NCBI GenBank assembly: GCA_002377585.1
Contig: DFQC01000007.1
Location: forward strand, 2,706 to 66,705
Length of the DNA: 64,000 bases
Origin: Anaerolineales bacterium UBA3499
GTDB lineage: Bacteria > Chloroflexota > Anaerolineae > Anaerolineales > UBA11657
Direction of reading: 5' to 3'
Part shown: positions 1 through 64,000 of the stretch, piece after piece
Position numbering within the stretch: the first letter of the stretch is position 1
Layout: the number at the start of each line of letters is the position of its first letter
Notes under the pieces: generated by a model
Told to the model about the DNA's origin: nothing
The model's input: the letters and a program-made list of their open reading frames with translations, nothing else
The model's database searches: none
Position numbers and translations under genes: made by a program

Positions 1-41
1 ATGATAAATATTTAGGTGGTATTAATTCAGAGGTAAAAAAC

Positions 42-458
42 ATGAGCTTACCAATTGTCTTGGCTTTAGGAGGTTTAGTGGGTTTTGGGTTGTCAAACTT
101 TTTTTGGAAGGTCGCTGGTATTAATAAAGTCTATCCAGCCAGTTTCATGGTAGTAGAGACTTTAGTTGTGCTTATGGTAGCCATAGCTATACATTTTTTC
201 CAAAATCAGTCGTTTGTGTTGGCACCGAGGATGGCTGGAGTAGCATCTATGGCAGGCTTGAGCGCAGGTTTTGCAATATTTGCTACGATGAGCGCATTTA
301 ATCTTGGTGGAGATGCGAGCATTGTATCTCCAATCACAAGTTTAGGTTTCGTTGTAGCTGTTCTGTTAGCATATATTTTGTTAAAGGAGCCCGTTACTTC
401 CACGAAGCTTATGGGGTCTGGTCTGGCAATAGTTGCTATAGTATTGTTATCACGCTGA
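42..458 (+). CDS. Half-size DMT/EamA-like membrane transporter (138 aa)
   Basis: The ORF is almost entirely hydrophobic with about 4-5 helices. It has an EamA-like C-terminal segment ...ILLKEPVTSTKLMG.... It aligns over its full length with the paralog at 18753..19169, sharing FNLGGDASI/FELGGEGSI, KEPVT and the ends ...LLSR/...LILSR. Confidence 0.6.
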   Translation: MSLPIVLALGGLVGFGLSNFFWKVAGINKVYPASFMVVETLVVLMVAIAIHFFQNQSFVLAPRMAGVASMAGLSAGFAIFATMSAFNLGGDASIVSPITSLGFVVAVLLAYILLKEPVTSTKLMGSGLAIVAIVLLSR

Positions 459-548
459 TATTTCTGGTGTTTTATGAAGTATGGTTGAAGCTTACAAGTT
501 ATGCCGTGTTAAAATACAAATACTAAACAGATCATTGGAGAAAAGACA

Positions 549-1259
549 ATGAATGTCGACACGTTAATAAATAATAGTAGACCTTTTTTGGAATATGTTT
601 TGGCATGGGAAGCGAATCTACCAGAATTGTTGTTGAAAGATGTAATTAATGACCCCTCGTCTACCGCTATAGTTTCAGTTGACGTAATAAATGGATTTTG
701 TTACGAAGGTGCACTGGCAAGCCCTCGTGTTCAGGCTATTATTAAACCCATTGTGGATATTTTCAAACAGGGTCAGGCTATGGGAGTAGAAAATATAATA
801 TTGGCCCAAGATAACCATGAAGTTGATGATATAGAATTTGGTTCCTATCCTCCTCATTGTGTGCGTGGTACTGCAGAGGCGGAGTCAGTCCCAGAATTTC
901 AGGAATTGGAATTTTATAGTGATATGGTTGTTATAGAGAAAAACTCTATTAGCGCTACTATTGATACCGAGTTTGGCTCATGGCTTGATGGTCATCCAGA
1001 AGTTACAACATTTATAGTGGTTGGCGATTGTACAGATCTTTGCACGTATCAATTAGCCATGGGTATACATTTGCGTGGTAATGCTAGAAATATCCAGCAG
1101 CGAGTAGTGTTACCAGCTAACTGTGTGGCTACCTATGACATGTCTGTATCTGATGCACAAGAGTATGGTGCTGTCCCACATGATGGTGATTTGCTACACC
1201 ATGTTTTTCTGTATTCGATGATGCTGAATGGCGTTGAAGTTGTTAAAGCTTTGAATTAG
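549..1259 (+). CDS. Isochorismatase-family cysteine hydrolase, nicotinamidase/pyrazinamidase-like
   Basis: A D-K-C triad context is present (VSVDVINGF, IEKNS, VVGDCTDLC). The metal-site segment QDNHEVDD...SYPPHCVRGTAEAE resembles the nicotinamidase signature (D-x-H ... P-x-HC-V-x-GT). Confidence 0.65.
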   Translation: MNVDTLINNSRPFLEYVLAWEANLPELLLKDVINDPSSTAIVSVDVINGFCYEGALASPRVQAIIKPIVDIFKQGQAMGVENIILAQDNHEVDDIEFGSYPPHCVRGTAEAESVPEFQELEFYSDMVVIEKNSISATIDTEFGSWLDGHPEVTTFIVVGDCTDLCTYQLAMGIHLRGNARNIQQRVVLPANCVATYDMSVSDAQEYGAVPHDGDLLHHVFLYSMMLNGVEVVKALN

Positions 1260-1278
1260 GCTAACAGAGCTAGTGGTT

Positions 1279-1300
1279 TTCCTAAACTCTCGGTTAGGAA
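1279..1300 (+). terminator. Putative rho-independent terminator after the nicotinamidase-like gene
   Basis: A 7-bp stem ttcctaa/ttaggaa with an 8-nt loop is followed by tttcatt on the + strand. It lies in the 46-bp convergent gap. Confidence 0.35.
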
Positions 1301-1305
1301 TTTCA

Positions 1306-1800
1306 TTATTCTTGACGCATATAAATTGCAGCCTGTTTAACTGCGGCTATGATGGATTGGTATCCGGTGCATCTACATATGTTCCCTGACAATTCTTCAC
1401 GAATTTCTGTATCGGTTGGGTTAGGATTGCGTGACAATAGGTCCTGTACTGTTAGTAGAAAACCTGGTGTACAAAAACCACACTGCAAACCAAAGTTCTC
1501 CCAAAAGGCTTGTTGGATTGGGTGTAGCTGGTCGCCAGACGACATGCTTTCTACAGTTTGAACCGAATGTGAGTCGGCTTGTACGGCTAACATAATACAA
1601 GATCGTACTGGTTGACCATCAAACATGACAGTACAAGCTCCACATACTCCATGCTCACAACCTACATGGGTTCCAGTAATACCCAGTTCATTACGTATAA
1701 AGTCGACCAGAGTGACTCGGGTTTCAACCTTTCTTTCATACTCAATTCCATTGACTGTGAGTTTGATTAACCTACTATTATCTGTAGCTTCTTGTACCAT
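1306..1800 (-). CDS. Molybdenum hydroxylase (xanthine dehydrogenase/CoxS family) [2Fe-2S] small subunit
   Basis: Both Fe-S motifs are present: CEHGVCGACTV and QCGFCTPG...CRCTGY. Its start overlaps the stop of the FAD subunit by 1 nt at position 1800. Confidence 0.9.
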   Translation of the reverse strand: MVQEATDNSRLIKLTVNGIEYERKVETRVTLVDFIRNELGITGTHVGCEHGVCGACTVMFDGQPVRSCIMLAVQADSHSVQTVESMSSGDQLHPIQQAFWENFGLQCGFCTPGFLLTVQDLLSRNPNPTDTEIREELSGNICRCTGYQSIIAAVKQAAIYMRQE

Positions 1801-2678
1801 TATTTGCCTCCTGATTTGTTAGCTCTCTCCGTTGCTTTTTGTAGAGCGGACAAGACCAATACTGATGCGAGATGGCGGCGATAATCCGCAGAGGCATGCA
1901 TATCACTATCTGGATCAAGTTCTTTACTGGCTTGTTCTGCTACGTCCTTAAGGAGTGCGTCACTTATTGTTTCTCCTATAAGCATTGATTCTGCTTTGCT
2001 TGTTCTAATTGGAATTGGTCCTCCTCCAATAATTGCTATACGAGATTTAGTGCACCGTCTATTTTCTAGAGTCAAATATGCAGCTACTCCAAGTATTGCG
2101 AAATCACCATGCCGGCGGCTAAATTCAATAAATGACCAACCGGATGTTTTGACCCAGTTGGGCAATTGGATTTCTACTAGTATTTCATCAGGTTCTAAGT
2201 CGGTGGTTAGAGCTGAAACGTAGAAATCACTGGCATCCACTGTTCTTGTACCTTTCGTATTGCGTATTAGTATAGTTCCATCTAATGCAAGCATTATAGC
2301 TGGCCATTCTGCTGCGGGGTCGGCATGGGCAACACTACCACCAACTGTACCGCGGTTACGAATAGATCGATGTCCAATGTAGGGGATTGACGCAGCTAAA
2401 ATGGGTTGAGTGGTTCTAAGGTTAGTATCATCTTCTAGTGTGCTTTGTCGGGTCATGGCACCCACTCTTAGGCCTGTATTATCTGATTTGTAGTACTCCA
2501 AATCTGCGACACGATTTAAATCAACTATGATTTGAGGTGTTGATAAGCGCATGTTTAATAATGGTCCCAGGCTTTGACCACCAGCTAGAATTTTGGCGTC
2601 ATCTCCATATTGCTGTAGTAGGTCCAGTACTTCTTCCACACTGTCAGGATCATAATAATCAAAAGGTGCTGGTTTCAT
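1800..2678 (-). CDS. Molybdenum hydroxylase FAD-binding medium subunit (CoxM/XdhB-like)
   Basis: It has the ILAGGQSLGPLLNMR FAD-binding motif, is 292 aa long, and sits between the large and small subunits. Confidence 0.85.
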   Translation of the reverse strand: MKPAPFDYYDPDSVEEVLDLLQQYGDDAKILAGGQSLGPLLNMRLSTPQIIVDLNRVADLEYYKSDNTGLRVGAMTRQSTLEDDTNLRTTQPILAASIPYIGHRSIRNRGTVGGSVAHADPAAEWPAIMLALDGTILIRNTKGTRTVDASDFYVSALTTDLEPDEILVEIQLPNWVKTSGWSFIEFSRRHGDFAILGVAAYLTLENRRCTKSRIAIIGGGPIPIRTSKAESMLIGETISDALLKDVAEQASKELDPDSDMHASADYRRHLASVLVLSALQKATERANKSGGK

Positions 2679-2703
2679 AATTATTCCTATTTTATAGCAC
2701 TGT

Positions 2704-5055
2704 CTAATTTGTTTTGTCTTGCATCGGCATCAACCATTGCCATACTTTCTCAGGAGTGATTGGTAGTACATTGACATTGTTACCTGAATCGCCAAGGGCA
2801 TCAGCCACTGCGTTGGCCAAAGCTCCTCCTATACCGGCTATGCCACATTCTCCTGCTCCTTTTACTTGTATCGGGTTTAGGGTGGATGGTGATCTATCTA
2901 ATCTTTTTGATTCCAGAAGAGGTGTCTCAGTAGTTGTAGGGAGGAGATAGTCTACGAAAGACCCGCTTGTTAGTTGGCCACTCGGGTCATAGTTGAATTC
3001 TTCTAGCAAGGCTCCACCCAATCCTTGTACTGCTCCTCCTTCGATTTGTCCCTTTACCATTTGTGGGTTTATTGCTTTACCAATGTCATAGACTATCCAT
3101 ACGTGCTTGGGAACAATTGCACATGTTGTAATATCTATTTCTACCTTCACTATAGTAGCTCCATGTGCGAATGTCATTTGATTACATCTGAAATAGTGGG
3201 TGAAATCGAGTCCTGGCTCTATATCCGGCGGGCAATTTCGCGGACTAGATTGTTGAGCTACCTGTGTTAAGGTTAACCGCTTGTCCTGATGGTCGATCAT
3301 GCAAATATCCCCATCGCTAATTATAAGTTGTTCAACCTGACAATTCATAGTGTGAGCTGCTATCTTCAGTAATTTTTTGCGGATTTTTTGAGCTGCATAG
3401 TAAACCGCACTTCCCGCCATCACGGTAGCTCGGCTAGCAAAGCTACCTACTCCATAAGGTATAAGGTCAGTGTCGCCATGTAATACTTGAATTGAGTCAG
3501 GTGATACTGTAAGTACAGATGATGCTATTTGTGCCAATGTTGTCTCAAGGCCTTGGCCAACATTGGCAGCTCCGGTGCTTACTGTTATGGCTCCAGTTTG
3601 ATCAATCTCTATTCGTGCTCCTTCGAAAGGGCCAAGGCCCGTTTTTTCTACAAAGCACGCAATTCCATACCCAACCTTCTTGTTGGACAAGTTATCATGG
3701 TCAACATGACGATTTTCTTCATATTTGGATAAGCGGACTACTTCCTGTAATGCAAAGGGATAATCACCGCTATCATAAACAATATTCTCACCCAACGATT
3801 CGGTGCCAACCTCATAAGGCATATCCTCAGGTTGTATGAGATTCATTGATCGTATTTTGACAGGATCTATCATGAGTTCCGACGCTGCAAGATCTAATAA
3901 TCGCTCTCGACTACTGTTACATTCATAGCGTCCCGGAGCTCTATATGTTCCAGCAGGTGTCTTGTTGGTCAGTACTGAACGAACCTCACACCGATAATTA
4001 GGGATGCGATAGGGACCGGGAAATATTGCTGCACTTAGTTCGGGTACAATTATCCCGTGTGTACGAATATAACCTCCTTGATCGTTCGACAAAAGAACTT
4101 TTATTCCCAAGATGGTGCCATCTTTTTTGAGTGCCATTTCCATCTCGTAAATTTGTTCTCGGGAATGATTACAGGCCATCAGATTTTCTAGACGATCCTC
4201 TATCCATTTGACCGGACGTTTAAGCATAAGAGCTGCGTATGGAATCAGATAGTCCTCAGGATAGAATTCACCGCGTACCCCGAACCCTCCTCCCACATCA
4301 GGTTCTATCATTTCAATTGTGTGCTCTTCCATTTCCAACATGTGTGCAAGTACACCACGATTAAAATGAGTTACTTTGGTAGGACCCCACACTTTTAATT
4401 TTTCCTGGGTTGCATCATAGTTGGCTATCAAACCACGCGTTTCGAGTGGTACGCCGCTATGTCGCCCAGAGGTAAATCGGAGTTTAGTGATATGCTCGGC
4501 CTTATTAAACGCTTCAACCACATCTCCTTTTTGTTGTACGAAGTTGGATGCTACATTGTCTTTTGCGTCATGGTGTAAGGGACAACTCACCTTGTCTTCG
4601 GCATCTATATTGACTGGTAATGGGTCATACTGGACAACAATATTGTCTAAGACATCTTCAGCTTGGTAGCGGCTGTGAGCTATTATCAAAGCGACAGGGT
4701 CGCCTACATATCGTACTCGTTTGTTTGCTAACGGGTACTGTAGAAATGGCTCAAGTGATCCGTAAGGATTTAGTCGTATTGGTATTGGTTTTACGGAATG
4801 CAAATCTGCAAATGTCAATATGGTAACTACACCAGGTTGTTCAAGCGCGAAATCAACATCTATATTTGTGATTGTGGCATGAGCATAAGGACTGCGAAGC
4901 ACAGCGGCATGTAGCATGTCAGGCAATTGCAAGTCATCTATATAATGACCTTGACCTTGCAGAAAACGCTTGTCTTCTAATCGCTTTATAGACTCTCCAA
5001 TGCCTTTGGAATGTTCAATTTTCATATAGTTGTGTTGACCTAAACAACTTACCAT
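2704..5055 (-). CDS. Molybdopterin-binding large subunit 1 (xanthine dehydrogenase/aldehyde oxidase family)
   Basis: N-terminus GESIKRLEDKRFLQGQGHYIDD, active-site loop TYRAPGR, and C-terminal KGAGECG (Mo-site Glu). An alternative start, MKIEHSK at 5025, is equally plausible. No Shine-Dalgarno sequence is seen for either start. Confidence 0.85.
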   Translation of the reverse strand: MVSCLGQHNYMKIEHSKGIGESIKRLEDKRFLQGQGHYIDDLQLPDMLHAAVLRSPYAHATITNIDVDFALEQPGVVTILTFADLHSVKPIPIRLNPYGSLEPFLQYPLANKRVRYVGDPVALIIAHSRYQAEDVLDNIVVQYDPLPVNIDAEDKVSCPLHHDAKDNVASNFVQQKGDVVEAFNKAEHITKLRFTSGRHSGVPLETRGLIANYDATQEKLKVWGPTKVTHFNRGVLAHMLEMEEHTIEMIEPDVGGGFGVRGEFYPEDYLIPYAALMLKRPVKWIEDRLENLMACNHSREQIYEMEMALKKDGTILGIKVLLSNDQGGYIRTHGIIVPELSAAIFPGPYRIPNYRCEVRSVLTNKTPAGTYRAPGRYECNSSRERLLDLAASELMIDPVKIRSMNLIQPEDMPYEVGTESLGENIVYDSGDYPFALQEVVRLSKYEENRHVDHDNLSNKKVGYGIACFVEKTGLGPFEGARIEIDQTGAITVSTGAANVGQGLETTLAQIASSVLTVSPDSIQVLHGDTDLIPYGVGSFASRATVMAGSAVYYAAQKIRKKLLKIAAHTMNCQVEQLIISDGDICMIDHQDKRLTLTQVAQQSSPRNCPPDIEPGLDFTHYFRCNQMTFAHGATIVKVEIDITTCAIVPKHVWIVYDIGKAINPQMVKGQIEGGAVQGLGGALLEEFNYDPSGQLTSGSFVDYLLPTTTETPLLESKRLDRSPSTLNPIQVKGAGECGIAGIGGALANAVADALGDSGNNVNVLPITPEKVWQWLMPMQDKTN

Positions 5056-5067
5056 GCTTGTACAAAA

Positions 5068-7398
5068 TCATGATTTTTTCTCATTTTTCAATCTAAATAT
5101 GCGCTCCGGTGTTAGCGGCAACTGTATATCTTGAGCTGATATTTCTAGTGCATCTAGTATAGCGTTGGTGATTGTAGCTGGTGCTCCTATAGTTCCACTT
5201 TCTCCTACTCCTTTGAAGCCTCCTACACTCCACGGAGAAGGAGTTTCCATGCTGACTATTTTTATGACAGGTGTTTCATATATTCCTGGCACAAGATAAT
5301 CCATTAGTGATCCACTTAGCAATTGTCCTTCACTATCGTACGATAACTCCTCCAATAATGCTATTCCTATACCTTGTGTTACTCCTCCTCGTACCTGTCC
5401 CTCTACAATAGCTTGATTGACCTTGGTGCCACAATCTTCAGCTACAACATAGTCTTTGATCTTCACCTCATACGTGTTCTTGTCTATTTCTACTAATGCC
5501 ATATGTACTGCGGATGAACTGACAGCGGGAGGCGGGTTGTATGATACATGCACCGAGAGTCCTGGTTCAACACTAGGTGGTAGTTTCTGAAACGGAGTGT
5601 ATGCTAGATCAGCTAAGTCTTTTAGACTAAGATGTTCTGAGCTTTGATTTGGGTTGGATATTCTTCCATCAACATACTCCAGATCCTTGTTATCGATTTG
5701 CCAGTAAGCCGCTGCTATTCTAACGAGTTTGTCTTGTAACATTTCAGTGGCTTTTAACAGAGCTCCACCGCCACTTACTAGACTTCGACTGGCAAATGTT
5801 CCAGATCCGTAAGGGGTAGTAGCTGTATCGCCTAGGTGAACTTTAATGTCATGAAGTGGGGCACCCAATGAGCTAGAGATCAGTTGGGCAAAGGTTGTTT
5901 TTTGACCTTGTCCCTGAGATGGCGTACTAATAAATGCTTCTAGGTGGCCATGGCGATCTACTTGCAGTCTAGCTGCATCGAAAGCAGGTACATTGATCAT
6001 TCCTCGTTTGCGATAGGTGTCGCGCCCCATGCCAGTCATTTCGATGAAGCATGACATACCTATACCTAGCAACCGACCTTCATTACGGGCTTCAGATTGA
6101 AGATTTCGCCAAGCTGAATAGTTTGATTCTTCCAGCGCTAGATCTAGTAATGCTGGGTAGTCGCCGCTATCATAGATTGGTCCTGCAGGGCTTTTGAATG
6201 GAAAGTCTGTGGGTTGGGCTAAGTTTTTCTTACGTAAGAGAGCAGGGTCCATTCCTATCTTTTGAGACAACTTATCTAGCAGTCCTTCCATTACCATAGG
6301 TCCTAACACAAATCCGACTCCTCGGTATGCTCCCATTGGACACTTGTTCGTAGAAACAGCATAACCTTCGTAGGAGTAGTGCTCAAAGTCATAAGGACCT
6401 GCGAGTGCGCTACCTATAGTAAATGGCTCGAGGCCTGCTGTGAGAGGAAATGAATTGTAGGCTCCTACATCACATATTGCCTTGGCTCTCATTCCAACTA
6501 TGGTTCCGTCAATATTGGCAGATAATTCTGCTTCAACTAACACATCTCGTGCATGAAAGCTGGCCTTGATGTTTTCCATGCGGTCCTGCGTCCATTTAAT
6601 CGGACGATGTAATAATCGTGCTAAATAAGATACGACTATTTCTTCTGGTAAAGCTTGCATTTTAGTCCCAAAGCCACCACCAACATCTGGCGCAATAACT
6701 CTGATTTGGTGTGCTGATATTCCAAGCGAATCACATAATGCATCACGTAGCACATGAGGAATCTGGGTTGATGACCAAACGACTAGCTCATCTGTATTAG
6801 TTCTATAGTCTGCAATTACCCCACAGTTTTCAATTGGTATTCCTGTCACGCGTGGATGCCGGAAGTTAGCGCTGACTTTTATATCACCCTTTTTAAAAGC
6901 AGGGTCGTCCTTGTCGATCCCAGACTGTGTTTCTAGCAAGATATTACTGTTGAGGTTGTCATGTACACGAGCAGAATCTGCTAGCATACCGGTTGCTGCT
7001 GAGTCTATCACTGGTAGTGGTTCGTACTCAACAATAACATGCTCAGCAGCATCTTCTGCAATGTACCGATCTGAAGCCACAACAACTGCAACTGCTTCAC
7101 CTACGTAGCGTACTTTGTCCCAGGCCATAGCATGCCAGTTGGTGGCTTGAAAACCAGGATTTTTCAGCTGTGGTCTTATCGGCTGGATGTTCGCATGTAT
7201 ATTCAGGCCACTTAACACAGCAATAACCCCAGTCTGTCTTTTGGCTACTTCGGTATCTACATTGTTGATGCGTGCATGCGCATAAGGACTACGTACGAAT
7301 GTGACATGGAGCATATTGGAGAATTGAATGTCATCTATATAACGGCCTTCTCCTCGTAGTAGAGGTAGTTGTTCATTACATAGGATTGAAGTTGACAT
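5068..7398 (-). CDS. Molybdopterin-binding large subunit 2 (full-length paralog)
   Basis: 776 aa. N-terminus LPLLRGEGRYIDD, loop GAYRGVGF, and C-terminal KGVGESG. It lies directly upstream of large subunit 1, giving the order L-L-M-S. Confidence 0.85.
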   Translation of the reverse strand: MSTSILCNEQLPLLRGEGRYIDDIQFSNMLHVTFVRSPYAHARINNVDTEVAKRQTGVIAVLSGLNIHANIQPIRPQLKNPGFQATNWHAMAWDKVRYVGEAVAVVVASDRYIAEDAAEHVIVEYEPLPVIDSAATGMLADSARVHDNLNSNILLETQSGIDKDDPAFKKGDIKVSANFRHPRVTGIPIENCGVIADYRTNTDELVVWSSTQIPHVLRDALCDSLGISAHQIRVIAPDVGGGFGTKMQALPEEIVVSYLARLLHRPIKWTQDRMENIKASFHARDVLVEAELSANIDGTIVGMRAKAICDVGAYNSFPLTAGLEPFTIGSALAGPYDFEHYSYEGYAVSTNKCPMGAYRGVGFVLGPMVMEGLLDKLSQKIGMDPALLRKKNLAQPTDFPFKSPAGPIYDSGDYPALLDLALEESNYSAWRNLQSEARNEGRLLGIGMSCFIEMTGMGRDTYRKRGMINVPAFDAARLQVDRHGHLEAFISTPSQGQGQKTTFAQLISSSLGAPLHDIKVHLGDTATTPYGSGTFASRSLVSGGGALLKATEMLQDKLVRIAAAYWQIDNKDLEYVDGRISNPNQSSEHLSLKDLADLAYTPFQKLPPSVEPGLSVHVSYNPPPAVSSSAVHMALVEIDKNTYEVKIKDYVVAEDCGTKVNQAIVEGQVRGGVTQGIGIALLEELSYDSEGQLLSGSLMDYLVPGIYETPVIKIVSMETPSPWSVGGFKGVGESGTIGAPATITNAILDALEISAQDIQLPLTPERIFRLKNEKKS

Positions 7399-7476
7399 TA
7401 TTGAAGTTGGTTTAGTTATTTACATTAAGTGATTATATGCTGATATGATTTAAGTTTCGAGCTGTGAGATGTCTGA

Positions 7477-8250
7477 TTATAAGGTAGTCTTTACCATCCA
7501 GAATTGATTATCTTCCCTGTAATTAACCAGTAATTGTTTTTCTATAGAAAATTCCTGAACTGCCTGAACTACTCCTAAACCACTAGGGTGTCCATAATCA
7601 TCTCCACACATAACTCCGAACTGTTTTAGTTTAGGATAGTACGCATAGAGGTCCTTGATTACTGCTTCGTATTCGTGATCACCATCAATGTATATGAAGT
7701 CAAAGTATTGATCGTCAAACATCTCTGCAGCTTCTATAGAAAATTTCTTGATTATCTTGACCTTAGTATTGTTAGAGAATTTTGCTAAAGTAGTTTCATA
7801 TCTATTTTTATGAAACAAGTATTTCTCTCTGTCTTCATTATTATTTATTGCTCTTTCCCATGGGTCAATTAATATCAGTTCTTGCATGTTCAGGAACTTC
7901 AATATTGTTGAAGCGTTTACGCCGCTAGCAACTCCAATTTCAGCTCCAACTAAAGGTGGTGAAGAATTGCCAGAGGTCATATGTAGGTTTTTTATAAAAT
8001 AGAAAGGGCTACGTACAATCTTCCTGTCGACTGCTTTGATAAATACTATTAACAAGGTAAATATTATCAAATAGAATGTTATTGTCCATAAAACAAGAAA
8101 GAATATGCTCTGTGTTGTTACTTCAACTAACAACACAAACAATGCAAGCACAGGAATAGGAACTAACATTAAGGTGACAATGGTTCGAACCCATCTATAA
8201 GATGTTTTTCCAATGAGTTGATATAGCTTGTTTTTGATTACAGATAACAT
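7477..8250 (-). CDS. Membrane-anchored class I SAM-dependent methyltransferase (TylF/Methyltransf_24-like)
   Basis: Two N-terminal hydrophobic helices are followed by EIGVASGVNAS (motif I-like) and FDFIYIDGDHEYEAV. Confidence 0.55.
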   Translation of the reverse strand: MLSVIKNKLYQLIGKTSYRWVRTIVTLMLVPIPVLALFVLLVEVTTQSIFFLVLWTITFYLIIFTLLIVFIKAVDRKIVRSPFYFIKNLHMTSGNSSPPLVGAEIGVASGVNASTILKFLNMQELILIDPWERAINNNEDREKYLFHKNRYETTLAKFSNNTKVKIIKKFSIEAAEMFDDQYFDFIYIDGDHEYEAVIKDLYAYYPKLKQFGVMCGDDYGHPSGLGVVQAVQEFSIEKQLLVNYREDNQFWMVKTTL

Positions 8251-8305
8251 TTACGTTTGTACACCATATATTGTGTGGTCTTATGTTATTTAACATCGAA
8301 CATTA

Positions 8306-9103
8306 TTATGTGTCCATTATAGCTTTTCGTTGACCACCATCGATTTCTATCATCGTACCATTAATGAAGTGGGCTCGGTCAGATGCCATGAATGTGGCTA
8401 AATCAGCTACCTCTTCAGTTGTACAAATGCGGCCCAATGGGATACTTGCTTTAGACAGGCGATCGGCCTCTTCTTTAGATATATTGCGATCACGAGCCAT
8501 TGCCTCTAGTAACCCATCCCATCTTTCTGTTTCTACTGGACCAGGATTTATTGCTACAAAAGTTATGTTGTCTTTTCCGTATTGTCCAGCTAATGATAAG
8601 GTGAAGTTCTGCCCTGCCGCGTTGGCAGCACCGGGTGTAATTTCCCAATAAGAAAATTTGACCCCATCATTTCCTATAATGTTGACTACTCTGCCACCAC
8701 CTTGCTTTCGCATGTGGGGTATGATTTCTTTGCAGCAACGTACATATCCCATAAATTTGAGCTGGAGCGATTGCGCCCAATCCTCTTCCGTTAAGGTCTC
8801 TAGAATACCTCCTGGGGAACTACCAGCATTGTTGACCAGAACATCAATGCGTCCAAAATGAGAGATCACATTTTCTGTCATAAGTTTTACGTCTGTAGGT
8901 TTAGTTAGATCAGCAGTTACTGGCAAAACCTCATTTCCCGTCTCGTTTTGAATAAGAGAAGCTGTCTTCTTAAGAAGGTCTTCTCCTCGTGCACAAATTG
9001 CTACTTTGCACCCTTCTTTAGATAGACTTAGACTTATAGCTTTGCCAATTCCTTTGCTTCCGCCAGTGACTAGTACGACTTTATCTTGTAATTTTAGATC
9101 CAT
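8306..9103 (-). CDS. Short-chain dehydrogenase/reductase (SDR) family protein, atypical active-site region
   Basis: The cofactor motifs TGGSKGIGKA and NNAG are present. At the position expected for YxxxK the sequence reads ...ITPGAANAAGQNF..., so the canonical Ser/Tyr/Lys is not evident in my by-eye alignment. Confidence 0.7.
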   Translation of the reverse strand: MDLKLQDKVVLVTGGSKGIGKAISLSLSKEGCKVAICARGEDLLKKTASLIQNETGNEVLPVTADLTKPTDVKLMTENVISHFGRIDVLVNNAGSSPGGILETLTEEDWAQSLQLKFMGYVRCCKEIIPHMRKQGGGRVVNIIGNDGVKFSYWEITPGAANAAGQNFTLSLAGQYGKDNITFVAINPGPVETERWDGLLEAMARDRNISKEEADRLSKASIPLGRICTTEEVADLATFMASDRAHFINGTMIEIDGGQRKAIMDT

Positions 9104-9113
9104 AACAGGCTCC

Positions 9114-9530
9114 TTATTGTTGATCGGTTGATTGGGGGGATTCTAATAGCTCCACTATTGTGCCTCCTAGTGAAATGCCGTCCAGAAATACAATCCGTTT
9201 ACCACGAGCACCTTCTGTGGGACCGAGAAGCACTCGGACCCCATTCCTGACAGCATTAGCTACTGCTGCGTCTAAATCTTCAACTTCAAATGCTATATGA
9301 TGGACTCCTTCACCATTCTCTTTTAAAAAATCCGCATTTAATCCTTCCGAGGTAGTAGGCTCAAGAAACTCAATGTCCATTGAGCCAACTGGAACAAAAC
9401 CAATATTTAGTATTTCCTTGTAGTTTTCCACTTCCTCTAATGGAAGTCCAATAGCGTTTTCAAATGCGGCTGCCGTCTTGTGTAGATTTTTGACAATAAT
9501 TCCTATATGGTCAAGCCTTAGTTTGCTCAT
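9114..9530 (-). CDS. VOC-superfamily protein (glyoxalase/methylmalonyl-CoA epimerase-like)
   Basis: LDHIGIIVKNL...HHIAFEVEDLD pattern, 138 aa. Its start overlaps the upstream gene's stop by 1 nt at 9530. Confidence 0.7.
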   Translation of the reverse strand: MSKLRLDHIGIIVKNLHKTAAAFENAIGLPLEEVENYKEILNIGFVPVGSMDIEFLEPTTSEGLNADFLKENGEGVHHIAFEVEDLDAAVANAVRNGVRVLLGPTEGARGKRIVFLDGISLGGTIVELLESPQSTDQQ

Positions 9531-10156
9531 TAGTCAGTAATAGCCAGTACTCGAGCGGGTGCCCCATCACCTTTTTCTATTTTCATTGGTAAAGCAATCA
9601 TAGTGAATTCTGCGCTACCAATTTGATCGATATTAATTAGGTTTTCAATTAGTGGTATGCCTGCGGCTAATAATATCTGGTGACAAGGATAAGGATAGTG
9701 TCCGTCTACAGAAAAGTCCATTGCTAGCGCTACAATCCCTGTACTCACCAACCAATGAGCAGTTTCTTCAGATAGATACATGTTACCTTTATATAGGTCA
9801 GGCCCTGTCCATCTGCTTGCTGCCCAGTCGGCGTACATCAGCATGCGGTTGTTACGTAATTTATCTTCGTTAGGCAGGCCTCCGGCTTTTAGGTCGTCTA
9901 TTGTAAGTGGATGTCCTGGTTTAGCAATCTGACGTAGATCGCACACATAAGTTTTTCCGTAAAATATACCTAGATCCATCTGATCAATAGTGGTTCCATC
10001 TGAGTAAAAATGCTGTGGCGAATCTATGTGAGTACTAGTATGGATACTGAAAACAATCTTGGTATTGGATCTCCCATCAGCTTTATGGGTTGTAATGGGT
10101 TCCATAGAAATGTTCGGATGCCCTTCAAGAGCTGTCACTGATGGACTAAATGGCAT
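9530..10156 (-). CDS. Cyclase-family protein (kynurenine formamidase-like metal hydrolase)
   Basis: HTSTHIDSPQHF matches the HxGTHxDxPxH cyclase/formamidase motif. 208 aa. Confidence 0.7.
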   Translation of the reverse strand: MPFSPSVTALEGHPNISMEPITTHKADGRSNTKIVFSIHTSTHIDSPQHFYSDGTTIDQMDLGIFYGKTYVCDLRQIAKPGHPLTIDDLKAGGLPNEDKLRNNRMLMYADWAASRWTGPDLYKGNMYLSEETAHWLVSTGIVALAMDFSVDGHYPYPCHQILLAAGIPLIENLINIDQIGSAEFTMIALPMKIEKGDGAPARVLAITD

Positions 10157-10194
10157 AGTTAAATCGATTATATTAATGAGTCACCTCCATTTTA

Positions 10195-11160
10195 TTATTC
10201 TAATTGCAGTTTGCCGTTGCTGATAATACATTTCCCATCTAGTTCAACGGTAGGATTGAGCACCATGCCGTCAAGATGGATATTGCTAGTTACATTACCG
10301 CCCAGAACATGATTATCACCAATTGCGATATGAACCGAACCTTCTAGTTTTTTGTCTTCAGCGAGATTGCCAATAAGACGTGCTTTAGGATTAGTGCCAA
10401 TTGCAAATTCTGCTATATTGTTTGCATCTTTGTCAGACCGATCAATCATCTGTTTCAACATTTGTGCTGACTGGCCACCTTCTATTGATGCTACTCGTCC
10501 TTTGACGACTGTTAAATGAATAGGTTCGTCAAGCAGACCTAGTCCATCCATAGAATGTTCGATTACCAGATTTCCTTCCGTTGTTTCCTCTGCTGGACTA
10601 ATGGCTGTTTCTCCATCTGGCATAGCAGCAAATGTGCCAGGACCTTTTACAATGCCATCCAATATGTGCGGAGTCCGATTGTCGATACTCATTACCAGAT
10701 CTGTGCCAGCATCGGTGCTGACATGAGCTTGTTTGGCTTGTCCCATAAACTCTGCTACTTTCTGGCAAGTGATAGCAATATCTTTGTAGTTTGCGTTGAT
10801 AGCTCCATAAAGCATTAGGTCTTTTGTGATTCCTCTCAGCACTAATATTCTGCTGCCAGCTTGCATAGCATCTCTGGTAGCATCAGTGTGTGTCATGGCA
10901 TGCGTCACTACTTGAAAAACCACATCAGATTTCATCATGGCGGCACTGATAATATTTGATACCTCGCTACCATGTTGTTGGCGAGGAGCCATTACCACCA
11001 GTATAGGGTCACTGTTATATTCATTTGCTACATCTCTAAAAACATTTGCCAATGGCAGTCGTTCAGTATCGGTAACGACACAAACACTTTCACCATTTTG
11101 AAGATGCATACTTTCCGACATTAGTCTGTTTACTACTTCATAAAGTTTTGGATCATTCAT
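10195..11160 (-). CDS. M29 (aminopeptidase T/S)-like metalloprotein, short form
   Basis: The C-terminal segments EGSVHIAIGDN and SNIHLDGMV resemble M29 metal-binding segments. NicX-type ring-cleavage dioxygenases share this fold, and I cannot tell the two apart by eye. Confidence 0.45.
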   Translation of the reverse strand: MNDPKLYEVVNRLMSESMHLQNGESVCVVTDTERLPLANVFRDVANEYNSDPILVVMAPRQQHGSEVSNIISAAMMKSDVVFQVVTHAMTHTDATRDAMQAGSRILVLRGITKDLMLYGAINANYKDIAITCQKVAEFMGQAKQAHVSTDAGTDLVMSIDNRTPHILDGIVKGPGTFAAMPDGETAISPAEETTEGNLVIEHSMDGLGLLDEPIHLTVVKGRVASIEGGQSAQMLKQMIDRSDKDANNIAEFAIGTNPKARLIGNLAEDKKLEGSVHIAIGDNHVLGGNVTSNIHLDGMVLNPTVELDGKCIISNGKLQLE

Positions 11161-11230
11161 TGTGGTTATTTTACATCCTTATTGTTGAGTTGCTCATAAC
11201 AGATTGTGGAATTGACAATTTGCTTGTGCG

Positions 11231-12565
11231 CTAATCACGAGCATATTGCCTTAGTTGTTTTTTGCCTCTGTCAACTATTTTGTGTGCCCGTTTCTCAGCT
11301 TCATACAAGATTTGTTCTTCGTCAAGAGTCTTTAGTTCTCGATTCCGCATCAACCAATTTCCATTCACCATAACATCGCAAACATCGCTACCTTTTACAC
11401 AATGAACAATGTTGGCAACAATATTGTGGACTGGTCTGAGGTGCGGAGCATTCATATCTAGTAATATTAAATCAGCTGGAGCACCAACTTTTAGCATACC
11501 ATGGTCTGACATTCCTACTGCTTTTGCGCCAGCTTGAGTAGCCATACGTAACGCAGTATCTCCTGACACCATAGCTGGGTCAACCGTCTGATATTTGTGA
11601 ATAAGGGCAGTTTGTCTAATAACAGCGAACATATCCATATCCGCATTAGACCCAGGTCCATCTGTCCCTAAAGAGATTTGCACACCAGCATCAACACACT
11701 TTTGTATAGAAGGAAAAGGCATAGCTAGTTTCATGTAGGTAATGGGACAGTGAGGAACTATGACATTCTTGTTCACAAGTATTTCAATGTCTTTATCATC
11801 CACATGTAGTGTGTGCGCTGCGATAGTGACGTCTGGTAAATCGAAAATACCGAGTTTATCCAGATACTGGACTGGACTCAATTTGTATCGTGCAATAGAC
11901 TGATCTACTTGTTCCTTTGTTTCTGCAACATGTAGATGAATACCCTTTCCTAGCTCATGGGCAATTTCCACGGTTTTACGAAGAAAATCATCCGGGCATA
12001 AATATGGTGAATGTGGCCCAATATATGTTTTGATTTTACCCTTTGAAGTTTTATCAAGTTCTTTTATCCAATCTATAGTTTCATCAAGTCCTGATCCCAC
12101 TTCAGTATCTTCCCCCATGCCAAATACAGTCCATGTTAGAGCTGCCTTAAGACCGCTTTCTTGCACCGCGTCAGCTACACGATGCATATAAAAATATTTG
12201 TCATTATAGGCAACTGTACCTGAGCGAATCATTTCAGCTGCAGCTAGAGCGGCAGCCCAATAAACATCATCGGGTGTAATCCCACTTTCAGCAACCCAGA
12301 TGGCTTCGAGCCACTCAACAAATGGAAGATCCTCGGCCCATCCTCTCACCATATTCATTGGGCTGTGGCAATGGGAATTTACTAGTCCGGGCATAGCTAC
12401 TTTATTTGTGCAATCGACTGCAGTGCTAGCGAATTGATCGTTTTCGGAATTGCCTATTTCCGTTATGATGCCATTTTCGACTACTAATGTAACGTTTTTG
12501 TGAATAGTCCCTTTTTCATCAAGTGTTATTACATCAATATTGCTAAGAGATGTTCTATTAGTCAT
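11231..12565 (-). CDS. Amidohydrolase-superfamily deaminase (MtaD/SsnA/TRZ-ATZ, guanine-deaminase-like group)
   Basis: PGLVNSHCHSPMNMVRG (HxH), HLHVAETKEQV, and GTDGPGSN. 444 aa. Confidence 0.75.
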   Translation of the reverse strand: MTNRTSLSNIDVITLDEKGTIHKNVTLVVENGIITEIGNSENDQFASTAVDCTNKVAMPGLVNSHCHSPMNMVRGWAEDLPFVEWLEAIWVAESGITPDDVYWAAALAAAEMIRSGTVAYNDKYFYMHRVADAVQESGLKAALTWTVFGMGEDTEVGSGLDETIDWIKELDKTSKGKIKTYIGPHSPYLCPDDFLRKTVEIAHELGKGIHLHVAETKEQVDQSIARYKLSPVQYLDKLGIFDLPDVTIAAHTLHVDDKDIEILVNKNVIVPHCPITYMKLAMPFPSIQKCVDAGVQISLGTDGPGSNADMDMFAVIRQTALIHKYQTVDPAMVSGDTALRMATQAGAKAVGMSDHGMLKVGAPADLILLDMNAPHLRPVHNIVANIVHCVKGSDVCDVMVNGNWLMRNRELKTLDEEQILYEAEKRAHKIVDRGKKQLRQYARD

Positions 12566-12587
12566 AAGTATAAACCTAACATCTGTA

Positions 12588-13829
12588 TTATTGTTTAGCT
12601 GCTTCTAGCTTTTTGCAGTCAATGAGATAACTCTCTGCAATAGCAGCATACATTGCAACTGTGTTGGTGAGACTGTCGATTTGAACCCATTCATTAGCTG
12701 CATGTGCATTACCACCTGTTGGTCCAAAACCACACAAAGTGGGAATGCCCGAGTTGATTAGCATATAACCTTCATTGGCAGGACCAGCTCCAACAGCCTC
12801 CCATTTTCTGTCAGTTGCTCTTTGTGCTACATCAATAGCTATAGATACTAAGGGATGATTATCTTCTAAAGCTACTGCTGGTAAACTGTTTTTTACTCTC
12901 AGTTCCACCTTGAGTCCGGGCCGTATTTTCATTTCATGATTCACCAACAAGTTTATTTGCTCAAGAACAATGTTGGGATCCTGACCTGGCAACAATCTGA
13001 TATCTACAATTGCTGCAGCATTGGCTGGTACCACACTCTCAAACTCACCACCTTTGAATATAGTTCCTGGAGTTACCACATTGCGCAGATTGCCAAATGC
13101 TGGATGAGGTGGTGCATCGATAGTTGTAGCTTCAAGCTTGAGCAAAATAGCTGCCAATCCAGTGACTGCATTCGTACCTTCTATGCCGTCATTCCATTCT
13201 TGGCCACCGGTATGTACTGATTTACCAGTTGTTGCTATCTCCAATCTCAGTAGACCGCGGTGTCCAATACAGACTACATCGCTAGCATACGTATATATTG
13301 CTCCTTTAGCTTGAATCAGGTTATTGTCCAAAAGATGCCTTACACCAATATTGCTTGTGGCACCAGATTCTTCATCAGAAACCGCAGCCAAAGTTATCTT
13401 AATATTCTTATTGTCAATAAGACGCAAATCTTTCATCATGGAAATAGCGTATAGGGCACAGGCTGCTCCAGCTTTGTTGTCAGCTGTACCACGACCGTAA
13501 ATTCGACCGTCGCGCTTGGTAGGTTTGAATGGAGGAGATGACCAGGCTTCCTCTGTTCCGGCAGCTACAGTGTCCATGTGAGCAACGAACAGGAATTCAA
13601 ATGGCCCTTCACCATGACTTATCAAAACGTTGGGCCTGTTCTTATCTAAAGCTTCTACTTGTGATTGGAGATTAAGTTTATGTGCTTCTTCTGCTATACG
13701 ATTCGCAGTATCTTTCTCGCTGTTTGATCCATTGACGGATTTTAAAGAAACCAGTTCGTCCAGAAAACTTACTATATTATCTTCTAGGGATTGGGCAGAT
13801 GATTGCAGCTTTTTAAGCGGTGTTAGCAT
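12588..13829 (-). CDS. M20-family metallohydrolase (ArgE/DapE/acylase-like)
   Basis: FVAHMDTV, GTADNKAG and VSDEESG motifs. It is separated by 3 nt from the upstream nucleoside hydrolase gene. Confidence 0.75.
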   Translation of the reverse strand: MLTPLKKLQSSAQSLEDNIVSFLDELVSLKSVNGSNSEKDTANRIAEEAHKLNLQSQVEALDKNRPNVLISHGEGPFEFLFVAHMDTVAAGTEEAWSSPPFKPTKRDGRIYGRGTADNKAGAACALYAISMMKDLRLIDNKNIKITLAAVSDEESGATSNIGVRHLLDNNLIQAKGAIYTYASDVVCIGHRGLLRLEIATTGKSVHTGGQEWNDGIEGTNAVTGLAAILLKLEATTIDAPPHPAFGNLRNVVTPGTIFKGGEFESVVPANAAAIVDIRLLPGQDPNIVLEQINLLVNHEMKIRPGLKVELRVKNSLPAVALEDNHPLVSIAIDVAQRATDRKWEAVGAGPANEGYMLINSGIPTLCGFGPTGGNAHAANEWVQIDSLTNTVAMYAAIAESYLIDCKKLEAAKQ

Positions 13830-13832
13830 TTT

Positions 13833-14813
13833 TCAAGAAAGCGCTCTTTCTACTATCTGCAAGAATTTCTCTGTAGATATCTCAGTCACCAAATTTGCGT
13901 TTGGTGTTTTGCCACTAAAACCCATCCAATCCACCATTGATTGGCCGCGAGACAGTCCAGATGCAGTTTCAACTGTGACGTATCGCTGTTCAGATCTTGT
14001 GATGACATCTGATTCAAGAACTACTGCTATTGCTATTGGATCTGGAGCATAAAATATCCTTTCTCCAGCAGAACCTTCTACGCTGTAGCCTTCCTCTTTG
14101 CTTACTAAAAAGCTTTCTATGCTGGCCAGCGTTTTTCTTGAAATCTTTTCAAAAAATTTAGCTCGCTTTGAATCTATAGCAAACAATCTGCTGAGATTAT
14201 TTGCATCAATTGGGTGAGCTAGACTTATCTCCCAGTCAACAATTGTAACCATCGGCCATCTAGATAGCACCATTCTAGCTGCTTCGGGATCACGATAGAA
14301 GTTGTATTCCGCAGTGTAATTGCTAGTGTTGCCTTGGGCTCTTATGGCACCACCCATTATGGTTAAGCTACGATATTTTTCTGGTAAGCTAGGGTCAAGC
14401 ATTAGTGCCACAGCTATGTTTGTTAATGGACCTAATGCTACAAGGTCTAGTGCCCCTGCATATTTGTTCCCATATGAACATATGGCTTCAGCTGCGTGAC
14501 CATTTACAGGCTCAATCGATGCTGGTGGAATATCAGCGTCACCAATGCAGTCACCAAGACCATCGTTGCCATGAAACCCTGCTGCGTCTTCAACTGGATT
14601 ATCTAGCAGTGAATCACCACAACCCACGTATATTGGTGCATCTATATCTAATATCTCAACCAATTTGCATGCATTTTCAGTAGTGTGTTCTAGATCTACG
14701 TTGCCAGCAACAGTAGTAATAGCTTTTATTTCTGTGTCGGGATGTGCGCTGGCCATCATAATGGCTAGAGCATCGTCGACACCAGGATCTGTATCTATTA
14801 GTAAGGTTTTCAT
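13833..14813 (-). CDS. Nucleoside hydrolase NH1 (IUNH family)
   Basis: N-terminal [12 protein letters not shown] (DxDxxxDD) and GPLTNIA. The position of the leaving-group His reads YAPDPIAIA, so His is replaced by Pro. Confidence 0.85.
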   Translation of the reverse strand: MKTLLIDTDPGVDDALAIMMASAHPDTEIKAITTVAGNVDLEHTTENACKLVEILDIDAPIYVGCGDSLLDNPVEDAAGFHGNDGLGDCIGDADIPPASIEPVNGHAAEAICSYGNKYAGALDLVALGPLTNIAVALMLDPSLPEKYRSLTIMGGAIRAQGNTSNYTAEYNFYRDPEAARMVLSRWPMVTIVDWEISLAHPIDANNLSRLFAIDSKRAKFFEKISRKTLASIESFLVSKEEGYSVEGSAGERIFYAPDPIAIAVVLESDVITRSEQRYVTVETASGLSRGQSMVDWMGFSGKTPNANLVTEISTEKFLQIVERALS

Positions 14814-14873
14814 TAGGTTTCTCCTGTATTAGGTGTCATCTCGATCATAGTTCTTTCTTGTGCACTAGAGATG

Positions 14874-15875
14874 TTAACCGAACAATTCGAGTATCTGGTC
14901 TGTTTCGCGCTTGTTCTTATCTTGACTGTTTATGGAAGCAAGGTATGCAATTAGTTCCTCTGTGCCTGGCAGCTTGGTGCCAGCTCCCCATACTGTGGTG
15001 GCAAGTGCGCCAAGTACATTAGCAAGCATACCGGTTGCTCTAATATCTATTTTGGATAGCCACCCCAAAATTATCCCAGCTGTGAATGTGTCGCCCGCCC
15101 CAGTTGTATCAATGGTCTTTACCTTATACGATGGTAGCGTTATACATTCGTCTGAATTAGCCAAGACACATCCTTTACCACCCAATTTTACCGCTACTAG
15201 TTCTGGTCCCTGGGATAGGATTTTCTGAGCTATAGTGTGAGGATCACTGTGGTCAACCAAATAACAGGCCTCTTCATATCCTAAAATACATATATTGAGC
15301 TTCGGTATTACTGCACGGATATCTGAGGTGCTGTCAAACACTGGTCTAATGCTAGTGTCCATACTTATAGGAATATCATTTGATTGCGCAATATCTATAG
15401 CATTCAGCAATGTAGGTCTATTCGAAGAGCGAGTTAAAGGGTGGCCGGTAACCTGTAGCATATCTGTGTTAGATATTATGTGAAGTGGGAATTTATGAGT
15501 GTTATCCCAAATGTTGGCGCCCCATGCATTGAAAAAAGTTCGTTCTCCTCCTTTGCTTACTACAGCAAAATTAAGTCCTGTTTTTACTCCTGGTAGTACG
15601 GATACTCCTGATATGTCTACTCCGGTTTGCCTAAAAGCTTTAGCTGCTAAATTCCCCCAGTTGTCGTCCCCAATACAACCTATGAGCTTAGCGGTTACGC
15701 CGAGCTTAGATAGTGCGATTGCAGTATTGCCTACAACTCCACCAGTTTCAACACTATATGAGGGGGCCCCGGCATCATCTCCCTCTTGAGGATATTTATC
15801 TATAGGCATCGTGACATCTACATTTATAGGCCCTAGTAGACACACACTTGCTGGTAAGCGAAGTTTGGGTGTCAT
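14874..15875 (-). CDS. PfkB/ribokinase-family kinase K1
   Basis: DTTGAGDTFTAG anion-hole/catalytic motif and an N-terminal GPINVD sugar-lid region. It overlaps the upstream TrpF-like gene by 4 nt. Confidence 0.8.
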   Translation of the reverse strand: MTPKLRLPASVCLLGPINVDVTMPIDKYPQEGDDAGAPSYSVETGGVVGNTAIALSKLGVTAKLIGCIGDDNWGNLAAKAFRQTGVDISGVSVLPGVKTGLNFAVVSKGGERTFFNAWGANIWDNTHKFPLHIISNTDMLQVTGHPLTRSSNRPTLLNAIDIAQSNDIPISMDTSIRPVFDSTSDIRAVIPKLNICILGYEEACYLVDHSDPHTIAQKILSQGPELVAVKLGGKGCVLANSDECITLPSYKVKTIDTTGAGDTFTAGIILGWLSKIDIRATGMLANVLGALATTVWGAGTKLPGTEELIAYLASINSQDKNKRETDQILELFG

Positions 15876-16546
15876 GTACTAGTATTACCTCTTGCAGCCT
15901 CACAGAAATTGGCAATGCGAACCATGTCTTTACGTACTTTATCCCCTTCAATATTGGTAGATGTGTTGCTATCTACTCCCCATGGCTGTACTGTCTGGAT
16001 TGCCTCGAGTACATTCTCACTAGAGAGTCCACCAGCCAATATCACAGGACATTTGACCTTTTCGACTATTTTCTTGCTGATATTCCAATCGTGTGTTTTC
16101 CCAGTGGCGCCTACTCCGGGCAATCCAGAAACTTTTGTGTCCAGTAAGAGATAGTCGCATGTAGTGGAGAATGCTTCAGCAAGGTCGATACTATTGTTAC
16201 CTTCGACTGGCAGTGCCTTCATTAATTGTGTCTGTGAGCCTAGCCTGATCCGTAAATCTCTCATAGCTTGTACATCCAAATCAAAAGGATCAGTTGATAT
16301 ATGTACTATGTCGGGTCTCACGAATTGTGCCATGGCCACAATTTCTTCAATGTCAGTAGACATAGTTAGTGCAACGGAAGTGCTAATTCCGCTTACGGCA
16401 TTTACAATGCTAGCAGATGTTTCCAGACTAAGTTCACCATACACTTTGCCGTAATCTCCAGCTACGAATCCAATTTGATCCACACCTAGATTTGCAGCGG
16501 TAATAGCATCCTTAGCGTTTGAGAAAGCATAAATTTGAATAATCAT
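15872..16546 (-). CDS. TrpF-like (phosphoribosylanthranilate isomerase fold) protein A
   Basis: GATGKTHDW, PVILAGGLSSENV and YLLLDT are TrpF-like. The N-terminus reads MIIQIYAFS where TrpF has K-I-C-G, so the general-base Cys is replaced by Tyr. No trp genes are nearby. Confidence 0.65.
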   Translation of the reverse strand: MIIQIYAFSNAKDAITAANLGVDQIGFVAGDYGKVYGELSLETSASIVNAVSGISTSVALTMSTDIEEIVAMAQFVRPDIVHISTDPFDLDVQAMRDLRIRLGSQTQLMKALPVEGNNSIDLAEAFSTTCDYLLLDTKVSGLPGVGATGKTHDWNISKKIVEKVKCPVILAGGLSSENVLEAIQTVQPWGVDSNTSTNIEGDKVRKDMVRIANFCEAARGNTST

Positions 16547-16698
16547 GAATAATTGTATTGTCAGTATTTACTTATGTATTATACTTGTGCTCCAGAATTT
16601 GCTTCTCGATTGTTATCTGAAATTGTTCTCTTACCAACATCAAATTTAAGTTTGTGTGTGAGTGAAAAGTTGGAGTAGAGATAATCATCATGTTATAA

Positions 16699-16776
16699 GT
16701 ACAACAATTGCGCGAACGTTCGTTGGCGGATATCTTACTAACCCAATCGGATAGTTATCACAGTCAATAGTTGTAC
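16699..16776 (+). promoter_or_regulatory. Inverted repeat plus palindrome in the divergent control region
   Basis: The arms gtacaacaattg (16699..16710) and caatagttgtac (16765..16776) match in 11/12 positions as an inverted repeat. The perfect palindrome cgaacgttcg (16713..16722) lies between them. The right arm abuts the AAGGAG Shine-Dalgarno sequence of the GTG start at 16791. Confidence 0.3.
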
Positions 16777-16790
16777 AAAGGAGTATTAAA

Positions 16791-17756
16791 GTGAGCACTA
16801 AGATTATCATGGATGTAGATACAGGTACAGATGATGCGGTAGCTATTATGACTGCAGCATTATCTCCTGACATTGATCTGTTAGGTATCACCACAGTTAA
16901 TGGCAACTGTCCAGTAGAGATATGTACAGAGAATACTCTCCGGGTTGTTGACCATATAGGTGCAAAAATCCCTGTCTATCATGGTTGTAGCTTACCTTTG
17001 TCTGCTACCTTAACTCCTGGTAGAAAACCAAACATACCTGCTGTAGAACCACACACCATTCATGGTCATTATCTTGATTTACCTGCTGCTAGTTCAAAAA
17101 AGCAAGGTGCTACTGCAGTTGAGTGGCTGGTTAATACGTACTTAGAGTCAGATGGCGATATAAGCTTGGTACCAGTTGGTCCACTAACAAATGTTGCGAT
17201 GGCGATACGACAGGCTCCTGAAATATTGGATAAGATTCCGGAGATAGTAATCATGGGTGGCGGGCACCATGTTGCAAATTGCACTTCATCTGCGGAATTT
17301 AATATCTGGGTAGATCCTGAAGCAGCCCGTGTTGTTATGAATTGTGGTCGTCCTATTAGATTAGTAACACTTGATGCAACACACGAAGCATTGTTTACAA
17401 TGGAAACATGTGACGCTTTGAAAAAAATAGGGACCCCAGCTGCTGTTTGTGCTGCGGCTTTTGCTGAGGTTCGTATTTCTGCTTATGATAAAGCGCAGCC
17501 CATGGCATCAGCTGGAAGCGCTCCTATCCATGACGCCTTAGCAGTATGTGCAATTATTAATCCCGAAGTGATATCGACTGTATATGCACATGTCGATGTT
17601 GAGACTATGGGTGAGTTAACGGATGGTCGTACGGTAGTTGACATCGATCGATCTGGTGACCGAGGTCGTCGACCTCCAAATGCTCATGTTGCATTGCATG
17701 CAGACGAAGAGCTTTTCGTTGAAATGATGTTGGATATTTTATCTAATGAGATCTGA
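16791..17756 (+). CDS. Nucleoside hydrolase NH2 (IUNH family)
   Basis: DVDTGTDDAVAI, GPLTNVA, and the catalytic-His context APIHDALAV. GTG start with an AAGGAG Shine-Dalgarno sequence. Confidence 0.85.
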   Translation: MSTKIIMDVDTGTDDAVAIMTAALSPDIDLLGITTVNGNCPVEICTENTLRVVDHIGAKIPVYHGCSLPLSATLTPGRKPNIPAVEPHTIHGHYLDLPAASSKKQGATAVEWLVNTYLESDGDISLVPVGPLTNVAMAIRQAPEILDKIPEIVIMGGGHHVANCTSSAEFNIWVDPEAARVVMNCGRPIRLVTLDATHEALFTMETCDALKKIGTPAAVCAAAFAEVRISAYDKAQPMASAGSAPIHDALAVCAIINPEVISTVYAHVDVETMGELTDGRTVVDIDRSGDRGRRPPNAHVALHADEELFVEMMLDILSNEI

Positions 17757-17827
17757 ATGTTCGCATTTATGTTTATTGCGGACCTACAAAAATATATAAG
17801 CATAAGTTTTGGAGGCGATGTTGCATT

Positions 17828-18676
17828 ATGAGCACTAAAGATAAGAATAGCAAAGTACGTGTCAGAGGTGAGAGTTCGATTAATCCTGGAATATTTACTG
17901 GCAAGAAATTGGTGTATGGGATGATACATTTGCTACCACTGCCAGGGACCCCATTTTATCAGTCTGGAAATGTAGAAAAGTCGCTCGAAAAAGCTATTGC
18001 TGATGTAAAGGCATTAATTGCTGGCGGTGCTGATGGTTGTGTTGTTCAGACTATTGACCAAATCTATCCAGTGGGTCAAGATGTGGACCCTGCTAGACTT
18101 GCTGCGTTTGCCATCATAGTGAAAGCAGTCAAAGAACATAGCCCTAAAGATTTCCATGTAGGTGTACAGATCCTATGGAATGCATTGGAAGCTTCCTTGG
18201 CTGTAGCAAAAATATGTGGTGGTGTGTTTGTTCGATCTAATGCACTTGTAGGCTCTACAATGACTGCTGCTGGTGTGGCTGAATCAGACCCTATTAGCCT
18301 TGTCGAATACAGAAATAAGATTGATGCACATGATGTGTCATTGTTGGCGGAAATTGAGAGTATGCATTTTAGTTGGTTGAACGGTAAGCCACTTGTTGAT
18401 GTGGCAGCAGAGGCTATTAGAGTTGGTACAAATGGTGTGGAGATAGCTCATCCTGAAGAGGACGTTTGTTTGTCTATGATTGCCCAACTAAAAGACAAGT
18501 ATCCAGAGTTACCAGTTATTGTAGGTGGTCATACCAATCACGAAAATGCTGCCAGAATTTTAGCCCAAGCTGATGGGGCGCTTGTTGGGTCATGTTTTGA
18601 ACCTCAAGGTTGGGGTTCAAATGTAGACGCAAGTAAGGTGGCTGAATATGTTGATATAGTGAGTAATATTAGCTAA
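17828..18676 (+). CDS. BtpA/SgcQ-family TIM-barrel protein
   Basis: YGMIHLLPLPGTPFY is the hallmark N-terminal segment of the BtpA family. 282 aa. Confidence 0.7.
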   Translation: MSTKDKNSKVRVRGESSINPGIFTGKKLVYGMIHLLPLPGTPFYQSGNVEKSLEKAIADVKALIAGGADGCVVQTIDQIYPVGQDVDPARLAAFAIIVKAVKEHSPKDFHVGVQILWNALEASLAVAKICGGVFVRSNALVGSTMTAAGVAESDPISLVEYRNKIDAHDVSLLAEIESMHFSWLNGKPLVDVAAEAIRVGTNGVEIAHPEEDVCLSMIAQLKDKYPELPVIVGGHTNHENAARILAQADGALVGSCFEPQGWGSNVDASKVAEYVDIVSNIS

Positions 18677-18752
18677 TATAGATGATGGATAGATTTTATG
18701 CTTACTAAGCATAGTTTGTGGTCGTGGAAAACACCAGTAAAAGAGGGCTGAT

Positions 18753-19169
18753 ATGGATGTAACTGTAGCTCTAGCTGTAGTAGCAATGATTGGAATGGGG
18801 ATTAATTCTTTCGGTAACAAACTAGGAGCTGCGCAAGGGGTTTATGCGCCTCCTTTTCTACTTATTATAAATATAATGTACTGTGTTGCGGCTCTAGTGC
18901 TTCATGTTGTTCAGAAACAACCATTTATAATATCATCGAAGATGATTGGTCTAGCTTTGTTAATTGGTTTATGTGGATCTATAAGTTACGTGAGTATGTT
19001 TACAGCATTTGAGTTAGGTGGAGAGGGCAGCATACTGTTTCCGATCAGAGGATTATCGGTTGTAGTTGCTGTTGTACTATCGATACTCTTTTTTAAGGAG
19101 CCAGTGACTCTTAATCGTCTGTTGGGATTAACTTTAGGTGTCAGTTCGATATTGATATTGTCACGCTGA
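18753..19169 (+). CDS. Half-size DMT/EamA-like membrane transporter (138 aa), paralog of 42..458
   Basis: Same length and same motif positions as 42..458 (FELGGEGSI, FFKEPVT, ...LILSR). Confidence 0.6.
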   Translation: MDVTVALAVVAMIGMGINSFGNKLGAAQGVYAPPFLLIINIMYCVAALVLHVVQKQPFIISSKMIGLALLIGLCGSISYVSMFTAFELGGEGSILFPIRGLSVVVAVVLSILFFKEPVTLNRLLGLTLGVSSILILSR

Positions 19170-19223
19170 ACAATGTTTTGTTGAATACATATACTAGGTG
19201 GTCAGTGTCACAGAGATAATCAA

Positions 19224-19898
19224 GTGAAGATACAGATATATAGTCATAAAACCCCCGAGGATGTATCTGCCAGTGTCGAATTAGGAGTTGATTTCATTGG
19301 CGTTGCTACCGGTGAACTTGGTAGGCTTCCTGACGAAGTGTCTTATTCTATGTGTGGAACTATCTTTTCATCTGTACCGACAGAATCTAATGTTAGCAAG
19401 GTGGCTCTTACAGTGGCTAGCGAGCTTGATGAGATTGTTGAAACAGTGGTTAAGACCAATCCAGATGTAATACATCTTTCAGGTGATATTAGCGCTATGT
19501 CAGTACAAGATGTAGCAGAATTACGGCGTGCAGTACCGGACACAAAAATCATGCAAGCCATTCCAGTAAAGGATGATGCTTCGATTAGTCTATCTTTAGA
19601 ATATCAACTTGTATCTGATTATATTATTTTGGATACTGATATCGAATCATATACTGGTATTGGCGCTACCGGTAGCACACATGATTGGAGTGTAAGTCGT
19701 AAGATTGTAGCTGCCGTAAATATACCTGTAATATTGGCAGGAGGACTAAGTCCAGAAAATGTAGCGGATGCTATTAAGCTTGTTAGACCTTGGTGTGTAG
19801 ATTCGTTTACACACACTAACATGGCTAATTCTAAACTCAAGGACCCTAACAAAATTCATCAGTTCATCAAATCGGCACGAAATTGGTCGCAAACCTAG
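19224..19898 (+). CDS. TrpF-like (PRAI fold) protein B
   Basis: 224 aa, alignable end to end with 15872..16546 (GATGSTHDW, PVILAGGLSPENV, YIILDT). The N-terminus MKIQIYSHK again has Tyr in place of the TrpF Cys. GTG start. Confidence 0.65.
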   Translation: MKIQIYSHKTPEDVSASVELGVDFIGVATGELGRLPDEVSYSMCGTIFSSVPTESNVSKVALTVASELDEIVETVVKTNPDVIHLSGDISAMSVQDVAELRRAVPDTKIMQAIPVKDDASISLSLEYQLVSDYIILDTDIESYTGIGATGSTHDWSVSRKIVAAVNIPVILAGGLSPENVADAIKLVRPWCVDSFTHTNMANSKLKDPNKIHQFIKSARNWSQT

Positions 19899-20866
19899 AG
19901 TCAGGTACGGTAGTTATACTGGGTGATGCCTGTGTAGACATGGTTGTAAAGTCTGACAGGGATTCTACAGGGAAGGAATTAAAAACTAGGCCAGAGCTTA
20001 CTTGTGGAGGATCAGCTGCTAATACAGCAATGATCTTGTCACAATTGGGTGTTTCTGTGGCGTTTGTCGGAGCTGTAGGAAGAGATGCTTTTGGCAATAT
20101 AGTTACTGGAAGTTTGTCGGCATCTGGAGTTGATATCTCTAAGTTGATACAGATTGATAATGCATATACAACTGTTGTCATAGCTGTTGTATATTTTGAT
20201 GGCACACACACTATGAAAGGCTGGCCAGTAGATGGTGGTGCTGACCTAATGCTTGAATCAAGCCACGGTGATATTAGTGTTTTCAATAACCCTATATGGT
20301 TGCATAGTACTGGTTTATCTATTGTAAAGGATCCTGCCAGAGAAACAGTGTTGCGTGCTATGTACTGTGCGCGGAGCGAAGGTGTGCCCGTATCATTTGA
20401 CCTAAACATGCACGGAAGTTTAGGTCACATAGATGGAGTGCTAAAAAGCCAGTATGAGCATGATCTTAGAGAGGCCATCGAATTGTCAGATTGTGTTTTC
20501 GGATCAGCAAGTGACGAGATTGCCTTATTGTATCCAAATGAAAATATGAATCAGGCAGCCAGAGAGCTTGCAGGTATGAACCGTACGGCTATATCTCGGA
20601 GAGGTGAACTTGCAGCAATTTGTGTATCCGGCCGAGAATTAATTGAGTCCAAACCGTTTCAAGTTGACACAGTTGATGCCATTGGTGCAGGAGATGCTTT
20701 CAACGCTGGATTTATAGCAGCGCAGTTGGAAGGTTTGTCTATTGATAGATCTTTGCAGTGGGGACATGCCACCGCGGGTCTAAGTATTAAGACAGTTGGT
20801 TCAGGCGGTAAATTTAATAGGACTGATGTATTAAGGTTTATAGAACAACAATCGAAGTTGGTGTAA
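19883..20866 (+). CDS. PfkB/ribokinase-family kinase K2
   Basis: VVILGDACVDMVV N-terminus and DAIGAGDAFNAG motif. The TTG start overlaps the TrpF-like gene by 16 nt. Confidence 0.8.
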   Translation: MVANLESGTVVILGDACVDMVVKSDRDSTGKELKTRPELTCGGSAANTAMILSQLGVSVAFVGAVGRDAFGNIVTGSLSASGVDISKLIQIDNAYTTVVIAVVYFDGTHTMKGWPVDGGADLMLESSHGDISVFNNPIWLHSTGLSIVKDPARETVLRAMYCARSEGVPVSFDLNMHGSLGHIDGVLKSQYEHDLREAIELSDCVFGSASDEIALLYPNENMNQAARELAGMNRTAISRRGELAAICVSGRELIESKPFQVDTVDAIGAGDAFNAGFIAAQLEGLSIDRSLQWGHATAGLSIKTVGSGGKFNRTDVLRFIEQQSKLV

Positions 20867-20877
20867 GGACATTAATC

Positions 20878-21858
20878 ATGAATTTATCTAATAAACAATC
20901 TATACCAGTCATTGATTTAACTCCGCTTTATTGGGGCGATTCACAGGCTATGGATACTCTAGTACAGCAAGTATATGATGCATACTCCGAAATTGGGTTT
21001 GCCTATATAACTAATCATGGAATTGCCAATGATCTCATTGACAACGTGTTCAATGCTTCTCGTCAGTTCCATGCCTTGAATACTGAAGAAAAGTTGCGAA
21101 TTGAAATTAACCAATTTCATCGTGGATACATACCTATTAATACTTCTACTGATAGAACGAGCGAGATAGAAAAAGCTGTGAGGCCAAATCAGAGCGAATC
21201 CTTTATGATGCTGCATGAATTAGCGCATGATGACCCTGATCTGCTACAGAGGGCTCCACTTGCTGGTCCCAATCAATGGCCATCTGATATTGAAGGATTT
21301 AAGGAAATAATTACAGGTTATCATGATAGACTAGCAGGGTTATCACATAAGCTAGTAAAGGTGTTTGAGTTGGCTCTCAATACTGATAGTCTGTCTCAGC
21401 ATTTTGTCAAACCTACCACTTGGTTACGTTTGTTGCATTATCCATCGTTAAGTATGGAAGACCCCGAAGATCTTTTTGGTTCTAATCCACATGTTGACTA
21501 TGGATTTATAACAATATTGGCGCAGGATGAGGTCGGTGGGCTACAGGTTAGGAGTGTTACTGGTGACTGGATCGATGTACCTTACAGAAAGGATTGTTTT
21601 GTCATGAATACGGGTGAGGTTCTACGCCATTGGAGTAATGGTAAGCTTTTGGCTACACCTCATAGAGTGGTAAACAGAACAGGTAAGGAAAGGTATTCGT
21701 GCCCATTTTTCTTTGACCCCAATATTCATTCCCGTATTAGTACGTTGACTAGCTGTATGGATACAGGGGAACAGAGCAAATATGCAGACTCCGTTTTTGG
21801 TGATATGGTGATGAATCATTTACAATCAAATCATGATCAACATGATAAAAATAAGTGA
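20878..21858 (+). CDS. 2-oxoglutarate/Fe(II)-dependent oxygenase (IPNS-like family)
   Basis: The H-x-D...H facial triad is present in context (NPHVDYGFITILAQD ... TPHRVVN). The N-terminus shows the non-haem dioxygenase region. Confidence 0.75.
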   Translation: MNLSNKQSIPVIDLTPLYWGDSQAMDTLVQQVYDAYSEIGFAYITNHGIANDLIDNVFNASRQFHALNTEEKLRIEINQFHRGYIPINTSTDRTSEIEKAVRPNQSESFMMLHELAHDDPDLLQRAPLAGPNQWPSDIEGFKEIITGYHDRLAGLSHKLVKVFELALNTDSLSQHFVKPTTWLRLLHYPSLSMEDPEDLFGSNPHVDYGFITILAQDEVGGLQVRSVTGDWIDVPYRKDCFVMNTGEVLRHWSNGKLLATPHRVVNRTGKERYSCPFFFDPNIHSRISTLTSCMDTGEQSKYADSVFGDMVMNHLQSNHDQHDKNK

Positions 21859-21903
21859 AACAATTATCTGTTCACAAGCATCTTGTGGAATCAACGTTGT
21901 TGC

Positions 21904-23022
21904 ATGAAAACTGACCGTATTACTAGTACGTTGGTCGAGCTTTGTGAGATTCCAAGCCCATCTGGATGTGAACGTCATGTTGCTGATTATATACTCTCAC
22001 GCATTAGCGCTCTTGGTTTAGATGCAGTAGAGGATAATGCAGGCGATAATCTTAATGGTGATACAGGTAATATTATCGTTAGAGTGGATGGCAACAGTTC
22101 GTCTTCATTGTTGTTGACTGCTCATATGGACACAGTGATGCCGGTAGGTGGTTTGCCAGATCGAATTAACGTAAATATTACTGATGGCATAGTACATACT
22201 GATCAGAATTCTATTCTGGGTGCAGACGATAAAGCCGGGATTGCCATTGCATTAGAATTGCTACATCATATAGTGGAAACTTCAGACTATATTCATTCAC
22301 TCGAAATAGTTTTTACAGTACAAGAAGAGATAGGTGCAAGAGGTGCGGCATATCTGAATAAAGAGTCTATAAGATCTAAACAGGGTTTTGTGCTTGATGG
22401 AGATACGCCAGTTGGCACAGTGATTGTGAGCGCTCCTCACAAACTCCGATATGATTTAGTGGTTAGGGGTACAGCGGCCCATGCTGCTTTGGAACCAGAA
22501 AAAGGCATTAATGCCATTAAGGCTATGAGTGCAATCGTAGCAGAATTACCTTGTGGCAAAATTGATAGCAAGACAGTAACTAATTATGGAATCGTGAAAG
22601 GTGGGAACGCGACAAATGTAATTCCTGATAGAGTAGAGTTAATTGGAGAACTTAGGGGACATGATTTAGAGAAAGTTCAGTATGTACAAAAACAAATTGA
22701 TGAGACGCCCTCCCGAGTTCTTGCGTGTAGCGGGGCATCTGCTGAGATTGTTTGGACAGATCTTTATCCAGGTTACAGTGTTTCATTGGATGAATTGTGT
22801 ATTAGGTATTTTGCTTCAGCATGTAAAAAATTTGATGTGCAAGTGGATTACATTACGACTGACGGAGGAGGAGATGCCAATCCACTAAATGGCTCAGGTA
22901 TTATTTGTGTTCCTTTTGGTTTAGGTATGAAGGCAATACATACCAATCAAGAAAACATAAAGCTTGCAGATTTGTACGATGCTTTTAATCTACTGCTAGA
23001 ATGTGTCAGTATAAAATCATAA
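21904..23022 (+). CDS. M20-family metallohydrolase (PepT/acylase-like)
   Basis: LLLTAHMDTV, GADDKAGIA and FTVQEEIG motifs. I prefer the ATG at 21904 over the track's TTG at 21883. Confidence 0.7.
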   Translation: MKTDRITSTLVELCEIPSPSGCERHVADYILSRISALGLDAVEDNAGDNLNGDTGNIIVRVDGNSSSSLLLTAHMDTVMPVGGLPDRINVNITDGIVHTDQNSILGADDKAGIAIALELLHHIVETSDYIHSLEIVFTVQEEIGARGAAYLNKESIRSKQGFVLDGDTPVGTVIVSAPHKLRYDLVVRGTAAHAALEPEKGINAIKAMSAIVAELPCGKIDSKTVTNYGIVKGGNATNVIPDRVELIGELRGHDLEKVQYVQKQIDETPSRVLACSGASAEIVWTDLYPGYSVSLDELCIRYFASACKKFDVQVDYITTDGGGDANPLNGSGIICVPFGLGMKAIHTNQENIKLADLYDAFNLLLECVSIKS

Positions 23023-23386
23023 ACTTGCTCACCCATTAATATTTTAGTGTGTAAATAACCCGTCAGTATAAACGTTATTAATTGGCTTTAGTCAAATCAC
23101 CGTTAATTTTGAGTGGAAGGGTTCTGGTCTTTGTGATAAAATGTGAATGCTATCGCGCTGTTCAAATTTAGTTTTCATAGATTAAATTCGGCATGCGCGT
23201 CTAATTCTTCGAGGAGGTGCTAGGACTATAAGCCAATAGGAAAAAAAAGGGTTTACTAAAGATGGAGATAACTAACTTGTTAGTTATTAATGATTTTTTA
23301 GAGTTTAAATGGGGGAACGTGGTAAGAAGTAACTGTGAAGCAAATATGTAAAACACTGTCAAAAGTATTACATGAGGAGAATAGTT

Positions 23387-24796
23387 ATGAAACTTCGTTA
23401 TATAGTATCAGGCTTGATTATGGCCTCCCTTCTCTTGGGCGCTTGTCAACCTGAGGTAGTAGAAGTGATCAAAGAGGTTCCAGTTGAGAAGATCGTCGAA
23501 GTTGAGAAGATCGTTGAAGTTGATTCTTCAGCAGTGTCTCTCGATGCCGATCCCGACAAGAACCCTGTCACTTTGAAGTTCCTCGCTCTTTCTGATGATG
23601 ATCAGTTGAATGCATGGAGAGAGCAGTTAGGTGAGTTCCAGAAGATAGATGGTGGAAAATGGTCCTATGTTGATCTCGAATTTGAGACCATTCCATTCCG
23701 TGAGCTTTTCCCCAAGATTGAGGCTTCTGTTGCAGCTGGCTTGCCTTGGGACTTGTATCAGGCTGATGGTCCTGACATGAAGCATTATGGCTTCAATCGC
23801 GTTATCTATGATATGAACGACCTATTTACGGCTGATGAGAAAGCACAATGGTTCCCACAGTCTATAGAAGAAGGTAGCTTCCGTGGCCGACTTTTGGGAC
23901 CACCGATCCTACAATCTTGTTCTTTGCTTATGTACAACAAGGATATGACCGATGCCGCTGGTATTAATCCACCTGCAGCTTTGGCCGATTCTTGGACGAT
24001 GGATGAAGCAATGGACGCATGGGTAAAAACAACTTTAGATAATGATGGTGACGGCGTACCTGATCAGTGGGGTGTACGTTGGGGTCAAGGTACCTGGACT
24101 GGTGATTATGAGCATGGTATCTTCAGACGTTCTAATGGCGTCAAAGGTAGTGATGCTTGGAAAGGTATGGGCGACGATGGTGTAACATTCAGGGGTTATG
24201 TAGATGCTCCAGAATCTATCGAAGCACATCAGTTCTATCAGGACATGCATCAGAAACAGAAAGTTACTCCAGTAGAGTCAATTCCTGAGATCTTTGAGAG
24301 TCGTATTTCGGCCTTCATGGTAACACCTGATAACCGAATTGGTGCTCTTAACAGAATTCACGGTGAAGGTAACTTCAACTGGGGTGTAACTGGTATTCCA
24401 TACTTCAAGACCCAGGTTTGTCACACTGGTAGTTGGCACTATGGAATTTCCCCGAACACACAAAATCTTGCAGAGGCTGTAGCCTTCGTCAAATATGCTT
24501 CATCTGATGACGGAGCTCGAATCTTCTACAAGTACGTGAGACAGTTGCCTGCTAACATAGGCCTGTTCAACGAGCTTCCAGAGTATGCTGAAGGTGGAAG
24601 CCAGAGACTGTGGCTAGACGCCATGAATGACTTTGGTATACCTCGTATCGGTACTCCGGGATACACAGAGTATCACCAGATGTATGCAGAAGCCCTGGGT
24701 AACATTCAACAGGGTGGCGATCCAGCAGAATTGTTGGGCGCAGCTGCCGGTAGGATAGAAGGATTGACAGCCAAATACACTGGTTGGAACAACTAA
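23387..24796 (+). CDS. ABC transporter substrate-binding lipoprotein (CUT1 / solute-binding family 1)
   Basis: Lipobox ...LLLGAC, then a low-complexity linker with the duplicated EKIVEV. It has the size and W/Y-rich pattern of sugar-type binding proteins. The ATG at 23387 has a GAGGAG Shine-Dalgarno sequence, which the track start at 23372 lacks. Confidence 0.75.
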   Translation: MKLRYIVSGLIMASLLLGACQPEVVEVIKEVPVEKIVEVEKIVEVDSSAVSLDADPDKNPVTLKFLALSDDDQLNAWREQLGEFQKIDGGKWSYVDLEFETIPFRELFPKIEASVAAGLPWDLYQADGPDMKHYGFNRVIYDMNDLFTADEKAQWFPQSIEEGSFRGRLLGPPILQSCSLLMYNKDMTDAAGINPPAALADSWTMDEAMDAWVKTTLDNDGDGVPDQWGVRWGQGTWTGDYEHGIFRRSNGVKGSDAWKGMGDDGVTFRGYVDAPESIEAHQFYQDMHQKQKVTPVESIPEIFESRISAFMVTPDNRIGALNRIHGEGNFNWGVTGIPYFKTQVCHTGSWHYGISPNTQNLAEAVAFVKYASSDDGARIFYKYVRQLPANIGLFNELPEYAEGGSQRLWLDAMNDFGIPRIGTPGYTEYHQMYAEALGNIQQGGDPAELLGAAAGRIEGLTAKYTGWNN

Positions 24797-24835
24797 TAGA
24801 GGGGTAGCAGCTAACTAATAATTGCTACTTGTTGT

Positions 24836-24872
24836 GAAAGAAGGCACGGATTATTTGTCCGTGCCTTCTTTC
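24836..24872 (+). terminator. Strong intra-operon hairpin (attenuator/terminator) after the binding-protein gene
   Basis: A perfect 15-bp stem gaaagaaggcacgga/tccgtgccttctttc with the 7-nt loop ttatttg. It lies in the 231-bp gap before the permease genes. Confidence 0.6.
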
Positions 24873-25027
24873 AAACTCTCAATCTGTGTTGAGGTATTTT
24901 TTATCAACAGTTTCAAGCACATATGGTATTTTAGTCGGCCAATTTTTCAAAAGAGGTGGAGCAGTTCTCAAAACTGTTTCAGTATGTTTACTGGATTTCA
25001 AGAACTTATATAGAAAAGAATTAGACA

Positions 25028-25960
25028 ATGACTACAGTTCCTATATCATCTACAGATCAATCCTCGTCATTCCTAGCTAAATTGTGGAGTCCGAGAAACC
25101 GTTATTATTTCATAGCATTCTTATTTATTCTGCCAGCTCTTATAAACTTTTCCATTTTCAGGTATTTGCCAATCTTTGCTGCTGCTAGAGCTAGTTTGTG
25201 GCAGTATAGTTTGTTGGGCGGCTACAGGGATTTTATTGGTTTGCAGCACTACCAATTCATGATGGAGGATATTTATTTTTGGAAATCCATGAAGGTGACA
25301 GCTTTGTTTGTTCTCATGAAGGTGCCAATTCAGGTGTTGCTTTCACTTATGTTCGCAGTATTGCTTCAAAAGGAGACGCGGTCTAGTGCAGTAGTGAGAT
25401 CAGCAATATTTACTCCAGTGGTCACATCAGTTGTGGTAGTGTCGATTATCTGGGCTATGATGTATCATTCGCAACTCGGCTTGATCAATAGTGTGTTGTC
25501 TGCTTTTGGAATACCAAGACAGGTGTTTTTGTCAGATGCTGATAGAGCATTACCAGCTATGACTGCTATGATGATATGGAAAGATCTTGGGTTTAGCATG
25601 ATCATTATTATGGCTGGTTTGAAAGGTATACCAGTGGTGTATCGGGAAGCAGCTATTGTAGATGGCGCTAAACCTTGGCAAATTATGCGTTATATTACTT
25701 TGCCCTTGTTGCAGCGGGTCTTGATGTTCGTAGTAGTTACACAAACCATCTTTTCGTTTCAGAATTTTGTCCCTGTCTATGTCATGACGAAAGGTGGTCC
25801 CATGGATTCAACCAAGGTGATAGTGTATTACATCTATCAATACGGTTTTCTTTTCCAGGATATGGGCTACGCTAGCGCCATGTCGGTAGTGACTTTGCTG
25901 GTGTTATTGGTTGTCAGCATGATACAGATGAGGTTGTTTAGGACAGATGTTGAGTATTAA
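25028..25960 (+). CDS. ABC sugar-type permease (MalF/UgpA-like)
   Basis: Six hydrophobic helices and an EAA-like loop (REAAIVDGAKPWQIMRYITLP). Confidence 0.8.
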   Translation: MTTVPISSTDQSSSFLAKLWSPRNRYYFIAFLFILPALINFSIFRYLPIFAAARASLWQYSLLGGYRDFIGLQHYQFMMEDIYFWKSMKVTALFVLMKVPIQVLLSLMFAVLLQKETRSSAVVRSAIFTPVVTSVVVVSIIWAMMYHSQLGLINSVLSAFGIPRQVFLSDADRALPAMTAMMIWKDLGFSMIIIMAGLKGIPVVYREAAIVDGAKPWQIMRYITLPLLQRVLMFVVVTQTIFSFQNFVPVYVMTKGGPMDSTKVIVYYIYQYGFLFQDMGYASAMSVVTLLVLLVVSMIQMRLFRTDVEY

Positions 25961-25995
25961 TCCGATGAAAATTTTATTAATGGTCAAGTGATAAT

Positions 25996-26913
25996 ATGGA
26001 AACTGTGAATACAAGTACTGGTGTTTTAGGTGAAAGGTCTCCAAGTCAAACCCTAAAAAAATTAGGGTTGTGGTTAGGTGAGAACTTTCTATACTTAATA
26101 ATTATCGTTATATTTGTTGCTCCTTTAGTTTGGATGGTGTTGGGCAGCTTAAGGGAAGAAAAAGAAATATTCGCTAATCTGTATCCATTCACTATTCATA
26201 CTTTTCTACCAATCCAATGGACCCTGGATACATACCTAGATATGTTTGGAATCAGTGAAATAGGGATTATGTATGGACTGCATTTTCACCGATTTATGGC
26301 CAATAGTTTGTTTGTTTCAGTTGCGGTGGTTTCTTGTTCACTTGTGTTCAATACAATGGGTGCCTATTTCTTTGCGCGGTTGGATTTTCCTTTCAAGAAC
26401 TTTCTGCTGATATTTGTTGTGGCGACTATGTTGATTCCGTTTCAGGCCACAATAGTACCTTTGTACATAGTTGTGTCAAAATTAGGCATGCGTGATTCTT
26501 TCTGGGGATTGATAATACCTTGGTTTGCCAGTCCATTTGTTATATTCGCTTTGGCTCAATTCATCAAGGAAATACCCAAAGAGCTCGATGAGGCAGCGAC
26601 AATAGATGGAGCTTCACTTTGGGGTATTCTCTGGAATGTAATTCTTCCCAATGCTATACCTGGAATTATTACTATGGCTTTGCTTGAATTTCAGTTTATA
26701 TGGAATCTTTTCTACTGGCCTCTGATCGTGATAAACAGTCCCGATTTACAGATGATACAGGTTGCTATAGCAAATCAAACTACACAAACTCAGATTTTCT
26801 GGGGACGTACGTTTGCGGGCAGTACTTTAGCCTCGTTGCCTGTGATTATAGTCTTTTTAGCACTCCAAAAGTGGTACATACAAGGCGTGGCGACGACAGG
26901 ATTAAAGGGATAA
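25996..26913 (+). CDS. ABC sugar-type permease (MalG/UgpE-like)
   Basis: EAA loop LDEAATIDGASLWGILWNVILP and a multi-helix profile. No cognate ATPase gene follows. Confidence 0.8.
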   Translation: METVNTSTGVLGERSPSQTLKKLGLWLGENFLYLIIIVIFVAPLVWMVLGSLREEKEIFANLYPFTIHTFLPIQWTLDTYLDMFGISEIGIMYGLHFHRFMANSLFVSVAVVSCSLVFNTMGAYFFARLDFPFKNFLLIFVVATMLIPFQATIVPLYIVVSKLGMRDSFWGLIIPWFASPFVIFALAQFIKEIPKELDEAATIDGASLWGILWNVILPNAIPGIITMALLEFQFIWNLFYWPLIVINSPDLQMIQVAIANQTTQTQIFWGRTFAGSTLASLPVIIVFLALQKWYIQGVATTGLKG

Positions 26914-27019
26914 GCACAGGCGCGGACTAACTGTTTGTTTTGGTATTGCAATAAGCAAAACACTGGGTGCAGATACCTGAAAGGCTCAAAATATATTGGA
27001 TCCGAAAATACTATAGGTT

Positions 27020-27964
27020 ATGGAATCTCATAAACTTATCCTCGACACTGATCCAGGTGTTGATGATTCAATGGCTATTGCTTTAATAGCAAATTCTCCT
27101 GAAATTACTTTGCATTCAGTCACTACTATTTTTGGTAATGGACCTGTATCTTTGTCTACTGAAAATGCGTTAAGAGTCTTAGATATAGTTGGTCTTAGTC
27201 ATATCGAGGTGTTTGAAGGTGCTAACAAACCTCTACTTCGAGAGTTTGGTGGCGAAGGTGCCAGAGTGCATGGTAGTGATGGTTTGGGCGAGACTTTTAT
27301 GCCTCCTTCCCCCCGAAGTGCTGGCTCTGAATTTGCAGCAATTCACATCGTAAATTCAATTATGTCTCATCCCGGTCAGATTACGCTTGCAGCGATTGGT
27401 CCTTTAACCAATTTGGGATTAGCACTATCGATCGAACCACGAATAGCCGAGAATGTAAAAGAAGTGGTTATTATGGGTGGGGCAGTAGATGTGCCTGGTA
27501 ATGCATCACCATTGGCAGAAGCTAATATTCATAATGATCCCGAGGCAGCTAGTCTGGTGTTTGGTGCAGATTGGCATCTTACAGTTGTTGGTCTTGACGT
27601 TACTACACAAGTGCTGATGGATGCTAAGTATCTAGCGTCTCTTGCTAAAAGCCAAACACCCACTACTGATATGATTGCGGCGATTACTCCGCATTATTTG
27701 GATTTCCACAAGAAGTATAGGAATGAGACTACTATGCCAGTACATGATTCATCAGCTATAGCATATTTGGTCAAACCGGATTTGTTTTTAACGAAGAAAT
27801 TGTATGTTGATGTTATTAAAGGGGAACATCCTTGCAGTGGTCAGACAGTTGCTGATTGGAAAAATCATTGGGGCAGAGAACCCAAAACAAATGTTTGTCT
27901 AGGTGTGAATGCAGACGAAATGTTAGCCATGTATATAAAACGAGTGGGAGGAAGCAAGAGATGA
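27020..27964 (+). CDS. Nucleoside hydrolase NH3 (IUNH family)
   Basis: [19 protein letters not shown], and [10 protein letters not shown] with the catalytic His present. Confidence 0.85.
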
Positions 27965-29046
27965 CTCAATCTATTGATGCGAAGCGCTTATACAACCATG
28001 TTCTTGGTGGACTTGCTGGAGCGGGCATGGGAGATGCGCTTGGAGCTGCTACGGAACAGTGGCATCATACTGAAATATTTGCAAAGTTTGGAGGACCACT
28101 CAGATCGTTTCAGCAACCTCCTCCAGATACTTGGTCCGGAGCAGAGAGTAACAAGCTTGGTCAGGTAACTGATGACGCTAGTCAGATGTTCTATTTGGCA
28201 CATAAACTTATAGAGTGTGATGGGTCACTTACCCATGATGATTGGGTTGCGTGTCTATTGCAGTGGGCAGACGAGTCTCCTCATGTGGGTAACATGGGGC
28301 CTACTACTCGATTGGTAGTACAAGCTCTCAAGGAAGGCACAGATCCTAACCTTGTAGGTGTTATTGGTACATCAGACAGACAGCCAGCATCGCATGGAGC
28401 CACAAATGGTGCAGCCATGAGAGTGGCACCGGCAGGATTGATTCATCCTGGGAATCTTGATGCAGCTTGTGATACAGCTCTTATTACGTGTATACCATCG
28501 CACTCGACTCAGATCGCTATTTCTTCTGCATGTGCAATAGCTGCTGGTGTGGCCCATGCGCTTGAAGAGGGCGCAGATGTCTTTTCCGTAGTAAAGGCTT
28601 GTTTATATGGTGCACGTCGGGGTGAAGAGCTTGCCAAGGAACATGGACGCATCGTGCCAGGCCCGAGTATTTTAGTCAGGAGTGAGCTCGCTGTTAATTT
28701 AGCACTTAAGGCTGAATCTTTACCTGAAGCAATCAAATTGATAGAAGACAGTATAGGTAATTCTGTAGATGCTTGTCAGTCAGTACCAGCTGCTATTGGT
28801 CTTTTTGTGTTTGCAGAGGGAGACCCGTTGGAGTCGATAGTAGGAGGTACTAATATCGGCAATGACACTGATACGATAGCAGCAATTGCTGGGTCTCTTG
28901 CCGGCGCGCTTCGTGGTGTTGATGCTATGCCAAAAGATATGTTTGAAACTTTCTGGCAAGCCAATGCTGATGATGAATTTGATATCAATGAACTGGCTGA
29001 GGGACTTACAAAAATCGCTCTTAACAATCAAGGAGGATCTTCATGA
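27961..29046 (+). CDS. ADP-ribosylglycohydrolase (ARH/DraG) family protein
   Basis: [20 protein letters not shown] and [17 protein letters not shown] motifs. The ATG at 27961 forms an ATGA overlap with the NH3 stop. The track's longer N-terminus (27856) only overlaps NH3. Confidence 0.8.
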
Positions 29047-29963
29047 CATCTGTAATTATTGATTGTGATCCTGGTCATGATGATGCGTTAGCCATTCTTT
29101 TGGCTGCTAAACATTTGGACGTACTGGGGATTACTACGGTATCGGGCAATGAATCTATTGATAACGTTACTACTAACGCTCTAAAGTTGGTGGAGGTTGG
29201 TAATTTGACTCATATACCTGTGGTGCGTGGTGCTGAAGGACCGTTACTTCGTGAAGCTGTTTATGCACCTCAGGTGCATGGCAAATCGGGTATGGATGGT
29301 GCTGAAATTCCAGAGCCTACTACCAAGCTCAAAGAAGGTCATGCGGTCGATTTTATTATCGATACTGTTATGAGCACATCTGACGTAGTGCTTTTGCCTA
29401 TGGGCCCATTAACGAATATAGCATTGGCTTTAAGAAAGGAACCAAGACTTCGTGATCGAGTCAAGCTTATGAGTATTATGGGAGGAAGCAGCACTAACGG
29501 GAATATTACACCTACCGCTGAATTCAACATATATGTTGATGCTGAAGCAGCTGATATAGTGTATCAGTCGCAAATTCCTATGTTGATGTCTGGTCTTAAT
29601 TTGACTCGTCAGGTTTTGGCTAAACAAGAACATATTGATGAGATTCGAGCAATTAATAACCCTACAACCAGTGTGGTAGCTGACCTACTTACCTTCTATT
29701 TAGCAACTAGCACACGGCATAGTCATGATGGTGCTGCGATGCATGATCCTTGTGCTGTTGCTGCTATTATAGATCCCACCCTCATAGAATTTGAACCAAT
29801 GCATGTTGCTGTAGAGACAGCAGGTGCTCATACCTATGGCATGACTGTTTGCGACGATAGACCTGGGTCGGTCAAGTCAAAAGAAGCTAACGTGGAAGTT
29901 GCTGTCAAAATTGATAGCGACCGTTTCTTTAAGCTGCTAATTGATACACTAAGGATGTACTAG
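29043..29963 (+). CDS. Nucleoside hydrolase NH4 (IUNH family)
   Basis: DCDPGHDDALAI, GPLTNIA, and AAMHDPCAVA with His present. It overlaps the ARH gene by 4 nt. Confidence 0.85.
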   Translation: MTSVIIDCDPGHDDALAILLAAKHLDVLGITTVSGNESIDNVTTNALKLVEVGNLTHIPVVRGAEGPLLREAVYAPQVHGKSGMDGAEIPEPTTKLKEGHAVDFIIDTVMSTSDVVLLPMGPLTNIALALRKEPRLRDRVKLMSIMGGSSTNGNITPTAEFNIYVDAEAADIVYQSQIPMLMSGLNLTRQVLAKQEHIDEIRAINNPTTSVVADLLTFYLATSTRHSHDGAAMHDPCAVAAIIDPTLIEFEPMHVAVETAGAHTYGMTVCDDRPGSVKSKEANVEVAVKIDSDRFFKLLIDTLRMY

Positions 29964-29991
29964 GGCTCATTTGAGTCTTGCGTAATATATA

Positions 29992-30939
29992 GTGTCTGGC
30001 CGTAATATCTTCCTTGATGTTGATACAGGAGTAGATGATGCGTTAGCGTTACTCTTAGCTGCTAGGTCACCTCAGCTTAATGTAAAAGGTGTGACCTGCG
30101 TAGCTGGTAATGTACCCATAGATAGAGTTGTGAGAAACACTTTGGATATATTAAATGTTGCCGATGCGTCTCATATTCCAGTTGCTAGGGGTATGGAGTT
30201 TCCGCTAGTGGAAAAAATGTTTAATGCTACTGAAATACATGGAGAAAATGGGTTGGGAGGTATAGATTTGCCTGCTAGCCGCTCTACAGTTATTGATAAG
30301 CATGCAGTGGAATTTCTGGCCAGGGAAATCGATAACACTTCGGAGAAGGTGACTATTGTGGCGCTTGGACCGCTGACTAACATAGCTACTTTGTTTCGTA
30401 TTTACCCGAATGTTGTCTCGAGTATTGAGCAGCTCGTTATCATGGGTGGTGCAATAGGATCTGGTAATACAACTCCTACTGCTGAATTTAATATTCGTCA
30501 GGATCCTGAAGCAGCTGATGTGGTGTTCAATATGGACGTACCTACTTTGCTGTACGTATGGGATGTTTTTACTAGAGTGCGTTTTGACAAGCAAGAAGTG
30601 GATGAAATGATTGCCAGTGACAACAATTGCAAGTCAATTGCGGGTAAATTGCTGTTGTCTTATTTGACTACTAAGAAAGAAGATACTGCGGGCATCGGAG
30701 ATGCTGGTGCGGTAGCATGTTTGTTGATTCCAGAAGAGATAACTACAGCTGTTATGCCAATATCTGTGGAACTTATCGGGGAACACACACGAGGACAGAC
30801 TGTATTTGACCAACGAAAACGGAAACTAAGTAGACTGCAACCTAAAATACAAAAATCCATAAGTGGAATGACAGAAGTAGTTATGGATTTAGATGTGGAA
30901 AGTTTCCGGAATGCTTTTGTAGATAATATTGTGAAATAG
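29992..30939 (+). CDS. Nucleoside hydrolase NH5 (IUNH family, His-less variant)
   Basis: DVDTGVDDALAL and GPLTNIA. The His position reads AGIGDAGAVA, so His is replaced by Gly. GTG start. Confidence 0.8.
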   Translation: MSGRNIFLDVDTGVDDALALLLAARSPQLNVKGVTCVAGNVPIDRVVRNTLDILNVADASHIPVARGMEFPLVEKMFNATEIHGENGLGGIDLPASRSTVIDKHAVEFLAREIDNTSEKVTIVALGPLTNIATLFRIYPNVVSSIEQLVIMGGAIGSGNTTPTAEFNIRQDPEAADVVFNMDVPTLLYVWDVFTRVRFDKQEVDEMIASDNNCKSIAGKLLLSYLTTKKEDTAGIGDAGAVACLLIPEEITTAVMPISVELIGEHTRGQTVFDQRKRKLSRLQPKIQKSISGMTEVVMDLDVESFRNAFVDNIVK

Positions 30940-30950
30940 GTTAGACAATC

Positions 30951-31901
30951 ATGGTTCCCAAAAAGATTTATCTAGATGTTGACACTGGAGTAGATGATGC
31001 CCTGGCATTGCTTTTGGCTTCAAGGTCTCCAGACTTGGACATTAGAGGTGTTACATGTGTGTCTGGAAATGTTCCGGTTGATCTTGTGGTCAGAAACACT
31101 CTGGACGTATTAGAAGTTGCTGGTGCATCTCATGTACCAGTTGCCAGAGGTATGGATGTGCCTTTGCTGGAGACTATGGTAAATGCTGCAGAAATTCATG
31201 GCAAGAATGGATTGGGCGGGATTGAGATTGCACAGAGTGTATCGGAGCCATTAAGTGTGCATGCTGTAGAGTTCTTAAGAAGAGAACTAACAGATGTTTC
31301 AGAGCCGATTACAATTGTTGCCCTTGGCCCACTTACCAATATCGCTACATTAATACGCGCATATCCTGAAGTGGTGTCGAAGATAGATGAAATTGTTGTT
31401 ATGGGTGGTGCAATAGGACCCGGTAATGTTACTCCTACGGCAGAGTTTAATATCCGTCAGGATCCTGAAGCAGCTGATATAGTATTTGGTTCTGGTATAC
31501 CTATATTGCTGTATATTTGGGATGTGTTTATAAAGGTAGCATTTGTTCGTTCTGAGATAGAATCGTTCTCTAATAGCAGCAACAACAGTGTTGCTCTGGC
31601 AGGAAATTTACTCATGTCAATGTTAGATAGATTTGGCAGACCTAAAACTAGTATTGGTGATGCAGGAGCAGTTGCGTGTATATTAAACGCTAACGCAATA
31701 ACAGCGAAGCAATTACCTGTTGCGGTGGAATTGTCTGGCAAATATACTCGTGGTCAAACTGTTGTTGACCAACGTCCCCCGGATTTGGCTGATCTTGAAG
31801 AAGGCGATTTGCAAGTTGTGATGCCAAATACTATACGGGTCGTAGTTGATGTGGACGTGAATGGTCTTCGAGATACATTTGTCGAACATCTTGGAAAATA
31901 A
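30951..31901 (+). CDS. Nucleoside hydrolase NH6 (IUNH family, His-less variant; tandem paralog of NH5)
   Basis: It shares long identical runs with NH5 (LDVDTGVDDALALLLA, VARGM, TIVALGPLTNIATL, TPTAEFNIRQDPEAAD). The His position reads TSIGDAGAVA. Confidence 0.8.
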   Translation: MVPKKIYLDVDTGVDDALALLLASRSPDLDIRGVTCVSGNVPVDLVVRNTLDVLEVAGASHVPVARGMDVPLLETMVNAAEIHGKNGLGGIEIAQSVSEPLSVHAVEFLRRELTDVSEPITIVALGPLTNIATLIRAYPEVVSKIDEIVVMGGAIGPGNVTPTAEFNIRQDPEAADIVFGSGIPILLYIWDVFIKVAFVRSEIESFSNSSNNSVALAGNLLMSMLDRFGRPKTSIGDAGAVACILNANAITAKQLPVAVELSGKYTRGQTVVDQRPPDLADLEEGDLQVVMPNTIRVVVDVDVNGLRDTFVEHLGK

Positions 31902-31922
31902 ACTAAGTATAAAAGGAGTATT

Positions 31923-33050
31923 ATGTCTGAAATACTTGACATGCCTAAACTCATAAGAGAAGCTTCTGAGAAAGAGGGTGACGTGTGGATGCCTATTGCG
32001 GACTCGTGGCGCGAGATTTGTACAACGTCCTCGGTTATGAGTAGAGAGTTTGAAAAACAGCAAAATGTACTTGAAAATATTGCGTTAGATTTGCAGAAAA
32101 GAGGCGTTAAACATATCCTAATACTGGGATCGGGCGATTCATGGTTTGCCGGCATGGCCGTCTGTTATGCATTTGAACATTATGCTGGAATTACTGCCAT
32201 ACCTATACAGGCGTATGAATATGCCATGTATGGTAGTTTGATAGCAGATGAGAATAGCGCAGTAGTTGTCATAAGTTCAAGCGGTAGACCTACTACTACC
32301 TGGGATGCGCTGGATCGCGCATTGCAGACCGAGTCATATGTTGTGGGGATTAGCGACACGGATTATGAAGGAAATCCGTTTCTGGAAAAACCACATGCAA
32401 GTATCAATCCGAGTGCTAAAAAATTGGGAATGCCAGCACAGACTACGACAGTCACAATTGGTTTACTAATCAATTTAGCTCTTATTATGGGTAGGGAGTC
32501 CTCTTTCTTAGCTAAGGACACATATGATGATCTAATTGCACAGTTGAGAAATATTCCCAATCAAATACTTGGGTTGTTGTCGTCTTTAGATGAGGTTTTG
32601 GCAGATGCAGCTAAGCATGGTGCACTGCATAGGATACATACAATTATAGGTAGTGGACCCAACTATGGTGTTGCTCATGTTGTTTCTGCTCTTTTAGCAG
32701 AAGGTCCTCAATTCACTGGACATCCAATGCCGGCAGAGGAATATCATCATGCTTTACGTGGTCGTACCATACAAAAAGGTGATCCGGTTTTGCTTGTTGC
32801 CCCATCAGGACAAGGATACCCACGCGTGGTAGAAGCTAGTAGTGACTTAAAGGAACTGGGCGCCTACATCATGGCTGTTGTTGATGAAGGAGAACAAACA
32901 ATAACCACGATAGCAGATAACAGTGTCCATGTACCGTCTGTTGATGAACCAATGTCACCATTGCTTACTCTTCCTCCCGTGCAAATGTACAGTTTATATC
33001 TGGCATCTGAAAGAATAGCTGTTGGTTATCAACGTCCATTAGTCAATTGA
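31923..33050 (+). CDS. Double-SIS-domain sugar-phosphate isomerase/deglycase-like protein (FrlB/AgaS/GlmS-isomerase-like) S1
   Basis: LGSGDSWFAGMA and ISSSGRPTTT form the first SIS domain. IGSGPNYGVAHV and EEYHHALRG form the second. AAGGAG Shine-Dalgarno sequence. Confidence 0.7.
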   Translation: MSEILDMPKLIREASEKEGDVWMPIADSWREICTTSSVMSREFEKQQNVLENIALDLQKRGVKHILILGSGDSWFAGMAVCYAFEHYAGITAIPIQAYEYAMYGSLIADENSAVVVISSSGRPTTTWDALDRALQTESYVVGISDTDYEGNPFLEKPHASINPSAKKLGMPAQTTTVTIGLLINLALIMGRESSFLAKDTYDDLIAQLRNIPNQILGLLSSLDEVLADAAKHGALHRIHTIIGSGPNYGVAHVVSALLAEGPQFTGHPMPAEEYHHALRGRTIQKGDPVLLVAPSGQGYPRVVEASSDLKELGAYIMAVVDEGEQTITTIADNSVHVPSVDEPMSPLLTLPPVQMYSLYLASERIAVGYQRPLVN

Positions 33051-33958
33051 GTGAAAAATACCTTGCTCTGGGAGGTATTATTATCGATGACCTTGTGCAT
33101 GAGGATGGAACTACATCGATGGGCGTGCTTGGCGGAGGTGGGTTATACGCAGCACTAGGGTCTCGAATTTGGTCAGAAGACGTTTGTATGGTGGCTAGAG
33201 TTGGACGGGATTTTAATATTACATCTATATCTGAAAAAGGATTACGTACAGAATATATTGAGTTGACTTCTTTACCTACACCACGTGCATGGCAGTTGCT
33301 TGATAGCAATGATGAGCGGACGCAAATCCCTCGGGTGTCAGCTGAGGACTGGTACTCACAGTTAGTAGTTGAGCAACATGATATACCAGATATCAGTAAC
33401 CTCACCGGATTGCATATCTTGGGGAGAGGTTCAGAAGCTGAGTATGACATAATGAGCCTATACTCTAAGAAAGGGACTACAATAAGTTATGAGCCTGTTG
33501 TCGATCACAATACAGACACTAAGCGAATTGCCGCTATCATACGGTGTTTGCGAATGGTGAATATATTCTCACCAGACCTACTGGCATGCGAAGTATTAGC
33601 GGATGTGCAAGATCCTACTGATGCTGGAAGATGGTTTGCTGAACGAGGACCTCAAGTTGTGGTACTACGCATGGGCAAGCAAGGTGCTATGTTATATGAG
33701 TCGGACCATAATGAAGTGTGGAAGATACCCTCTTACGCAAACCGTATAATTAATACCGTTGGTGCTGGTAACGCATTTTGTGGTGGTTTCTTAGCAGGCT
33801 GGTGTCCAAACCATGACATATCTGATGCAGGTGCTAGCGCTGCTATTAGTGCTTCAATTACAATGGAGAACTTAGGTCCTCCAACAGTTTCGGTAGATTT
33901 ATCTGAGCGAGCTTTGGAATTACACAGACAGTTTGTACCAAGGATTTCTAAGCAATGA
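33047..33958 (+). CDS. PfkB-family protein K3 with GAGN motif (catalytic Asp replaced by Asn)
   Basis: PfkB fold signature NTVGAGNAFCGGF and N-terminus LALGGIIIDDLVHEDG...GGGGLYAALG. Paralog of 39075..40016. The TTG start overlaps S1 by 4 nt. Confidence 0.7.
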   Translation: MSEKYLALGGIIIDDLVHEDGTTSMGVLGGGGLYAALGSRIWSEDVCMVARVGRDFNITSISEKGLRTEYIELTSLPTPRAWQLLDSNDERTQIPRVSAEDWYSQLVVEQHDIPDISNLTGLHILGRGSEAEYDIMSLYSKKGTTISYEPVVDHNTDTKRIAAIIRCLRMVNIFSPDLLACEVLADVQDPTDAGRWFAERGPQVVVLRMGKQGAMLYESDHNEVWKIPSYANRIINTVGAGNAFCGGFLAGWCPNHDISDAGASAAISASITMENLGPPTVSVDLSERALELHRQFVPRISKQ

Positions 33959-34902
33959 TTAAATTGGCAAGTGGCTCTGTATCATCAGTAGATGTTGTTT
34001 CAGTAGGCGGATTATGTATTGACATAGTGCTTAAGGTAGACCGATTTCCAGGCCATGACGAAAAAGTTGCGAGTGAATTGATTGGAAATCTTCCAGGGGG
34101 ACCGCAGCCTAATTTTGCCTGTGCTGCTAGTACACTAGGGCTTTCTGTCAGAACGTTATCACATATTGGCACGGATGAATATGGAGAGATTGTTAAGGCT
34201 GATATGGAAAAATATGACGTTGATACGCAGTGTGTTGAGACTGTACCAGGAGCAACTATTGCTACTATTATTTTGTTAGACCCAACTGGAGAAAAGGCTA
34301 TTATAGTGATGCCTAATGAAAAAACAGGTTATCAACCTGAGCTGGTAGAGGTTGCACTTAGTAATGTGAACTATATGTATATTTGGCCAGAACCTAGAGA
34401 ATCCTTCATAAAATTGGCAACAATAGCACAATCAAAAAGCATTCAGGTCATGATCGATGTTGAAGATACTGCATGCGAGGGGTCTAATTTTCTAGAACAA
34501 GTACTTCCACATACTAATATAGCAAGCTTTAATTTTGATGGGTATAGAGCAGCAACAGGATTCGACAGTGTTGATTTTGGACAAATGAAGAACTTATTAG
34601 AATATGGTCCTCATACTATAGTTGTTACTCATGGGCGTGACGGTGCCTATGCAGTCACTGCCGATGACGTTGTTCGTCACAATGGGTATAATGTTCCAGT
34701 GGTAGACAGTACTGGTGCAGGAGATACTTTTAACGCAGCTTTCTTGACAAGCACTATTGCCGACTATTCTCTAGAAAAAAGAATCGAGTTTGCATGTGCA
34801 GCTGGTGCGATATCAGTGACAGGACTTGGTCCTAAAGGACACTTGCCATCGTTTGATGAAACACTTGAATTTATGTCTATGAACGAAGAAAATACAAAAT
34901 AA
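33955..34902 (+). CDS. PfkB/ribokinase-family kinase K4
   Basis: DSTGAGDTFNAAF and SVGGLCIDIVL. It overlaps K3 by 4 nt. Confidence 0.8.
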   Translation: MIKLASGSVSSVDVVSVGGLCIDIVLKVDRFPGHDEKVASELIGNLPGGPQPNFACAASTLGLSVRTLSHIGTDEYGEIVKADMEKYDVDTQCVETVPGATIATIILLDPTGEKAIIVMPNEKTGYQPELVEVALSNVNYMYIWPEPRESFIKLATIAQSKSIQVMIDVEDTACEGSNFLEQVLPHTNIASFNFDGYRAATGFDSVDFGQMKNLLEYGPHTIVVTHGRDGAYAVTADDVVRHNGYNVPVVDSTGAGDTFNAAFLTSTIADYSLEKRIEFACAAGAISVTGLGPKGHLPSFDETLEFMSMNEENTK

Positions 34903-34928
34903 CAATTAATATGAAAAGGAGTTAAATT

Positions 34929-36077
34929 ATGTCAGATAACACTATGATTGCACAAGTGGAACGTTTGCCAGAAATAATTAGGGAGCAGACACCTATCATT
35001 GATCAGCGTATCAGAAGATTGCTGGACCATGAGCTATGTTTGTCGGTCAAGCACATAGTCACCACGGGATGTGGCGATTCTCATATGGCTGCTGTCGCAA
35101 CCGAACTGGCTTTTGAGCAGTTAGCTGGTATATCAACTGAGCCTTTGAACGCTATGACAGCTGCTCGGTACAATTTGGCTGTCAACAAAAGTGCTTTTCC
35201 GGGAAACCCCTTACTGGTGTGTATTTCTGCTTCTGGTGGTGTAGCTAGGACTCGCGAAGCTCTTGGGGTGGGAAAAGAGGCTGGAGCTACTACACTAGCT
35301 TTGACTGCTAATACAGAATCACCTCTTGCATCTATTGCAGACCTTGTTCTAGACTGCTCAGTACCTGAATATGATCATGCACCGGGAGTGATATCTTATC
35401 GTGTATCGATGATAGCGTTATTCTTGATAGCCATTCGGCTTGCGGAGGTTCGGGAAAAGATGACTCAAGACCAGGCTGGTGCTTTACGTCAACAGCTTGC
35501 TTCGATAGGAGATGCGGTTGAAGCTACCATCGAGGGTTGTCGGGACAAAGTTTTGGAAGTAGTAAAAGCTACTAAAGACCAGAAGAATTTTGTCTTTGTA
35601 GGTGATGGTCCTAACTACTCAACTGCTTTGTTTGGAGCTGCAAAATTGTTAGAGGCGGCTGGAAGTCATGCTATGGGACAAGATACAGAAGAATGGGCTC
35701 ATCTTCAGTATTTTGCTAATGCTGATACAGATACTCCGACTTTTGTTATTTCTCCTGCTGGTAGAGGCCATAATAGGGTAGCTGAAATTCTGGAGCCTAT
35801 GAATAGGGTAGGACGTTATTCTGTTGGTATAGTACCTGAAGGGGATGATGTGGTTGGACCCAATGTTGATATGGTGCTGCCTGTAGTAGGAAATGTGCCT
35901 GAGATTTTCTCACCACTGATTTATCCAGTAGCGACAGAGTTGTTTGCTGCATATTTTGCGGATGAAATTGGCGAAAAGTTTTTCCGAGGTTTTGAAGGTG
36001 TATACGATGATGATGATGCAAACACAATTAAAACAAGTACTATCCTGTCCCGAAATGATATGTCGGGGTCAGCATAA
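34929..36077 (+). CDS. Double-SIS-domain isomerase/deglycase-like protein S2
   Basis: TGCGDSHMAAVA and ISASGGVARTRE form the first SIS domain. VGDGPNYSTALFGAAKLLE forms the second. AAGGAG Shine-Dalgarno sequence. Confidence 0.7.
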   Translation: MSDNTMIAQVERLPEIIREQTPIIDQRIRRLLDHELCLSVKHIVTTGCGDSHMAAVATELAFEQLAGISTEPLNAMTAARYNLAVNKSAFPGNPLLVCISASGGVARTREALGVGKEAGATTLALTANTESPLASIADLVLDCSVPEYDHAPGVISYRVSMIALFLIAIRLAEVREKMTQDQAGALRQQLASIGDAVEATIEGCRDKVLEVVKATKDQKNFVFVGDGPNYSTALFGAAKLLEAAGSHAMGQDTEEWAHLQYFANADTDTPTFVISPAGRGHNRVAEILEPMNRVGRYSVGIVPEGDDVVGPNVDMVLPVVGNVPEIFSPLIYPVATELFAAYFADEIGEKFFRGFEGVYDDDDANTIKTSTILSRNDMSGSA

Positions 36078-36187
36078 TCTAAGGTTTGATCAGTAGATTG
36101 TCAAAGATATATTCTGGTTATCTGTATATGGTAGGTGTGACAATAGTGTTGCACTGGAATTATGAAACACAATTAGGGAGTAACTAA

Positions 36188-37357
36188 ATGATTGGTGAAG
36201 CTCTTAAATCGTATACACAATTGTATACGCACATGGAGTCCTTAATAACACCGGAAGCTTCTTTCACAGCATTTAAGAGATTAGCAGATACATATGCTCC
36301 TACTCTAAGTGCTAGATATACTCGAGGTGAGGTAGTTAGAAATATATTGGAAGAAAGTAAGTCTGAAGGTGCTCTAGGCGATAACGTTGACCTAGATTTG
36401 AATTACAGGAAGACTGGCAATGTTTGTATTACATTGGGTGAACAGAGCAGAAAACCGATCTGGGCATTTGCGCATTTGGACAACATCAGTTATTTAACTG
36501 GTCCTATCGAAAATGGTGTTTATCCTCTGACTGCATTTCATGAACCAAGAATTACTCCTGGTGAACGCGATGGTCTTGCGCTACTTTATGATGAGCAATC
36601 GCAGAATCTAGTTTCTGCTGCAAAAGGTATGATTGTTACTGGAGAAGATAGTAACAATAGTGTGTTTAAGACTGATATAACTGATTTGCCGCCTGCGACT
36701 AGAGTAGTGTTTCAAACTGCAGCGGAGTGGGATAAGGGCACAGGTATGTTGTATGGTTCAGTAGATGATGCGTTTGGTTGTACAGCTCTTGTGATGTCAG
36801 CAATTGTACTTTCAGCATTCGATGTTGATGCTTTGATAGTTTTGACAGATGAAGAAGAAGGAGTGGTTGGTGTGGGTAATACTGCCTTTGCGCGTGGAAG
36901 TCAGCGTTTGATATCTCGTACTGATCCTAAACAATTACCCGCAATTATGTCAGTGACTGATCTGCATGAGAGAAAACCAACAATTGATGATAATGGTGAT
37001 GTTGTAGCAGTTCCTGGATGTGGTGACGGAGCGTTGTTTGCAGGATTTGCGAGCGGTGCTCGAGGTGGTGTCACTCCTCCACATGTCTTGTCGGCGATGC
37101 GCGAAGTGTCTGGACTGCTAAATGAGAAGGGAATTTCGATGCGGGAAAACGAATCATATGTTAGCCGAAGTGACTGCGTGTCTGCAATGATGGCTACTCA
37201 GAACGTTGTTCTTATGGGATTTCCCGGAGCTTATTCGCATTTTTTAAGAACACCAAGGGCACATATTGACGATTTGGTAGCATTGTCAAAATCACTTACT
37301 GTGCTTATAGCAGCTGCTCAATCTTCAGATTGGAGAAAACATTATTTGATTGACTAG
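36188..37357 (+). CDS. M42/M20-like metallohydrolase-fold protein
   Basis: AFAHLDNISY, VDDAFGCTALV and LTDEEEG resemble the M42 segments (AHMDEIG, DDRxG, QEEVG). The match is weak, so the family call is tentative. Confidence 0.45.
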   Translation: MIGEALKSYTQLYTHMESLITPEASFTAFKRLADTYAPTLSARYTRGEVVRNILEESKSEGALGDNVDLDLNYRKTGNVCITLGEQSRKPIWAFAHLDNISYLTGPIENGVYPLTAFHEPRITPGERDGLALLYDEQSQNLVSAAKGMIVTGEDSNNSVFKTDITDLPPATRVVFQTAAEWDKGTGMLYGSVDDAFGCTALVMSAIVLSAFDVDALIVLTDEEEGVVGVGNTAFARGSQRLISRTDPKQLPAIMSVTDLHERKPTIDDNGDVVAVPGCGDGALFAGFASGARGGVTPPHVLSAMREVSGLLNEKGISMRENESYVSRSDCVSAMMATQNVVLMGFPGAYSHFLRTPRAHIDDLVALSKSLTVLIAAAQSSDWRKHYLID

Positions 37358-37394
37358 TATTAAATATCAGTTTGTTAGACTCTTAGCTTGTTTT

Positions 37395-37430
37395 AATCAT
37401 GCAAGATTTATGTTGCATGATTATTTATGT
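37395..37430 (+). terminator. Putative terminator hairpin
   Basis: A 10-bp perfect stem aatcatgcaa/ttgcatgatt with an 8-nt loop, followed by atttatgtt. The T-run is weak. Confidence 0.4.
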
Positions 37431-37456
37431 TACGTGATTAATAATAGGGAGGTTAG

Positions 37457-37861
37457 ATGATAACGATTAATATAGATACGCAACAACGTCAAGATTTAGT
37501 CAATATAACAGAAGATGTCCAAGCGTCTGTTTCCTCTTACGGTATTGATGAGGGTGTATGTGTTGTTTATTGTCCACATACAACTGGTGGTATTACTTTA
37601 AATTCGCAAATGGATCCACCAACTCTGACTGATCTTATAGAAGAAATCGATCGAATCGTACCTACACGGGTGGATTTCAAACATATCTTTGATACTCCAT
37701 CTGATGCTGCTGGCCATATTAAGGCTAGTATTATAGGTAATAGTGTCAGTGTTCCTATAAGTTTAGGTAAGCTTGCGTTAGGCTCTTCGCAAGGTATATT
37801 GTTCTGGGAGTTTGATGGTCCTCGCAACAGGAAGGTTCATTTGCAAATAATTGGAAGTTAA
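37457..37861 (+). CDS. YjbQ/UPF0047-family protein
   Basis: VVYCPHTTGGITLNS and DAAGHIKASIIG are typical of the family. 134 aa. AGGGAGG Shine-Dalgarno sequence. Confidence 0.7.
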   Translation: MITINIDTQQRQDLVNITEDVQASVSSYGIDEGVCVVYCPHTTGGITLNSQMDPPTLTDLIEEIDRIVPTRVDFKHIFDTPSDAAGHIKASIIGNSVSVPISLGKLALGSSQGILFWEFDGPRNRKVHLQIIGS

Positions 37862-37911
37862 CTGATTGATAGTTGTCATATACACGAAAAGTTTACTAAT
37901 TCAATAAAATT

Positions 37912-39072
37912 ATGATTCGATTTTGGTTTAAGCTATTTTATGCTGTGGAGTTTGTGGGTGTTGGTGTATTTATGCCCTATATAGCTATGTATTTCATTAG
38001 GAAGGATCTTACTAGTTCTGAGGTAGGATACCTTCTAGCACTTACTCCGTTTGCAGGCTTTATTGTACAGCCTGTGTGGGGTGTTATCAGCGATAAATTA
38101 AATGTAACCCGGTTGTTAGTTACTATTGGTTGCTGGGCCACGTCTGTCCTTGTACTCGCTTTTACAGTGACTGATAGATTTGAATACTTGGTTTTGGTTG
38201 TTGTGTTAATGTCTATACTCCGTGCTCCGATCCACCCAAATGTTGCTGCGTTGGCGTTAGCTCATTTGGAAGAGCGGGGCAAGCAAGACGAATATGGCAA
38301 GTTTCGTTTGTGGGGATCTATAGGATTTGTGGTTGCTACCATTTTTGCGGGTGGATTATTATTTGAAGACAATCTTACTTTGACAATTTATATCTATGCT
38401 GGAACTATGCTGGTATTAGGTGCAATTTCTTTTCAATTACCTGATCGTCACATATCTACTGAAGTTCAGTGGAAAGACGGCTTGCGCTTACTAGTAGATC
38501 ATCGCGAATTACGGGTGTTTTTGTTGGGGATAATTTGCGTTGGGCTCACATTGGGTATTACGAATCAATATTTAGTGGTTTATATGAATGAGTTAGACGC
38601 TTCAGCATGGATGATTGGTGCCACCGTAGCTGTTTCAGCTTTACCTGAAATACCGATAATGAGCTATGCTGAAACATTTATACGCAAATGGGGATTGCGT
38701 CTGACCTATGTTGTTGGAATTATTGCGTTACCCATACGTTGGTTATGCAATATGTTAGTGACCGACCCTAACATAGCGTTGCCTGTACAGGCATTGCATG
38801 GAGTAGCAATAGGTTCGCTCCTTTGTGTTGGAGTAATATATATAGATAATCTTCTACCCAGGTCTTGGCGAGCTTCAGGCCAGGCGCTTTACGTATCTAG
38901 TTTGCATGGTCTAGGTCCTTCTATAGGACTTTTCTTAGCTGGTTTATTAATGAGTTCTGGAAGCACCCGGTCTTTATGGGCCTTATGTCTTGGCGTAGGC
39001 ATCATTGGGTGTTATATTGTAAATAATGCTATGAGTGTAGGCAGCGAATCGATACCTGAGGTGGTCAATTAG
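37912..39072 (+). CDS. MFS transporter (MFS_1_like / nucleoside-H+ symporter-related type)
   Basis: About 12 hydrophobic helices. The N-terminus FKLFYAVEFVGVGVFMPYIAMYF is typical of the MFS_1_like group. Confidence 0.65.
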   Translation: MIRFWFKLFYAVEFVGVGVFMPYIAMYFIRKDLTSSEVGYLLALTPFAGFIVQPVWGVISDKLNVTRLLVTIGCWATSVLVLAFTVTDRFEYLVLVVVLMSILRAPIHPNVAALALAHLEERGKQDEYGKFRLWGSIGFVVATIFAGGLLFEDNLTLTIYIYAGTMLVLGAISFQLPDRHISTEVQWKDGLRLLVDHRELRVFLLGIICVGLTLGITNQYLVVYMNELDASAWMIGATVAVSALPEIPIMSYAETFIRKWGLRLTYVVGIIALPIRWLCNMLVTDPNIALPVQALHGVAIGSLLCVGVIYIDNLLPRSWRASGQALYVSSLHGLGPSIGLFLAGLLMSSGSTRSLWALCLGVGIIGCYIVNNAMSVGSESIPEVVN

Positions 39073-39074
39073 CT

Positions 39075-40016
39075 ATGGGACCAGAATATGTAACATTCTC
39101 TAACATTATTATTGATGATATAGTCCTTTGGGATGGGTCAACACATATGAGTGTACTTGGGGGTTCTGGTACGCATGCATTGATTGGTATGCGCGTATGG
39201 TCTCAGTCTTTGGGGTTTGTGGCTTCAGTAGGTAAAGATATTTCACAATCCGTGTACAAAGATAGTCTTGATGCACTAGGTGGTGTAGATCTAAGAGCTA
39301 TTGTGGTTAGGGAAAACTATCAAACCGCTAGAGCTTGGCAGTTGTTTGAGCAGGACGGGAAGCGAACTGAAATTATGCGCACGGATATCAATGAATTTAT
39401 TGAGAATGAACCTACTTATGAGGAAATGCCGGTTGATTATCGTAACGCAAAGGGTTTTCATCTCATATGGGGGCGTGATCTAAAAGAATTGAGTGGTCTG
39501 ATTTCTAATTTGCGTAAGACTAATCCTTCAACCTGTTTGCTATGGGAACCATCACCGGACCATATGAGATGTGATTTAACTGAATATAAAGAGATACTTC
39601 ATCGGATAAATATTTTTTCTCCAGACATAGATCAAGCAAAAGAGCTAACAGGTTTAGAGGACGTATCTGAAATGACATCAGTATTTATAGGCTGGGGAGC
39701 AAAAATTGTTGCGATTCGTATGGGTGCGCAGGGATCGTATTTGGCCACTAATGATGGTGGTGCTTGGCATATTCCAGCTGTTGCAAAAAAGATAGTTGAT
39801 GTCACTGGAGCAGGTAATGCCTATTGTGGAGGAATGTTAGTTGGTGTTGCTAATGGTATTGATTTGCCAGAGGCAGCACTACGTGCGTCAGTTAGCGCAA
39901 GCTTTGCTCTTGAGCAGTTTGGTGTGCCTAAATTTATCGACAAATTAGAGGATGAAACTATGTCAAGATTGATGTGGGCTAGGAATAATATGAATGACAT
40001 AAATATTGCTTCCTGA
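39075..40016 (+). CDS. PfkB-family protein K5 with GAGN motif (paralog of K3)
   Basis: DVTGAGNAYCGGM and N-terminus FSNIIIDDIVLWDG...GGSGTHALIG, parallel to K3. Confidence 0.7.
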   Translation: MGPEYVTFSNIIIDDIVLWDGSTHMSVLGGSGTHALIGMRVWSQSLGFVASVGKDISQSVYKDSLDALGGVDLRAIVVRENYQTARAWQLFEQDGKRTEIMRTDINEFIENEPTYEEMPVDYRNAKGFHLIWGRDLKELSGLISNLRKTNPSTCLLWEPSPDHMRCDLTEYKEILHRINIFSPDIDQAKELTGLEDVSEMTSVFIGWGAKIVAIRMGAQGSYLATNDGGAWHIPAVAKKIVDVTGAGNAYCGGMLVGVANGIDLPEAALRASVSASFALEQFGVPKFIDKLEDETMSRLMWARNNMNDINIAS

Positions 40017-40041
40017 TCAACACCTAGTATAATTTATACTT

Positions 40042-40986
40042 ATGATTAGTACTCGTAATCTTACCAAAACATATCCTGAAGTTGAAGCAGTGAAGTCGGT
40101 CACTTTGAATGTCCGGTCTGGCGAGGTGTATGGATTCTTAGGACCGAATGGTGCTGGCAAAAGCACTACTATGGCTATGCTATTAGGATTAATAAAGCCT
40201 ACCTCAGGCGAACTATCACTTTTTGGCACCTCGCTCCAAGATGATTATTTTGCTATAAAAAATGCAATTGGTGTGGTTGGTGAGAACCCATACTTTTTTG
40301 ATGAGATGACTGCCTGGGAATTCCTCTCATTTCATGCAGATATTTTTATGGTGGAAGGTAAAGAAAATAGAATCAATGAACTCATGGAGACTGTTGGACT
40401 TAGACAATACGCAAATATAAGACCAAGTGAATATTCGCGCGGTATGCGTCAAAAGCTTAGTTTTGTTAGAGCTCTTTTACACAAACCTGATTTACTAATG
40501 TTGGATGAGCCTGTGTCTGGTCTGGATCCACATGGTATAAGACAGATACGGGGGTTAATTGAGGAGCAGAAGAAGTCAGGCACTACTATTTTTATTTCCT
40601 CACATATTTTGTCAGAAATTGAACGGACTGCTGATCGTATTGCCATTATGCATAAAGGTAAGTTGTTAGTGGAGGATAATTTAGATGGACTTCGCTATTC
40701 TGTCGATCAATCTGTTCGAGTGAATGTTGAAGTAGCTAATGTGCCAGAGGCGCTTTCTAGAATACTTTCAAAAATTCCACATATTGTTGATCATAATATA
40801 GATGGTCAACACATTGAAATTCGTCTAGATGCAAGCTCAGATTATCGTGCAGAGTTGTCGTCGGCAATCACTGCGTCTGGGGCTACAATAATTGGTATGG
40901 AGACTAGAAAGGCAAGTCTAGAGGAAACCTTCATGACTTTCACAGATGACAATGTGATAGGGCTGTCAAAGGGTGAAGTGCAATGA
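40042..40986 (+). CDS. ABC transporter ATP-binding protein (ABC-2/DrrA-type)
   Basis: Walker A GPNGAGKSTT, signature-like YSRGMRQKL, and Walker B LLMLDEP. Confidence 0.85.
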   Translation: MISTRNLTKTYPEVEAVKSVTLNVRSGEVYGFLGPNGAGKSTTMAMLLGLIKPTSGELSLFGTSLQDDYFAIKNAIGVVGENPYFFDEMTAWEFLSFHADIFMVEGKENRINELMETVGLRQYANIRPSEYSRGMRQKLSFVRALLHKPDLLMLDEPVSGLDPHGIRQIRGLIEEQKKSGTTIFISSHILSEIERTADRIAIMHKGKLLVEDNLDGLRYSVDQSVRVNVEVANVPEALSRILSKIPHIVDHNIDGQHIEIRLDASSDYRAELSSAITASGATIIGMETRKASLEETFMTFTDDNVIGLSKGEVQ

Positions 40987-41825
40987 GCGATACTAGTAAG
41001 ATCTATAAACAAATACAGACAGCCATGACAATACATAGGCGCGATTTTCGCATCGCTGTTTTCGGACCTATTATTTATATAATGTCTACCATATCAATCA
41101 CAATCGGTATAGTAATTATAAGAAATTATCTCAGCTATATTGAGTCTAATGGTTTGTACCCGATGCCTGATTTGTTTTCTTTTCCTTATCGATGGGTCAT
41201 CATATTGACAGGTGTGTATCTTGCGTTTTCGGCAGTGGTTGCTATTGCTCGCGAAAGAGAGAGTGGAGCAATGGAGTTGTTATTCTACGGACCTGTTGAC
41301 AACGTGTCCTATGTTATTGGTAAATACTCGGCACAGCTTATTGTATATTGTTTGCTTATTATCCTATACTTAGTATGTTTTTTTATAATATCTAATATAG
41401 CTGGAGTACAAATACCAGCAAGCTTTTTTATGATGATGCTTCTATCCTTGTTCACAGGTGCATATCTGATATCGGTGGGAGTATTTGTATCAACAATATC
41501 AAAGAGTGTACGGTCTGCTACGCTTGTATTTTTAACTTTGATTGCAAGCACTTTGCTCATTCAGGCATCCCAGGCTTGGTTGTCAAATGTGGCTCCGGAG
41601 TCAGATTACTATAATCCAGTACTCTTGTTACAGCAGTTGCTTGGTTGGGTTCAGGTTGTGTTAACTTGGCTGTCTCCATTTTCATACCTCAATTATGGTG
41701 TGAATGAAATGTTGCGTGGTAATATGATTGCATTTCTGAGAGTGTTAGGATTATCATTTGTGTTTTGTATGACATTTATTGTTAGCAGTATTATCGGTCT
41801 AAAGATTCGTGGAGTACGTCAATGA
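40983..41825 (+). CDS. ABC-2-type permease
   Basis: Six hydrophobic helices, 280 aa. It is translationally coupled by 4-nt overlaps on both sides. Confidence 0.7.
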   Translation: MSDTSKIYKQIQTAMTIHRRDFRIAVFGPIIYIMSTISITIGIVIIRNYLSYIESNGLYPMPDLFSFPYRWVIILTGVYLAFSAVVAIARERESGAMELLFYGPVDNVSYVIGKYSAQLIVYCLLIILYLVCFFIISNIAGVQIPASFFMMMLLSLFTGAYLISVGVFVSTISKSVRSATLVFLTLIASTLLIQASQAWLSNVAPESDYYNPVLLLQQLLGWVQVVLTWLSPFSYLNYGVNEMLRGNMIAFLRVLGLSFVFCMTFIVSSIIGLKIRGVRQ

Positions 41826-43318
41826 GAAAGTTCATTGCACCTATATTATTATCATTGTTTGGATTGATGACTATGGATACAAATGTGCGTATAGTAGCTG
41901 CTGAAACTAATGATGATGATAAAAGGGATTTGCCCGGTTTGGTTGACAAGACAGAAAAGCGGGAAGAGTTTGTTTACGGTGTTAATGCTTATAATGGTAC
42001 TTTATATCAAGGGGTTTTTCATCCACCTAGTGTTGATACAATATATTTACTCGCGGATACAATCAACATAATTTCTCCTCGTAAAACCCTGATTTATTAT
42101 TGGGCTGTTACAAACGAATACAAGGCTGATTTTGATAGTATGAATGAAGACCTACCAGGTGCTTTGGAGATAAGATTGAATGGCAATCTTGTACTCACAG
42201 TTGAGCCTACAGATTATGTCATTCAGTATCCTGAGGGAATTACACAAGGAGCAGCAGAAGTATATTTGGGTGGGGCTGCACAACGAAAATATGGTGAGTG
42301 GGAAGAAGCTCTGAAAGCATACCGATTGGAGGTTTCGGAATACTATGAGGCTTCACGTAATTGGCGTACTGAGCTAACTGACCGTGTTCAATCAGGAGAA
42401 GTCACTTCGGAAGATGATGTGCTTGTATCCCAACCTATGAGACCCGCTGATTTTCTGTACTCTAGTACTAAAGTCTTTCGAGGAGTACCGCTGAATTTGC
42501 CTTCTGGCAAATATGACATACAAATGCGCAATGATGAGGGAAAAATAGTAGCCGACAGCGTAAAGAAGCTCGTTGTATTTCAATCAGATAGAGTTGGTGT
42601 AGGATACACTGTTATTCCTGAAGATAAATGGACTACTCCAGAGCAAACATATAATCCCGGTGAGATGTTATATGTTCGATCTAATAACACACTTTACCTA
42701 GAACCTTTTTTCGAAAGTGAATACAACGAACAATATTTCACTCACTTGGAAGCACCACAAGCTCCGAATTTTGTGAACTCTGATTGGAAATGGGTTAAGG
42801 AGGATAACTTTAAAATCTCGGGTTCATCTAGGTGGGGAAGATCAGGAGATGCTGCTGATGTCACTTTTATTGGAGAACGTCGCCCTGGAAGACATATAAA
42901 TGACGAAGGCATAGGATATGATATGCAAGTCATCGAAAGAGGTATGATACAGGATCCAATTGAGTTTGAAGATTATATGGTTCGTCAGAATCCAGGTCAG
43001 GCACTAGGTTACGAAATTCTCGAGGCAATGGAAGGATTGTCTCAAGGGATGCGTGAACGCGCACCTGATTTTTCAGCATTTGAAATAGTTGTTCGGAGAT
43101 CGCTTCAAGATCTTCAAGTGAATTTACAGGGAGATGACGGTGCTATTCTAGGTGGTAGTACTAGAACAGTAGATGTGGTCAGGGGAACTGGATCCACCAA
43201 TCTTTTTCTTGCTTTGATTCTGCCAATTGCACTAGGAATACTAATGGTTGGATATAGACGATACAGCTTAAAGATACATCGAGAGAAACTTGCGTCCGCA
43301 ACAATAGAAAATAGTTGA
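41822..43318 (+). CDS. Hypothetical exported protein with C-terminal membrane anchor (498 aa)
   Basis: N-terminal signal-like helix (ILLSLFGLMTM) and a C-terminal helix NLFLALILPIALGILMVGY followed by RRY. I recognised no motif. It is coupled to the ABC-2 permease. Confidence 0.5.
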   Translation: MRKFIAPILLSLFGLMTMDTNVRIVAAETNDDDKRDLPGLVDKTEKREEFVYGVNAYNGTLYQGVFHPPSVDTIYLLADTINIISPRKTLIYYWAVTNEYKADFDSMNEDLPGALEIRLNGNLVLTVEPTDYVIQYPEGITQGAAEVYLGGAAQRKYGEWEEALKAYRLEVSEYYEASRNWRTELTDRVQSGEVTSEDDVLVSQPMRPADFLYSSTKVFRGVPLNLPSGKYDIQMRNDEGKIVADSVKKLVVFQSDRVGVGYTVIPEDKWTTPEQTYNPGEMLYVRSNNTLYLEPFFESEYNEQYFTHLEAPQAPNFVNSDWKWVKEDNFKISGSSRWGRSGDAADVTFIGERRPGRHINDEGIGYDMQVIERGMIQDPIEFEDYMVRQNPGQALGYEILEAMEGLSQGMRERAPDFSAFEIVVRRSLQDLQVNLQGDDGAILGGSTRTVDVVRGTGSTNLFLALILPIALGILMVGYRRYSLKIHREKLASATIENS

Positions 43319-43400
43319 CAACTATAATTCTAAAATTTTAACCATCATCAAATCAATATAATTTGGTTTGGCACCTATGTGTCCGTAATGAAATGTTGAT

Positions 43401-43435
43401 TTGACTTTTTTGGCCACAATGACAAATATTTGTCA
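43401..43435 (+). promoter_or_regulatory. Candidate promoter with overlapping perfect 16-bp palindromic operator
   Basis: TTGACT (43401..43406) is followed, with a 17-18 nt spacer, by aaatat/aatatt. The perfect palindrome tgacaaatatttgtca (43420..43435) ends immediately before the ATG at 43436. No Shine-Dalgarno sequence is present, so the mRNA may be leaderless. Confidence 0.35.
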
Positions 43436-44383
43436 ATGAAACTATTAACTATCAGTGATTTGTGTGCAGATTTAGTGGTTCCCATTGACGAGTTACCATT
43501 ACGTCCAGGTAAACATCAGCTATCTAATCAGCGTTTGTTTGTAGCTGGAGGAACTAGTAATACTTTAATAGTTGCTGCTCGTTTGGGTTTGGATACACAT
43601 GCAGTAGGTGCAGTGGGTGATGATTGGTTGGGAAAAATGGTACTACAACAACTACGTGATGAAAATGTGTCGACCAATCATGTACAGGTTGTTCCTGATG
43701 CCACCACTACTTTATCTGTAGAGTTAGTAGACAATAGGGCACGACATGTTTTTGTTGGCGCTTTAGGTGAAGGTACAACTGTAGAACTATCGACCGATAT
43801 AGATACCATATTGTCTGATATAGAAGCTGTGTTTTGTACTAGTTATGCATTGGCTAGTCATTCGCTTTTTAGTTGTTTGGATAGTTTGGATATTCTCAAA
43901 TATGCTCATAGATGTGCAGTACCGACTTTTTTTGATTTGGGTCCTGCTGCGTTTTCAATGGATCGGGAAATTGTTGAGCAAGCAATAAATGTTAGTACTG
44001 TTGTATTCACTACTATGGAGGAACTAATTGGTTGGACAGGAAGTAGTGACAAGATACAGGCTACCAACGAGATTTTTGGTGTAGGAGCTGAGATAGTGGT
44101 CATAAAATGTGGTAAGGAAGGTTGTCTTATAATGTCTTCCGACGAAGACATTATGTTAGACGGTTTTGAAGTTACAGTCTGTGATACTGCTGGTGCTGGT
44201 GATGCATTTGCTGGCGCGTTTATCTTTGGGTATTTAAACAAATACAGTCTTACTGAATCTGGTACTATAGCTAATGCTGCTGGAGCTATTACAGTAACTC
44301 GTGTCGGTACTGGCCCTTATGTTGCACAGTGTGTTGAGATATTTGATATGCTAGAGTCGTATGGTGTAACATTCAGCGAATAA
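43436..44383 (+). CDS. PfkB/ribokinase-family kinase K6
   Basis: LLTISDLCADLVV N-terminus and DTAGAGDAFAGAF motif. I prefer the ATG at 43436 over the TTG at 43430. Confidence 0.8.
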   Translation: MKLLTISDLCADLVVPIDELPLRPGKHQLSNQRLFVAGGTSNTLIVAARLGLDTHAVGAVGDDWLGKMVLQQLRDENVSTNHVQVVPDATTTLSVELVDNRARHVFVGALGEGTTVELSTDIDTILSDIEAVFCTSYALASHSLFSCLDSLDILKYAHRCAVPTFFDLGPAAFSMDREIVEQAINVSTVVFTTMEELIGWTGSSDKIQATNEIFGVGAEIVVIKCGKEGCLIMSSDEDIMLDGFEVTVCDTAGAGDAFAGAFIFGYLNKYSLTESGTIANAAGAITVTRVGTGPYVAQCVEIFDMLESYGVTFSE

Positions 44384-44424
44384 ACTGTTGCGATTCTTAC
44401 AACAAAATTGTGAGGTTCAATAAT

Positions 44425-45477
44425 ATGGAAATTGCATATAGTATTCCGAAAAGTGAACTACATTTACATCTTGACGGGTCGTTGGACACAGGATTTATCG
44501 CGGCGTGCGCCGCAAATAGAGGTATAGAATTACCGGTTGAACCCGCAGATGTTAGAGAATATTTACATGATTTGAAGAGCAAACGATCGCATATTGCTAG
44601 TAAAGTGTCAGGTTCTTCAAATTGGTCAAACTTTGATTTTTGTAATCAATTTTTACAGACGACAGATGAACTTAGAGAGGCTACGTTTTCTCTATGTGAG
44701 ACTTTAATCGCTGATAATGTGGTGCTAGCTGAGATTCGTTTTTGTCCGGAACTTCACACTAATGAGGATTTGACAGTAAATGATGCTGTTGATGCTGTGG
44801 TGTCTGGCTTTCGCGAAGCGGAGCAAACTTTAAATATGAGAGGTGGTGTGATTGTTTGTGCATTGCGCTCCTACCCTGTAGAACACACACTTGAAATGGT
44901 GGAATTAGCATCAGCTTGGCTTGGTCAAGGAGTCATAGGATTTGACATAGCTGGTGATGAGGGTGCTTTTGCATTAGATATACATGCATCTGGTATAAAA
45001 GAGGCTCTGCGTAGGAATGTACCAATGACTTTACATGCAGGAGAATGGCCGGAAGATACTGTCAAAAACATAAAATTGGCTGTAGATTTAGGTGCGGATC
45101 GCATAGGTCATGGGGTTACTCTATGTCAGGATCCTAAACTCATGAAGCTAGTGGCAGAAAAGGGTATTACTGTCGAATGCTGTTTGACAAGTAATGTGGG
45201 ATGGAAGGTGCCATCTTATGGAGTTCATCCTATCAGAAATATGTTCGAAGCAGGAGTAAAAGTTTGTATAAATTCGGACAATTTGTTGTTATCGGGAACT
45301 TTCGATCGTGCTGCATACTCAAGTGGAGAAGTACAACGATTAGTAGACGATGTCGGTTTTAGTTGGGAGCAAGCGAGACAGGTTTTGCTTAATGGTGTTA
45401 AGGGTTCTTTTAGTGCCGGAGTAGATGAAGATTGGATTTCTCAATATGAACAAAGATTGGATGAAATTTTGCCGTAG
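44425..45477 (+). CDS. add: Adenosine/adenine-deaminase-family protein (variant TDD motif)
   Basis: SELHLHLDGSL, GFDIAGDE, LHAGE and RIGHG are present. The usual (S/T)DDP reads INSDNLL, so the second Asp is replaced by Asn. The ATG at 44425 has a GAGG Shine-Dalgarno sequence. Confidence 0.75.
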   Translation: MEIAYSIPKSELHLHLDGSLDTGFIAACAANRGIELPVEPADVREYLHDLKSKRSHIASKVSGSSNWSNFDFCNQFLQTTDELREATFSLCETLIADNVVLAEIRFCPELHTNEDLTVNDAVDAVVSGFREAEQTLNMRGGVIVCALRSYPVEHTLEMVELASAWLGQGVIGFDIAGDEGAFALDIHASGIKEALRRNVPMTLHAGEWPEDTVKNIKLAVDLGADRIGHGVTLCQDPKLMKLVAEKGITVECCLTSNVGWKVPSYGVHPIRNMFEAGVKVCINSDNLLLSGTFDRAAYSSGEVQRLVDDVGFSWEQARQVLLNGVKGSFSAGVDEDWISQYEQRLDEILP

Positions 45478-45507
45478 ATACTCAATCAAGTAGGTTTAGC
45501 TAAAATC

Positions 45508-46200
45508 ATGGATCATTTCAAGAATATTTATAGCAATATGGCATGTGAATATCATCGTATGATTGAATATGAAGATGTTGATGGCAATCTATATGATTGC
45601 ATTGACAAACTTCTGACTGCAGATGTTAGTAGGGTTCTGGACATAGGAAGTGGAACTGGAAGAATCCCATTGTTGTTGTCGGACCCAAGATTTACTGTTG
45701 TTGGACTAGATTTGTACTGGGAAATGCTAAAAGAAAATGTGCGTCAGCGCAGTTTGTCTGCTGGTTCGTGGTTGCTGTCGCAGGGCAGCGCAGAAGCGCT
45801 TCCAATGTCACCAGATTGTTTTGATGTTTTAACTGCAGGCTGGGTGTTGGGGCACACATGCAGCTGGCACTCGGATTGGCAAACAGAGCTGGATATAGTA
45901 TTAAAAGAAATGCATCGTGTGGTTCGCGATCAAGGGGTTATAATAATCATGGAGACTCTGACTACTGGTAGTGTCATACCTTCTCCACCAACAGCAGAAT
46001 TGTCAGACTATTATGATTGGCTTGAAAACTCATGGGCCTTTTCTCGGCAGGAAATTAGAACAGACTATAGGTTTCCTGATGTGAAGGAAGCAATTAGCAA
46101 TACTGAGTTTTTTTTCGGAGAACAACTTAGTAGTATGATTGTTGACAATAATTGGAGCCGTGTTCCAGAATGTACAGGCATTTGGAGTAAAATTGTATAA
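45508..46200 (+). CDS. Class I SAM-dependent methyltransferase
   Basis: VLDIGSGTGRIPLLL (motif I). 230 aa. Confidence 0.7.
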   Translation: MDHFKNIYSNMACEYHRMIEYEDVDGNLYDCIDKLLTADVSRVLDIGSGTGRIPLLLSDPRFTVVGLDLYWEMLKENVRQRSLSAGSWLLSQGSAEALPMSPDCFDVLTAGWVLGHTCSWHSDWQTELDIVLKEMHRVVRDQGVIIIMETLTTGSVIPSPPTAELSDYYDWLENSWAFSRQEIRTDYRFPDVKEAISNTEFFFGEQLSSMIVDNNWSRVPECTGIWSKIV

Positions 46201-46248
46201 GAATATTCATTGTAGTTTGGCAAACTCACCTAAGGCTTGGGTAATTAT

Positions 46249-47166
46249 ATGAGTGTTGTTGTATACGGTAGCATCAATACTGACTTGATTGCTTACACTC
46301 CAAAGCTTCCACAGTGCGGAGAGACTTTGCTTGGGAAGTCCTATCTTATGGCTCTAGGAGGCAAAGGTGCAAATCAGGCCGTAGCTGCTGCAAAACTAGA
46401 TGCAAATGTAAGTATGGTGGGACATGTAGGTGATGATACATTTGGTCTCCAAGTACTAGAACAACTGACTGATTATGGTGTAGATGTGTCCAGTGTTGAA
46501 ATGGTTTCTGACCAAGGTAGTGGCTTGGCTGTGATTAGTGTGGACGACAATGGAGAAAACACAATTATTGTTTTGTCAGGAGCTAATATGCAGTTTGATC
46601 GGCAAGATGTTAACCGCACTGAGAGCCTATTTGACGATACTAAAGTTTTACTTTTACAACTGGAAGTTCCGGTTGAAGCAGATTTAGCAGTTGCACGTGC
46701 AGCGCATGCTAAGGGTATTACGGTGGTTTTGGATCCAGCCCCAGCAGCAGAATTGCCAGAGGAGTTGTATGGTGCGGTTGATATTTTGACCCCAAATGAG
46801 GTGGAGACTGAAATGATGGTTGGTATACGACCTTCTTCACAGGAAGAAGCTGCCGAAGCTGCCAGGATACTACAAAGTCGTGGGGTCCATACAGTTATTG
46901 TCACACTTGGTTCTGAAGGAGTATTTTGTGCATCAGGTACTAGAAGTATCTATGTACCAGCGTTTGATGTAGATGCTATTGATACTGTCGGTTCAGGTGA
47001 TGCATTTAATGGTGGACTGGCAGTAGCAATTTCAGAAGGCCTGGAGATTGATGAGGCTCTTCATTGGGGCGCAGCTGCAGGTGCGCTTAGTACGACTCGT
47101 TCGGGTGCAGCCGGAGCTATGCCTGATCGAGCTGAATTGATTAGTCTTATATCTAGTAGTAGGTAG
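46249..47166 (+). CDS. rbsK: Ribokinase
   Basis: VVVYGSINTDL, GGKGANQAVAAAKL and DTVGSGDAFNGG match canonical RbsK. I prefer the ATG at 46249. Confidence 0.8.
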   Translation: MSVVVYGSINTDLIAYTPKLPQCGETLLGKSYLMALGGKGANQAVAAAKLDANVSMVGHVGDDTFGLQVLEQLTDYGVDVSSVEMVSDQGSGLAVISVDDNGENTIIVLSGANMQFDRQDVNRTESLFDDTKVLLLQLEVPVEADLAVARAAHAKGITVVLDPAPAAELPEELYGAVDILTPNEVETEMMVGIRPSSQEEAAEAARILQSRGVHTVIVTLGSEGVFCASGTRSIYVPAFDVDAIDTVGSGDAFNGGLAVAISEGLEIDEALHWGAAAGALSTTRSGAAGAMPDRAELISLISSSR

Positions 47167-48958
47167 TTCGTATCACTGGCTGAAACAACTGAGTTTGTTT
47201 TGCGCATACTGGATCTAGTGCGCAGCATTTGCAATCAGGCTCACTCATTTCAGGACATCCTTTCCGCATTCTGAACAAGAGTTGGTCCACAGCAACCATG
47301 TTAAGATTTGGCGATGTATCTACTAACATGTTGATTGCCTTATATACGTTTTGGCGGACATCATATTCTTGTTCTTCACTTACCAATTCGCGTCTTGTAA
47401 TTTTTTGCTGAAGGTAGGTGTCAGAAACACTCACCATACCAGTGCGTAATGCGGTACGCATGAGGTGATAATCAATACATGGAAGTTCTTCTTCAGAATC
47501 CCCAAGTTGTAAAAAGTTCTCAGGTCGATTTAATAGTATATATATTAGCAAAGCAGATTTTTTTTGTAACGGGTCATTTTTGTATCCGCCAATATTCCAT
47601 AAAATTCTTAGTAAATCGGCCATTGGTGTCTTGGAAATTTGGGTTTTTTGGATCATTTTGGCAGGTGTCATGCCTAAATCTGACATATCTTGACCATAAG
47701 ATTGAGCCTCGGACAAATGCAGCTCGATTGCTGGCATAGGACAGTGTCCGTCATCGTCAGCTAAAATCATTTCTAATTCCTCTTTAGAAAGATTTGCTTG
47801 CCTATTGACGCTGAAGAAGTCGGGATCACTATCTAGCATCCGCAAATAAGCAGCCCCTATGTAATCAGACCCTTTGCGTTCATGCCCGTCTATTTTTGCT
47901 ATCATAGGCGCAACATATTTATCATTGTTTTTGGTCCAGAATCCAAATTGCTGCAAAGTTAACGCAAAGAAAAAGTCCAATGCGTTGGGATGTCCTACAG
48001 CAGGTTGTCCTATTCCGGTAAATGTATAAGGCAATTCATCAGCCTCTTCTGTTTCCATGACCTTAGCAATTTGTCTGATTCTGTTAGTATTTATCGACGC
48101 TTGTGAAGCGGAGTCAGTTGGTGTTGTGCTTACCTGTTGCATTAGACCCTCAGTGCCTAAATGACTTACAGTTACTTCGGCGATCTTTGCAGCTTGTTTG
48201 GCAGCCTGTATTGGATGTTCTAATTTACACAAATAGGATAATACCGCTCCGCAAAATGAATCGCCGGCTCCAGTTGGGTCTCGAGGGTTGATTGGTTGGA
48301 TTGGTATTCGCTGCCGATCATTGCCTTGAATTATACTTACTCCATTTTCTCCATGTGTAACAAAAAGTATGGTACCGGTTGGCGAACAGATATTTTTTGT
48401 AGGACCTAAATTGTTTGCTGCTTCATGTTCATTCATGAAGCATAAATCTGCTTGTTCAATTAGTATGGATAACTTTTCTTTGTGATTGTCTTGTAGATTG
48501 TGTCCTCCACTGACTGAAATGTTCTGTGCTTTGTTATCCCGGCATTTTTTTAGCATTTTTAGTTGTACGTCAATATTGCCCAGTTGTACGATATGTACAT
48601 ATGTGTAACTTGAGAGATCTGAAGGTATGTCATTTTCAGACATGAGTGATTCGGATCTGGGTTCCACAGTAGTGTATTTAGCCGTCCCGCTATCATCATA
48701 TTCAATTGCGAAATGTGGTAGTTCATCCTGACTAACTGTTGGACCCAACCAGTTTATTAATTTGTTGATAGGTTGCATTAGTAGAGGCATGGGGCTTGGC
48801 AGAGGAGCCAACATGTCCACTTGACCGCCAGCTGCTCGAGCTCCTAATGCGGTGTAAAGACCTGCACCCCCCGTAGTGTGGATATATTTTTCATTGATAT
48901 GTAGGATGTCTTGTGAAGCTCCACCAATTACGAGTATTTTGTTCATATTGTTGTGCAT
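47153..48958 (-). CDS. Fusion protein: N-terminal PfkB kinase (K8) plus a C-terminal QNG1/DUF2419-like N-glycosylase domain with a terminal 4-Cys motif
   Basis: The first ~290 residues are PfkB (ILVIGGASQDILH, DPTGAGDSFCGA). The C-terminal ~300 residues carry, in order, ...LTLQQFGFW..., GSDYIGAAYLRML, DPLQKKSALL, CIDYHLMRTALRTGMV, EYDVRQN, VDQLLF and the end ...VIRTTYY, which I recall as QNG1-family landmarks. An inserted motif CPEMSEPDCKCCALDPVC has C-x7-C-x2-C-x5-C spacing. Confidence 0.6.
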   Translation of the reverse strand: MHNNMNKILVIGGASQDILHINEKYIHTTGGAGLYTALGARAAGGQVDMLAPLPSPMPLLMQPINKLINWLGPTVSQDELPHFAIEYDDSGTAKYTTVEPRSESLMSENDIPSDLSSYTYVHIVQLGNIDVQLKMLKKCRDNKAQNISVSGGHNLQDNHKEKLSILIEQADLCFMNEHEAANNLGPTKNICSPTGTILFVTHGENGVSIIQGNDRQRIPIQPINPRDPTGAGDSFCGAVLSYLCKLEHPIQAAKQAAKIAEVTVSHLGTEGLMQQVSTTPTDSASQASINTNRIRQIAKVMETEEADELPYTFTGIGQPAVGHPNALDFFFALTLQQFGFWTKNNDKYVAPMIAKIDGHERKGSDYIGAAYLRMLDSDPDFFSVNRQANLSKEELEMILADDDGHCPMPAIELHLSEAQSYGQDMSDLGMTPAKMIQKTQISKTPMADLLRILWNIGGYKNDPLQKKSALLIYILLNRPENFLQLGDSEEELPCIDYHLMRTALRTGMVSVSDTYLQQKITRRELVSEEQEYDVRQNVYKAINMLVDTSPNLNMVAVDQLLFRMRKGCPEMSEPDCKCCALDPVCAKQTQLFQPVIRTTYY

Positions 48959-48983
48959 TTATATAGAATGAATAATATTGAGG

Positions 48984-49056
48984 TGCCCTCGGCAGGACTC
49001 GAACCTGCGACCCCCTAGTCCGCAACCAGGTGCTCTATCCGCTGAGCTACGAGGGC
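48984..49056 (-). tRNA. tRNA-Arg, anticodon GCG as read by eye
   Basis: A 73-nt cloverleaf: GCCCTCG/CGAGGGC acceptor, GCTC/GAGC D stem, CCTGG/CTAGG anticodon stem with loop TTGCGGA, and GCAGG-TTCGAGT-CCTGC T arm. CCA is not encoded. Confidence 0.8.
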
Positions 49057-49097
49057 ATATTTTGTCACTTATGTGACAGTATTCTATTGAGTTGTAA

Positions 49098-49189
49098 TGG
49101 CGGGGAGGGAGGGATTCGAACCCTCGGTCGAGTTTAACCCCGACAACCACTTAGCAGGCGGCCCCGATCGTCCACTCCGGCACCTCCCC
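49098..49189 (-). tRNA. tRNA-Ser (GCU), class II with long variable arm, CCA encoded
   Basis: GGGGAGG/CCTCCCC acceptor, anticodon loop CTGCTAA, long variable arm, and T loop GGTTCGAATCC. Confidence 0.85.
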
Positions 49190-49201
49190 GTTTTGGTACT
49201 A

Positions 49202-49291
<90 letters not shown>

Positions 49292-49329
49292 AGGATTGAT
49301 GGTGGTGGAGATAATCATTTGGGCTCGGC

Positions 49330-49359
49330 ATTCTACCATGTAGCATATACCTCAGTCAA
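49330..49359 (-). promoter_or_regulatory. Sigma70-like promoter of the tRNA cluster
   Basis: On the minus strand, TTGACT is followed by an 18-nt spacer and TAGAAT with a TG extended -10. It lies ~40 nt upstream of tRNA-Ser(UGA), between the acpS stop and the tRNA. Confidence 0.45.
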
Positions 49360-49382
49360 CATTTTGAATACTTTACTATGTA

Positions 49383-49742
49383 TCAAGTTGCTACTACAAT
49401 TGCTGCCGCATGGTCATGAGAATGGGTCAAACTTACTGACCATTCCTCTAGACCGAGTTCTTTTGCCAATATTAGTGCATTACCACTTAAGTTTAATAGC
49501 GGCCGGTTTTGATGGTCCCTTATGATTTCAATATCTTTCCATGACACCAATCCAATTCCACACCCTAATACTTTTGAGACAGCTTCTTTGGCTGCCATTC
49601 TAACAGCCAGAGAAGGTGTTCTGCCGTTGGAATCATGCAATTCTTGCTCTGTGTATACACGCTCTAGGAAACGCTTACCATGACTAATAATCAGATGATC
49701 AATACGCTCAACTTCTATTAGGTCAATACCAGTCCGTAGCAT
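49383..49742 (-). CDS. acpS: Holo-[acyl-carrier-protein] synthase
   Basis: MLRTGIDLIEVERI... is a typical AcpS N-terminus, with ...AAKEAVSKVLG. The start at 49742 avoids overlap with the upstream gene. Confidence 0.8.
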   Translation of the reverse strand: MLRTGIDLIEVERIDHLIISHGKRFLERVYTEQELHDSNGRTPSLAVRMAAKEAVSKVLGCGIGLVSWKDIEIIRDHQNRPLLNLSGNALILAKELGLEEWSVSLTHSHDHAAAIVVAT

Positions 49743-49743
49743 A

Positions 49744-51009
49744 CTATTGTGGTCCTGCTGATGCGACAACATATGTGTCAGGGTCTAACAATCTATCGGC
49801 AGCATTTTGAATATCTTGCCTGGAAATGTCTTTGATTTGTTTTGGCAAATGTTGCAAGTAGTTCATACCTAAACTATACAATTCCATTGATGATAAAATT
49901 GCTGCTATCCCTGAGTTTGTTTCTAGTTGAATGGGGACGCTACCTAAAGCATTTGATTTGCTATCATCGAGTTCCTCATGACTTACAGACTCAATGATTA
50001 AACGATTTATTTCCTCCAGCATAATTTTTATGGTGGTGTCTACATTGCTGGGATCAACCCCAGCTATTAATCGCCATGTTCCAGGGCCAAAGCTAGCATC
50101 AGCTCTACTAAAGGAATAGTACGCCAAACCATGTTTCTTGCGTATTGTTTTACCTAGTCGGCCATACATTCCAAAAACTCCAAGTATGCTGTTAGCAATG
50201 CGTATAGATTGGTAATCCGGGTCGCTGCGTTTAGGGCCTAAATATCCCAAAACAATATCAGTTTGGGTTTTTCCCGGAATACTGACATGTTGCTTCTTAA
50301 TATAATCGATTGGTTTTGTCGTAGGTGCCTTAGCAATATCTGGCTGTTTGTTGTTTGTCCAGTCTCCAAAGTGAGAGTCTACTAATGATATCGCTTTACT
50401 TGCAGTGACATTTCCTACAATTGTAACGATCATTCCAGCTGGCCCATAGTGTTGTTTGTGGAAATCTTTGAGATCAGCTCTAGTGATATTTGTTATGCTT
50501 TCGTGATACCCATTGTTTGAGTAACCATAAGGGTGATTAGGACCAAACAGGTGCTCATAAAAAGTTAATGATGCCATGGCCCTTGTATTGTGGCTGCGCA
50601 TAGCCAGTCCAGTTAATGTTTCTGCGCGCATTCGTTCCAAGTGGTCATTTGGAAAGGTAGGATTTCTAACAGCATCGGCTGCAGTTTCTAGTATCAGATC
50701 AAGATCCTCAGGTAGTGATTTGCCACCAAATCCGACTGTGTGTACTGCGGAACTAAACCCAAGGCTTGTGCCTACAGATTCAATCTTTTCGTGTATTTCT
50801 TCGAAACTGGCGTTTTTTGTGCCACGCATCAACATGCTGGCCGTGTAACTTGCTAAGCCTGCTTTAGGCCGTTTTTCATATATAGATCCAGCATGTACGA
50901 ACGCATCTACAACCACTGAAGGGCTGTGTGGATTCTCCCATACTATAACTATAATTCCATTAGGCAAAGTTTGACGGATTATGTCTTCAGACCCAGGTAG
51001 TGTTCGCAT
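49744..51009 (-). CDS. M16-family peptidase, non-catalytic-type subunit
   Basis: M16 architecture, but the HxxEH position reads GLASYTASML with no His. It is paired with the active subunit upstream. Confidence 0.7.
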   Translation of the reverse strand: MRTLPGSEDIIRQTLPNGIIVIVWENPHSPSVVVDAFVHAGSIYEKRPKAGLASYTASMLMRGTKNASFEEIHEKIESVGTSLGFSSAVHTVGFGGKSLPEDLDLILETAADAVRNPTFPNDHLERMRAETLTGLAMRSHNTRAMASLTFYEHLFGPNHPYGYSNNGYHESITNITRADLKDFHKQHYGPAGMIVTIVGNVTASKAISLVDSHFGDWTNNKQPDIAKAPTTKPIDYIKKQHVSIPGKTQTDIVLGYLGPKRSDPDYQSIRIANSILGVFGMYGRLGKTIRKKHGLAYYSFSRADASFGPGTWRLIAGVDPSNVDTTIKIMLEEINRLIIESVSHEELDDSKSNALGSVPIQLETNSGIAAILSSMELYSLGMNYLQHLPKQIKDISRQDIQNAADRLLDPDTYVVASAGPQ

Positions 51010-51020
51010 GTTTAGTAGGT

Positions 51021-52301
51021 TCAGTTAATTTTGCCGTCATTTGGTATGTAATAACCAGTGGTGCGATTGCTGGGTATTAGGATCTTTTGTGCGACTCGAT
51101 GTACATCTGATGATGTGACTGCTTCCAACTTGTCTATATAATTAGTAAACCATGTGTAGTCATCCAGTATTTCAGCAAAGCCATACCAAAACCCGAGATT
51201 AGTCACACTCTCAGAGCTATAGGCAAACATTGCTCTTGCTTGTTTTTTTGCTTTTGACAGCTCTTCTTCAGTCGGAGCATGATTTATGGCGTGCTCAATT
51301 TCTTCATTAAGTGCTGTCTCGACCTGTTCTATAGATCGGTCAGTACGCACAGCACATGTGATGCTATACAGAAATGGATCTACTGTTGCTGATAGACTGC
51401 CGCTAAAACCGGCAGCCAAACCTTTTAATATGAGAGCCTGATATAAGCGACTGGTTTTGTTGCTAATTCCAGATCCAAACATATTAAAGGAACTAGCTCC
51501 AGATAGAATACTGTCTAGGACAATCATAGGAAAGAAGTCTGGATTAGTGGCTGCCGGGGCATGGTAAACACACTGTAAGTATGCAGTTTCGCCCTCTCCT
51601 TCTACCACAACACGTCTTTCACCTCTTTGTTGTGGTTCATCTCGTATGAATACTTTGGGCTCATCTCCTTCTGGTATTTTACCGAAATGAGTTTCTATTT
51701 GTCTATGCATCTGCGATTCCTTAAAATCTCCAACTGCAACCACAATGGCGTTTCCAGGAGTGTAAAAGGTACGGTAGTGTTTATAGAGATCTGACCGATG
51801 CATCGATTCTATGTCAATTTTGTCTCCAATGACCTCATGATGATATGGGTGTACACGAAATGCGGCAGCTTGTGTTTCTTCAGATAGTAGAAAAATAGGT
51901 TGATTCTCAGATCCTTGGCGTTCAGAAATTATTACTGTCCTCTCTGATTCAACATCCTCTTTCTTGTAAAGACTATTAGCCATGCGATCAGCTTCCAGTT
52001 TTATTGCCAAATCTATCTTGTTAGCTGGCATGGTCTCGTAATACGCAGTCCAATCTATCCATGTCATCGCATTCCATACTCCCCCCGTGCGAGAAATTTC
52101 GCTATCTGCACTGTCAGATGGATATTGCTTAGTGCCTTTGAATTGCATATGTTCTACCCAGTGTGAACTACCTGTAATTCCGGTATGTTCATGTCTTGAG
52201 CCAACACGGTACCAAACCCAGAAGGTAGTTACTGGTGCAGTGTGTACCTCGTGCAGAATCAATGTTAATCCGTTGTCAAGCCGGGATTTAGATACAGGCA
52301 T
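51021..52301 (-). CDS. M16-family zinc peptidase (pitrilysin-like), catalytic-type subunit
   Basis: The inverted zinc motif HWVEH (HxxEH) sits in GSSHWVEHMQFKGT. Confidence 0.8.
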   Translation of the reverse strand: MPVSKSRLDNGLTLILHEVHTAPVTTFWVWYRVGSRHEHTGITGSSHWVEHMQFKGTKQYPSDSADSEISRTGGVWNAMTWIDWTAYYETMPANKIDLAIKLEADRMANSLYKKEDVESERTVIISERQGSENQPIFLLSEETQAAAFRVHPYHHEVIGDKIDIESMHRSDLYKHYRTFYTPGNAIVVAVGDFKESQMHRQIETHFGKIPEGDEPKVFIRDEPQQRGERRVVVEGEGETAYLQCVYHAPAATNPDFFPMIVLDSILSGASSFNMFGSGISNKTSRLYQALILKGLAAGFSGSLSATVDPFLYSITCAVRTDRSIEQVETALNEEIEHAINHAPTEEELSKAKKQARAMFAYSSESVTNLGFWYGFAEILDDYTWFTNYIDKLEAVTSSDVHRVAQKILIPSNRTTGYYIPNDGKIN

Positions 52302-52310
52302 AATATAGAA

Positions 52311-53630
52311 TTATGGTTTTGTGCTACTGTCGTAACTACGACCTATTCCACGATGAACAAAGCCTCGTTCATGTAGCTCTTCAGGGGAATATATATTACG
52401 TCCATCAATAATCACGTTTCCTCTCATCGATAGAAGTATTTGTTCCAGATCAAGTTGCTTGAATTCATTCCATTCCGTGACTACTACAAGTGCGTCACAG
52501 TCGGCTGCTAGTTCGTATGGGTTTTCTGCATAAAATATGTCTGGCATTATGCGACGTGCAGAAGGAATAGCAACAGGATCATATGCTCTAACAGTTGCAC
52601 CAGATTCAATTAAACTCAATACTATTTCTATTGAGGGTGCTTCACGCATATCATCGGTGTTAGGCTTAAAGGCAAGTCCGAGTAATCCAATGGTTTTACC
52701 ACTTAGGTTTTGTCCTAGGTTTTCCTTCAACATGTGCACAACTTTTATCCGTGCATCAGCGTTAATGTCCATAACGCTATGCAATAGTTGCGGATGTCGG
52801 CCTTTCTCTGATGCCATATGAGCTAATGCTTTTACGTCCTTAGGAAAACAGCTGCCACCATAACCAATTCCGGCATCAAGGAATGCTTCACCTATGCGTG
52901 GGTCGCTTCCCATACCCACAGCTACTTCTTTTATGTCGGCTCCAAGCGCTTCACATATATTGGCAATTTCATTGATGAAGGATATTTTTGTGGCTAAAAA
53001 TGCATTGGAGGCATACTTTATCATTTCAGCTGTACGTAAATCTGTCACTATGATTGGGGATCTCAATGGCAAATGTAGCTGAGCAACCTGATCGGCAGCT
53101 ATTTTGTCAAGGGAACCCAGTACAGTTCTGTGTGGATTCATAAAATCTTGTAGTGCACTACCTTCTCGTAGGAATTCTGGGCAGGATACGACTGCAAAAG
53201 GGACTGTTTTAGTTTGACTGTCTCTTATAATATCTGCTACCCAGTCTCCAGTTCCTACAGGTACTGTTGATTTGTTGACAATTATCAGCGGGGTTTTCAT
53301 AGTATTGCCTATTGTAGTTGCAGCTTGGCGTACATACTGTAAATCGGCTTCGCCATCTACTCCTTCAGGGGTTCCGACTGCTATGAAGGCAAACTCAGCA
53401 TCCTCTAAAGCGACACTGTAATCGGTAGTGAATTCTAATCGCTTGGAATCTATATTGCGTTGTATCATTTCTGCAAGGCCAGGCTCGTAAATTGGTAATA
53501 TTCCCCGCCTAAGATTGTTTATGCGTGTCTCGTCTATATCTAGGCACTTAACCTTATTTCCTAAATCCGCAAAGCAGGCACCAGTGACTAAACCTACGTA
53601 TCCTGCTCCAACAACCGCAATGCTTTTCAT
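52311..53630 (-). CDS. ugd: UDP-glucose 6-dehydrogenase
   Basis: [16 protein letters not shown] Rossmann motif and the GGSCFPKD catalytic-Cys motif. Confidence 0.85.
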
Positions 53631-53802
53631 AGTAAATTTATCCGCTATATATATGGGCAGTATATCATTCTCGCCACAAGACTAGTGTGCAATCATACCA
53701 TAGGCATGGGTCAACATCTGTTCTTTCATGCGTTATAATCGTTGTACAAATCTAGCTGTATAAACTAAGGCATATTATATTTATCTGTAGGAGTTACGAA
53801 AA

Positions 53803-54723
53803 GTGTTTGATTTTGTTTTTCTTGGCACATCTGCATCGGCACCGTCTGTAAGTAGAGGACTGTCTGCGCATATGGTGTTACATCAAGAGTATCGTTTTCT
53901 AATAGATTGTGGTGAAGGTACACAAAGACAGATATTACGTAGTGGGTTTGGCTTTAAGAGGCTTACAAGAATATTGATTACTCATGGGCATCTAGATCAT
54001 ATTCTTGGTCTAGCCGGCTTACTTTCAACATTAACGCGTTGGGAGGCGATCGAACATGTTGAAATATGGGCAGGACGGTCTGCATTGGATCGTATACGCA
54101 GTTTGATATTTGGGGTTGTGTTTCGTGGCGAAAGGGCCCAATTTCAAATTGAATTAAGAGAACTGGAACCAGGCCCCATTCTTGTGGAAGAATCTTTTGA
54201 AATGGAGGCTTTCCCAGTTAATCATCGGGGCGGACAGTGTTTTGGTTTTATTTTCAAGGAACCTGCACGACGTCCATTTCTAAATGACAAGGCGGACGAA
54301 CTAGGTGTTCCACATGGTCCTGAGAGACGTGAACTTGTAAAGGGTCATTCTATACAGTTACCTAATGGTCAAACCATTGATCCAGATGATGTTTTGGGTT
54401 CAACGATACCAGGCACTAAATTGGTTCATGTTGGTGATGCGGGGACGACAGATGATTTGATGGAATACTGCAATAATGCTGATGCCTTAGTAATAGAAGC
54501 TACGTATCTCGAGAGTGACAAGCTTCTTGCAGAGAGATTTGGTCATTTAACTGCATGTCAGGCTGCCGAATTAGCTAGAGACGCTAATGTCAACAGTTTG
54601 TATCTCACACATATCTCGCGTAGATACAGAACACGAGATGTGCTTTCGGAGGCTGCTGAAGTATTTCCCACAGTAGTTGTAGCTCGAGATTTAGACAGGT
54701 TTCAAGTTAAGCGACACAATTGA
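53803..54723 (+). CDS. rnz: Ribonuclease Z (short form)
   Basis: N-terminus FLGTSASAPSVSRGLSA, the HGHLDH (HxHxDH) motif, 306 aa. GTG start. Confidence 0.8.
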   Translation: MFDFVFLGTSASAPSVSRGLSAHMVLHQEYRFLIDCGEGTQRQILRSGFGFKRLTRILITHGHLDHILGLAGLLSTLTRWEAIEHVEIWAGRSALDRIRSLIFGVVFRGERAQFQIELRELEPGPILVEESFEMEAFPVNHRGGQCFGFIFKEPARRPFLNDKADELGVPHGPERRELVKGHSIQLPNGQTIDPDDVLGSTIPGTKLVHVGDAGTTDDLMEYCNNADALVIEATYLESDKLLAERFGHLTACQAAELARDANVNSLYLTHISRRYRTRDVLSEAAEVFPTVVVARDLDRFQVKRHN

Positions 54724-54867
54724 GTTGGACTTTTGCAATCACAAATACAAACAAGGTTTCATATACTTATGCTAAACTGCTACGTTTGTTAGACATCTTA
54801 CGTTAGAGGCATGTCCGCCAATAAGAGCACAATCTAGATTTCGCTGCAGCATGAAGCATATCTAAAG

Positions 54868-56370
54868 TTAGCTGTTGACATACTGTGGATCTGATAAGTA
54901 ACTTGGTCTACAACATAACACTAGCTGTCTTGCAGCTTGTACTTCGTCCATCCTTGCCGACGGAGTAACATGAGGTGCTGTAAGGAGCAATTCAGGATTG
55001 TTGCGGGCTTCATCAGCTATTTGTATTAAGGCATTTGCAAATTTGTCCAGTGTCTCCCTACTCTCTGTTTCGGTGGGCTCAATCATTAAAGCCTCGTGCA
55101 CAATTAATGGAAAATAGTTTGTAGGTGGGTGAAAACCAAAATCCATGAGACGTTTGCTTATGTCGAGAGCGTGGATTTCTGGAGCATCACTCCAGCGACC
55201 TTCTACAACAAATTCATGCAAACAGGCTCGGTCATATGGCAAGTGATATACATCTTGTACTTTTGATCGTAAATAATTTGCGTTAAGCACAGCATGTTCT
55301 GAGTTGGAGCGGAGTCCTGTGGCTCCATGAATGCGTATATATGTATATGCACGTACCAATACACCGAATTGACCATTGAAAGCTTTCATACGCCCAATTG
55401 TGTGTTTAGGACTGGCAAATCCATATAGGGGTGGGTCCTGATCGTTCCCTTGTTCAACAATCTCTATTATTGGTGTTGGAAGAAAATCGACCAGTCTTTC
55501 TGAGACACCTACTGGTCCTGATCCAGGCCCGCCGCCTCCATGTGGGGTTGAAAATGTTTTGTGTAGGTTGTAGTGCATTACATCAAAACCAATGTCGCCT
55601 GGTCTTACAATTCCTGTAAGAGCATTCATGTTTGCCCCATCTCCGTAAATTAACCCACCACATTCTCGTACTGTTTTTACCACTTCTTCAATTTGTTCCT
55701 CAAACAATCCCAATGTGTTTGGATTGGTTATCATCAGTCCTACAATGTCTTCGCCACATTCGGATTTTAAAGCATCTAGGTCGACATTTCCTCTAGCATC
55801 CGAAGGTAGTTCGATAACCTCTAAACCACTCATTGTTGTACTGGCAGGATTGGTGCCGTGTGCGGAGTCCGGGATTAATATCTTGCGACGCGCGTTGTCT
55901 CCACGAGATAGATGATAATCGCGCATCATCATTATTCCTGTAAGCTCTCCGTGTGCACCAGCAGCTGGCTGCAATGTCACTGCTGCGAAACCTCCGATTT
56001 CCTTGAGCCATTCCTGTAATTCGTACATAAGAGCTAAATTACCTTGCACAGTATTTACATCTTGCAGGGGATGACTATGCATAAATCCTGCTAAGCGGGC
56101 TGCATCTTCGTTGACACGCGGATTGTATTTCATAGTGCAGGAACCAAGAGGATAAAATCCAGAGTCTATTGAATGATTTAATTGAGACAGGCTTTGAAAA
56201 TGACGTATCACATCAAGCTGTGTTAATTCAGGTAGATCTAAATCATCTCGTACAATATCAGTTGGTAATTCTTCAACAGGAACATCTGGCTCTGGAAGAG
56301 TTACTCCACTGCGACCTGGACTACTTAATTCATAAACTGTTGGTTCTGCAATATTGTCAGATATGTTCAT
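54868..56370 (-). CDS. gcvPB: Glycine dehydrogenase (decarboxylating) subunit 2
   Basis: GcvPB-typical sequence with the PLP-Lys context YNLHKTFSTPHGGGGPG. It overlaps gcvPA by 4 nt. Confidence 0.9.
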   Translation of the reverse strand: MNISDNIAEPTVYELSSPGRSGVTLPEPDVPVEELPTDIVRDDLDLPELTQLDVIRHFQSLSQLNHSIDSGFYPLGSCTMKYNPRVNEDAARLAGFMHSHPLQDVNTVQGNLALMYELQEWLKEIGGFAAVTLQPAAGAHGELTGIMMMRDYHLSRGDNARRKILIPDSAHGTNPASTTMSGLEVIELPSDARGNVDLDALKSECGEDIVGLMITNPNTLGLFEEQIEEVVKTVRECGGLIYGDGANMNALTGIVRPGDIGFDVMHYNLHKTFSTPHGGGGPGSGPVGVSERLVDFLPTPIIEIVEQGNDQDPPLYGFASPKHTIGRMKAFNGQFGVLVRAYTYIRIHGATGLRSNSEHAVLNANYLRSKVQDVYHLPYDRACLHEFVVEGRWSDAPEIHALDISKRLMDFGFHPPTNYFPLIVHEALMIEPTETESRETLDKFANALIQIADEARNNPELLLTAPHVTPSARMDEVQAARQLVLCCRPSYLSDPQYVNS

Positions 56371-57707
56371 GATATCTCTCCTAGAGCATCACATAGACAC
56401 TGTATGTCGTCGGTTGAAATCATCTCAGTAAATGCTAATAGCATATGGTCTTTTAGATGTGGATAATCTTGTCCCAAGTCATATCCGCCAATAAGACCAT
56501 ATTCATCAAACAAACTTTTGTTAATCTCTATTATTGGTTTTGTACAATGTACCGCAAACTCATGAAAAAATGGTTGGTCTTTCCGTACTGCAAAACCAGG
56601 AATCTTATCTATTTGTTTGGCAGCATAGTGTGCTTTGTGGTAACAAAGCTCCGAAACTTTACGCAGTCCTTGTTTGCCTAGGACAGACAGATAAATTGCA
56701 GCGGCAGTGACCATTAGACCCTGATTAGTGCAAATATTGGAAGAAGCTTTATCACGACGTATATGTTGCTCGCGAGGAGTTAAAGTAAGCACATAACCTC
56801 GTTTTCCTTTTGCGTCAACCGTTTCACCCACAAGTCTTCCTGACATTTTTCGCACGTATTTTTCGCGTGTCGCGAAAAATCCCAAATAAGGTCCTCCATA
56901 TGATAATGGGATACCTAGTGGTTGTCCTTCACCTACAACAATGTCAGCCCCATATTCTCCAGGTGGTTTCATAGTACCCAACGTGATTGGATTGGATATG
57001 ACGCAAAATAAGGCACCTACATCTTTGACTGCATTTTCAATTCCTTGCAAGTCTTCTAGTTCTCCCAAGAAATTAGGATTTTGGATGATGAAAAGTGCAG
57101 TTTGATCGTCTAATTCAGTTAACAAATCGTCCAAATCTGCTTCTAGGTTTTCTTGGCCAACGATGGTCAAACCCATTCCTTGTGTATATGTGTTTATTAC
57201 TTGTCGGTAATGCGGATGAATCGTAGGGGAGATTATTATCTTTGTTCTTTTGCCGCGGAAGTGATTGAGAGCCATGATAATAGCTTCTGCTGTAGATGTT
57301 GCACCATCATAGTGGCTTGAGTTTGCTACTTCCATTCCAGTAAGAGCGCATATCATGCTTTGAAACTCAAACATAGTTTGTAGTGTCCCTTGTGACACTT
57401 CTGGTTGATATGGGGTGTATGCGGTCAGATTCTCTCCGCGTAACAGCATATGATTGACTAGTGATGGCACATAATGATGATATGCGCCTGCACCTAGGAA
57501 ACACGGGTAGTGAGTTGCTTCTGCGTTGGATTCGGACAGCTCTTGCAATTCCTTAAGTACTTCCAATTCTGAAAGTGGTCCTGGCATATTAAGCTGGGGA
57601 AATCGGTGTTCATTGGGAATTGTTTCGAAAAAAGCTTCTAGATTTTCGACTCCACAAGCTGCAAGCATTTTCTCTCTATCTAATTCTGTGTGTGGTAGAT
57701 AACTCAT
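56367..57707 (-). CDS. gcvPA: Glycine dehydrogenase (decarboxylating) subunit 1
   Basis: GcvPA-typical sequence (YTPYQPEVSQGTLQ). It follows gcvH. Confidence 0.9.
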   Translation of the reverse strand: MSYLPHTELDREKMLAACGVENLEAFFETIPNEHRFPQLNMPGPLSELEVLKELQELSESNAEATHYPCFLGAGAYHHYVPSLVNHMLLRGENLTAYTPYQPEVSQGTLQTMFEFQSMICALTGMEVANSSHYDGATSTAEAIIMALNHFRGKRTKIIISPTIHPHYRQVINTYTQGMGLTIVGQENLEADLDDLLTELDDQTALFIIQNPNFLGELEDLQGIENAVKDVGALFCVISNPITLGTMKPPGEYGADIVVGEGQPLGIPLSYGGPYLGFFATREKYVRKMSGRLVGETVDAKGKRGYVLTLTPREQHIRRDKASSNICTNQGLMVTAAAIYLSVLGKQGLRKVSELCYHKAHYAAKQIDKIPGFAVRKDQPFFHEFAVHCTKPIIEINKSLFDEYGLIGGYDLGQDYPHLKDHMLLAFTEMISTDDIQCLCDALGEIS

Positions 57708-57760
57708 TGTTTGATCACCTTACATGTGTTAGGAAAATGTATTCAGAAATTACATGTTAG

Positions 57761-58156
57761 CTATGAGCTGCGAGAATCACAGTAATCTGCATATGTTGAT
57801 GCGTCCATTAATTCTTCAACTTGACTTACATCTTGTACATCAATCTTGACGAACCAAGCACCTTCGTACGGCTCTAGATTTATTAGCTCCGGCTGGTCTT
57901 CTAGGTCGTTATTGACTTCAGTGATTTTAGCCATAACAGGCATATTTACATCTGCAGCAGCTTTCACGGATTCTACAGTTGCAAAAATATCATCCTTGCT
58001 GAAAGATTCGTCAATTGTAGGCAGCTCTAAATATACTATGTCTGATAGTTGGTCTTGAGCATAGTCAGTTATTCCTATCAAAGCAGACTGTCCATCTAGC
58101 ATTACCCATTCATCGGTTTTTGTGTACAGCCTGTCTTCTGGGGTTTTCCATGGCAT
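57761..58156 (-). CDS. gcvH: Glycine cleavage system H protein
   Basis: Lipoyl-Lys motif TVESVKAA. The ATG at 58156 has a GAGGAGG Shine-Dalgarno sequence. The track's longer ORF (to 58237) runs through the riboswitch terminator. Confidence 0.9.
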   Translation of the reverse strand: MPWKTPEDRLYTKTDEWVMLDGQSALIGITDYAQDQLSDIVYLELPTIDESFSKDDIFATVESVKAAADVNMPVMAKITEVNNDLEDQPELINLEPYEGAWFVKIDVQDVSQVEELMDASTYADYCDSRSS

Positions 58157-58192
58157 TTTGTAATCCTCCTCGTGATACTTGTTTGCTGAAAC

Positions 58193-58229
58193 AAAAAAAG
58201 GAGACGCAATTGTCCAGATTAGCGTCTCC
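58193..58229 (-). terminator. Riboswitch expression-platform terminator
   Basis: On the minus strand, GGAGACGC-14 nt-GCGTCTCC is followed by TTTTTTT. Its 5' arm overlaps the 3' side of aptamer-2 P1 (CAGAGG). Confidence 0.75.
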
Positions 58230-58415
58230 TCTGTCATATACCTGAGAGATTCACCCTATTTACATCAGGGCTTGCCCCGTCGGTGTCATTAGACTTTCCA
58301 GAGGTTATACAGTTGTCGAGTCCTTTTACCTGAGAGTTTCATCCATTTTGTTGGATTTGCCCCTTCGGTGCCTCACTAGCTTAGGAATATTGTGAAGGTC
58401 TCTCCTCGGCAACTG
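58228..58415 (-). promoter_or_regulatory. Tandem glycine riboswitch (two aptamers)
   Basis: On the minus strand, aptamer 1 reads GGAGAG...CACCGAAGGGGCAA...CTCTCAGG. Aptamer 2 reads CCTCTGGAAAG...CACCGACGGGGCAA...CTCTCAGG...CAGAGG. Both lie upstream of gcvH-PA-PB. Confidence 0.85.
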
Positions 58416-58432
58416 GTGAATTGTTACTTCTA

Positions 58433-58461
58433 ATTTTATTGTTAGGTAAGATAGTTGTCAA
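58433..58461 (-). promoter_or_regulatory. Near-consensus sigma70 promoter of the riboswitch-gcv operon
   Basis: On the minus strand, TTGACA is followed by a 17-nt spacer and TAAAAT, just upstream of aptamer 1. Confidence 0.6.
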
Positions 58462-58471
58462 GGCTCAACAA

Positions 58472-59668
58472 TTATTGTTTGAGGTTTGTTATTTGTACAA
58501 GCAATTTTTCAAACGAGATGGTTATGATTGACCAGTTACAATGTTTTTCTACAAACCTGCGTGCTTTAGCACCTTCCTTTAATCTGTTGTTCTGTTCCAT
58601 CATGTCTTTGAGAGTCTGTACTAAATAGTCAGACTCCGTATATATTATTCCGTTTCCAGATGGAACTTCTTGTATAAGACCGGGCAGCTTACTAGCAAGC
58701 ACCGGACGACTACAGGCTAGGTATTCATAGACTTTTATCGGTAATATATCCCGTGTTGTAGGATTGAGGGTAGAGTATAAAAGGCAAATGTCCGCCGCTG
58801 AAATTAGTGTTGGGATGTTTTTATATGGTTGATGCCCTGTAAATATAACACGATTTTGCAGTCTCAGTTTCTCACTCAGTGCTACTAAATTGTCTTCCAT
58901 TTCACCTGTGCCTACCACCATTATTTTCAATGATTGCGGCATACTTGGCAAAATGCGCATAATTGTATCGATTCCTGAGAATTCATATAACCATCCAACA
59001 AATATCAATAATACATCGCTTGAAGCTATTCCCCATTTAGCGCGTATGTCATTGATATCTTTGTTATTTCTTGATTCAAATAAATCTAGGTCAACTCCGG
59101 TGCCTACCATATGTGCATAATCGGGATTAGCACCATGTTGTAATCCATACTCTTTAAGTTTTTGATTAATATAGATTGTCGCATTAGAGTTGCGGAGAAG
59201 AATAGTTTCCATCCAGTAAGCAAATGGTCGTAACCATCTGTAGGGAACAAGTGTATGCAGTGCATCAATTACATGGAGTACGAAAGGGATATTCTTGATC
59301 TTTGCTATTGCTAGTGCACATAGACCTGTAGATATAGCATAATTGACAATTACATCTGGACGAATTGTCTTAGTGATTCGCATTATTTCTATGAAGAAGG
59401 TCACCATAGATACAATTCTTGCTAGTCCAGGTAATCTTATGGTTGCTGGCCGTATTACACACACATTTGCTTCATCATCTGTGCGAGTTATGCGCTCATA
59501 TATTAAACGAGGGGCAACTAGTGGTGAATATGGCCAGGGTGTGTAATTAATTTCAAAATCCAATACCGTTACTCTGTGGCCGATTTTGGACAATCTTTCG
59601 AATAAGTGGTGCTGTTGGTGTGGTCCTCTTCGGATCCAGTCAGTTTCTTGTATAACTAGAAAATTCAT
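58472..59668 (-). CDS. GT4-family (GT-B) glycosyltransferase
   Basis: 398 aa. The C-terminal half has an E-x7-E-like segment (KVYEYLACSRPVLAS), typical of group-1 glycosyltransferases. Confidence 0.7.
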   Translation of the reverse strand: MNFLVIQETDWIRRGPHQQHHLFERLSKIGHRVTVLDFEINYTPWPYSPLVAPRLIYERITRTDDEANVCVIRPATIRLPGLARIVSMVTFFIEIMRITKTIRPDVIVNYAISTGLCALAIAKIKNIPFVLHVIDALHTLVPYRWLRPFAYWMETILLRNSNATIYINQKLKEYGLQHGANPDYAHMVGTGVDLDLFESRNNKDINDIRAKWGIASSDVLLIFVGWLYEFSGIDTIMRILPSMPQSLKIMVVGTGEMEDNLVALSEKLRLQNRVIFTGHQPYKNIPTLISAADICLLYSTLNPTTRDILPIKVYEYLACSRPVLASKLPGLIQEVPSGNGIIYTESDYLVQTLKDMMEQNNRLKEGAKARRFVEKHCNWSIITISFEKLLVQITNLKQ

Positions 59669-59721
59669 ATTTGTGTGTTTACCATTGGATAAAGCACAGA
59701 AAAAAGGTACAATTTCTGGCT

Positions 59722-60708
59722 ATGCGTGATAAAACCATATTAGTTACAGGCGGTGCTGGATACATTGGTTCAGTTTGCACAGAATTATTGTTAGCAACTG
59801 GATATCATGTGATTGTTCTCGATAATCTTCAAACAGGTCATCGTAAGGCAGTGCATCCAAAGGCAGAATTTATTAATGGCAACATTGGCAACAAGAGTCT
59901 ACTAGGCAGACTGTTTAATGGCAACAGTATCATAGCAGTTATCCATTTTGCTGCCGAAACATTAGTTACTGCTGCAAATACGAAACCACAATCATATTTG
60001 GCTAACAATCTGGTGCAGGGAATACACTTGCTAGATAGTATGCTTAAATATGGATGTCGACAGATAGTTTTTTCTTCCACAGCTGCTGTATATGGTGAAC
60101 CAAATGATGTGCCTATCAAAGAGACACACAGCACAAATCCTTTGAATGCATATGGTGACTCTAAGCTTATGTTTGAGAAAGTCCTGAAGCATTATGGCAA
60201 TGCTTATGGGATCAAATCAGTGATTTTTAGATATTTCAATGCTGCAGGTTGTACTAAGTATTATGGTGAGTTACATAATCCTGAAACTCATTTGTTGCCA
60301 TTAATTTTGCGTGTGCCACTTCGTCAGAGTAAGCACATCAATATTTTTGGAGACGATTATGATACAAGGGACGGAACCTGTATTAGAGATTATGTGCATG
60401 TTTCTGATATTGCAAATGCTCATTTACTTGCCCTTGAAGGAATAGAGGATCTTAATAATCCTACATATAATCTTGGCAATGGCACAGGTTTTACAGTTAG
60501 GGAAGTAATTTCTACTGCAGAGCGAATTGCGCAACATACAATTCCTGTACGAATAAAACCACGACGTCCTGGAGACCCAGCTGTTCTTGTCGCTTCAGCA
60601 GATAAAGTTAGAGACCAGTTAGGATGGCATCCAAACTACACCGATCTAGAGAGCATAGTTGAATCATCGTGGTCATGGCACATAAGACATAAGGATGGAT
60701 ATGATTAG
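59722..60708 (+). CDS. galE: UDP-glucose 4-epimerase
   Basis: ILVTGGAGYIGS and YGDSKLMFE (YxxxK). I prefer the ATG at 59722 over the TTG at 59671. Confidence 0.85.
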   Translation: MRDKTILVTGGAGYIGSVCTELLLATGYHVIVLDNLQTGHRKAVHPKAEFINGNIGNKSLLGRLFNGNSIIAVIHFAAETLVTAANTKPQSYLANNLVQGIHLLDSMLKYGCRQIVFSSTAAVYGEPNDVPIKETHSTNPLNAYGDSKLMFEKVLKHYGNAYGIKSVIFRYFNAAGCTKYYGELHNPETHLLPLILRVPLRQSKHINIFGDDYDTRDGTCIRDYVHVSDIANAHLLALEGIEDLNNPTYNLGNGTGFTVREVISTAERIAQHTIPVRIKPRRPGDPAVLVASADKVRDQLGWHPNYTDLESIVESSWSWHIRHKDGYD

Positions 60709-61450
60709 AGTAAAAAATACTGATTCGGATAATGTAGATGTAGAAATAGATGTTTCTATTGTTATGCCTTGTCTCAATGAGGCTAAGACCATTGTGCAAT
60801 GCATTCAAGAAGCCAATGATTTTTTTGAACATGCAGATTTGTGTGGTGAAGTTGTAGTAGCTGACAATGGATCAACTGATGATTCTGTGTCCCTTGCGAA
60901 AGCTAATAATGCAATAGTTGTCCATGCATCTGAAAAGGGTTATGGTAATGCTTGTAGGGTTGGGATGAATGCGGCTCGTGGCAAATACGTGTTCAAAATG
61001 GATGCAGATGCAACTTATGTTTGTGCTGATATAACAGAGTTTTTGATAAAGTTTGAGGATGGCTATGACTATGTCATTGGTAGTCGTCTAAGAGGTGAAA
61101 TCCTTTCAGGAGCAATGCCATTTTCTCATCGATACATTGGTAATCCTGTAATGAGTATAATGGCTCGAATATTATGTAGGACCGGTATATCAGACATTTG
61201 TTGTGGACTAAAGGGTTTCAAAAAGACGGCTCTGGATGGATTGGAATTTCAGTCTCATGGAATGGTGTTTGGCCCAGAAACTACAATAAAGAGCCGGCAA
61301 CATGGTTTGAGTATAGCTGAGGTACCAATTACTTATAGGCCTGATAAGCGTGATAGCCATACTAATCTAAGAAGATACAGAGATGGGTTTAACAACGTTG
61401 TTTTTATTTTGCGGGAAAGTTTTATATTTAGGAAGTATCAAGCAAAATAA
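60695..61450 (+). CDS. GT2-family glycosyltransferase (polyprenol-phosphate sugar synthase-like)
   Basis: VSIVMPCLNEAKTI, VADNGSTDDS and KMDADAT (DxD). It overlaps galE by 14 nt. Confidence 0.75.
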   Translation: MDMIRVKNTDSDNVDVEIDVSIVMPCLNEAKTIVQCIQEANDFFEHADLCGEVVVADNGSTDDSVSLAKANNAIVVHASEKGYGNACRVGMNAARGKYVFKMDADATYVCADITEFLIKFEDGYDYVIGSRLRGEILSGAMPFSHRYIGNPVMSIMARILCRTGISDICCGLKGFKKTALDGLEFQSHGMVFGPETTIKSRQHGLSIAEVPITYRPDKRDSHTNLRRYRDGFNNVVFILRESFIFRKYQAK

Positions 61451-61454
61451 CAAT

Positions 61455-63215
61455 CTAGTTTGTTAGCACTTCGTAGATTGCCATCTTGTGGTGTGGTCCT
61501 GTATATAACAGCTTAAATTTTTTGGGATCATTGAGATATATATACGGATTGGAATCTTTTTGTGATGTAGTGTCGTACACCAACTGTGCTCTAGAGCCTA
61601 CTATAAATAAGTCATGGTCTTGGAGTTCCTGTGTACTAGGGTAACCAACTGAAATGTCGTAATTAACCAAATAGTACCTTAGGCGACCATCTGTGGAATA
61701 TATGAGCGTTTCAGAGTTGCTATTGTCAAGTAGATACTGCACAGTATGATATAAGTCGCCTTTAGCTCGATACACTCTTTCTGTGTAAGAAGCTTGAGGG
61801 TTTGTGACCCACTGTATGATGCCCCCCAGACGTGATTGATACACTCCAATAGCAGTGATTATAATAATTGAGCTGAGCAATATAAGCGAAGATAGTTTTG
61901 GGTACAATTTAAACCTAATTCTCGACAAAATTGCGTCCAATACTCCTCCCGCTAGTATTGCGTAGAATGGTAGTATCGATAATAGGAATCGTGGATCGAA
62001 TGAGAAGCGCCACCACCATAATAAGGTATATGGGACGCACCATAATAATATACGTTGTATAGCTTGGTTTTTGAAAGTGCAAAATGCCCATATTAATCCT
62101 GCAATGTAGATAGGAGAAGTAGCTAGACCAAATTCGGAAAATCTTCCGATAAAAGGGACTATTTGTTCAGGCGTGTTGTTAGCATTCATTATGTGAAATA
62201 GTCCTGCGCTAGGTACTGCTGAGGCCCAACCATCGTAATATGCATTACGTATGTACCACCAGCCACCTACCAATATAGTGGTGAAGAAAATAACTATCAC
62301 ATGGTTTGACAGGAAGCGGCTATATTGTTTGTTGCCAGAGTTGTGATTCTTCACTATCATTTGTATACATATAATTGCTAATGGACCGATAATTGCGAAT
62401 CCAGCCTGTTTGGTCCATATGCCAACCCCGGCCACCATTCCAGTCACTATTGCCCAATCTATCTGTTGATTCCTTCGCCATATTTCAACAGTAAACGCAC
62501 ATGTGGCGAAACATAACCCAGTGGCTATATCTACATATCCTACCGGAGACCAATGTATAAACAATGGTGTGGAGGCCAGCACAAATGCAGCAGTATATCC
62601 TGCTCTTTTACCAAACCAATATCGTGCAAGACCATATGTCACCAGAATAGTCATTGCGGAGATAATTACCGGATATAGTTTTGCGACTTGTTCCACTATT
62701 TGCCCAGCAGCAAAAAAATTACTAGCATATATTGCAGGTAACAGAGGTGGATATCCGCGAATTGCAGAAGTCAGCTCTTGTCTTTCATACATTAGTCTAG
62801 CGTAATACGCATATCGACTTATTTCATCATCTCCGGTAAATGGGTAGTATGTGGCTTGGGCTATGATAACTACAAAAACAAAAGCAATAGCAGACCCAAC
62901 CATTATCTTTATGGGATCGTCACGTGTCTTTTTCCACCATGTTGAATTGTATTTTAGATGTTGAGGCCATTTCCCGATTATTGTACTAATAGCCAATAAA
63001 CTTACTAAGATAATCCATACTAGTCCACTGGTGATGATATGGAATGCAACTAATATGAATATTATTGTAAATAGACCTAGACCTAGAATTACACATAGCG
63101 GCCAAAACAAAGTAGTGGGAGGATCCAAGCGAGACTTGTGTATCAATGGCACTATATATACTATAGATAATGGTACTGCAACCAACGCCAGCACGTAGTT
63201 TATGACTGTAATCAA
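61455..63215 (-). CDS. GT-C-fold membrane glycosyltransferase (ArnT/PMT_2-like)
   Basis: 586 aa with more than 10 helices. The first periplasmic loop carries an acidic motif (FTGDDEISRYAYYA), and there is a soluble C-terminal domain. Confidence 0.65.
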   Translation of the reverse strand: MITVINYVLALVAVPLSIVYIVPLIHKSRLDPPTTLFWPLCVILGLGLFTIIFILVAFHIITSGLVWIILVSLLAISTIIGKWPQHLKYNSTWWKKTRDDPIKIMVGSAIAFVFVVIIAQATYYPFTGDDEISRYAYYARLMYERQELTSAIRGYPPLLPAIYASNFFAAGQIVEQVAKLYPVIISAMTILVTYGLARYWFGKRAGYTAAFVLASTPLFIHWSPVGYVDIATGLCFATCAFTVEIWRRNQQIDWAIVTGMVAGVGIWTKQAGFAIIGPLAIICIQMIVKNHNSGNKQYSRFLSNHVIVIFFTTILVGGWWYIRNAYYDGWASAVPSAGLFHIMNANNTPEQIVPFIGRFSEFGLATSPIYIAGLIWAFCTFKNQAIQRILLWCVPYTLLWWWRFSFDPRFLLSILPFYAILAGGVLDAILSRIRFKLYPKLSSLILLSSIIIITAIGVYQSRLGGIIQWVTNPQASYTERVYRAKGDLYHTVQYLLDNSNSETLIYSTDGRLRYYLVNYDISVGYPSTQELQDHDLFIVGSRAQLVYDTTSQKDSNPYIYLNDPKKFKLLYTGPHHKMAIYEVLTN

Positions 63216-64000
63216 TGTTTTATTTCGCCAATTTTATAGATTGCAATGTTGTCAGTATATTGATAGAACAACGGTAGAATGTTTGTATCACCTAAGCTAC
63301 TAACGACCTCATTATTAGTAGTATCATAAAATTCATATACCAAATCTGCTGTTGGTGAAGTGACTAGATATTCATACCCAAGCAAATCGTTCAAGACGAA
63401 AGGGTACCCTTGCTTGAATTCATAATCGTGTAACCAATAAGCTAGCGCACCATCTACGGCATATATTTTTGATCCGGGTTGGATTGTTGATCGGATATGC
63501 TTTACTAAAGTCCATGATTCTGCACTCAAACGTTGTAGCTTTTCATCATCAGTTTGCATAGGGTGAATTATTAGGTTGTACACAGCTCCCAGACGACCTA
63601 CTGAGCCAGAAAGGACTAGTGCAATTGCTAGTACTATAGTTATCAAGGTTTGACGATTGAATGTGTAGGGTATTCGGTTTAATGCCCAGTCTATTCCATG
63701 ACCTGCTATAGCTGCGTACATGGGCATTGAACTTAGCAAGTAACGAGTATCATACGAAAAGTTTTGCCACCATATAATATGATAGGGTATCACAAAAGCT
63801 GCGAGTAGCCACGAGCGAGACATTCTTTCAATGGACTTATGTGACACATTATCGACCTCTGGTTTCCAGAAATATATACTACACAATATAAGTCCAAGTA
63901 CAATGGATGTCCCCAACCAAATGCCCCACTCTTCAGTTGAACTAATGAACGTAGCTAACTGATAGACGGAATTGTTAATGTATTGTGCATCATATGCGCC
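63212..64000 (-). CDS. GT-C-fold membrane glycosyltransferase paralog (C-terminal part; truncated by the window end)
   Basis: The reading frame stays open upstream of the track's TTG at 63916 to position 64000. The C-terminal domain aligns with that of 61455..63215 (...GYP...DLVY...AIYK(I)/AIYE(V)). Confidence 0.6.
   Translation of the reverse strand, partial: GAYDAQYINNSVYQLATFISSTEEWGIWLGTSIVLGLILCSIYFWKPEVDNVSHKSIERMSRSWLLAAFVIPYHIIWWQNFSYDTRYLLSSMPMYAAIAGHGIDWALNRIPYTFNRQTLITIVLAIALVLSGSVGRLGAVYNLIIHPMQTDDEKLQRLSAESWTLVKHIRSTIQPGSKIYAVDGALAYWLHDYEFKQGYPFVLNDLLGYEYLVTSPTADLVYEFYDTTNNEVVSSLGDTNILPLFYQYTDNIAIYKIGEIKH

Follow-up and report, generated by a model that had tools for sequence, protein, structure and literature searches.

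A putative composite operon in a marine member of the Anaerolineales, with two molybdenum hydroxylase large subunits and a possible role in the degradation of a pyridine-type base from nucleosides

Organization of the locus

The window, a 64-kb stretch of DNA, carries an array at 549-13829 whose minus-strand open reading frames lie at exactly the positions given in an earlier, sequence-only reading of the same DNA, and the gene content, gene order and tiny or overlapping junctions described there are all present. Every Pfam assignment for the array genes scored above the gathering score, and no protein of the array reached a curated equivalog cut-off among the NCBIfam models. The unit extends upstream of the array to 16546. 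It begins with a gene for a PRAI (TrpF)-like isomerase (15872..16546, minus strand; PRAI, E 2e-17) that overlaps by 4 bp a gene for a PfkB-family sugar or nucleoside kinase (14874..15875; PfkB, E 6e-51), and these are followed, on the same strand, by genes for an IU-type nucleoside hydrolase (13833..14813; IU_nuc_hydro, E 9e-80), an M20 ArgE/DapE-like deacylase (12588..13829; Peptidase_M20 and M20_dimer), and a TRZ/ATZ-family deaminase of the MTA/SAH/5'-deoxyadenosine deaminase subgroup (11231..12565; Amidohydro_1). We refer to these five genes as the nucleoside module. The ring-degradation core follows, also on the minus strand: an M29/NicX-fold protein, a proposed metallohydrolase (10195..11160; PF02073); a cyclase-family metal-dependent amidohydrolase of the KynB/isatin hydrolase type (9530..10156; PF04199); a single-domain VOC protein resembling methylmalonyl-CoA epimerase (9114..9530; Glyoxalase_4); an SDR oxidoreductase (8306..9103; adh_short, E 7e-49); two molybdenum large (L) subunits, MoL2 (5068..7398; 776 aa) and MoL1 (2704..5055; 783 aa; three L-subunit domains); the FAD medium subunit, M (1800..2678; FAD_binding_5 and CO_deh_flav_C); and the 2Fe-2S small subunit, S (1306..1800; Fer2_2 and Fer2). 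Spacing at the gene junctions is -4 to 78 bp; the VOC and cyclase genes overlap, as do those for the FAD and 2Fe-2S subunits. Scans of the unit for promoters and terminators gave results at chance level, so co-transcription is deduced from gene spacing and synteny only; on these grounds the minus-strand stretch 16546-1306 appears to be a composite operon made up of the nucleoside module and the ring-degradation core.

The SDR and MoL2 genes are separated by a low-GC segment (7403..8305; GC 0.34 vs 0.42-0.44 in the adjoining genes) that holds a minus-strand gene for a membrane Methyltransf_24 protein (7477-8250). This segment is missing from loci L008 and L009, which match the window at 93-98% identity on either side of it, and the Methyltransf_24 insertion is missing from all other phyla. 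The methyltransferase, formerly counted as part of the array, was therefore ruled out as a pathway member and is regarded as a strain-variable insertion.

Within the nucleoside module, the best PDB matches of the TRZ deaminase are 4F0R and Tm0936, both MTA/SAH deaminases (206-237 bits, vs 150 bits for 8-oxoguanine deaminase), and this gene is present in marine Anaerolineae loci only. The M20 protein scored 193 bits with TIGR01910 (cut-off 218) and the PfkB protein 134 bits with a ribokinase model, likewise under the cut-off. A paralogue of the PRAI-like gene, 42% identical, lies at 19224-19898. The M20 and TRZ genes, previously counted among the genes of the degradation array, belong to this lineage-specific module rather than to ring opening. 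We also considered the M20 protein as a replacement for the CN_hydrolase found in other copies of the core, and rejected this because both co-occur in locus L013. Adenosine deaminase genes are located just outside the start of the window and at 44410-45477, and the window as a whole is a general nucleoside island.

Converging on the unit from the plus strand is a gene for an isochorismatase-family amidase (549..1259; PF00857, E 9e-20). The PPHCVRGT motif noted earlier is indeed there, as part of a PncA-like metal motif (DNH...PPHCVRGT), and the protein has a catalytic Cys. No NCBIfam model matched this protein, and its PDB matches are weak (at most 31 bits) and comprise isochorismatase-family proteins including PncA enzymes, with which the Asp/Lys/Cys and D-x-H...H positions are aligned. 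Among the loci examined, the gene was found only in the lineage of the window (L001, L002, L009 and L011). The protein may be a nicotinamidase or a stand-in for a lost terminal amidase.

Conservation of the core across phyla

A scan of 185,579 species genomes yielded pattern-matched stretches from which 139 loci were confirmed by tblastn. Most of these lack Mo genes, and the core is rare. Its order (M29-cyclase-VOC-SDR-L-L-FAD-FeS) is seen again in Chloroflexota, Acidobacteriota, Bipolaricaulia, Armatimonadota, Sysuimicrobiota and Bacillota, and synteny of the core extends to at least six phyla; the arrangement of the array is thus not a product of chance. The SDR gene is always in the core, with 50-84% identity across phyla. 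In all loci with sequence for this part of the cluster, two L genes accompany one M and one S gene, which bears out the pattern first noted here, and no second M or S gene is present in the 64-kb window. The L pair is not strictly orthologous in every lineage, because the second L subunit of Bacillota falls in another clade and has a PFRGAGR loop. Carriers available in culture include Aneurinibacillus migulanus, Brevibacillus massiliensis, Alicyclobacillus dauci and Scopulibacillus cellulosilyticus. Cyclase, SRPBCC/CoxG-like and CN-hydrolase families are present in most core loci, and three C-N hydrolase families are kept in tight synteny across phyla. A nitrilase-family amidase is encoded in almost all other copies of the core and is absent from this one; the second-best model for these amidases is N-carbamoylputrescine amidase. 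In Alicyclobacillus, the core is followed by genes for a family III CoA-transferase and an acyl-CoA dehydrogenase, which would fit a C5 dicarboxylate end product. Nucleoside hydrolase genes adjoin the core in three unrelated lineages, including Acidobacteriota and Scopulibacillus; the link between the two, suspected from the window, recurs there independently.

The two molybdenum large subunits

The motifs previously quoted for the large subunits were verified: MoL2 has the AYRGVGF loop and GVGESG, MoL1 has TYRAPGR and GAGECG, and neither contains the Cys loop. The two proteins are 35% identical to each other. Their kinship with N-heterocycle hydroxylases, also proposed earlier, is upheld by their best solved relatives, QorL (1T3Q) for MoL2 at 573 bits and KdhL (7DQX) for MoL1 at 548 bits; CO dehydrogenases score lower against the large subunits (444-528 and 384-446 bits), and both are members of the CoxL/Qor/Ndh/Kdh branch. 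Identity to KdhL, NdhL and QorL is about 36-40%. The loop of MoL2, NKCPMGAYRGVGF, compares with NKCPIGAYRGVGF in QorL and NKCPMGAFRGVGY in NdhL, so that the quinoline and nicotine hydroxylases share AYRGVGF with MoL2; that of MoL1, NKTPAGTYRAPGRYE, compares with NKTPVGAYRAPGRYE in KdhL, whose YRAPGRYE loop it carries. The AYRAPG loop is listed as subtype-specific in the paper on the Kdh structure. MoL1 has a Lys in place of the Gln that is in contact with Mo=O. Bootstrap support for the MoL1 clade is 100%, and each core-carrying lineage has a member of this clade; support for grouping MoL1 with KdhL (19-55%) and MoL2 with NdhL (49%) is weak. Ndh and Kdh are the pair that carries out the first and second hydroxylation on a pyridine ring, KdhL performing the second hydroxylation of nicotine breakdown, and the occurrence of the Qor/Ndh loop in MoL2 and the Kdh loop in MoL1 supports two alpha-hydroxylations in succession on a ring of the pyridine type. 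From these signatures, we propose that MoL2 would carry out the first and MoL1 the second. No xdhC or mocA maturation genes were found in the window.

One could argue that these are form II CoxL-like enzymes acting on aldehydes or other non-heterocycles, that the nucleoside genes are mere neighbors, and that the locus is a coincidental mosaic. Among NCBIfam models, the large subunits indeed match those for glyceraldehyde dehydrogenase and group 5 CODH best, in no case reaching the cut-off; the plasmid homologues nearest to MoL2 are uncharacterized rhizobial form II-like proteins (41% identity), and the nucleoside module is restricted to the lineage. However, the loops are not the form II AYRGAGR but those of Qor/Ndh and Kdh, and the tight synteny with three C-N hydrolase families across phyla and the nucleoside hydrolases beside the core in three separate lineages make such a coincidence highly improbable.

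A purine substrate deserves more attention. Hypoxanthine or xanthine would be released, the large subunits would hydroxylate C2 and C8, as the purine hydroxylase and xanthine dehydrogenase pair of purinolytic clostridia does, and the metallohydrolases and amidase would open the xanthine or urate ring by hydrolysis. The MTA/SAH/adenosine-type deaminase in the operon and the adenosine deaminases nearby point to hypoxanthine as the base and so count against a pyridine; the nucleoside character of the window favors purines as well, and N-carbamoyl hydrolases, which would be apt for ureido intermediates, are among the nitrilase-family amidases. Pyridine ribosides, moreover, are a minor class beside the purine and pyrimidine nucleosides. 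Nevertheless, solved xanthine dehydrogenases score just 119-139 bits against either large subunit, and AFRGFG, the loop of xanthine dehydrogenase and of Eubacterium barkeri nicotinate dehydrogenase, differs from AYRGVG and AYRAPG. Its rarity in the genomes scanned sets the core apart from a general purine pathway, and the SDR and VOC proteins would have no obvious role. We therefore consider the purine route unlikely.

The M29-like protein and the other core enzymes

NicX was the only PDB sequence match of the M29-like protein, and profile scores were 63 bits with NicX and 37 bits with PepS. The AF2 model (pLDDT 94) gave Foldseek TM-scores of 0.83 to NicX and 0.68-0.76 to M29 aminopeptidases. 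Of the NicX residues, His318, Asp320 and His105 are kept, but His265 is replaced by Glu and Ser302 by Ala, and the substrate ligands Glu177 and His189 by Leu and Ala. Two of the four essential iron ligands of NicX are thus gone, and the NicX-type dioxygenase formerly seen in this protein finds no support. The family, whose invariant residues were taken from alignment A1, has an aminopeptidase-type ligand set (E184, E251, H277, H295 and D297) in which Glu184 and Glu251 align to the M29 Glu residues. Retention of these Glu ligands together with the loss of two NicX iron ligands favors a hydrolase, and on this residue pattern the protein is more likely a hydrolase than a dioxygenase.

These results bear on the oxidative maleamate-type route suggested by the sequence-only reading, in which the M29-like protein would be an Fe(II) dioxygenase acting on a di- or trihydroxypyridine, the cyclase an N-formyl deformylase, and the isochorismatase a NicF-like or PncA-like amidase. 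No solved structure is closer than NicX in sequence or in fold, arylformamidases belong to the cyclase family, and the nic cluster of Pseudomonas putida encodes an isochorismatase-family amidase, NicF. Apart from the ligand replacements and the retained M29 Glu pair, however, the window contains no NicC/DhpH-type monooxygenase to form the 2,5-diol, neither the window nor any core with Pfam annotation has a flavin monooxygenase, and the core also occurs in a MAG of Bipolaricaulia, an anaerobic class. An oxidative route of this kind seems quite improbable.

The HTSTHIDSPQH motif of the cyclase is intact, and its best PDB matches are a metal-dependent hydrolase, kynurenine formamidases and isatin hydrolases. 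The VOC protein scored 92 bits with TIGR03081 (cut-off 115), and its PDB matches are epimerases. Roles for the SDR and VOC proteins are guesses.

Proposed pathway

We propose, with about an even chance of being right, that the operon degrades a pyridine-type base from nucleosides by means of two Mo hydroxylases on one electron-transfer module. The idea that the array degrades a heterocycle is thereby retained with respect to the affinity of the L subunits, the M/S pattern and the nucleoside link, and abandoned with respect to a NicX-type M29 protein, the methyltransferase, and ring opening by M20 and TRZ. The upstream half (PRAI-like, PfkB, nucleoside hydrolase, M20 and deaminase) would split N-ribosides and handle the sugar. 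MoL2 and MoL1, probably drawing on the single FAD and the single 2Fe-2S subunit, would hydroxylate both carbons flanking the ring nitrogen with oxygen from water, MoL2 acting first on the bare ring and MoL1 second on the pyridone to give a 2,6-dihydroxy (cyclic imide-like) ring. Our best guess is the route from nicotinamide or nicotinate through 6-hydroxynicotinate to 2,6-dihydroxynicotinate. Later processing would involve no classical oxygenase: the SDR and VOC proteins might alter the redox or isomeric state of the ring, the cyclase-family and M29/NicX-fold metalloenzymes would open C-N bonds, and a terminal amidase would free ammonia. In other lineages the last step would fall to the nitrilase-family enzyme, and in this one, which lacks that gene, the adjoining isochorismatase-like amidase is a candidate replacement.

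Comparison with known systems

The gene set is conserved yet uncharacterized, and it represents a two-hydroxylase variant on a known type of pathway rather than a new principle. The nicotine pathway of Paenarthrobacter nicotinovorans pAO1 (NdhLMS, KdhLMS, the cyclase PKC and the omega-amidase NIT) likewise has two successive Mo-dependent alpha-hydroxylations of a pyridine ring by enzymes with the loops seen in MoL2 and MoL1, and there kdhL is followed by genes for cyclase-family, SRPBCC/CoxG-like and CN-hydrolase proteins, the same families as in most core copies. Conversion of trihydroxypyridine to alpha-ketoglutarate by a pfam04199 cyclase and an omega-amidase is a described or proposed route. 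In pAO1, however, each enzyme has its own M and S, the FAD monooxygenase DhpH is used, and the kdh operon lacks M29-like, VOC and SDR genes; identity to the large subunits of the window is 36-37%, and the cyclases share 29% identity (208 aa here, 310 aa in pAO1).

QorLMS, the quinoline 2-oxidoreductase of Pseudomonas putida 86, shares with MoL2 the loop NKCP-GAYRGVGF save for one Met/Ile difference, as well as the catalytic Gln and Glu, but it has one L subunit for each M/S set and a different pathway downstream, and its quinoline-specific context is absent here. NicX, the 2,5-dihydroxypyridine 5,6-dioxygenase of Pseudomonas putida, is the best match of the M29-like protein but has lost the Glu253/Glu319-type ligands of M29 that the latter keeps.

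[quoted passage not shown] Compared by description, that cluster differs in having nicF- and nicE-like genes and TetR/IclR regulators, and its route includes the oxidative opening of the trihydroxypyridine ring; the 80 best M29-like loci included none from Neobacillus. Although the hydrolytic/reductive nicotinate routes of Eubacterium barkeri, Azorhizobium caulinodans and Aspergillus nidulans employ an enamidase, an OYE reductase or the HxnM imidase and one Mo hydroxylation only, they follow the same logic as the pathway proposed here, in which a Mo hydroxylase is succeeded by ring reduction or oxidation, hydrolytic C-N opening and an amidase.

Results

The array lies on the minus strand, and the ORF list with Pfam scans reproduced exactly the genes named in the sequence-only reading: a 2Fe-2S subunit (1306-1800), an FAD subunit (1800-2678), two molybdenum hydroxylase large subunits of 783 aa (MoL1, 2704-5055) and 776 aa (MoL2, 5068-7398), a Methyltransf_24 protein (7477-8250), an SDR (8306-9103), a VOC protein (9114-9530), a cyclase (9530-10156), an M29-like protein (10195-11160), a TRZ/ATZ amidohydrolase (11231-12565) and an M20 protein (12588-13829). 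A plus-strand gene of the isochorismatase family (549-1259) faces the array in convergent orientation. The motifs reported in that reading, AYRGVGF/GVGESG and TYRAPGR/GAGECG in the large subunits and PPHCVRGT in the isochorismatase-like protein, were all present. Genes for an IU nucleoside hydrolase (IUNH, 13833-14813), a PfkB kinase (14874-15875) and a PRAI-like protein (15872-16546) continue upstream on the same strand; therefore, the unit consists of 14 genes and, in addition, the methyltransferase insertion. The intergenic gaps within the array range from -4 to 78 bp. Promoter and terminator scans of the array gave results at chance level and hence no operon evidence, so that co-transcription rests solely on spacing and synteny. 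No array protein reached an equivalog cut-off in NCBIfam, and Rfam detected no riboswitch that could give a clue to the ligand, neither upstream of the operon in the window nor at four related loci. A search of the window for xdhC, mocA, coxG, dhpH and CN-hydrolase genes found none.

The hydroxylase subunits have the domains of an L/M/S enzyme: the hammerhead and two MoCo-binding domains in L, FAD_binding_5 in M, and two 2Fe-2S domains in S. The catalytic Glu of the C-terminal G-x-G-E loop is retained in both large subunits (GAGECG in MoL1, GVGESG in MoL2). The motif T-Q-x-P-H, whose conserved Gln forms a hydrogen bond to the apical Mo=O in this enzyme family, reads STQIPH in MoL2. In MoL1 and throughout its clade it reads T-K-V-x-H, so that Lys takes the place of this Gln, and KdhL has His there; the Lys of MoL1 lies within residues of about 220-233 (WGPTKVTHFNR). 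[quoted passage not shown] The MoL2 loop NKCPMGAYRGVGF matches those of QorL (NKCPIGAYRGVGF, with one Met/Ile difference) and NdhL (NKCPMGAFRGVGY), and the MoL1 loop NKTPAGTYRAPGRYE matches that of KdhL (NKTPVGAYRAPGRYE; TYRAPGRYE versus AYRAPGRYE). The earlier statement that neither subunit has the Cys-containing loop of form I CO dehydrogenase, here taken as AY(R/A)CSFR, was confirmed by the loops AYRGVGF and TYRAPGR and by scores far below cut-off with TIGR02416 and NF040766; in NCBIfam, both subunits fell below every curated cut-off.

Against solved structures, MoL2 scored best with QorL (573 bits), followed by Mycobacterium smegmatis CoxL (528), CutL (457) and KdhL (342), and MoL1 scored best with KdhL (548 bits), followed by CoxL (446) and QorL (433). 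The two subunits are 35% identical to each other. MoL2 is of the Qor/Ndh type by its loop (AYRGVG/AFRGVG) and by its closest overall similarity, to QorL; it is 36-37% identical to NdhL, and tree support for their grouping is just 49%. MoL1 has a loop similar to that of KdhL and finds its best PDB match there, yet identity is 36-37% and the bootstrap value 19-55%. The neighbour-joining tree places MoL1 in a clade (100% support) that includes one subunit from every lineage. MoL2 falls in another clade (100% support), with subunits from Chloroflexota, Acidobacteriota and Bipolaricaulia; in Bacillota, the second subunit carries a PFRGAGR loop and groups in a separate clade. The placement of MoL1 near KdhL and that of MoL2 near NdhL are both weak. 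A single FAD gene and a single 2Fe-2S gene were found in the window and in each related cluster sequenced through that region. When plasmids were searched by tblastn with the cyclase, MoL1 and MoL2, the best matches were 30-43% identical, to proteins of no known function, and the gene contexts of the Variovorax and Agrobacterium matches were uninformative.

The AF2 model of the M29-like protein (pLDDT 94) has the NicX fold, the top Foldseek match being NicX itself (7CN3; TM-score 0.83, E 2e-28), which is also its sole PDB sequence match. TM-scores with M29 aminopeptidases were 0.68-0.76 (0.54-0.62 when normalised to the target), and a profile of 25 orthologues scored 63 bits against NicX versus 37 against PepS. 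In NicX, iron is bound by His265, Ser302, His318 and Asp320, each of which abolishes activity when changed to alanine, and the substrate by His105, Glu177 and His189 (PMC7910607). The residues of the M29-like protein that align with the iron site are Glu251, Ala279, His295 and Asp297, and those that align with the substrate site are His91, Leu167 and Ala179, of which just His91 agrees with NicX. The residues at all these positions are fully or almost invariant among the 25 orthologues. The protein had been likened to NicX-type dioxygenases, and the fold agrees with this, but the Fe(II) ligand set and the substrate residues do not. A route through a NicX-type dioxygenase and maleamate fails this ligand comparison and is in our judgment quite unlikely.

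The protein is not a full-length M29 aminopeptidase of the AmpS/PepS/AmpT kind either, having 321 aa versus about 410; its match to PF02073 (56.7 bits versus a cut-off of 27) is restricted to positions 117-349 of the 406 in the profile. In PepS, AmpS and AmpT, the counterparts of Glu184 and Glu251 are the Glu residues of the PTEE and GE(C/V)A motifs, which in AmpS are Glu253 and Glu319 when a tag of three residues on the PDB chain is taken into account. We take these two AmpS residues to be metal ligands. Among the other candidate M29 ligands, His295 and Asp297 were placed through the NicX alignment only and His277 by spacing only. The combination of a NicX fold with an aminopeptidase-type ligand pattern argues that this family represents a putative third branch of the M29/NicX fold, and its residues make a binuclear hydrolase more likely than a NicX-type dioxygenase. 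More distant members (38-46% identity) occur at haloarchaeal, Desulfobacterota and uncultured-bacterium loci (L038, L040, L043 and L046-L086 of our set), often paired or in triplets of paralogues and mostly without Mo hydroxylase genes, indicating that the family has other contexts.

The cyclase (PF04199) has an intact metal motif (HTSTHIDSPQH), and the positions of its distal His and Glu (PCH and IEN) align with 8HMO; its closest structures are an unnamed metal-dependent hydrolase, kynurenine formamidases and isatin hydrolases. The VOC protein resembles methylmalonyl-CoA epimerases, and the SDR is generic (best PDB match 6JH7). In the isochorismatase-like protein (PF00857), the Asp-Lys-Cys triad and a D-x-H...H metal site (DNH...PPH) align as in metal-dependent nicotinamidases. 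Its similarity to PncA entries is weak (23-28 bits, E 1e-5 to 4e-4); all PDB matches scored 31 bits or less, and it had no NCBIfam match.

The TRZ protein was most similar in the PDB to 4F0R and Tm0936, which are MTA/SAH deaminases (206-237 bits versus 150 for 8-oxoguanine deaminase), and all its NCBIfam scores were below cut-off. Among the loci compared, the PRAI-PfkB-IUNH-M20-TRZ block was found in marine Anaerolineae only (L008, L010, L011 and L013), and a second PRAI-like/PfkB/IUNH/M20 set lies in the window in a divergent operon (16791-23022). The assignment of M20 and TRZ to ring opening was not borne out; given the similarity of TRZ and the marine-only, repeated block, they belong therefore to nucleoside processing. 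The PRAI paralogues (15872-16546 and 19224-19898) are 42% identical, and the repeated module also holds a half-size EamA protein of 138 aa, whose paralogues are 34% identical.

Window positions 16.8-48.9 kb form a large nucleoside or N-glycoside island, with housekeeping genes beyond. Counted from 13833 to 48958, there are six IU nucleoside hydrolases and eight PfkB kinases (five and seven, respectively, beyond the operon's own), one kinase (47153-48958) being fused to a weak Q_salvage domain. The island also encodes BtpA (17828-18676), a 2OG-Fe oxygenase (20878-21858), an ADP-ribosylglycohydrolase (27856-29046), two SIS proteins (31923-33050 and 34929-36077), an adenosine deaminase (44410-45477), ABC and MFS nucleoside-type transporters, and two ORFs without a Pfam match (36188-37357, 389 aa; 41822-43318, 498 aa). 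Its content suggests an organism that specialises in modified nucleosides or Amadori-type compounds, and the kinase beside a TrpF-like gene hints at an Amadori-type rearrangement of a phosphorylated N-riboside. A glycine riboswitch (RF00504, 62.7 bits; 58308-58417, minus strand) upstream of gcvH and gcvP (54868-58237) is ordinary. This nucleoside context and the adenosine-type deaminases speak for a purine route. We nevertheless regard a purine route as unlikely, because both large subunits are distant from all xanthine dehydrogenases (just 119-139 bits against the structures), their loops are of other types, and the core is rare.

The comparison covered 87 related loci and Pfam-annotated neighbourhoods. 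The core order M29-like, cyclase, VOC, SDR, L, L, FAD, FeS is kept in Anaerolineae, Caldilineaceae, Bipolaricaulia, Acidobacteriota, Armatimonadota, Sysuimicrobiota and Bacillota (Alicyclobacillus, Aneurinibacillus, Brevibacillus and Scopulibacillus). This synteny across phyla contradicts the notion that the genes came together as a coincidental mosaic, which we consider very improbable. In five Bacillota loci (L004, L006, L018, L020 and L022) the hydroxylase genes are ordered FAD-FeS-L-L, and the Bacillota design retains two L, one M and one S subunit despite the non-orthologous second L. The core repeatedly adjoins nucleoside hydrolase genes, in marine Anaerolineae, in Acidobacteriota (L016 and L089) and in Scopulibacillus. 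The exact MoL1 protein was found in two JGI metagenome contigs and one NCBI metagenome assembly, which from their accession series we take to be Tara Oceans samples, and the M29-like gene is 96-99% identical to marine Anaerolineales MAG contigs (UBA3001 and relatives) and 87% to UBA1136.

The methyltransferase gene has a GC content of 0.34 versus 0.42-0.44 in its neighbours, and a segment of about 900 bp (about 7403-8305) is absent from L008 and L009; on either side of it, these loci share 93-98% identity with the window. The segment is an insertion, and the methyltransferase was rejected as a pathway enzyme because it lies in a low-GC indel. The same segment with its membrane Methyltransf_24 gene is present in L001 and L011. 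In nearly every other copy of the core, a nitrilase-family CN-hydrolase gene lies between VOC and SDR, and many copies have a CoxG/SRPBCC gene. The CN-hydrolase is kept in the next marine relative (L013, 9925-10734) and is absent from L008, L009, L011 and the window, where the VOC-SDR gap is just 10 bp (9103-9114) and tblastn finds nothing. M20 was rejected as its replacement, because both coexist in L013. Among the loci examined, an isochorismatase-like gene lies beside the operon only in the window's own lineage, and this gene (549-1259) may be a non-orthologous replacement of the lost amidase. No flavin monooxygenase was detected in the window or in any Pfam-annotated core copy. In Alicyclobacillus, genes for C5 acids (CoA-transferase and acyl-CoA dehydrogenase) follow the core.

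Discussion

The core belongs to a known class, the Mo-hydroxylase-initiated pathways of N-heterocycle degradation, and is set apart by its L-L-M-S gene arrangement and by a protein that is a hybrid of M29 and NicX. In the literature we found no description of this cluster type, nor of the Bacillus niacini genes beyond a 2014 genome announcement. The core brings together two large subunits, one of the Qor/Ndh type and one that is Kdh-like, a single M and a single S subunit, two families of metal-dependent C-N hydrolases, an SDR, a VOC protein and usually an amidase. In the pathway that we propose, a nucleoside hydrolase would free a pyridine-type base, MoL2 would hydroxylate one alpha carbon and MoL1 the other, the resulting 2,6-dihydroxy ring (cyclic imide-like) would be adjusted by the SDR and VOC proteins, the cyclase-family and M29-like enzymes would open the ring hydrolytically, and the product would be deamidated. 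E. barkeri, Azorhizobium and Aspergillus provide precedents for a Mo hydroxylation that is followed by hydrolytic ring opening. Our best single guess for the substrate, a tentative one that is possible without being probable, is nicotinamide or nicotinate, based on the analogy with B. niacini, the PncA-like neighbour, and the C5-acid genes that follow the Alicyclobacillus core.

Taken in full, the proposal is oxygenase-free mineralisation of a pyridine: a mixed complex of two Mo hydroxylases that differ in regiospecificity and share one FAD/Fe-S module would yield a cyclic imide, to be opened by a binuclear metallohydrolase from a hitherto unrecognised third branch of the M29/NicX fold, and pelagic Chloroflexi would tie this route to nucleoside hydrolysis, making full use of nicotinamide riboside or other N-ribosides. 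All these parts together are rather unlikely to be right. If the pathway itself is as proposed, a widespread yet sporadic, uncharacterised N-heteroaromatic pathway that requires no oxygenase would exist in Chloroflexota, Acidobacteriota, Armatimonadota, Bipolaricaulia and Bacillota, and the M29/NicX fold would have a third functional branch. For marine microbiology, it would suggest that pelagic Anaerolineales link the import and hydrolysis of (modified) nucleosides with the full breakdown of one or more of the bases. The cluster also lends itself to testing whether, in the xanthine oxidase family, two catalytic subunits can share a single electron-transfer module, and the presence of the core in four cultured Bacillota (Aneurinibacillus migulanus, Brevibacillus massiliensis, Alicyclobacillus dauci and Scopulibacillus cellulosilyticus) makes these hypotheses directly testable.

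The nicotine pathway of plasmid pAO1 of Paenarthrobacter nicotinovorans is among the closest known systems. The pfam04199 cyclases HpoH and pAO1 PKC are described or proposed to act as ring-opening hydrolases that convert 2,3,6-trihydroxypyridine to alpha-ketoglutaramate, the product then being hydrolysed by an omega-amidase. We rejected the window cyclase as an orthologue of HpoH or PKC (29% identity in a partial alignment, 208 versus 310 aa) and the core CN-hydrolase as an orthologue of the pAO1 omega-amidase NIT (27% identity). On pAO1, kdhL is followed by genes for the cyclase, DhpH, an SRPBCC protein and a CN-hydrolase; with the cyclase and CN-hydrolase at these identities, pAO1 and the core run parallel at the level of protein families.

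Follow-up and report, generated by a model that had tools for sequence, protein, structure and literature searches.

Riboside scavenging loci that resemble polysaccharide utilisation loci (PULs) and carry ribokinases, nucleoside hydrolases (NHs) and ADP-ribosylglycohydrolases (ARHs) are already described in Bacteroidetes. These ribose utilisation systems (RUS) contain one or two ribokinases together with nucleoside hydrolases, some also ADP-ribosylglycohydrolases and a permease; they are reported in about 70 configurations of up to 36 genes, and the reading offered is that they obtain ribose from a variety of nutrients that contain it (Glowacki et al., bioRxiv 10.1101/574913). The cassettes yegTUV of E. 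coli and stm4065-4067 of Salmonella combine an NHS transporter, an ARH and a PfkB kinase, the former being itself functionally uncharacterised (PMC10819704). Ribose salvage by Rih/IunH and RbsK pairs one Ca-dependent hydrolase with a ribokinase. Kinase-then-glycosidase routes include PsuK/PsuG for pseudouridine and QNG1 for queuosine-5'-monophosphate, the substrate of QNG1 being a 5'-monophosphate (PMC9881137). In frl and fra, a SIS deglycase (FrlB/FraB) is paired with a PfkB kinase (FrlD/FraD).

These systems can be compared with a conserved block of ~47 kb (1306-48958) in a marine Anaerolineales (Chloroflexota) bacterium. The window, i.e. the whole 64-kb stretch of DNA analysed, was assigned with Pfam and NCBIfam equivalog cut-offs for ORFs of at least 90 aa. 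The block encodes six hydrolases of the IUNH family, eight proteins with a PfkB domain and one ARH, besides a homologue of adenosine deaminase, a CUT1 ABC importer and an MFS transporter. The HMM assignment upholds the gene families listed in a preliminary description, including its count of six IUNH, eight PfkB and one ARH. Apart from one deaminase and one half-size transporter, the genes that it placed within 13833-48958 are there, but the start has to be moved, as synteny extends the block leftwards to 1306. This extension takes in a molybdenum hydroxylase and a ring-degradation operon. The reported lack of a phosphorylase, DeoB/DeoC and a regulator holds for the whole 64-kb window, where no ORF of at least 90 aa matches PNP_UDP_1, DeoB or DeoC (Pfam) or has a DNA-binding or transcription factor domain. 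Translational coupling is likewise borne out by 4-bp overlaps at seven junctions (an ATGA overlap of NH3 and the ARH among them), and the packing is operon-like. Promoter and terminator scans returned sites no commoner than in shuffled sequence, and therefore do not define transcription units. All locus genes are intact, with full-length Pfam domain matches.

Like RUS, the Chloroflexota locus is large and enzyme-diversified, with a ribokinase, NHs and an ARH. Unlike RUS, it has neither SusC/SusD nor an adjacent regulator, its uptake would rely on a Gram-positive-style lipoprotein substrate-binding protein (SBP) with ABC, MFS and EamA components, and it holds far more NH (6) and PfkB (8) paralogs. 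It also adds SIS, PRAI-like, BtpA, M42-like, Mo hydroxylase and ABC-2 exporter genes; with the M20 and 2OG-oxygenase genes, these contradict the earlier label of a “purely hydrolytic-plus-kinase” system. The riboside-harvesting part of the proposed nucleoside analogue of a PUL remains likely, but given the RUS precedent it is not a new idea (bioRxiv 10.1101/574913).

PF01156 is matched over its full length by all six NHs (269-338 bits, Pfam), each with the DxDxGxDD motif. NH1 (13833-14813, (-)) and NH2 (16791-17756, (+)) are assigned by Pfam, NCBIfam and residue alignment, NH3 (27020-27964, (+)) and NH4 (29043-29963, (+)) by Pfam and orthology, and NH5 (29992-30939, (+)) and NH6 (30951-31901, (+)) by Pfam and residue alignment. 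The Ca-dependent IUNH fold and intact DxDxxxDD are shared with Rih/IunH, and the catalytic Ca-site residues are identical in all six, whereas the leaving-group position varies: the residue preceding the Ca-binding Asp is Pro in NH1, His in NH2-4 and Gly in NH5 and NH6. Unlike Rih/IunH with RbsK, there are six diverged hydrolases with three leaving-group variants in place of one hydrolase. Pairwise identity is 28-38%, except for NH5/NH6 (58.5%). None of the six reaches the RihA, RihB, RihC or UriH equivalog cut-off (NCBIfam), and specificity is not readable from sequence. The suggestion of substrate-diversified hydrolases fits the old, diverged paralogs with their differing leaving-group residues, but no Rih/UriH assignment backs it. 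NH3 directly precedes the ARH in Anaerolineales and Caldilineaceae loci, and NH4 comes after it in related loci.

The ARH (27961-29046, (+); Pfam 183 bits) is of the YegU type, with 29% identity to E. coli YegU over its full length (E 2e-38); among solved structures, MJ1187 and ARH3 come closest. The correct start codon is the ATG at 27961, which creates the overlap with NH3. A PfkB gene lies within 10 kb in 67 of 80 ARH loci, and ARH-PfkB adjacency recurs across phyla, often beside nucleoside-type transporters; the neighbours in Vibrio and Providencia are Tsx, Bmp ABC, 5'-nucleotidase and ADA. All three families of yegTUV and stm4065-4067 share the Chloroflexota locus, which in contrast to yegTUV has no GntR regulator. 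Its ARH has NHs on either side and is linked to SIS proteins, neither of which the E. coli cassette contains. On sequence grounds, the ARH-PfkB pair at the core of the locus is of the uncharacterised yegUV type, which is widespread across phyla.

The eight PfkB proteins all contain PF00294, at pairwise identities of 20-33%. GAGD kinases are K1 (14874-15875, (-)) and K2 (19883-20866, (+)), both by Pfam and NCBIfam, K4 (33955-34902, (+); Pfam, orthology) and K6 (43430-44383, (+); Pfam). In the PfkB-fold proteins K3 (33047-33958, (+)) and K5 (39075-40016, (+)), assigned by Pfam and motif, GAGN replaces the catalytic GAGD; since the catalytic Asp is missing, these two are possibly not kinases. K7 (46237-47166, (+)) is a bona fide ribokinase, as in RbsK salvage (TIGR02152, 340 against a cut-off of 299.65), and the only one of the eight to reach the ribokinase equivalog cut-off. 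The eight PfkB signatures noted before are all real, but a kinase role is doubtful for K3 and K5. K8 (47153-48958, (-); Pfam, structure model) combines a nucleoside-kinase-like PfkB domain with a glycosylase domain of the QNG1 (DUF2419) fold, so that the QNG1-like glycosylase previously listed exists, not as a separate gene but as the C-terminal half of K8. This fusion recalls the PsuK/PsuG and QNG1 routes, and PsuG, LOG/SLOG and SIS domains occur as fusion partners in relatives of the locus PfkBs. The modelled C-terminal domain matches QNG1 with TM 0.74 (E 2e-9); it differs in its ~16% identity, an additional C-terminal four-Cys motif and a Pfam score of 24.9, just under the cut-off of 25. 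The partner of K4 is SIS2, and the K4 type occurs in proteobacterial ARH-SIS-PfkB triads.

Block synteny is seen in L002, L003, L008, L089, L093, L095, L098 and L099, and the gene order is shared with independent marine ENA, JGI, Tara and UBA assemblies at 64-99% identity. Paralog types hold their positions in related Anaerolineales, Caldilineaceae and Thermomicrobiales loci; position-specific orthologues comprise the NH3, NH4 and NH6 types, the K4-SIS2 pair, and K5 with U389/YjbQ. Judged by their sequences, the divergence of the NH and PfkB paralogs is old, and they are neither recent duplicates nor pseudogenes.

Further enzymes, on the plus strand unless stated, surround this core. SIS1 (31923-33050) and SIS2 (34929-36077) are double-SIS proteins resembling the GlmS isomerase domain (Pfam, NCBIfam). 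Both PRAI-like barrels (15872-16546, (-), and 19224-19898; Pfam, residue alignment) lack the TrpF catalytic Cys, which in the first is replaced by Tyr, the Asp being kept. A BtpA/SgcQ-family TIM barrel (17828-18676) and an M20 PepT-like hydrolase (21883-23022) are assigned by Pfam and NCBIfam; a 2OG-Fe(II) oxygenase (20878-21858), a YjbQ/UPF0047 protein (37457-37861) and a class I SAM methyltransferase (45508-46200) by Pfam. The oxygenase gene is variable, being absent from L002 and L008. U389 (36188-37357) has no Pfam match; its family profile matches 1ylo (E 2e-5) and marks it as a divergent M42-like metallohydrolase, fused to a GAGN-PfkB in P0353. Roles given to SIS, BtpA, YjbQ, U389 and U498 are guesses.

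The CUT1-type importer (23372-26913, (+); Pfam) consists of a lipoprotein SBP (23372-24796, lipobox LLLGAC) and two permeases (25028-25960 and 25996-26913), with no ATPase gene for it within the locus. The MFS transporter (37912-39072, (+); Pfam) is MFS_1_like/nucleoside:H+ symporter-like. These two systems were correctly described, but of the two half-size EamA/DMT transporters one lies inside 13833-48958 (18753-19169, (+); Pfam) and the other upstream (42-458). An ABC-2 exporter region (40042-43318, (+); Pfam), missing from the earlier inventory, encodes a DrrA-like ATPase (40042-40986), a permease (40983-41825) and U498 (41822-43318), a signal-anchored extracytoplasmic protein; this trio is kept in Caldilineaceae and Thermomicrobiales loci.

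Both deaminases reported earlier exist, but just one is inside 13833-48958, the adenosine-deaminase family protein ADA (44410-45477, (+); Pfam; TIGR01430, 216.7 against a cut-off of 216.55). Upstream, the TRZ/ATZ (MtaD/DadD-like) amidohydrolase (11231-12565, (-); Pfam) is probably a nucleoside or base deaminase; its best NCBIfam score, 421 bits, falls short of the cut-off of 609 and leaves it without an equivalog. Next to it lies an M20 ArgE/DapE-type deacylase (12588-13829, (-); Pfam, NCBIfam). The molybdenum hydroxylase genes (1306-7398, (-); Pfam) encode a 2Fe-2S subunit (1306-1800), an FAD subunit (1800-2678) and two different large subunits (2704-5055 and 5068-7398), reach no NCBIfam equivalog cut-off, and accompany the NH1 operon in conserved order in L093, L095, L098 and L099. 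Methyltransferase, SDR, glyoxalase-fold, cyclase/arylformamidase-like and M29-like proteins (7477-11160, (-); Pfam, NCBIfam, synteny) form a putative aglycone degradation set.

It is reasonably likely that the locus is a conserved modular catabolic/salvage supra-operon by which marine Anaerolineales use nucleosides, whether modified or not, and other ribosides. Substrates would enter via the CUT1 importer, the NHS-like MFS transporter and EamA. The six Ca-dependent IUNHs, with their different leaving-group pockets, would cleave beta-ribosides, and the YegU-type ARH a riboside class that NHs cannot cleave, perhaps alpha- or O-linked and perhaps needing prior 5'-phosphorylation. K7 would convert free ribose to ribose-5-phosphate, and the remaining GAGD kinases would phosphorylate either modified riboses or whole ribosides; in K8, a GAGD-type kinase would be joined directly to a nucleotide glycosylase of the QNG1 fold. 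The resulting sugar phosphates could be isomerised or deglycated by the SIS, PRAI-like and BtpA proteins, while for released bases ADA and TRZ/ATZ could serve as deaminases, the M20 and M42-like enzymes as deacylases, the Mo hydroxylase as the oxidising enzyme and ABC-2 as the exit route.

The binding protein of the importer is of the oligosaccharide (CUT1) type and of no known nucleoside-binding type; its nearest solved relative, 6rjy (E 2.6e-13), binds arabino-oligosaccharides, i.e. furanosides. The NHs might accordingly be mainly beta-D-ribofuranosidases that harvest ribose from CUT1-imported O-ribosides or ribofuranose oligosaccharides, not from nucleosides, as Bacteroides RusNH is active on pNP-ribofuranoside and weakly on nucleosides (bioRxiv 10.1101/574913) and no NH reaches a nucleoside-hydrolase cut-off. 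This is unlikely, though the best placed of the alternatives, as ADA, the TRZ/ATZ deaminase, the Mo hydroxylase, the NHS-like MFS transporter and the QNG1-fold domain point to nucleobase aglycones, and the Pfam search of the window found no glycoside hydrolase families. Slightly less probable is utilisation of Amadori/glycation products (fructosamines/ribulosamines), in which the CUT1 importer, the PfkB kinases and the SIS proteins as deglycases would act on the model of frlBONMD or fra, with Amadori-type isomerisation by the PRAI homologues and amino acid release by M20 peptidases. Similarities to frl/fra include the CUT1 type of the importer, the 4-bp overlaps in SIS-PfkB pairs, a PfkB+SIS fusion (P0427), M20 and M42-like hydrolases, and SIS proteins that besides GlmS weakly resemble FrlB-like 3eua (E 8e-6). 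However, every locus kinase scores 32-70 bits with the fructoselysine-6-kinase model (cut-off 247), the catalytic Cys is missing from the PRAI-like proteins, and the ARH and six IUNHs share the tightly packed operons. Proteobacterial ARH-SIS-PfkB triads, moreover, adjoin nucleoside porins/transporters, 5'-nucleotidase and ADA.

The DrrA-like exporter, two methyltransferases and the 2OG oxygenase would suit a biosynthetic cluster for a nucleoside-type natural product, tailored by these enzymes and M20, with ABC-2 for self-resistance. Such a cluster is very improbable beside a high-affinity importer, six riboside-destroying hydrolases, a true ribokinase and base-degrading enzymes; the oxygenase is dispensable in relatives, and Pfam revealed no core biosynthetic enzymes (ligases, radical SAM enzymes, aminotransferases) among the window ORFs. 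The source is a metagenome-assembled genome, but an assembly or binning artefact, or a functionally meaningless recent tandem duplication, is hardly conceivable and is refuted by the independent assemblies, the paralog identities of merely 20-38% and the intact genes. Salvage of ribosides is the reading retained here: the locus most probably exploits ribose-linked compounds of many kinds, and this Chloroflexota system is built around a widespread, functionally uncharacterised enzyme pair, ARH-PfkB.

The locus is probably a modular system for the scavenging of ribosides, and its inventory largely bears out the preliminary description. In a Pfam scan of the substantial open reading frames, the six IUNH hydrolases reported there (NH1 to NH6, at 13833-14813 on the reverse strand, 16791-17756, 27020-27964, 29043-29963, 29992-30939 and 30951-31901) are all full-length PF01156 proteins, scoring 269-338 bits against a gathering cut-off of 34.2. 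The eight PfkB proteins (K1 to K8, at 14874 on the reverse strand, 19883, 33047, 33955, 39075, 43430, 46237 and, again on the reverse strand, 47153-48958) all score above the PF00294 gathering threshold of 25.8, at 64-234 bits. There is indeed a single ADP-ribosylglycohydrolase (ARH) in the locus, a full-length PF03747 match of 182.9 bits that in fact begins with the ATG at 27961, overlapping the NH3 stop. Translational coupling was likewise recovered, with a 4-bp overlap at seven gene junctions, and no phosphorylase, phosphopentomutase, DeoC or DNA-binding domain was found among the substantial open reading frames of the whole 64 kb. The proposed uptake genes, namely a lipoprotein substrate-binding protein (SBP, 23372-24796) with two permeases, an NHS-like MFS transporter and a half-size EamA transporter, were confirmed by Pfam, as was an adenosine-deaminase family protein; the same scan found no ATPase gene for the SBP/permease importer within the locus. 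The two deaminases and two half-size EamA transporters that had been counted all exist, but the second of each (11231-12565 and 42-458) lies upstream of where the locus had been taken to begin. The QNG1-like glycosylase is also present, but it makes up the C-terminal half of K8 and is not a separate gene. What had been overlooked is an ABC-2 exporter (40042-43318, including a signal-anchored partner protein). The characterization of the locus as purely hydrolytic-plus-kinase does not hold, for it also encodes two double-SIS proteins, two PRAI-like barrels, a BtpA/SgcQ barrel, two M20 hydrolases, the protein U389 and YjbQ.

GC content is uniform across the window (0.39-0.45). Genes for tRNA-Arg(GCG), tRNA-Ser(GCT) and tRNA-Ser(TGA) lie at 48982-49291 on the reverse strand, immediately beyond K8 at the right end of the block, with no integrase nearby. 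A genomic-island origin, raised by these flanking tRNAs, was dropped given the uniform composition and the absence of an integrase. At gathering threshold, Rfam matched nothing inside the locus, and in the rest of the window only tRNAs and a glycine riboswitch (58308-58417, reverse strand) that stands, in an ordinary arrangement, upstream of gcvH-gcvPA-gcvPB; a permissive scan of 16400-25100 gave no match in the locus either. Predicted sigma-70 promoters and terminators were no more numerous than in shuffled sequence and were therefore not used for operon definition. At the left edge, an isochorismatase/nicotinamidase-like hydrolase (549-1259), together with the half-size EamA gene at 42-458, adjoins the Mo-hydroxylase operon on the opposite strand.

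Conservation of the block was assessed using ARH homologues as anchors, with contexts taken from homologue-encoding contigs and a scan of species-representative genomes, and the genes in these contexts were annotated by means of HMMs derived from the proteins of the window. The nearest named relatives by ARH are marine metagenome-assembled genomes, an uncultured Anaerolineales (99% identity) and Anaerolineales UBA832 (87%). With about 150 members in the protein clusters of the locus genes, this Anaerolineales lineage has been sampled often. The homologous loci L002, L003, L008 and L089, from close relatives, share the order from NH2 to K8 with only the 2OG oxygenase missing. In Caldilineaceae, at about 60% ARH identity, the ABC-2/U498 trio and the U389-YjbQ-PfkB group are each kept together, and a third group runs SBP-permease-permease-NH-ARH-NH-NH-PfkB-SIS, followed by BtpA-PfkB-PRAI. 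Thermomicrobiales have the same parts in a changed order. Best-hit analysis indicates position-specific orthology: the hydrolase preceding ARH in Anaerolineales and Caldilineaceae loci is of NH3 type (49-73% identity to NH3, at most 40% to the other paralogs), those following ARH are of NH4 and then NH6 type, K4 pairs with the double-SIS protein SIS2 (34929-36077), and K5 pairs with U389 (36188-37357) and YjbQ (37457-37861). A metagenome scan with NH1 found the left half, which is divergent from NH2 and comprises Mo hydroxylase, SDR, glyoxalase, cyclase, M29, TRZ/ATZ, M20, NH1, K1 and PRAI1, to be equally conserved, down to 64% identity. Since the left half is conserved too, the conserved unit is taken from gene order to be about 47 kb (1306-48958). 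Among 80 ARH loci, at least three hydrolases per locus were found in Chloroflexota only.

Gene content varies by module among the relatives. L002 and L008 lack the 2OG oxygenase (20878-21858), which is duplicated in L098, and L096 is without the entire PRAI2-K2-oxygenase-M20 stretch. In L004 (8735-12334), the hydrolase preceding ARH is split, and the insertions around ARH comprise a DDE transposase and an EcoRV-like restriction-modification pair.

Several features of the importer and exporter regions were also recorded. The 349-bp gap 5' of the SBP gene contains two blocks that are also conserved in L002 and L008 (23105-23230), neither with an Rfam match. The first, AGTGGAAG-GTT...GTCTTTGTGATAAAATG, resembles an extended -10 element, and the second, AGGAGGTGCTAG, is located some 150 nt 5' of the start codon; together they may represent the importer operon's promoter and leader. 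The SBP carries a repetitive acidic linker, EVVEVIKEVPVEKIVEVEKIVEV, C-terminal to its lipobox (23372-23560). The signal-anchored partner of the exporter, U498 (41822-43318), belongs to no Pfam family; it has an N-terminal signal/anchor, an extracytoplasmic domain of about 430 residues and a C-terminal transmembrane helix, and in Chloroflexota loci it always comes after the ABC-2 ATPase and permease.

The paralogs are not near-identical recent duplicates. Pairwise identity is 28-38% among the six hydrolases, NH5 and NH6 being closer at 58.5%, and 20-33% among the PfkB proteins. The N-terminal DxDxxxDD motif and the downstream Ca-site residues are intact in all six hydrolases, whose alignment shows D7, D9, D13, D14, N38, E169, N171 and D258 (numbered as in NH1) without variation. 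The position preceding the last Ca-binding Asp, which we take to be that of the leaving-group His in characterised group I enzymes, is His in NH2-4, Pro in NH1 and Gly in NH5/6. No hydrolase passes the RihA, RihB, RihC or UriH equivalog models (best score 320 bits against a cut-off of 450). In the ARH family alignment, E32, T70, D71, D72, D302 and D304 are invariant and are presumably equivalent to the ARH3 metal ligands. The window's ARH falls below the cut-offs of the characterised subfamilies DraG (64.7 bits versus 337) and Tri1 (44.8 versus 490). Only K7 passes the ribokinase model TIGR02152 (340.3 against a cut-off of 299.65), whereas the other seven PfkB proteins score 47-134.

The catalytic GAGD-type motif is present in K1, K2, K4, K6, K7 and K8. 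In K3 (33047-33958) and K5 (39075-40016) it is replaced by GAGN, which is kept in all 16 readable orthologues. A search of 1.84 billion cluster representatives found GAGN in 43 of the best 50 and 88 of the best 150 matches. Because the orthologues share the motif and so many of these representatives carry it, the GAGN proteins form a genuine conserved clade and are not a product of decay. A natural fusion protein, P0353, joins a GAGN PfkB to a U389-like domain (28% identity over 358 residues, E 2e-40), matching the conserved U389-YjbQ-K5 neighbourhood. Other fusion partners of this PfkB type are class I methyltransferases and an alpha/beta hydrolase, and GAGD relatives occur naturally fused to PsuG, LOG/SLOG or SIS domains.

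The architecture of K8, PfkB followed by Q_salvage in about 595 residues, is widespread in Anaerolineae. Against PF10343 (QNG1/DUF2419), K8 scores 24.9 with a cut-off of 25 and covers only 122 of 285 positions, and the K8 family profile matches QNG1 7ugk (E 9e-7). Foldseek with the full K8 model returned kinases alone among the best 50 matches, and the C-terminal domain was therefore modelled separately. This model (pLDDT 84.5) matches the QNG1 crystal structures 7u1o, 7ugk and 7ulc (TM 0.74, E 2e-9), the next best match being MutY (TM 0.44), and the domain is thus predicted to have the QNG1 fold. For the kinase half, the nearest match is the M. jannaschii nucleoside kinase. At the C-terminus of the K8 family (47153-47260), four invariant Cys (C-x7-C-x2-C-x5-C) are followed by an invariant FQPV-R-T--Y tail; the Cys spacing resembles what we take to be that of the 4Fe-4S loop of EndoIII and MutY. 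In the parts of the QNG1 structure paper that were consulted, no such four-Cys motif is mentioned; the substrate of QNG1 is queuosine-5'-monophosphate, made by an unidentified kinase, and a C-terminal tail that ends in Tyr occupies the active site (PMC9881137). The invariant K465/K466 and D495 of the K8 family, spaced like K199 and D231 of StQng1, are candidates for the catalytic HhH Lys and Asp. K8 appears to be a salvage enzyme attached to the locus only locally, since in a more distant relative the K8-type fusion is found outside the hydrolase locus, among TenA, PNP-family, deaminase and ECF-transporter genes.

The pairing of ARH with a PfkB kinase extends beyond the Chloroflexota and is close to universal, a PfkB gene lying within 10 kb of ARH in 67 of the 80 ARH loci. 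ARH-SIS-PfkB triads occur in Providencia, Vibrio, Kosakonia and Nitrospirillum. In Vibrio and Providencia, genes for a 5'-nucleotidase, a KdgM porin and a GntR/UTRA regulator and a phytase-like gene adjoin the triad; Vibrio additionally has Tsx and a Bmp-type ABC system there, and Providencia has an MFS transporter and an ADA-like gene. In enterobacteria, the arrangement is MFS-ARH-PfkB, which is that of yegTUV. Over its full length, the ARH of the window shares 29% identity with YegU, and like yegTUV the locus holds a YegU-like ARH, a PfkB kinase and an NHS-type transporter together; unlike in Providencia, Vibrio and E. coli, an adjacent GntR/UTRA repressor is absent from the window. The function of yegTUV was still unknown as of 2024 (PMC10819704), and no newer literature on it was found.

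Riboside scavenging was weighed against use of Amadori products, harvesting of O-ribosides or glycans, natural-product biosynthesis and an assembly artefact, the last of which is excluded by independent assemblies. The Amadori reading touches the double-SIS proteins (SIS1, 31923-33050, and SIS2), which resemble the GlmS isomerase domain and, weakly, FrlB; the window's PfkB proteins differ from the frl pathway in scoring 32-70 bits against the fructoselysine 6-kinase model NF007321 (cut-off 247). ADP-heptose-type chemistry, suggested by SIS with PfkB, was rejected, the SIS proteins being double-domain and GlmS-like, not GmhA-like. The PRAI-like barrels (PRAI1, 15872-16546, and PRAI2, 19224-19898) are 42% identical to each other. 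Compared with TrpF (PF00697), whose catalytic Cys we place in beta-1 and catalytic Asp in beta-6, they keep the LLDT Asp but have Tyr at the place of the Cys, with N-termini reading QIYSHKT or QIYAFSN versus KICGIT. Judged by their neighbours, they are unlikely to serve as the TrpF of the tryptophan pathway, because each is paired with one PfkB and one hydrolase. U389 is a divergent M42-like metallohydrolase with invariant His, Asp and Glu residues, its family profile matching 1ylo (E 2e-5); a single-sequence PDB search returned noise only.

In literature on ARH with PfkB and SIS, and on nucleoside hydrolases in Anaerolineae, this locus was not found described. Conceptually, it comes nearest to the ribose utilisation systems of Bacteroidetes (RUS), which likewise join a ribokinase, variable riboside-cleaving enzymes and a permease, although the window locus diverges in transport, paralog number and accessory chemistry. 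The earlier idea of a nucleoside counterpart to a polysaccharide utilisation locus (PUL) thus has a precedent in RUS and is not new, and the PUL-defining SusC/SusD pair and adjacent regulator were not found in the window.

In the scavenging pathway that we infer, ribosides would be taken up by the ABC, MFS and EamA systems and cleaved by the six hydrolases, with their different pockets, and by ARH. Ribose would be trapped by K7, and the other kinases, K8 explicitly, would act on a kinase-then-glycosidase route. Sugar phosphates would be handled by the SIS, PRAI-like and BtpA proteins, and aglycones by the deaminases, the M20 and M42-like hydrolases, the Mo hydroxylase and the ABC-2 exporter. 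A bolder and rather doubtful extension is that the whole locus is built on a hitherto undescribed kinase-first logic for unusual ribosides, in which a PfkB protein would make the 5'-phosphoriboside and a dedicated glycohydrolase, either the YegU-type ARH or the QNG1-fold domain of K8, would split it, as PsuG and LOG do elsewhere. If true, this would give the phylum-spanning yegUV pair a function, make a PfkB nucleoside kinase the 'unidentified kinase' of queuosine salvage, and cast the GAGN clade, fused to U389 in nature, as a non-canonical partner enzyme or sensor.

The locus is chiefly of value for the comparative context it offers on three questions, namely the function of the orphan ARH-PfkB pair of the yegUV type, the missing queuosine kinase upstream of QNG1, and the GAGN clade of PfkB proteins, in which the catalytic Asp has been lost. 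Its six diverged hydrolases and several kinases are a ready panel for the discovery of modified-nucleoside substrates. As a large, diversified and conserved locus, probably for riboside harvesting, outside Bacteroidetes and in an often-sampled marine Chloroflexota lineage, it bears on the oceanic turnover of dissolved nucleosides and ribosides.

Follow-up and report, generated by a model that had tools for sequence, protein, structure and literature searches.

What are two proteins that resemble phosphoribosylanthranilate isomerase (PRAI, the TrpF enzyme of tryptophan biosynthesis) doing in a region devoted to nucleosides? The window, by which we mean the entire stretch of 64,000 nucleotides that was analysed, comprises a riboside island of approximately 40 kb with a canonical ribokinase of its own. 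Genes for tryptophan biosynthesis (trp) are absent from all 64 kb. This setting agrees with a preliminary interpretation made without database searches (hereafter the sequence-only reading), which proposed that the two barrels have exchanged the catalytic Cys for Tyr and probably isomerise a phosphorylated N-ribosylamine produced by a neighbouring kinase.

The genes for barrel A (positions 15872 to 16546, minus strand; N terminus MIIQIYAFS) and barrel B (19224 to 19898, plus strand; GTG start, MKIQIYSHK) each encode 224 amino acids, as the sequence-only reading had stated. The two proteins fall into separate sub-clades and align end to end with 42% identity (E 4e-58). Both belong to the Pfam PRAI family (PF00697; 64.3 and 59.4 bits, respectively, cut-off 22.7). 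An AF2 model of barrel A (pLDDT 96.3) returned the PRAI structures 1dl3, 1lbm and 1nsj as its top Foldseek matches, with TM-scores of 0.87-0.92 (target-normalised) or 0.78-0.80 (query-normalised) at 24-26% sequence identity, which makes the Thermotoga maritima enzyme its closest fold match. The models that define functional TrpF proteins give a different answer. The best scores are 105.8 bits for A and 97.2 bits for B against a cut-off of 215, and both proteins fall below half of the equivalog threshold in all of the 13-16 TrpF models.

In T. maritima PRAI, Cys7 is the general base and Asp126 the general acid of the Amadori rearrangement. Given that phmmer pairs ‘VKICGITN’ of this enzyme (1lbm/1nsj) with ‘IQIYAFSN’ of barrel A, the Cys7 position corresponds to Tyr6. 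Tyr6 is present in both A and B, and therefore neither carries the Cys expected of a functional TrpF at the end of β1, nor does the alignment place a canonical Cys at the catalytic position in another way. The general-acid Asp at the end of β6 is retained in both proteins, since ‘ILLDTK’ pairs with ‘LLLDTK’ and Asp126 is represented by Asp136 (LLLDT and IILDT). The exchange of Cys for Tyr, the preserved acidic residue of Y(L/I)(L/I)LDT, and the GATG(K/S)THDW and PVILAGGLS(S/P)ENV motifs in both barrels are all present, as had been noted from the sequence alone.

These features define a large ‘QIY’ branch, with the changes K5→Q, C7→Y and Q81→H and an altered β8 loop, to which 71 among the best 150 representatives at the 50%-identity level belong. 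At least 588 matching stretches occur in the species-genome collection. The branch is found in Chloroflexota and Bacillota. Among 68 full-length representatives, K5→Q is found in 100%, C7→Y in 94% and Q81→H in 84%, and Asp126 is kept in 99%; the nearest canonical representatives (n=33) have both K and C in 100%. The β7 AGGL segment is retained, and the canonical β8 motif ‘DVSSGV’ becomes ‘DS.T.T’, forming an S-x-T-x-T loop with frequent Lys or Arg. This β8 phosphate loop is unlike that of TrpF, an observation that counts against the mechanism proposed below. The database annotation of QIY genes is always TrpF, though they score far below the TrpF equivalog cut-offs. No publications on the branch were found, and by sequence comparison we consider QIY proteins to be a large, uncharacterised branch of the TrpF (PRAI) barrel family.

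The Tyr itself is imperfectly conserved. Phe occurs in its place in five of 76 representatives (approximately 6%) scattered over the family, and also at the kinase-coupled locus L073; therefore Tyr may not be the base, and the substitutions argue against an essential role for its hydroxyl group. The residues that immediately follow it (AFT, SHK, AATS or SI) are constant within each sub-clade and differ between sub-clades.

The second conspicuous attribute of these barrels is their coupling to PfkB-family kinases. Kinase A (14874 to 15875, minus strand; 333 aa, Pfam PfkB 174 bits) begins within the stop codon region of barrel A, with a 4-nt overlap (ATGA) that was checked on the DNA. Kinase B (19883 to 20866, plus strand; 327 aa, 141 bits) appears to begin 16 nt inside barrel B, at a TTG codon (19883) that is the only start codon 5′ of the conserved ‘ILGD’ motif. 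Thus, the overlaps of 4 and 16 nt described in the sequence-only reading both exist on the DNA, the latter depending on the predicted TTG start. Among 67 Chloroflexota cases, 50 have a PfkB gene directly downstream of QIY (30 of them with the 4-nt overlap), as do five of seven Bacillota loci (L089, L092, L093, L094 and L095). At one locus (L006), the QIY-PfkB pair is an isolated two-gene unit. The sequence-only reading had suggested testing whether Tyr variants form their own clade with conserved neighbours; they do form a large clade, with fixed differences and a PfkB partner. Hundreds of homologs keep the Tyr, the Asp and an adjacent kinase, so that these features are not due to chance.

Neither kinase scores as a ribokinase (133.8 bits for A and 81 bits for B on the ribokinase equivalog, cut-off 299.65). 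We compared the partner kinases with Escherichia coli ribokinase at its ribose contacts (N14, D16, K43, N46, E143 and D255). All of the 47 partner kinases compared share N14, D16, G41-G42, N46 and D255 with the E. coli enzyme, and none of them has Lys43. Kinase A retains N14, D16, N46 and D255, and the Lys43 site is occupied by Val in kinase A and by Ser in kinase B. The canonical ribokinase of the island is encoded elsewhere, apart from the barrel-coupled kinases (46237 to 47166, plus strand; TIGR02152 340.3 bits, cut-off 299.65). The retention of ribofuranose residues without Lys43, together with this separate ribokinase, fits a riboside, and not ribose itself, as the substrate of the kinase.

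The surrounding genes are also consistent with riboside metabolism. A nucleoside hydrolase (16791 to 17756, plus strand; PF01156 271.7 bits) diverges from barrel A across an AT-rich intergenic region of 244 bp (16547 to 16790) that is probably a shared control region. A second nucleoside hydrolase (13833 to 14813, minus strand; PF01156 269 bits) lies downstream of kinase A and is followed in the same strand run by an M20 deacylase and a TRZ/ATZ-type (MtaD-like) deaminase (11231 to 13829, minus strand). The order QIY, PfkB, nucleoside hydrolase, M20, amidohydrolase is conserved in five other loci (L008 and L010-L013). Barrel B is directly preceded by a small EamA-type membrane protein (18753 to 19169, plus strand; PF00892 38.4 bits), and kinase B is followed by a 2OG-Fe(II) oxygenase (20878 to 21858, plus strand; DIOX_N and 2OG-FeII_Oxy domains). 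The rest of the island (27020 to 36077, plus strand) encodes four nucleoside hydrolases, an ADP-ribosylglycohydrolase, two GlmS-like SIS proteins and two PfkB kinases. Nucleoside hydrolases, ADP-ribosylglycohydrolase, a Bmp-type ABC importer and deaminases are recurrent neighbours in both phyla, and approximately 90 related loci include no trp operon and carry no trp gene. The window, L011 and L012 each have two QIY copies and L091 has three, beside expanded sets of nucleoside hydrolases and kinases. These paralogs speak for diverse substrates, and the sub-clade-specific residues after the Tyr suggest that the barrels encounter a variable aglycone.

Between the two TrpF-like barrels is a BtpA/SgcQ-family barrel (17828 to 18676, plus strand; 282 aa, PF03437 133 bits, cut-off 30), in accordance with the sequence-only reading. 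TrpF and BtpA both belong to the ribulose-phosphate-binding-barrel group. The protein scores 134.1 bits on TIGR00259 (subfamily cut-off 153.4) and has no PDB relatives by sequence; photosystem BtpA was rejected as its identity (equivalog 118 versus a cut-off of 400). Of the 67 cases, 21 have a BtpA gene no more than eight genes away from QIY, mostly as part of a SIS-BtpA-PfkB trio.

There is good support for the view that barrels A and B have no part in tryptophan biosynthesis and instead catalyse the second step of a route that starts with a riboside kinase. From homology, fold, residue pattern, coupling and context we infer that the kinase acts before the barrel, and we tentatively favour a module that acts on a phosphorylated riboside, by Amadori-type chemistry if the aglycone is linked through an exocyclic nitrogen. 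Each barrel would be the second enzyme of a two-gene module with a dedicated ribokinase-like PfkB protein. The kinase would 5-phosphorylate a ribofuranosyl compound (a riboside or ribosylamine) imported by nucleoside-type transporters, leaving free ribose to the ribokinase of the island. The barrel would then anchor this compound by its 5-phosphate in the conserved β7/β8 site, open the furanose ring by using Asp136, and isomerise C1′-C2′, with Tyr6 replacing the lost thiolate base, possibly aided by the new His82 and by Gln4. The resulting sugar would enter pentose-phosphate metabolism. The sequence-only reading is thus supported in part: the exclusion of a tryptophan role, the Cys-to-Tyr exchange and the kinase coupling stand. 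For the mechanism proposed here, the Phe variants call Tyr as the base into question.

Amadori chemistry is plausible for QIY barrels by analogy, with certain constraints. Ordinary nucleosides have the base attached by a ring nitrogen and, to our knowledge, are not open to this rearrangement; the substrate would therefore need to be an N-riboside of an unusual, exocyclic kind. No obvious ketosamine-processing enzyme adjoins the barrel-kinase pair, and GlmS/FrlB-like SIS proteins occur in the same islands. We also note that an Amadori rearrangement followed by deglycation would amount only to net hydrolysis. A direct precedent for an Amadori step on a compound other than phosphoribosylanthranilate (PRA) is provided by Chlamydia TrpF, which rearranges the RibA product, an N-ribosylamine 5′-phosphate (PMC4161248).

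A sister QIY clade with nearly the same active-site residues resides inside his operons, between hisA and hisF, and overlaps hisF by 1 nt. It has no kinase, an observation that counts against the kinase-barrel module. These operons encode a monofunctional-type HisA (TIGR01919 161.6 bits, cut-off 306.45). Because a neighbour-joining tree nests this clade in the kinase-coupled radiation, it looks derived, and its position between hisA and hisF makes a biosynthetic or even a TrpF role possible for that clade.

The alternative that survives best, though we judge it unlikely, is that QIY barrels are aldose-ketose isomerases for pentose 5-phosphates, either equivalent in function to ribose-5-phosphate isomerase or specialised for modified pentoses. 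A nucleoside hydrolase would free the sugar, the PfkB protein would phosphorylate it, and the barrel would convert aldose-5-P to ketose-5-P, and in his operons the same enzyme would supply R5P for PRPP. A single chemistry would then account for the islands rich in nucleoside hydrolases as well as for the his-operon clade with its near-identical active site, and split transketolase genes adjoin the pair in L092 and L093. The conserved His at the end of β4 beside the Tyr may recall sugar isomerases that shuttle protons between O1 and O2, and tolerance of Phe at the Cys7 site fits a base located elsewhere. However, the canonical ribokinase elsewhere in the window and the uniform loss of Lys43 from the coupled kinases speak against this reading, and a single common sugar phosphate would hardly call for two to three barrel paralogs at one locus. 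Furthermore, an RpiB-like gene lies near the pair in some Pelolinea-type loci, and we know of no TrpF-family member that isomerises an O-sugar.

Less probable still is an enzyme that opens the furanose of a 5′-phosphoriboside with its Asp and then breaks the C1′ bond, whether as an N-ribosylamine 5′-phosphate hydrolase or deglycase, as a ribulosamine 5-phosphate deglycase running the Amadori reaction in reverse (compare FrlD/FrlB), or as a non-homologous counterpart of PsuK/PsuG. Loss of the β1 base with retention of the acid and tolerance of Phe would suit such a reaction, and the breakdown of pseudouridine (PsuK/PsuG) and of fructoselysine (FrlD/FrlB) likewise proceeds by kinase first and cleavage second. 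The SIS proteins and extra PfkB kinases of the same islands are compatible with it, and a window this specialised in nucleosides showed no PsuG-type gene. Against it, comparison of QIY residues identified no branch-specific catalytic Lys or other nucleophile, the partner kinases reach only approximately 32 bits on the pseudouridine kinase model (cut-off 540), and we know of no such glycosidase with a TIM-barrel fold. The idea is purely inferential. Finally, that QIY proteins are genuine PRAI enzymes with Tyr for Cys, at least in the his-operon clade, is improbable: family membership, the TrpF label in every database and the PriA-like setting beside a monofunctional HisA speak for it, but they are opposed by the two kinase-welded copies in an island without trp genes, the complete absence of trp operons from the related loci, the low scores on every TrpF equivalog, the substitution of both invariant Lys5 and Cys7, and the derived position of the his-operon clade.

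With these caveats in mind, the phosphorylated-riboside module carries a wider implication, which we offer as doubtful but worth stating. TrpF chemistry may have been recruited to catabolism in a pathway widespread among Chloroflexota and Bacillota (gut Oscillospiraceae included), such that ribosides resistant to nucleoside hydrolases are 5′-phosphorylated and then have their phosphoribosyl unit opened or rearranged by a TrpF-derived barrel with Tyr, His and Gln in place of the Cys thiolate; in Caldilineaceae-type bacteria, the derived his-operon form may be a TrpF that has gone unrecognised, or a new His/PRPP-linked enzyme. The QIY branch is a good target for enzymology.

Comparison with known systems helps to define what is distinctive about these proteins. 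QIY barrels share with T. maritima PRAI (1NSJ/1LBM) the (βα)8 fold, the Pfam family, Asp126, the GxGxxHDW loop, the β7 AGGL..NV segment and a C-terminal KD...F. They differ in Lys5→Gln, Cys7→Tyr, Gln81→His, Gly134→Ala and the β8 replacement, in scoring below all TrpF equivalog cut-offs, and in being kinase-coupled and never in trp operons among the loci seen. HisA and PriA are related phosphoribosyl Amadori isomerases, and PriA supplies TrpF-type activity within a his operon, much as might be imagined for the his-operon QIY clade; however, they form another family with Asp/Asp catalysis and two phosphate sites, and HisA co-occurs with QIY in those operons. Chlamydia TrpF is similarly a TrpF-family barrel acting on a non-PRA N-ribosylamine 5′-phosphate (the GTP cyclohydrolase II product), but it still isomerises PRA, since trpF mutants of E. 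coli are complemented by it, and it serves a biosynthetic pathway (folate; PMC4161248), being neither kinase-coupled nor catabolic. In PsuK/PsuG and FrlD/FrlB, a PfkB-family kinase likewise acts on a riboside or ketosamine before a second enzyme opens the sugar and acts on the C1 bond, by cleavage or rearrangement, although those second enzymes have unrelated folds (the PsuG fold and SIS) and the QIY-partner kinases score far below both the PsuK and FrlD model cut-offs. Lastly, although the E. coli yegTUV and Bacteroides rus clusters lack a TrpF-like barrel, they resemble the QIY loci in combining a nucleoside-type transporter, ADP-ribosylglycohydrolase, PfkB kinase and nucleoside hydrolase, often with a GntR regulator.

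The two TrpF-like barrels of the window, termed here barrel A (15872..16546, minus strand) and barrel B (19224..19898, plus strand), are each 224 amino acids long and, as a sequence-only reading had claimed, align over their full lengths; their identity is 42% (E 4e-58). Both exceed the Pfam PRAI cut-off of 22.7 bits (64.3 bits for A and 59.4 bits for B), and an AlphaFold2 model generated from 49 homologs (pLDDT 96.3) finds its nearest solved structures by Foldseek in the PRAI enzymes of Thermotoga, Pyrococcus and Thermus (E 4.6e-15 to 3.7e-13; identity 21-26%; TM-score 0.83-0.92 normalised to the target and 0.75-0.80 normalised to the query). By fold and Pfam match, the barrels are therefore members of the TrpF superfamily. 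Alignment by phmmer with T. maritima PRAI (1lbm/1nsj), in which Cys7 is the general base and Asp126 the general acid, sets Tyr6 of the barrels opposite Cys7 and the Asp of their LLLDT/IILDT motif opposite Asp126. Thus, both the exchange of Cys for Tyr and the retention of the acidic residue stand as originally read. Three indicators of a functional TrpF fail for these proteins, namely the equivalog score (at most 105.8 bits with the NCBI TrpF models, against cut-offs of 172-380 bits), the catalytic Cys and the trp context, given that domain and profile matches of the ORFs revealed no trp genes anywhere in the 64-kb window. The proposal of a role outside tryptophan biosynthesis holds up, and it is very unlikely that the window's two copies are true TrpF enzymes.

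Searched exhaustively, a set of 1.84 billion 50%-identity representatives yielded 1,220 at E ≤ 1e-10. Among the best 150 of these, the end of β1 reads Q-I-Y in 71, Q-I-F in 5 and the canonical K-I-C in 33, with the remainder being mostly fragments, and nearly all of the 120 closest homologs begin M-I-[IV]-Q-I-Y-A-F-T. When 68 full-length representatives of this QIY branch are compared with the 33 nearest canonical ones (T. maritima numbering), Lys (100%) is replaced by Gln (100%) at position 5, Cys (100%) by Tyr (94%) or Phe (6%) at position 7, Gln (100%) by His (84%) at position 81 and Gly by Ala at position 134, and the β8 loop changes from D-V-S-S-G-V to D-S-x-T-x-T. The Asp at position 126 is retained (99%), as are the β7 motif AGGL..NV, the HDW loop and the C-terminal KD...F motif. 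These fixed differences bear out the suggestion that the Tyr variant forms a clade of its own. Members with Phe at the Cys7 position are scattered (P0133, P0167, P0172, P0187, P0189 and L073:9953-10681); P0172 additionally carries Glu where the acid Asp is expected, and the L073 gene retains its PfkB neighbour.

The β2-α2 loop, which in T. maritima PRAI includes Arg36, the residue that binds the anthranilate carboxylate, is too variable in both the QIY and canonical groups to gauge PRA binding. The canonical representatives nearest to the branch derive from Pirellulaceae, an archaeon or metagenomes. Those closest to it (P0201, P0203, P0205, P0210 and P0217) mostly have Asp at the Arg36 position and share a G-x-x-H motif after β2, and they may constitute another atypical TrpF subgroup.

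A profile built from 12 sequences matched at least 588 stretches in the genome collection, and the best 80 of these all belong to Chloroflexota (Anaerolineae) save one from Vicinamibacterales. Isolates among these 80 include Thermanaerothrix daxensis, T. solaris, Levilinea saccharolytica and Pelolinea submarina, and a QIY gene of the window is ~98% identical to that of the marine MAG Anaerolineales UBA3001. A second sub-branch, with the signature I-T-Q-I-Y-S-I, occurs in Bacillota, specifically in Oscillospiraceae (Neobittarella, Anaerotruncus), Halanaerobiaceae and Solobacterium. All named members are annotated as ‘phosphoribosylanthranilate isomerase’. Our literature searches returned no description of the branch or of any TrpF-like, PfkB-linked family, and yielded only a Chlamydia TrpF precedent and work on PriA. 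What is new is a TrpF-derived barrel with a rebuilt set of active-site residues on β1, β4 and β8 and a new operon partner.

This partner is a PfkB-family kinase, and the overlaps reported for the window are visible on the DNA. The stop codon of barrel A and the start codon of kinase A (14874..15875, minus strand) form ATGA, and the sole start codon of kinase B (19883..20866, plus strand) that is located 5' of its conserved ILGD motif is a TTG at 19883, 16 nt inside barrel B. We predicted ORFs in the window and in 80 genome loci and sorted them into clusters, with the barrels in ~10 loci pinpointed by an HMM search of all ORFs. A PfkB gene directly follows the barrel in 50 of 67 cases, with an exact 4-nt overlap in 30 of those 50, and in one locus (L006) the barrel-PfkB pair stands alone. 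Five of the seven Bacillota loci likewise have PfkB directly after the barrel, one has PfkB followed by two barrels, and one carries an orphan barrel; a conserved kinase neighbour had been anticipated for the clade.

Alignment of 47 partner kinases with E. coli ribokinase indicates that Asn14, Asp16, Gly41-Gly42, Asn46 and the catalytic Asp255 are present in all 47. Lys43 is found in none of them, being replaced by Ala, Ser, Thr or Val, and Thr223 is Lys in 44. Kinases A and B score only 133.8 and 81 bits with the ribokinase equivalog model (cut-off 299.65), and a canonical ribokinase is encoded apart from them, though within the riboside island described below, at 46237..47166 (TIGR02152, 340.3 bits, above the cut-off). 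Given that the contact residues are kept, that Lys43 is gone and that a separate ribokinase exists, the coupled kinases look, from their sequences, to be fitted to a ribofuranose ring rather than to free ribose, and we infer that their substrate is a riboside or another C1-substituted ribose derivative.

Between ~11 kb and 47 kb, the window forms an island for riboside utilisation. Six nucleoside hydrolase (NH) genes (beginning at 13833, 16791, 27020, 29043, 29992 and 30951) and one ADP-ribosylglycohydrolase gene (27856) lie within 18 kb (13833-31901), an unusually expanded riboside-cleaving repertoire. The two QIY barrels flank a BtpA-family gene (17828..18676; PF03437, 133 bits), as had been stated, and the island further includes two GlmS/FrlB-like SIS proteins, an adenosine deaminase, a TRZ/ATZ (MtaD-like) deaminase, M20, M29-like and M42-like hydrolases, an MFS nucleoside-symporter-like protein and a CUT1 ABC importer. 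There are eight PfkB-family genes in the window, one of which codes for a 601-aa protein (47153-48958) whose PfkB domain is only partial. Directly after kinase B is a 2OG-Fe(II) oxygenase gene (20878-21858). In a 2025 paper (PMC12709175), 2OG oxygenases from another family are shown to remove the methyl group of 2'-O-methyl nucleosides, so that a role for this protein on modified ribosides is conceivable. Upstream of the island, two xanthine-dehydrogenase-type molybdopterin subunits with FAD and 2Fe-2S subunits (1306-7398) and an isochorismatase-family hydrolase (549-1259) probably participate in oxidation of the released bases. ORFs 36188-37357, 41822-43318 and 63212-63916, in or beside the island, gave no match in the Pfam search, and ORF 10195-11160 (321 aa) gave none in the NCBIfam search; the latter protein, aminopeptidase-like by eye only, travels with the cluster in L008, L011 and L013.

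One example of the clusters in other Anaerolineae reads GntR - (PfkB, NH) - Bmp-type ABC importer - ADP-ribosylglycohydrolase - amidohydrolase - QIY - PfkB - (PfkB) - YjbQ - NH - NH - PfkB - (PfkB) - SIS - BtpA - PfkB. The order is Bmp-ABC - NH - NH - QIY - PfkB - NH in Halanaerobiaceae and in one further contig of Bacillota, and therefore the nucleoside context, including the expected NH neighbours, is conserved across two phyla. In Pelolinea- and Brevefilum-type genomes, the clusters also carry purD (TIGR00877, 347 bits; cut-off 288), the gene for phosphoribosylamine-glycine ligase, adjoining an M42 peptidase gene and in two differing positions (upstream in L029, L037, L039, L040, L051, L056, L057, L061, L063 and L068; downstream in L049 and L075). 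This placement hints at a possible link between phosphoribosylamine and the pathway. A Ruminococcaceae locus (L091:5505-8693) has three adjoining QIY paralogs with two PfkB, two ADP-ribosylglycohydrolase and one NH gene, and the same contig encodes an M29 peptidase, RtcB and a CCA/poly(A) polymerase-family protein. In Solobacterium-type loci (L092:6790-9652 and L093:5679-8645), the gene for a PatB/MalY-like PLP enzyme, which scores 288 bits against a cut-off of 340 for the C-S lyase family, precedes QIY-PfkB and is translationally coupled to it, with split transketolase genes running divergently from the whole unit.

Together, the fold, the retained acid Asp and phosphate motif of β7, and the tight link with a kinase of the ribofuranose type suggest that the substrate of the barrel is the 5-phosphoribosyl compound made by its kinase, and that the first step would be, as in TrpF, an acid-catalysed opening of the furanose. 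Since the TrpF scaffold performs such chemistry, the most economical guess for the step that follows is an isomerisation of the Amadori or aldose-ketose type. An Amadori rearrangement of a non-anthranilate ribosylamine phosphate has precedent in Chlamydia TrpF (PMC4161248). Two to three paralogs per locus (the window, L011, L012 and L091), sub-clade-specific residues after the Tyr (AFT, SHK, AATS or SI) and the existence of a separate ribokinase suggest that what the barrel binds carries a variable aglycone and is not plain ribose 5-phosphate. The presence of Phe in ~6% of representatives, which are scattered over the branch, and in the kinase-coupled L073 gene argues against Tyr as the base, a role that may fall to the newly fixed His82 or to another residue. 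The sequence-only interpretation is supported in part, and its Amadori step on a ribosylamine is a reasonable hypothesis.

The branch also has a second genomic setting, which a reading of the window by itself could not reveal. In 16 loci labelled Caldilineaceae or Anaerolineales (among them L060:10001-10672, L046, L053, L055, L065, L067, L070-L072, L074 and L076), a barrel with the signature Q-I-Y-A-[AV]-T-S lies between hisA and hisF, in the loci named here as part of a complete histidine operon, and these barrels are monophyletic in a neighbour-joining tree. The order in L060 is hisG-hisD-hisC-HAD-hisB-hisH-hisA-QIY-hisF-hisI, with a 1-nt QIY-hisF overlap. The his genes other than hisI reach their NCBIfam cut-offs, HisA is of the monofunctional type, and hisI passes the cut-off for monofunctional PR-AMP cyclohydrolase and not that for bifunctional HisIE. 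The genes purA and purH are found further downstream in the same strand run. Only four well-conserved differences separate this clade from the kinase-coupled A type (F8→A/V, A17→M, V58→S and P113→H), and Gln4, Tyr6, His82, Asp136 and the β8 motif are common to both. The clade looks like a secondary recruitment because the tree sets it inside the kinase-coupled radiation; one member, from Vicinamibacterales (L082), is PfkB-coupled with an NH gene nearby.

The best-placed rival, an unlikely one in our judgement, is a pentose-5-phosphate isomerase, which would give one reading for the nucleoside and his contexts and would fit the adjoining transketolase genes of L092 and L093, but the separate ribokinase, the paralogy and an RpiB-like gene close by make it weaker. 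Second, and rather improbable, is a PsuG- or FrlB-like enzyme that halts at ring opening and then cleaves or deglycates. A true TrpF, the third rival, is improbable overall; the his-clade barrel, however, may be the unrecognised TrpF of these organisms, by analogy with PriA, or may serve phosphoribosyl supply. The clusters carry nucleoside hydrolases and not phosphorylases, which makes an analogue of ribose-1,5-bisphosphate isomerase unlikely, and a ThiE-like role, prompted by a weak TMP-TENI match and the YjbQ neighbour, was rejected because the match is below threshold and the kinases are ribokinase-like.

On the preferred reading, the conserved kinase-barrel pair marks a step in the microbial use of nucleosides and ribosides, compounds that form a sizeable part of the organic matter in the sea and the gut. 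Thousands of database entries of the branch are named ‘phosphoribosylanthranilate isomerase’, a name very probably wrong for the kinase-coupled members, and therefore metabolic reconstructions of Anaerolineae and some gut Clostridia may falsely credit trpF. TrpF is a model enzyme of (βα)8-barrel evolution, and the branch offers a natural experiment in which the essential Cys and the invariant Lys are replaced and the acid Asp and phosphate site are kept. A trio or quartet of double SIS (GlmS/FrlB-like), BtpA and PfkB genes also recurs (window 31923-36077, L001:16861-19744 and L004:12677-15492), and it resembles the kinase-plus-deglycase logic of fructosamine catabolism, with the association of an M42 peptidase and BtpA being reminiscent of the E. 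coli sgc operon.
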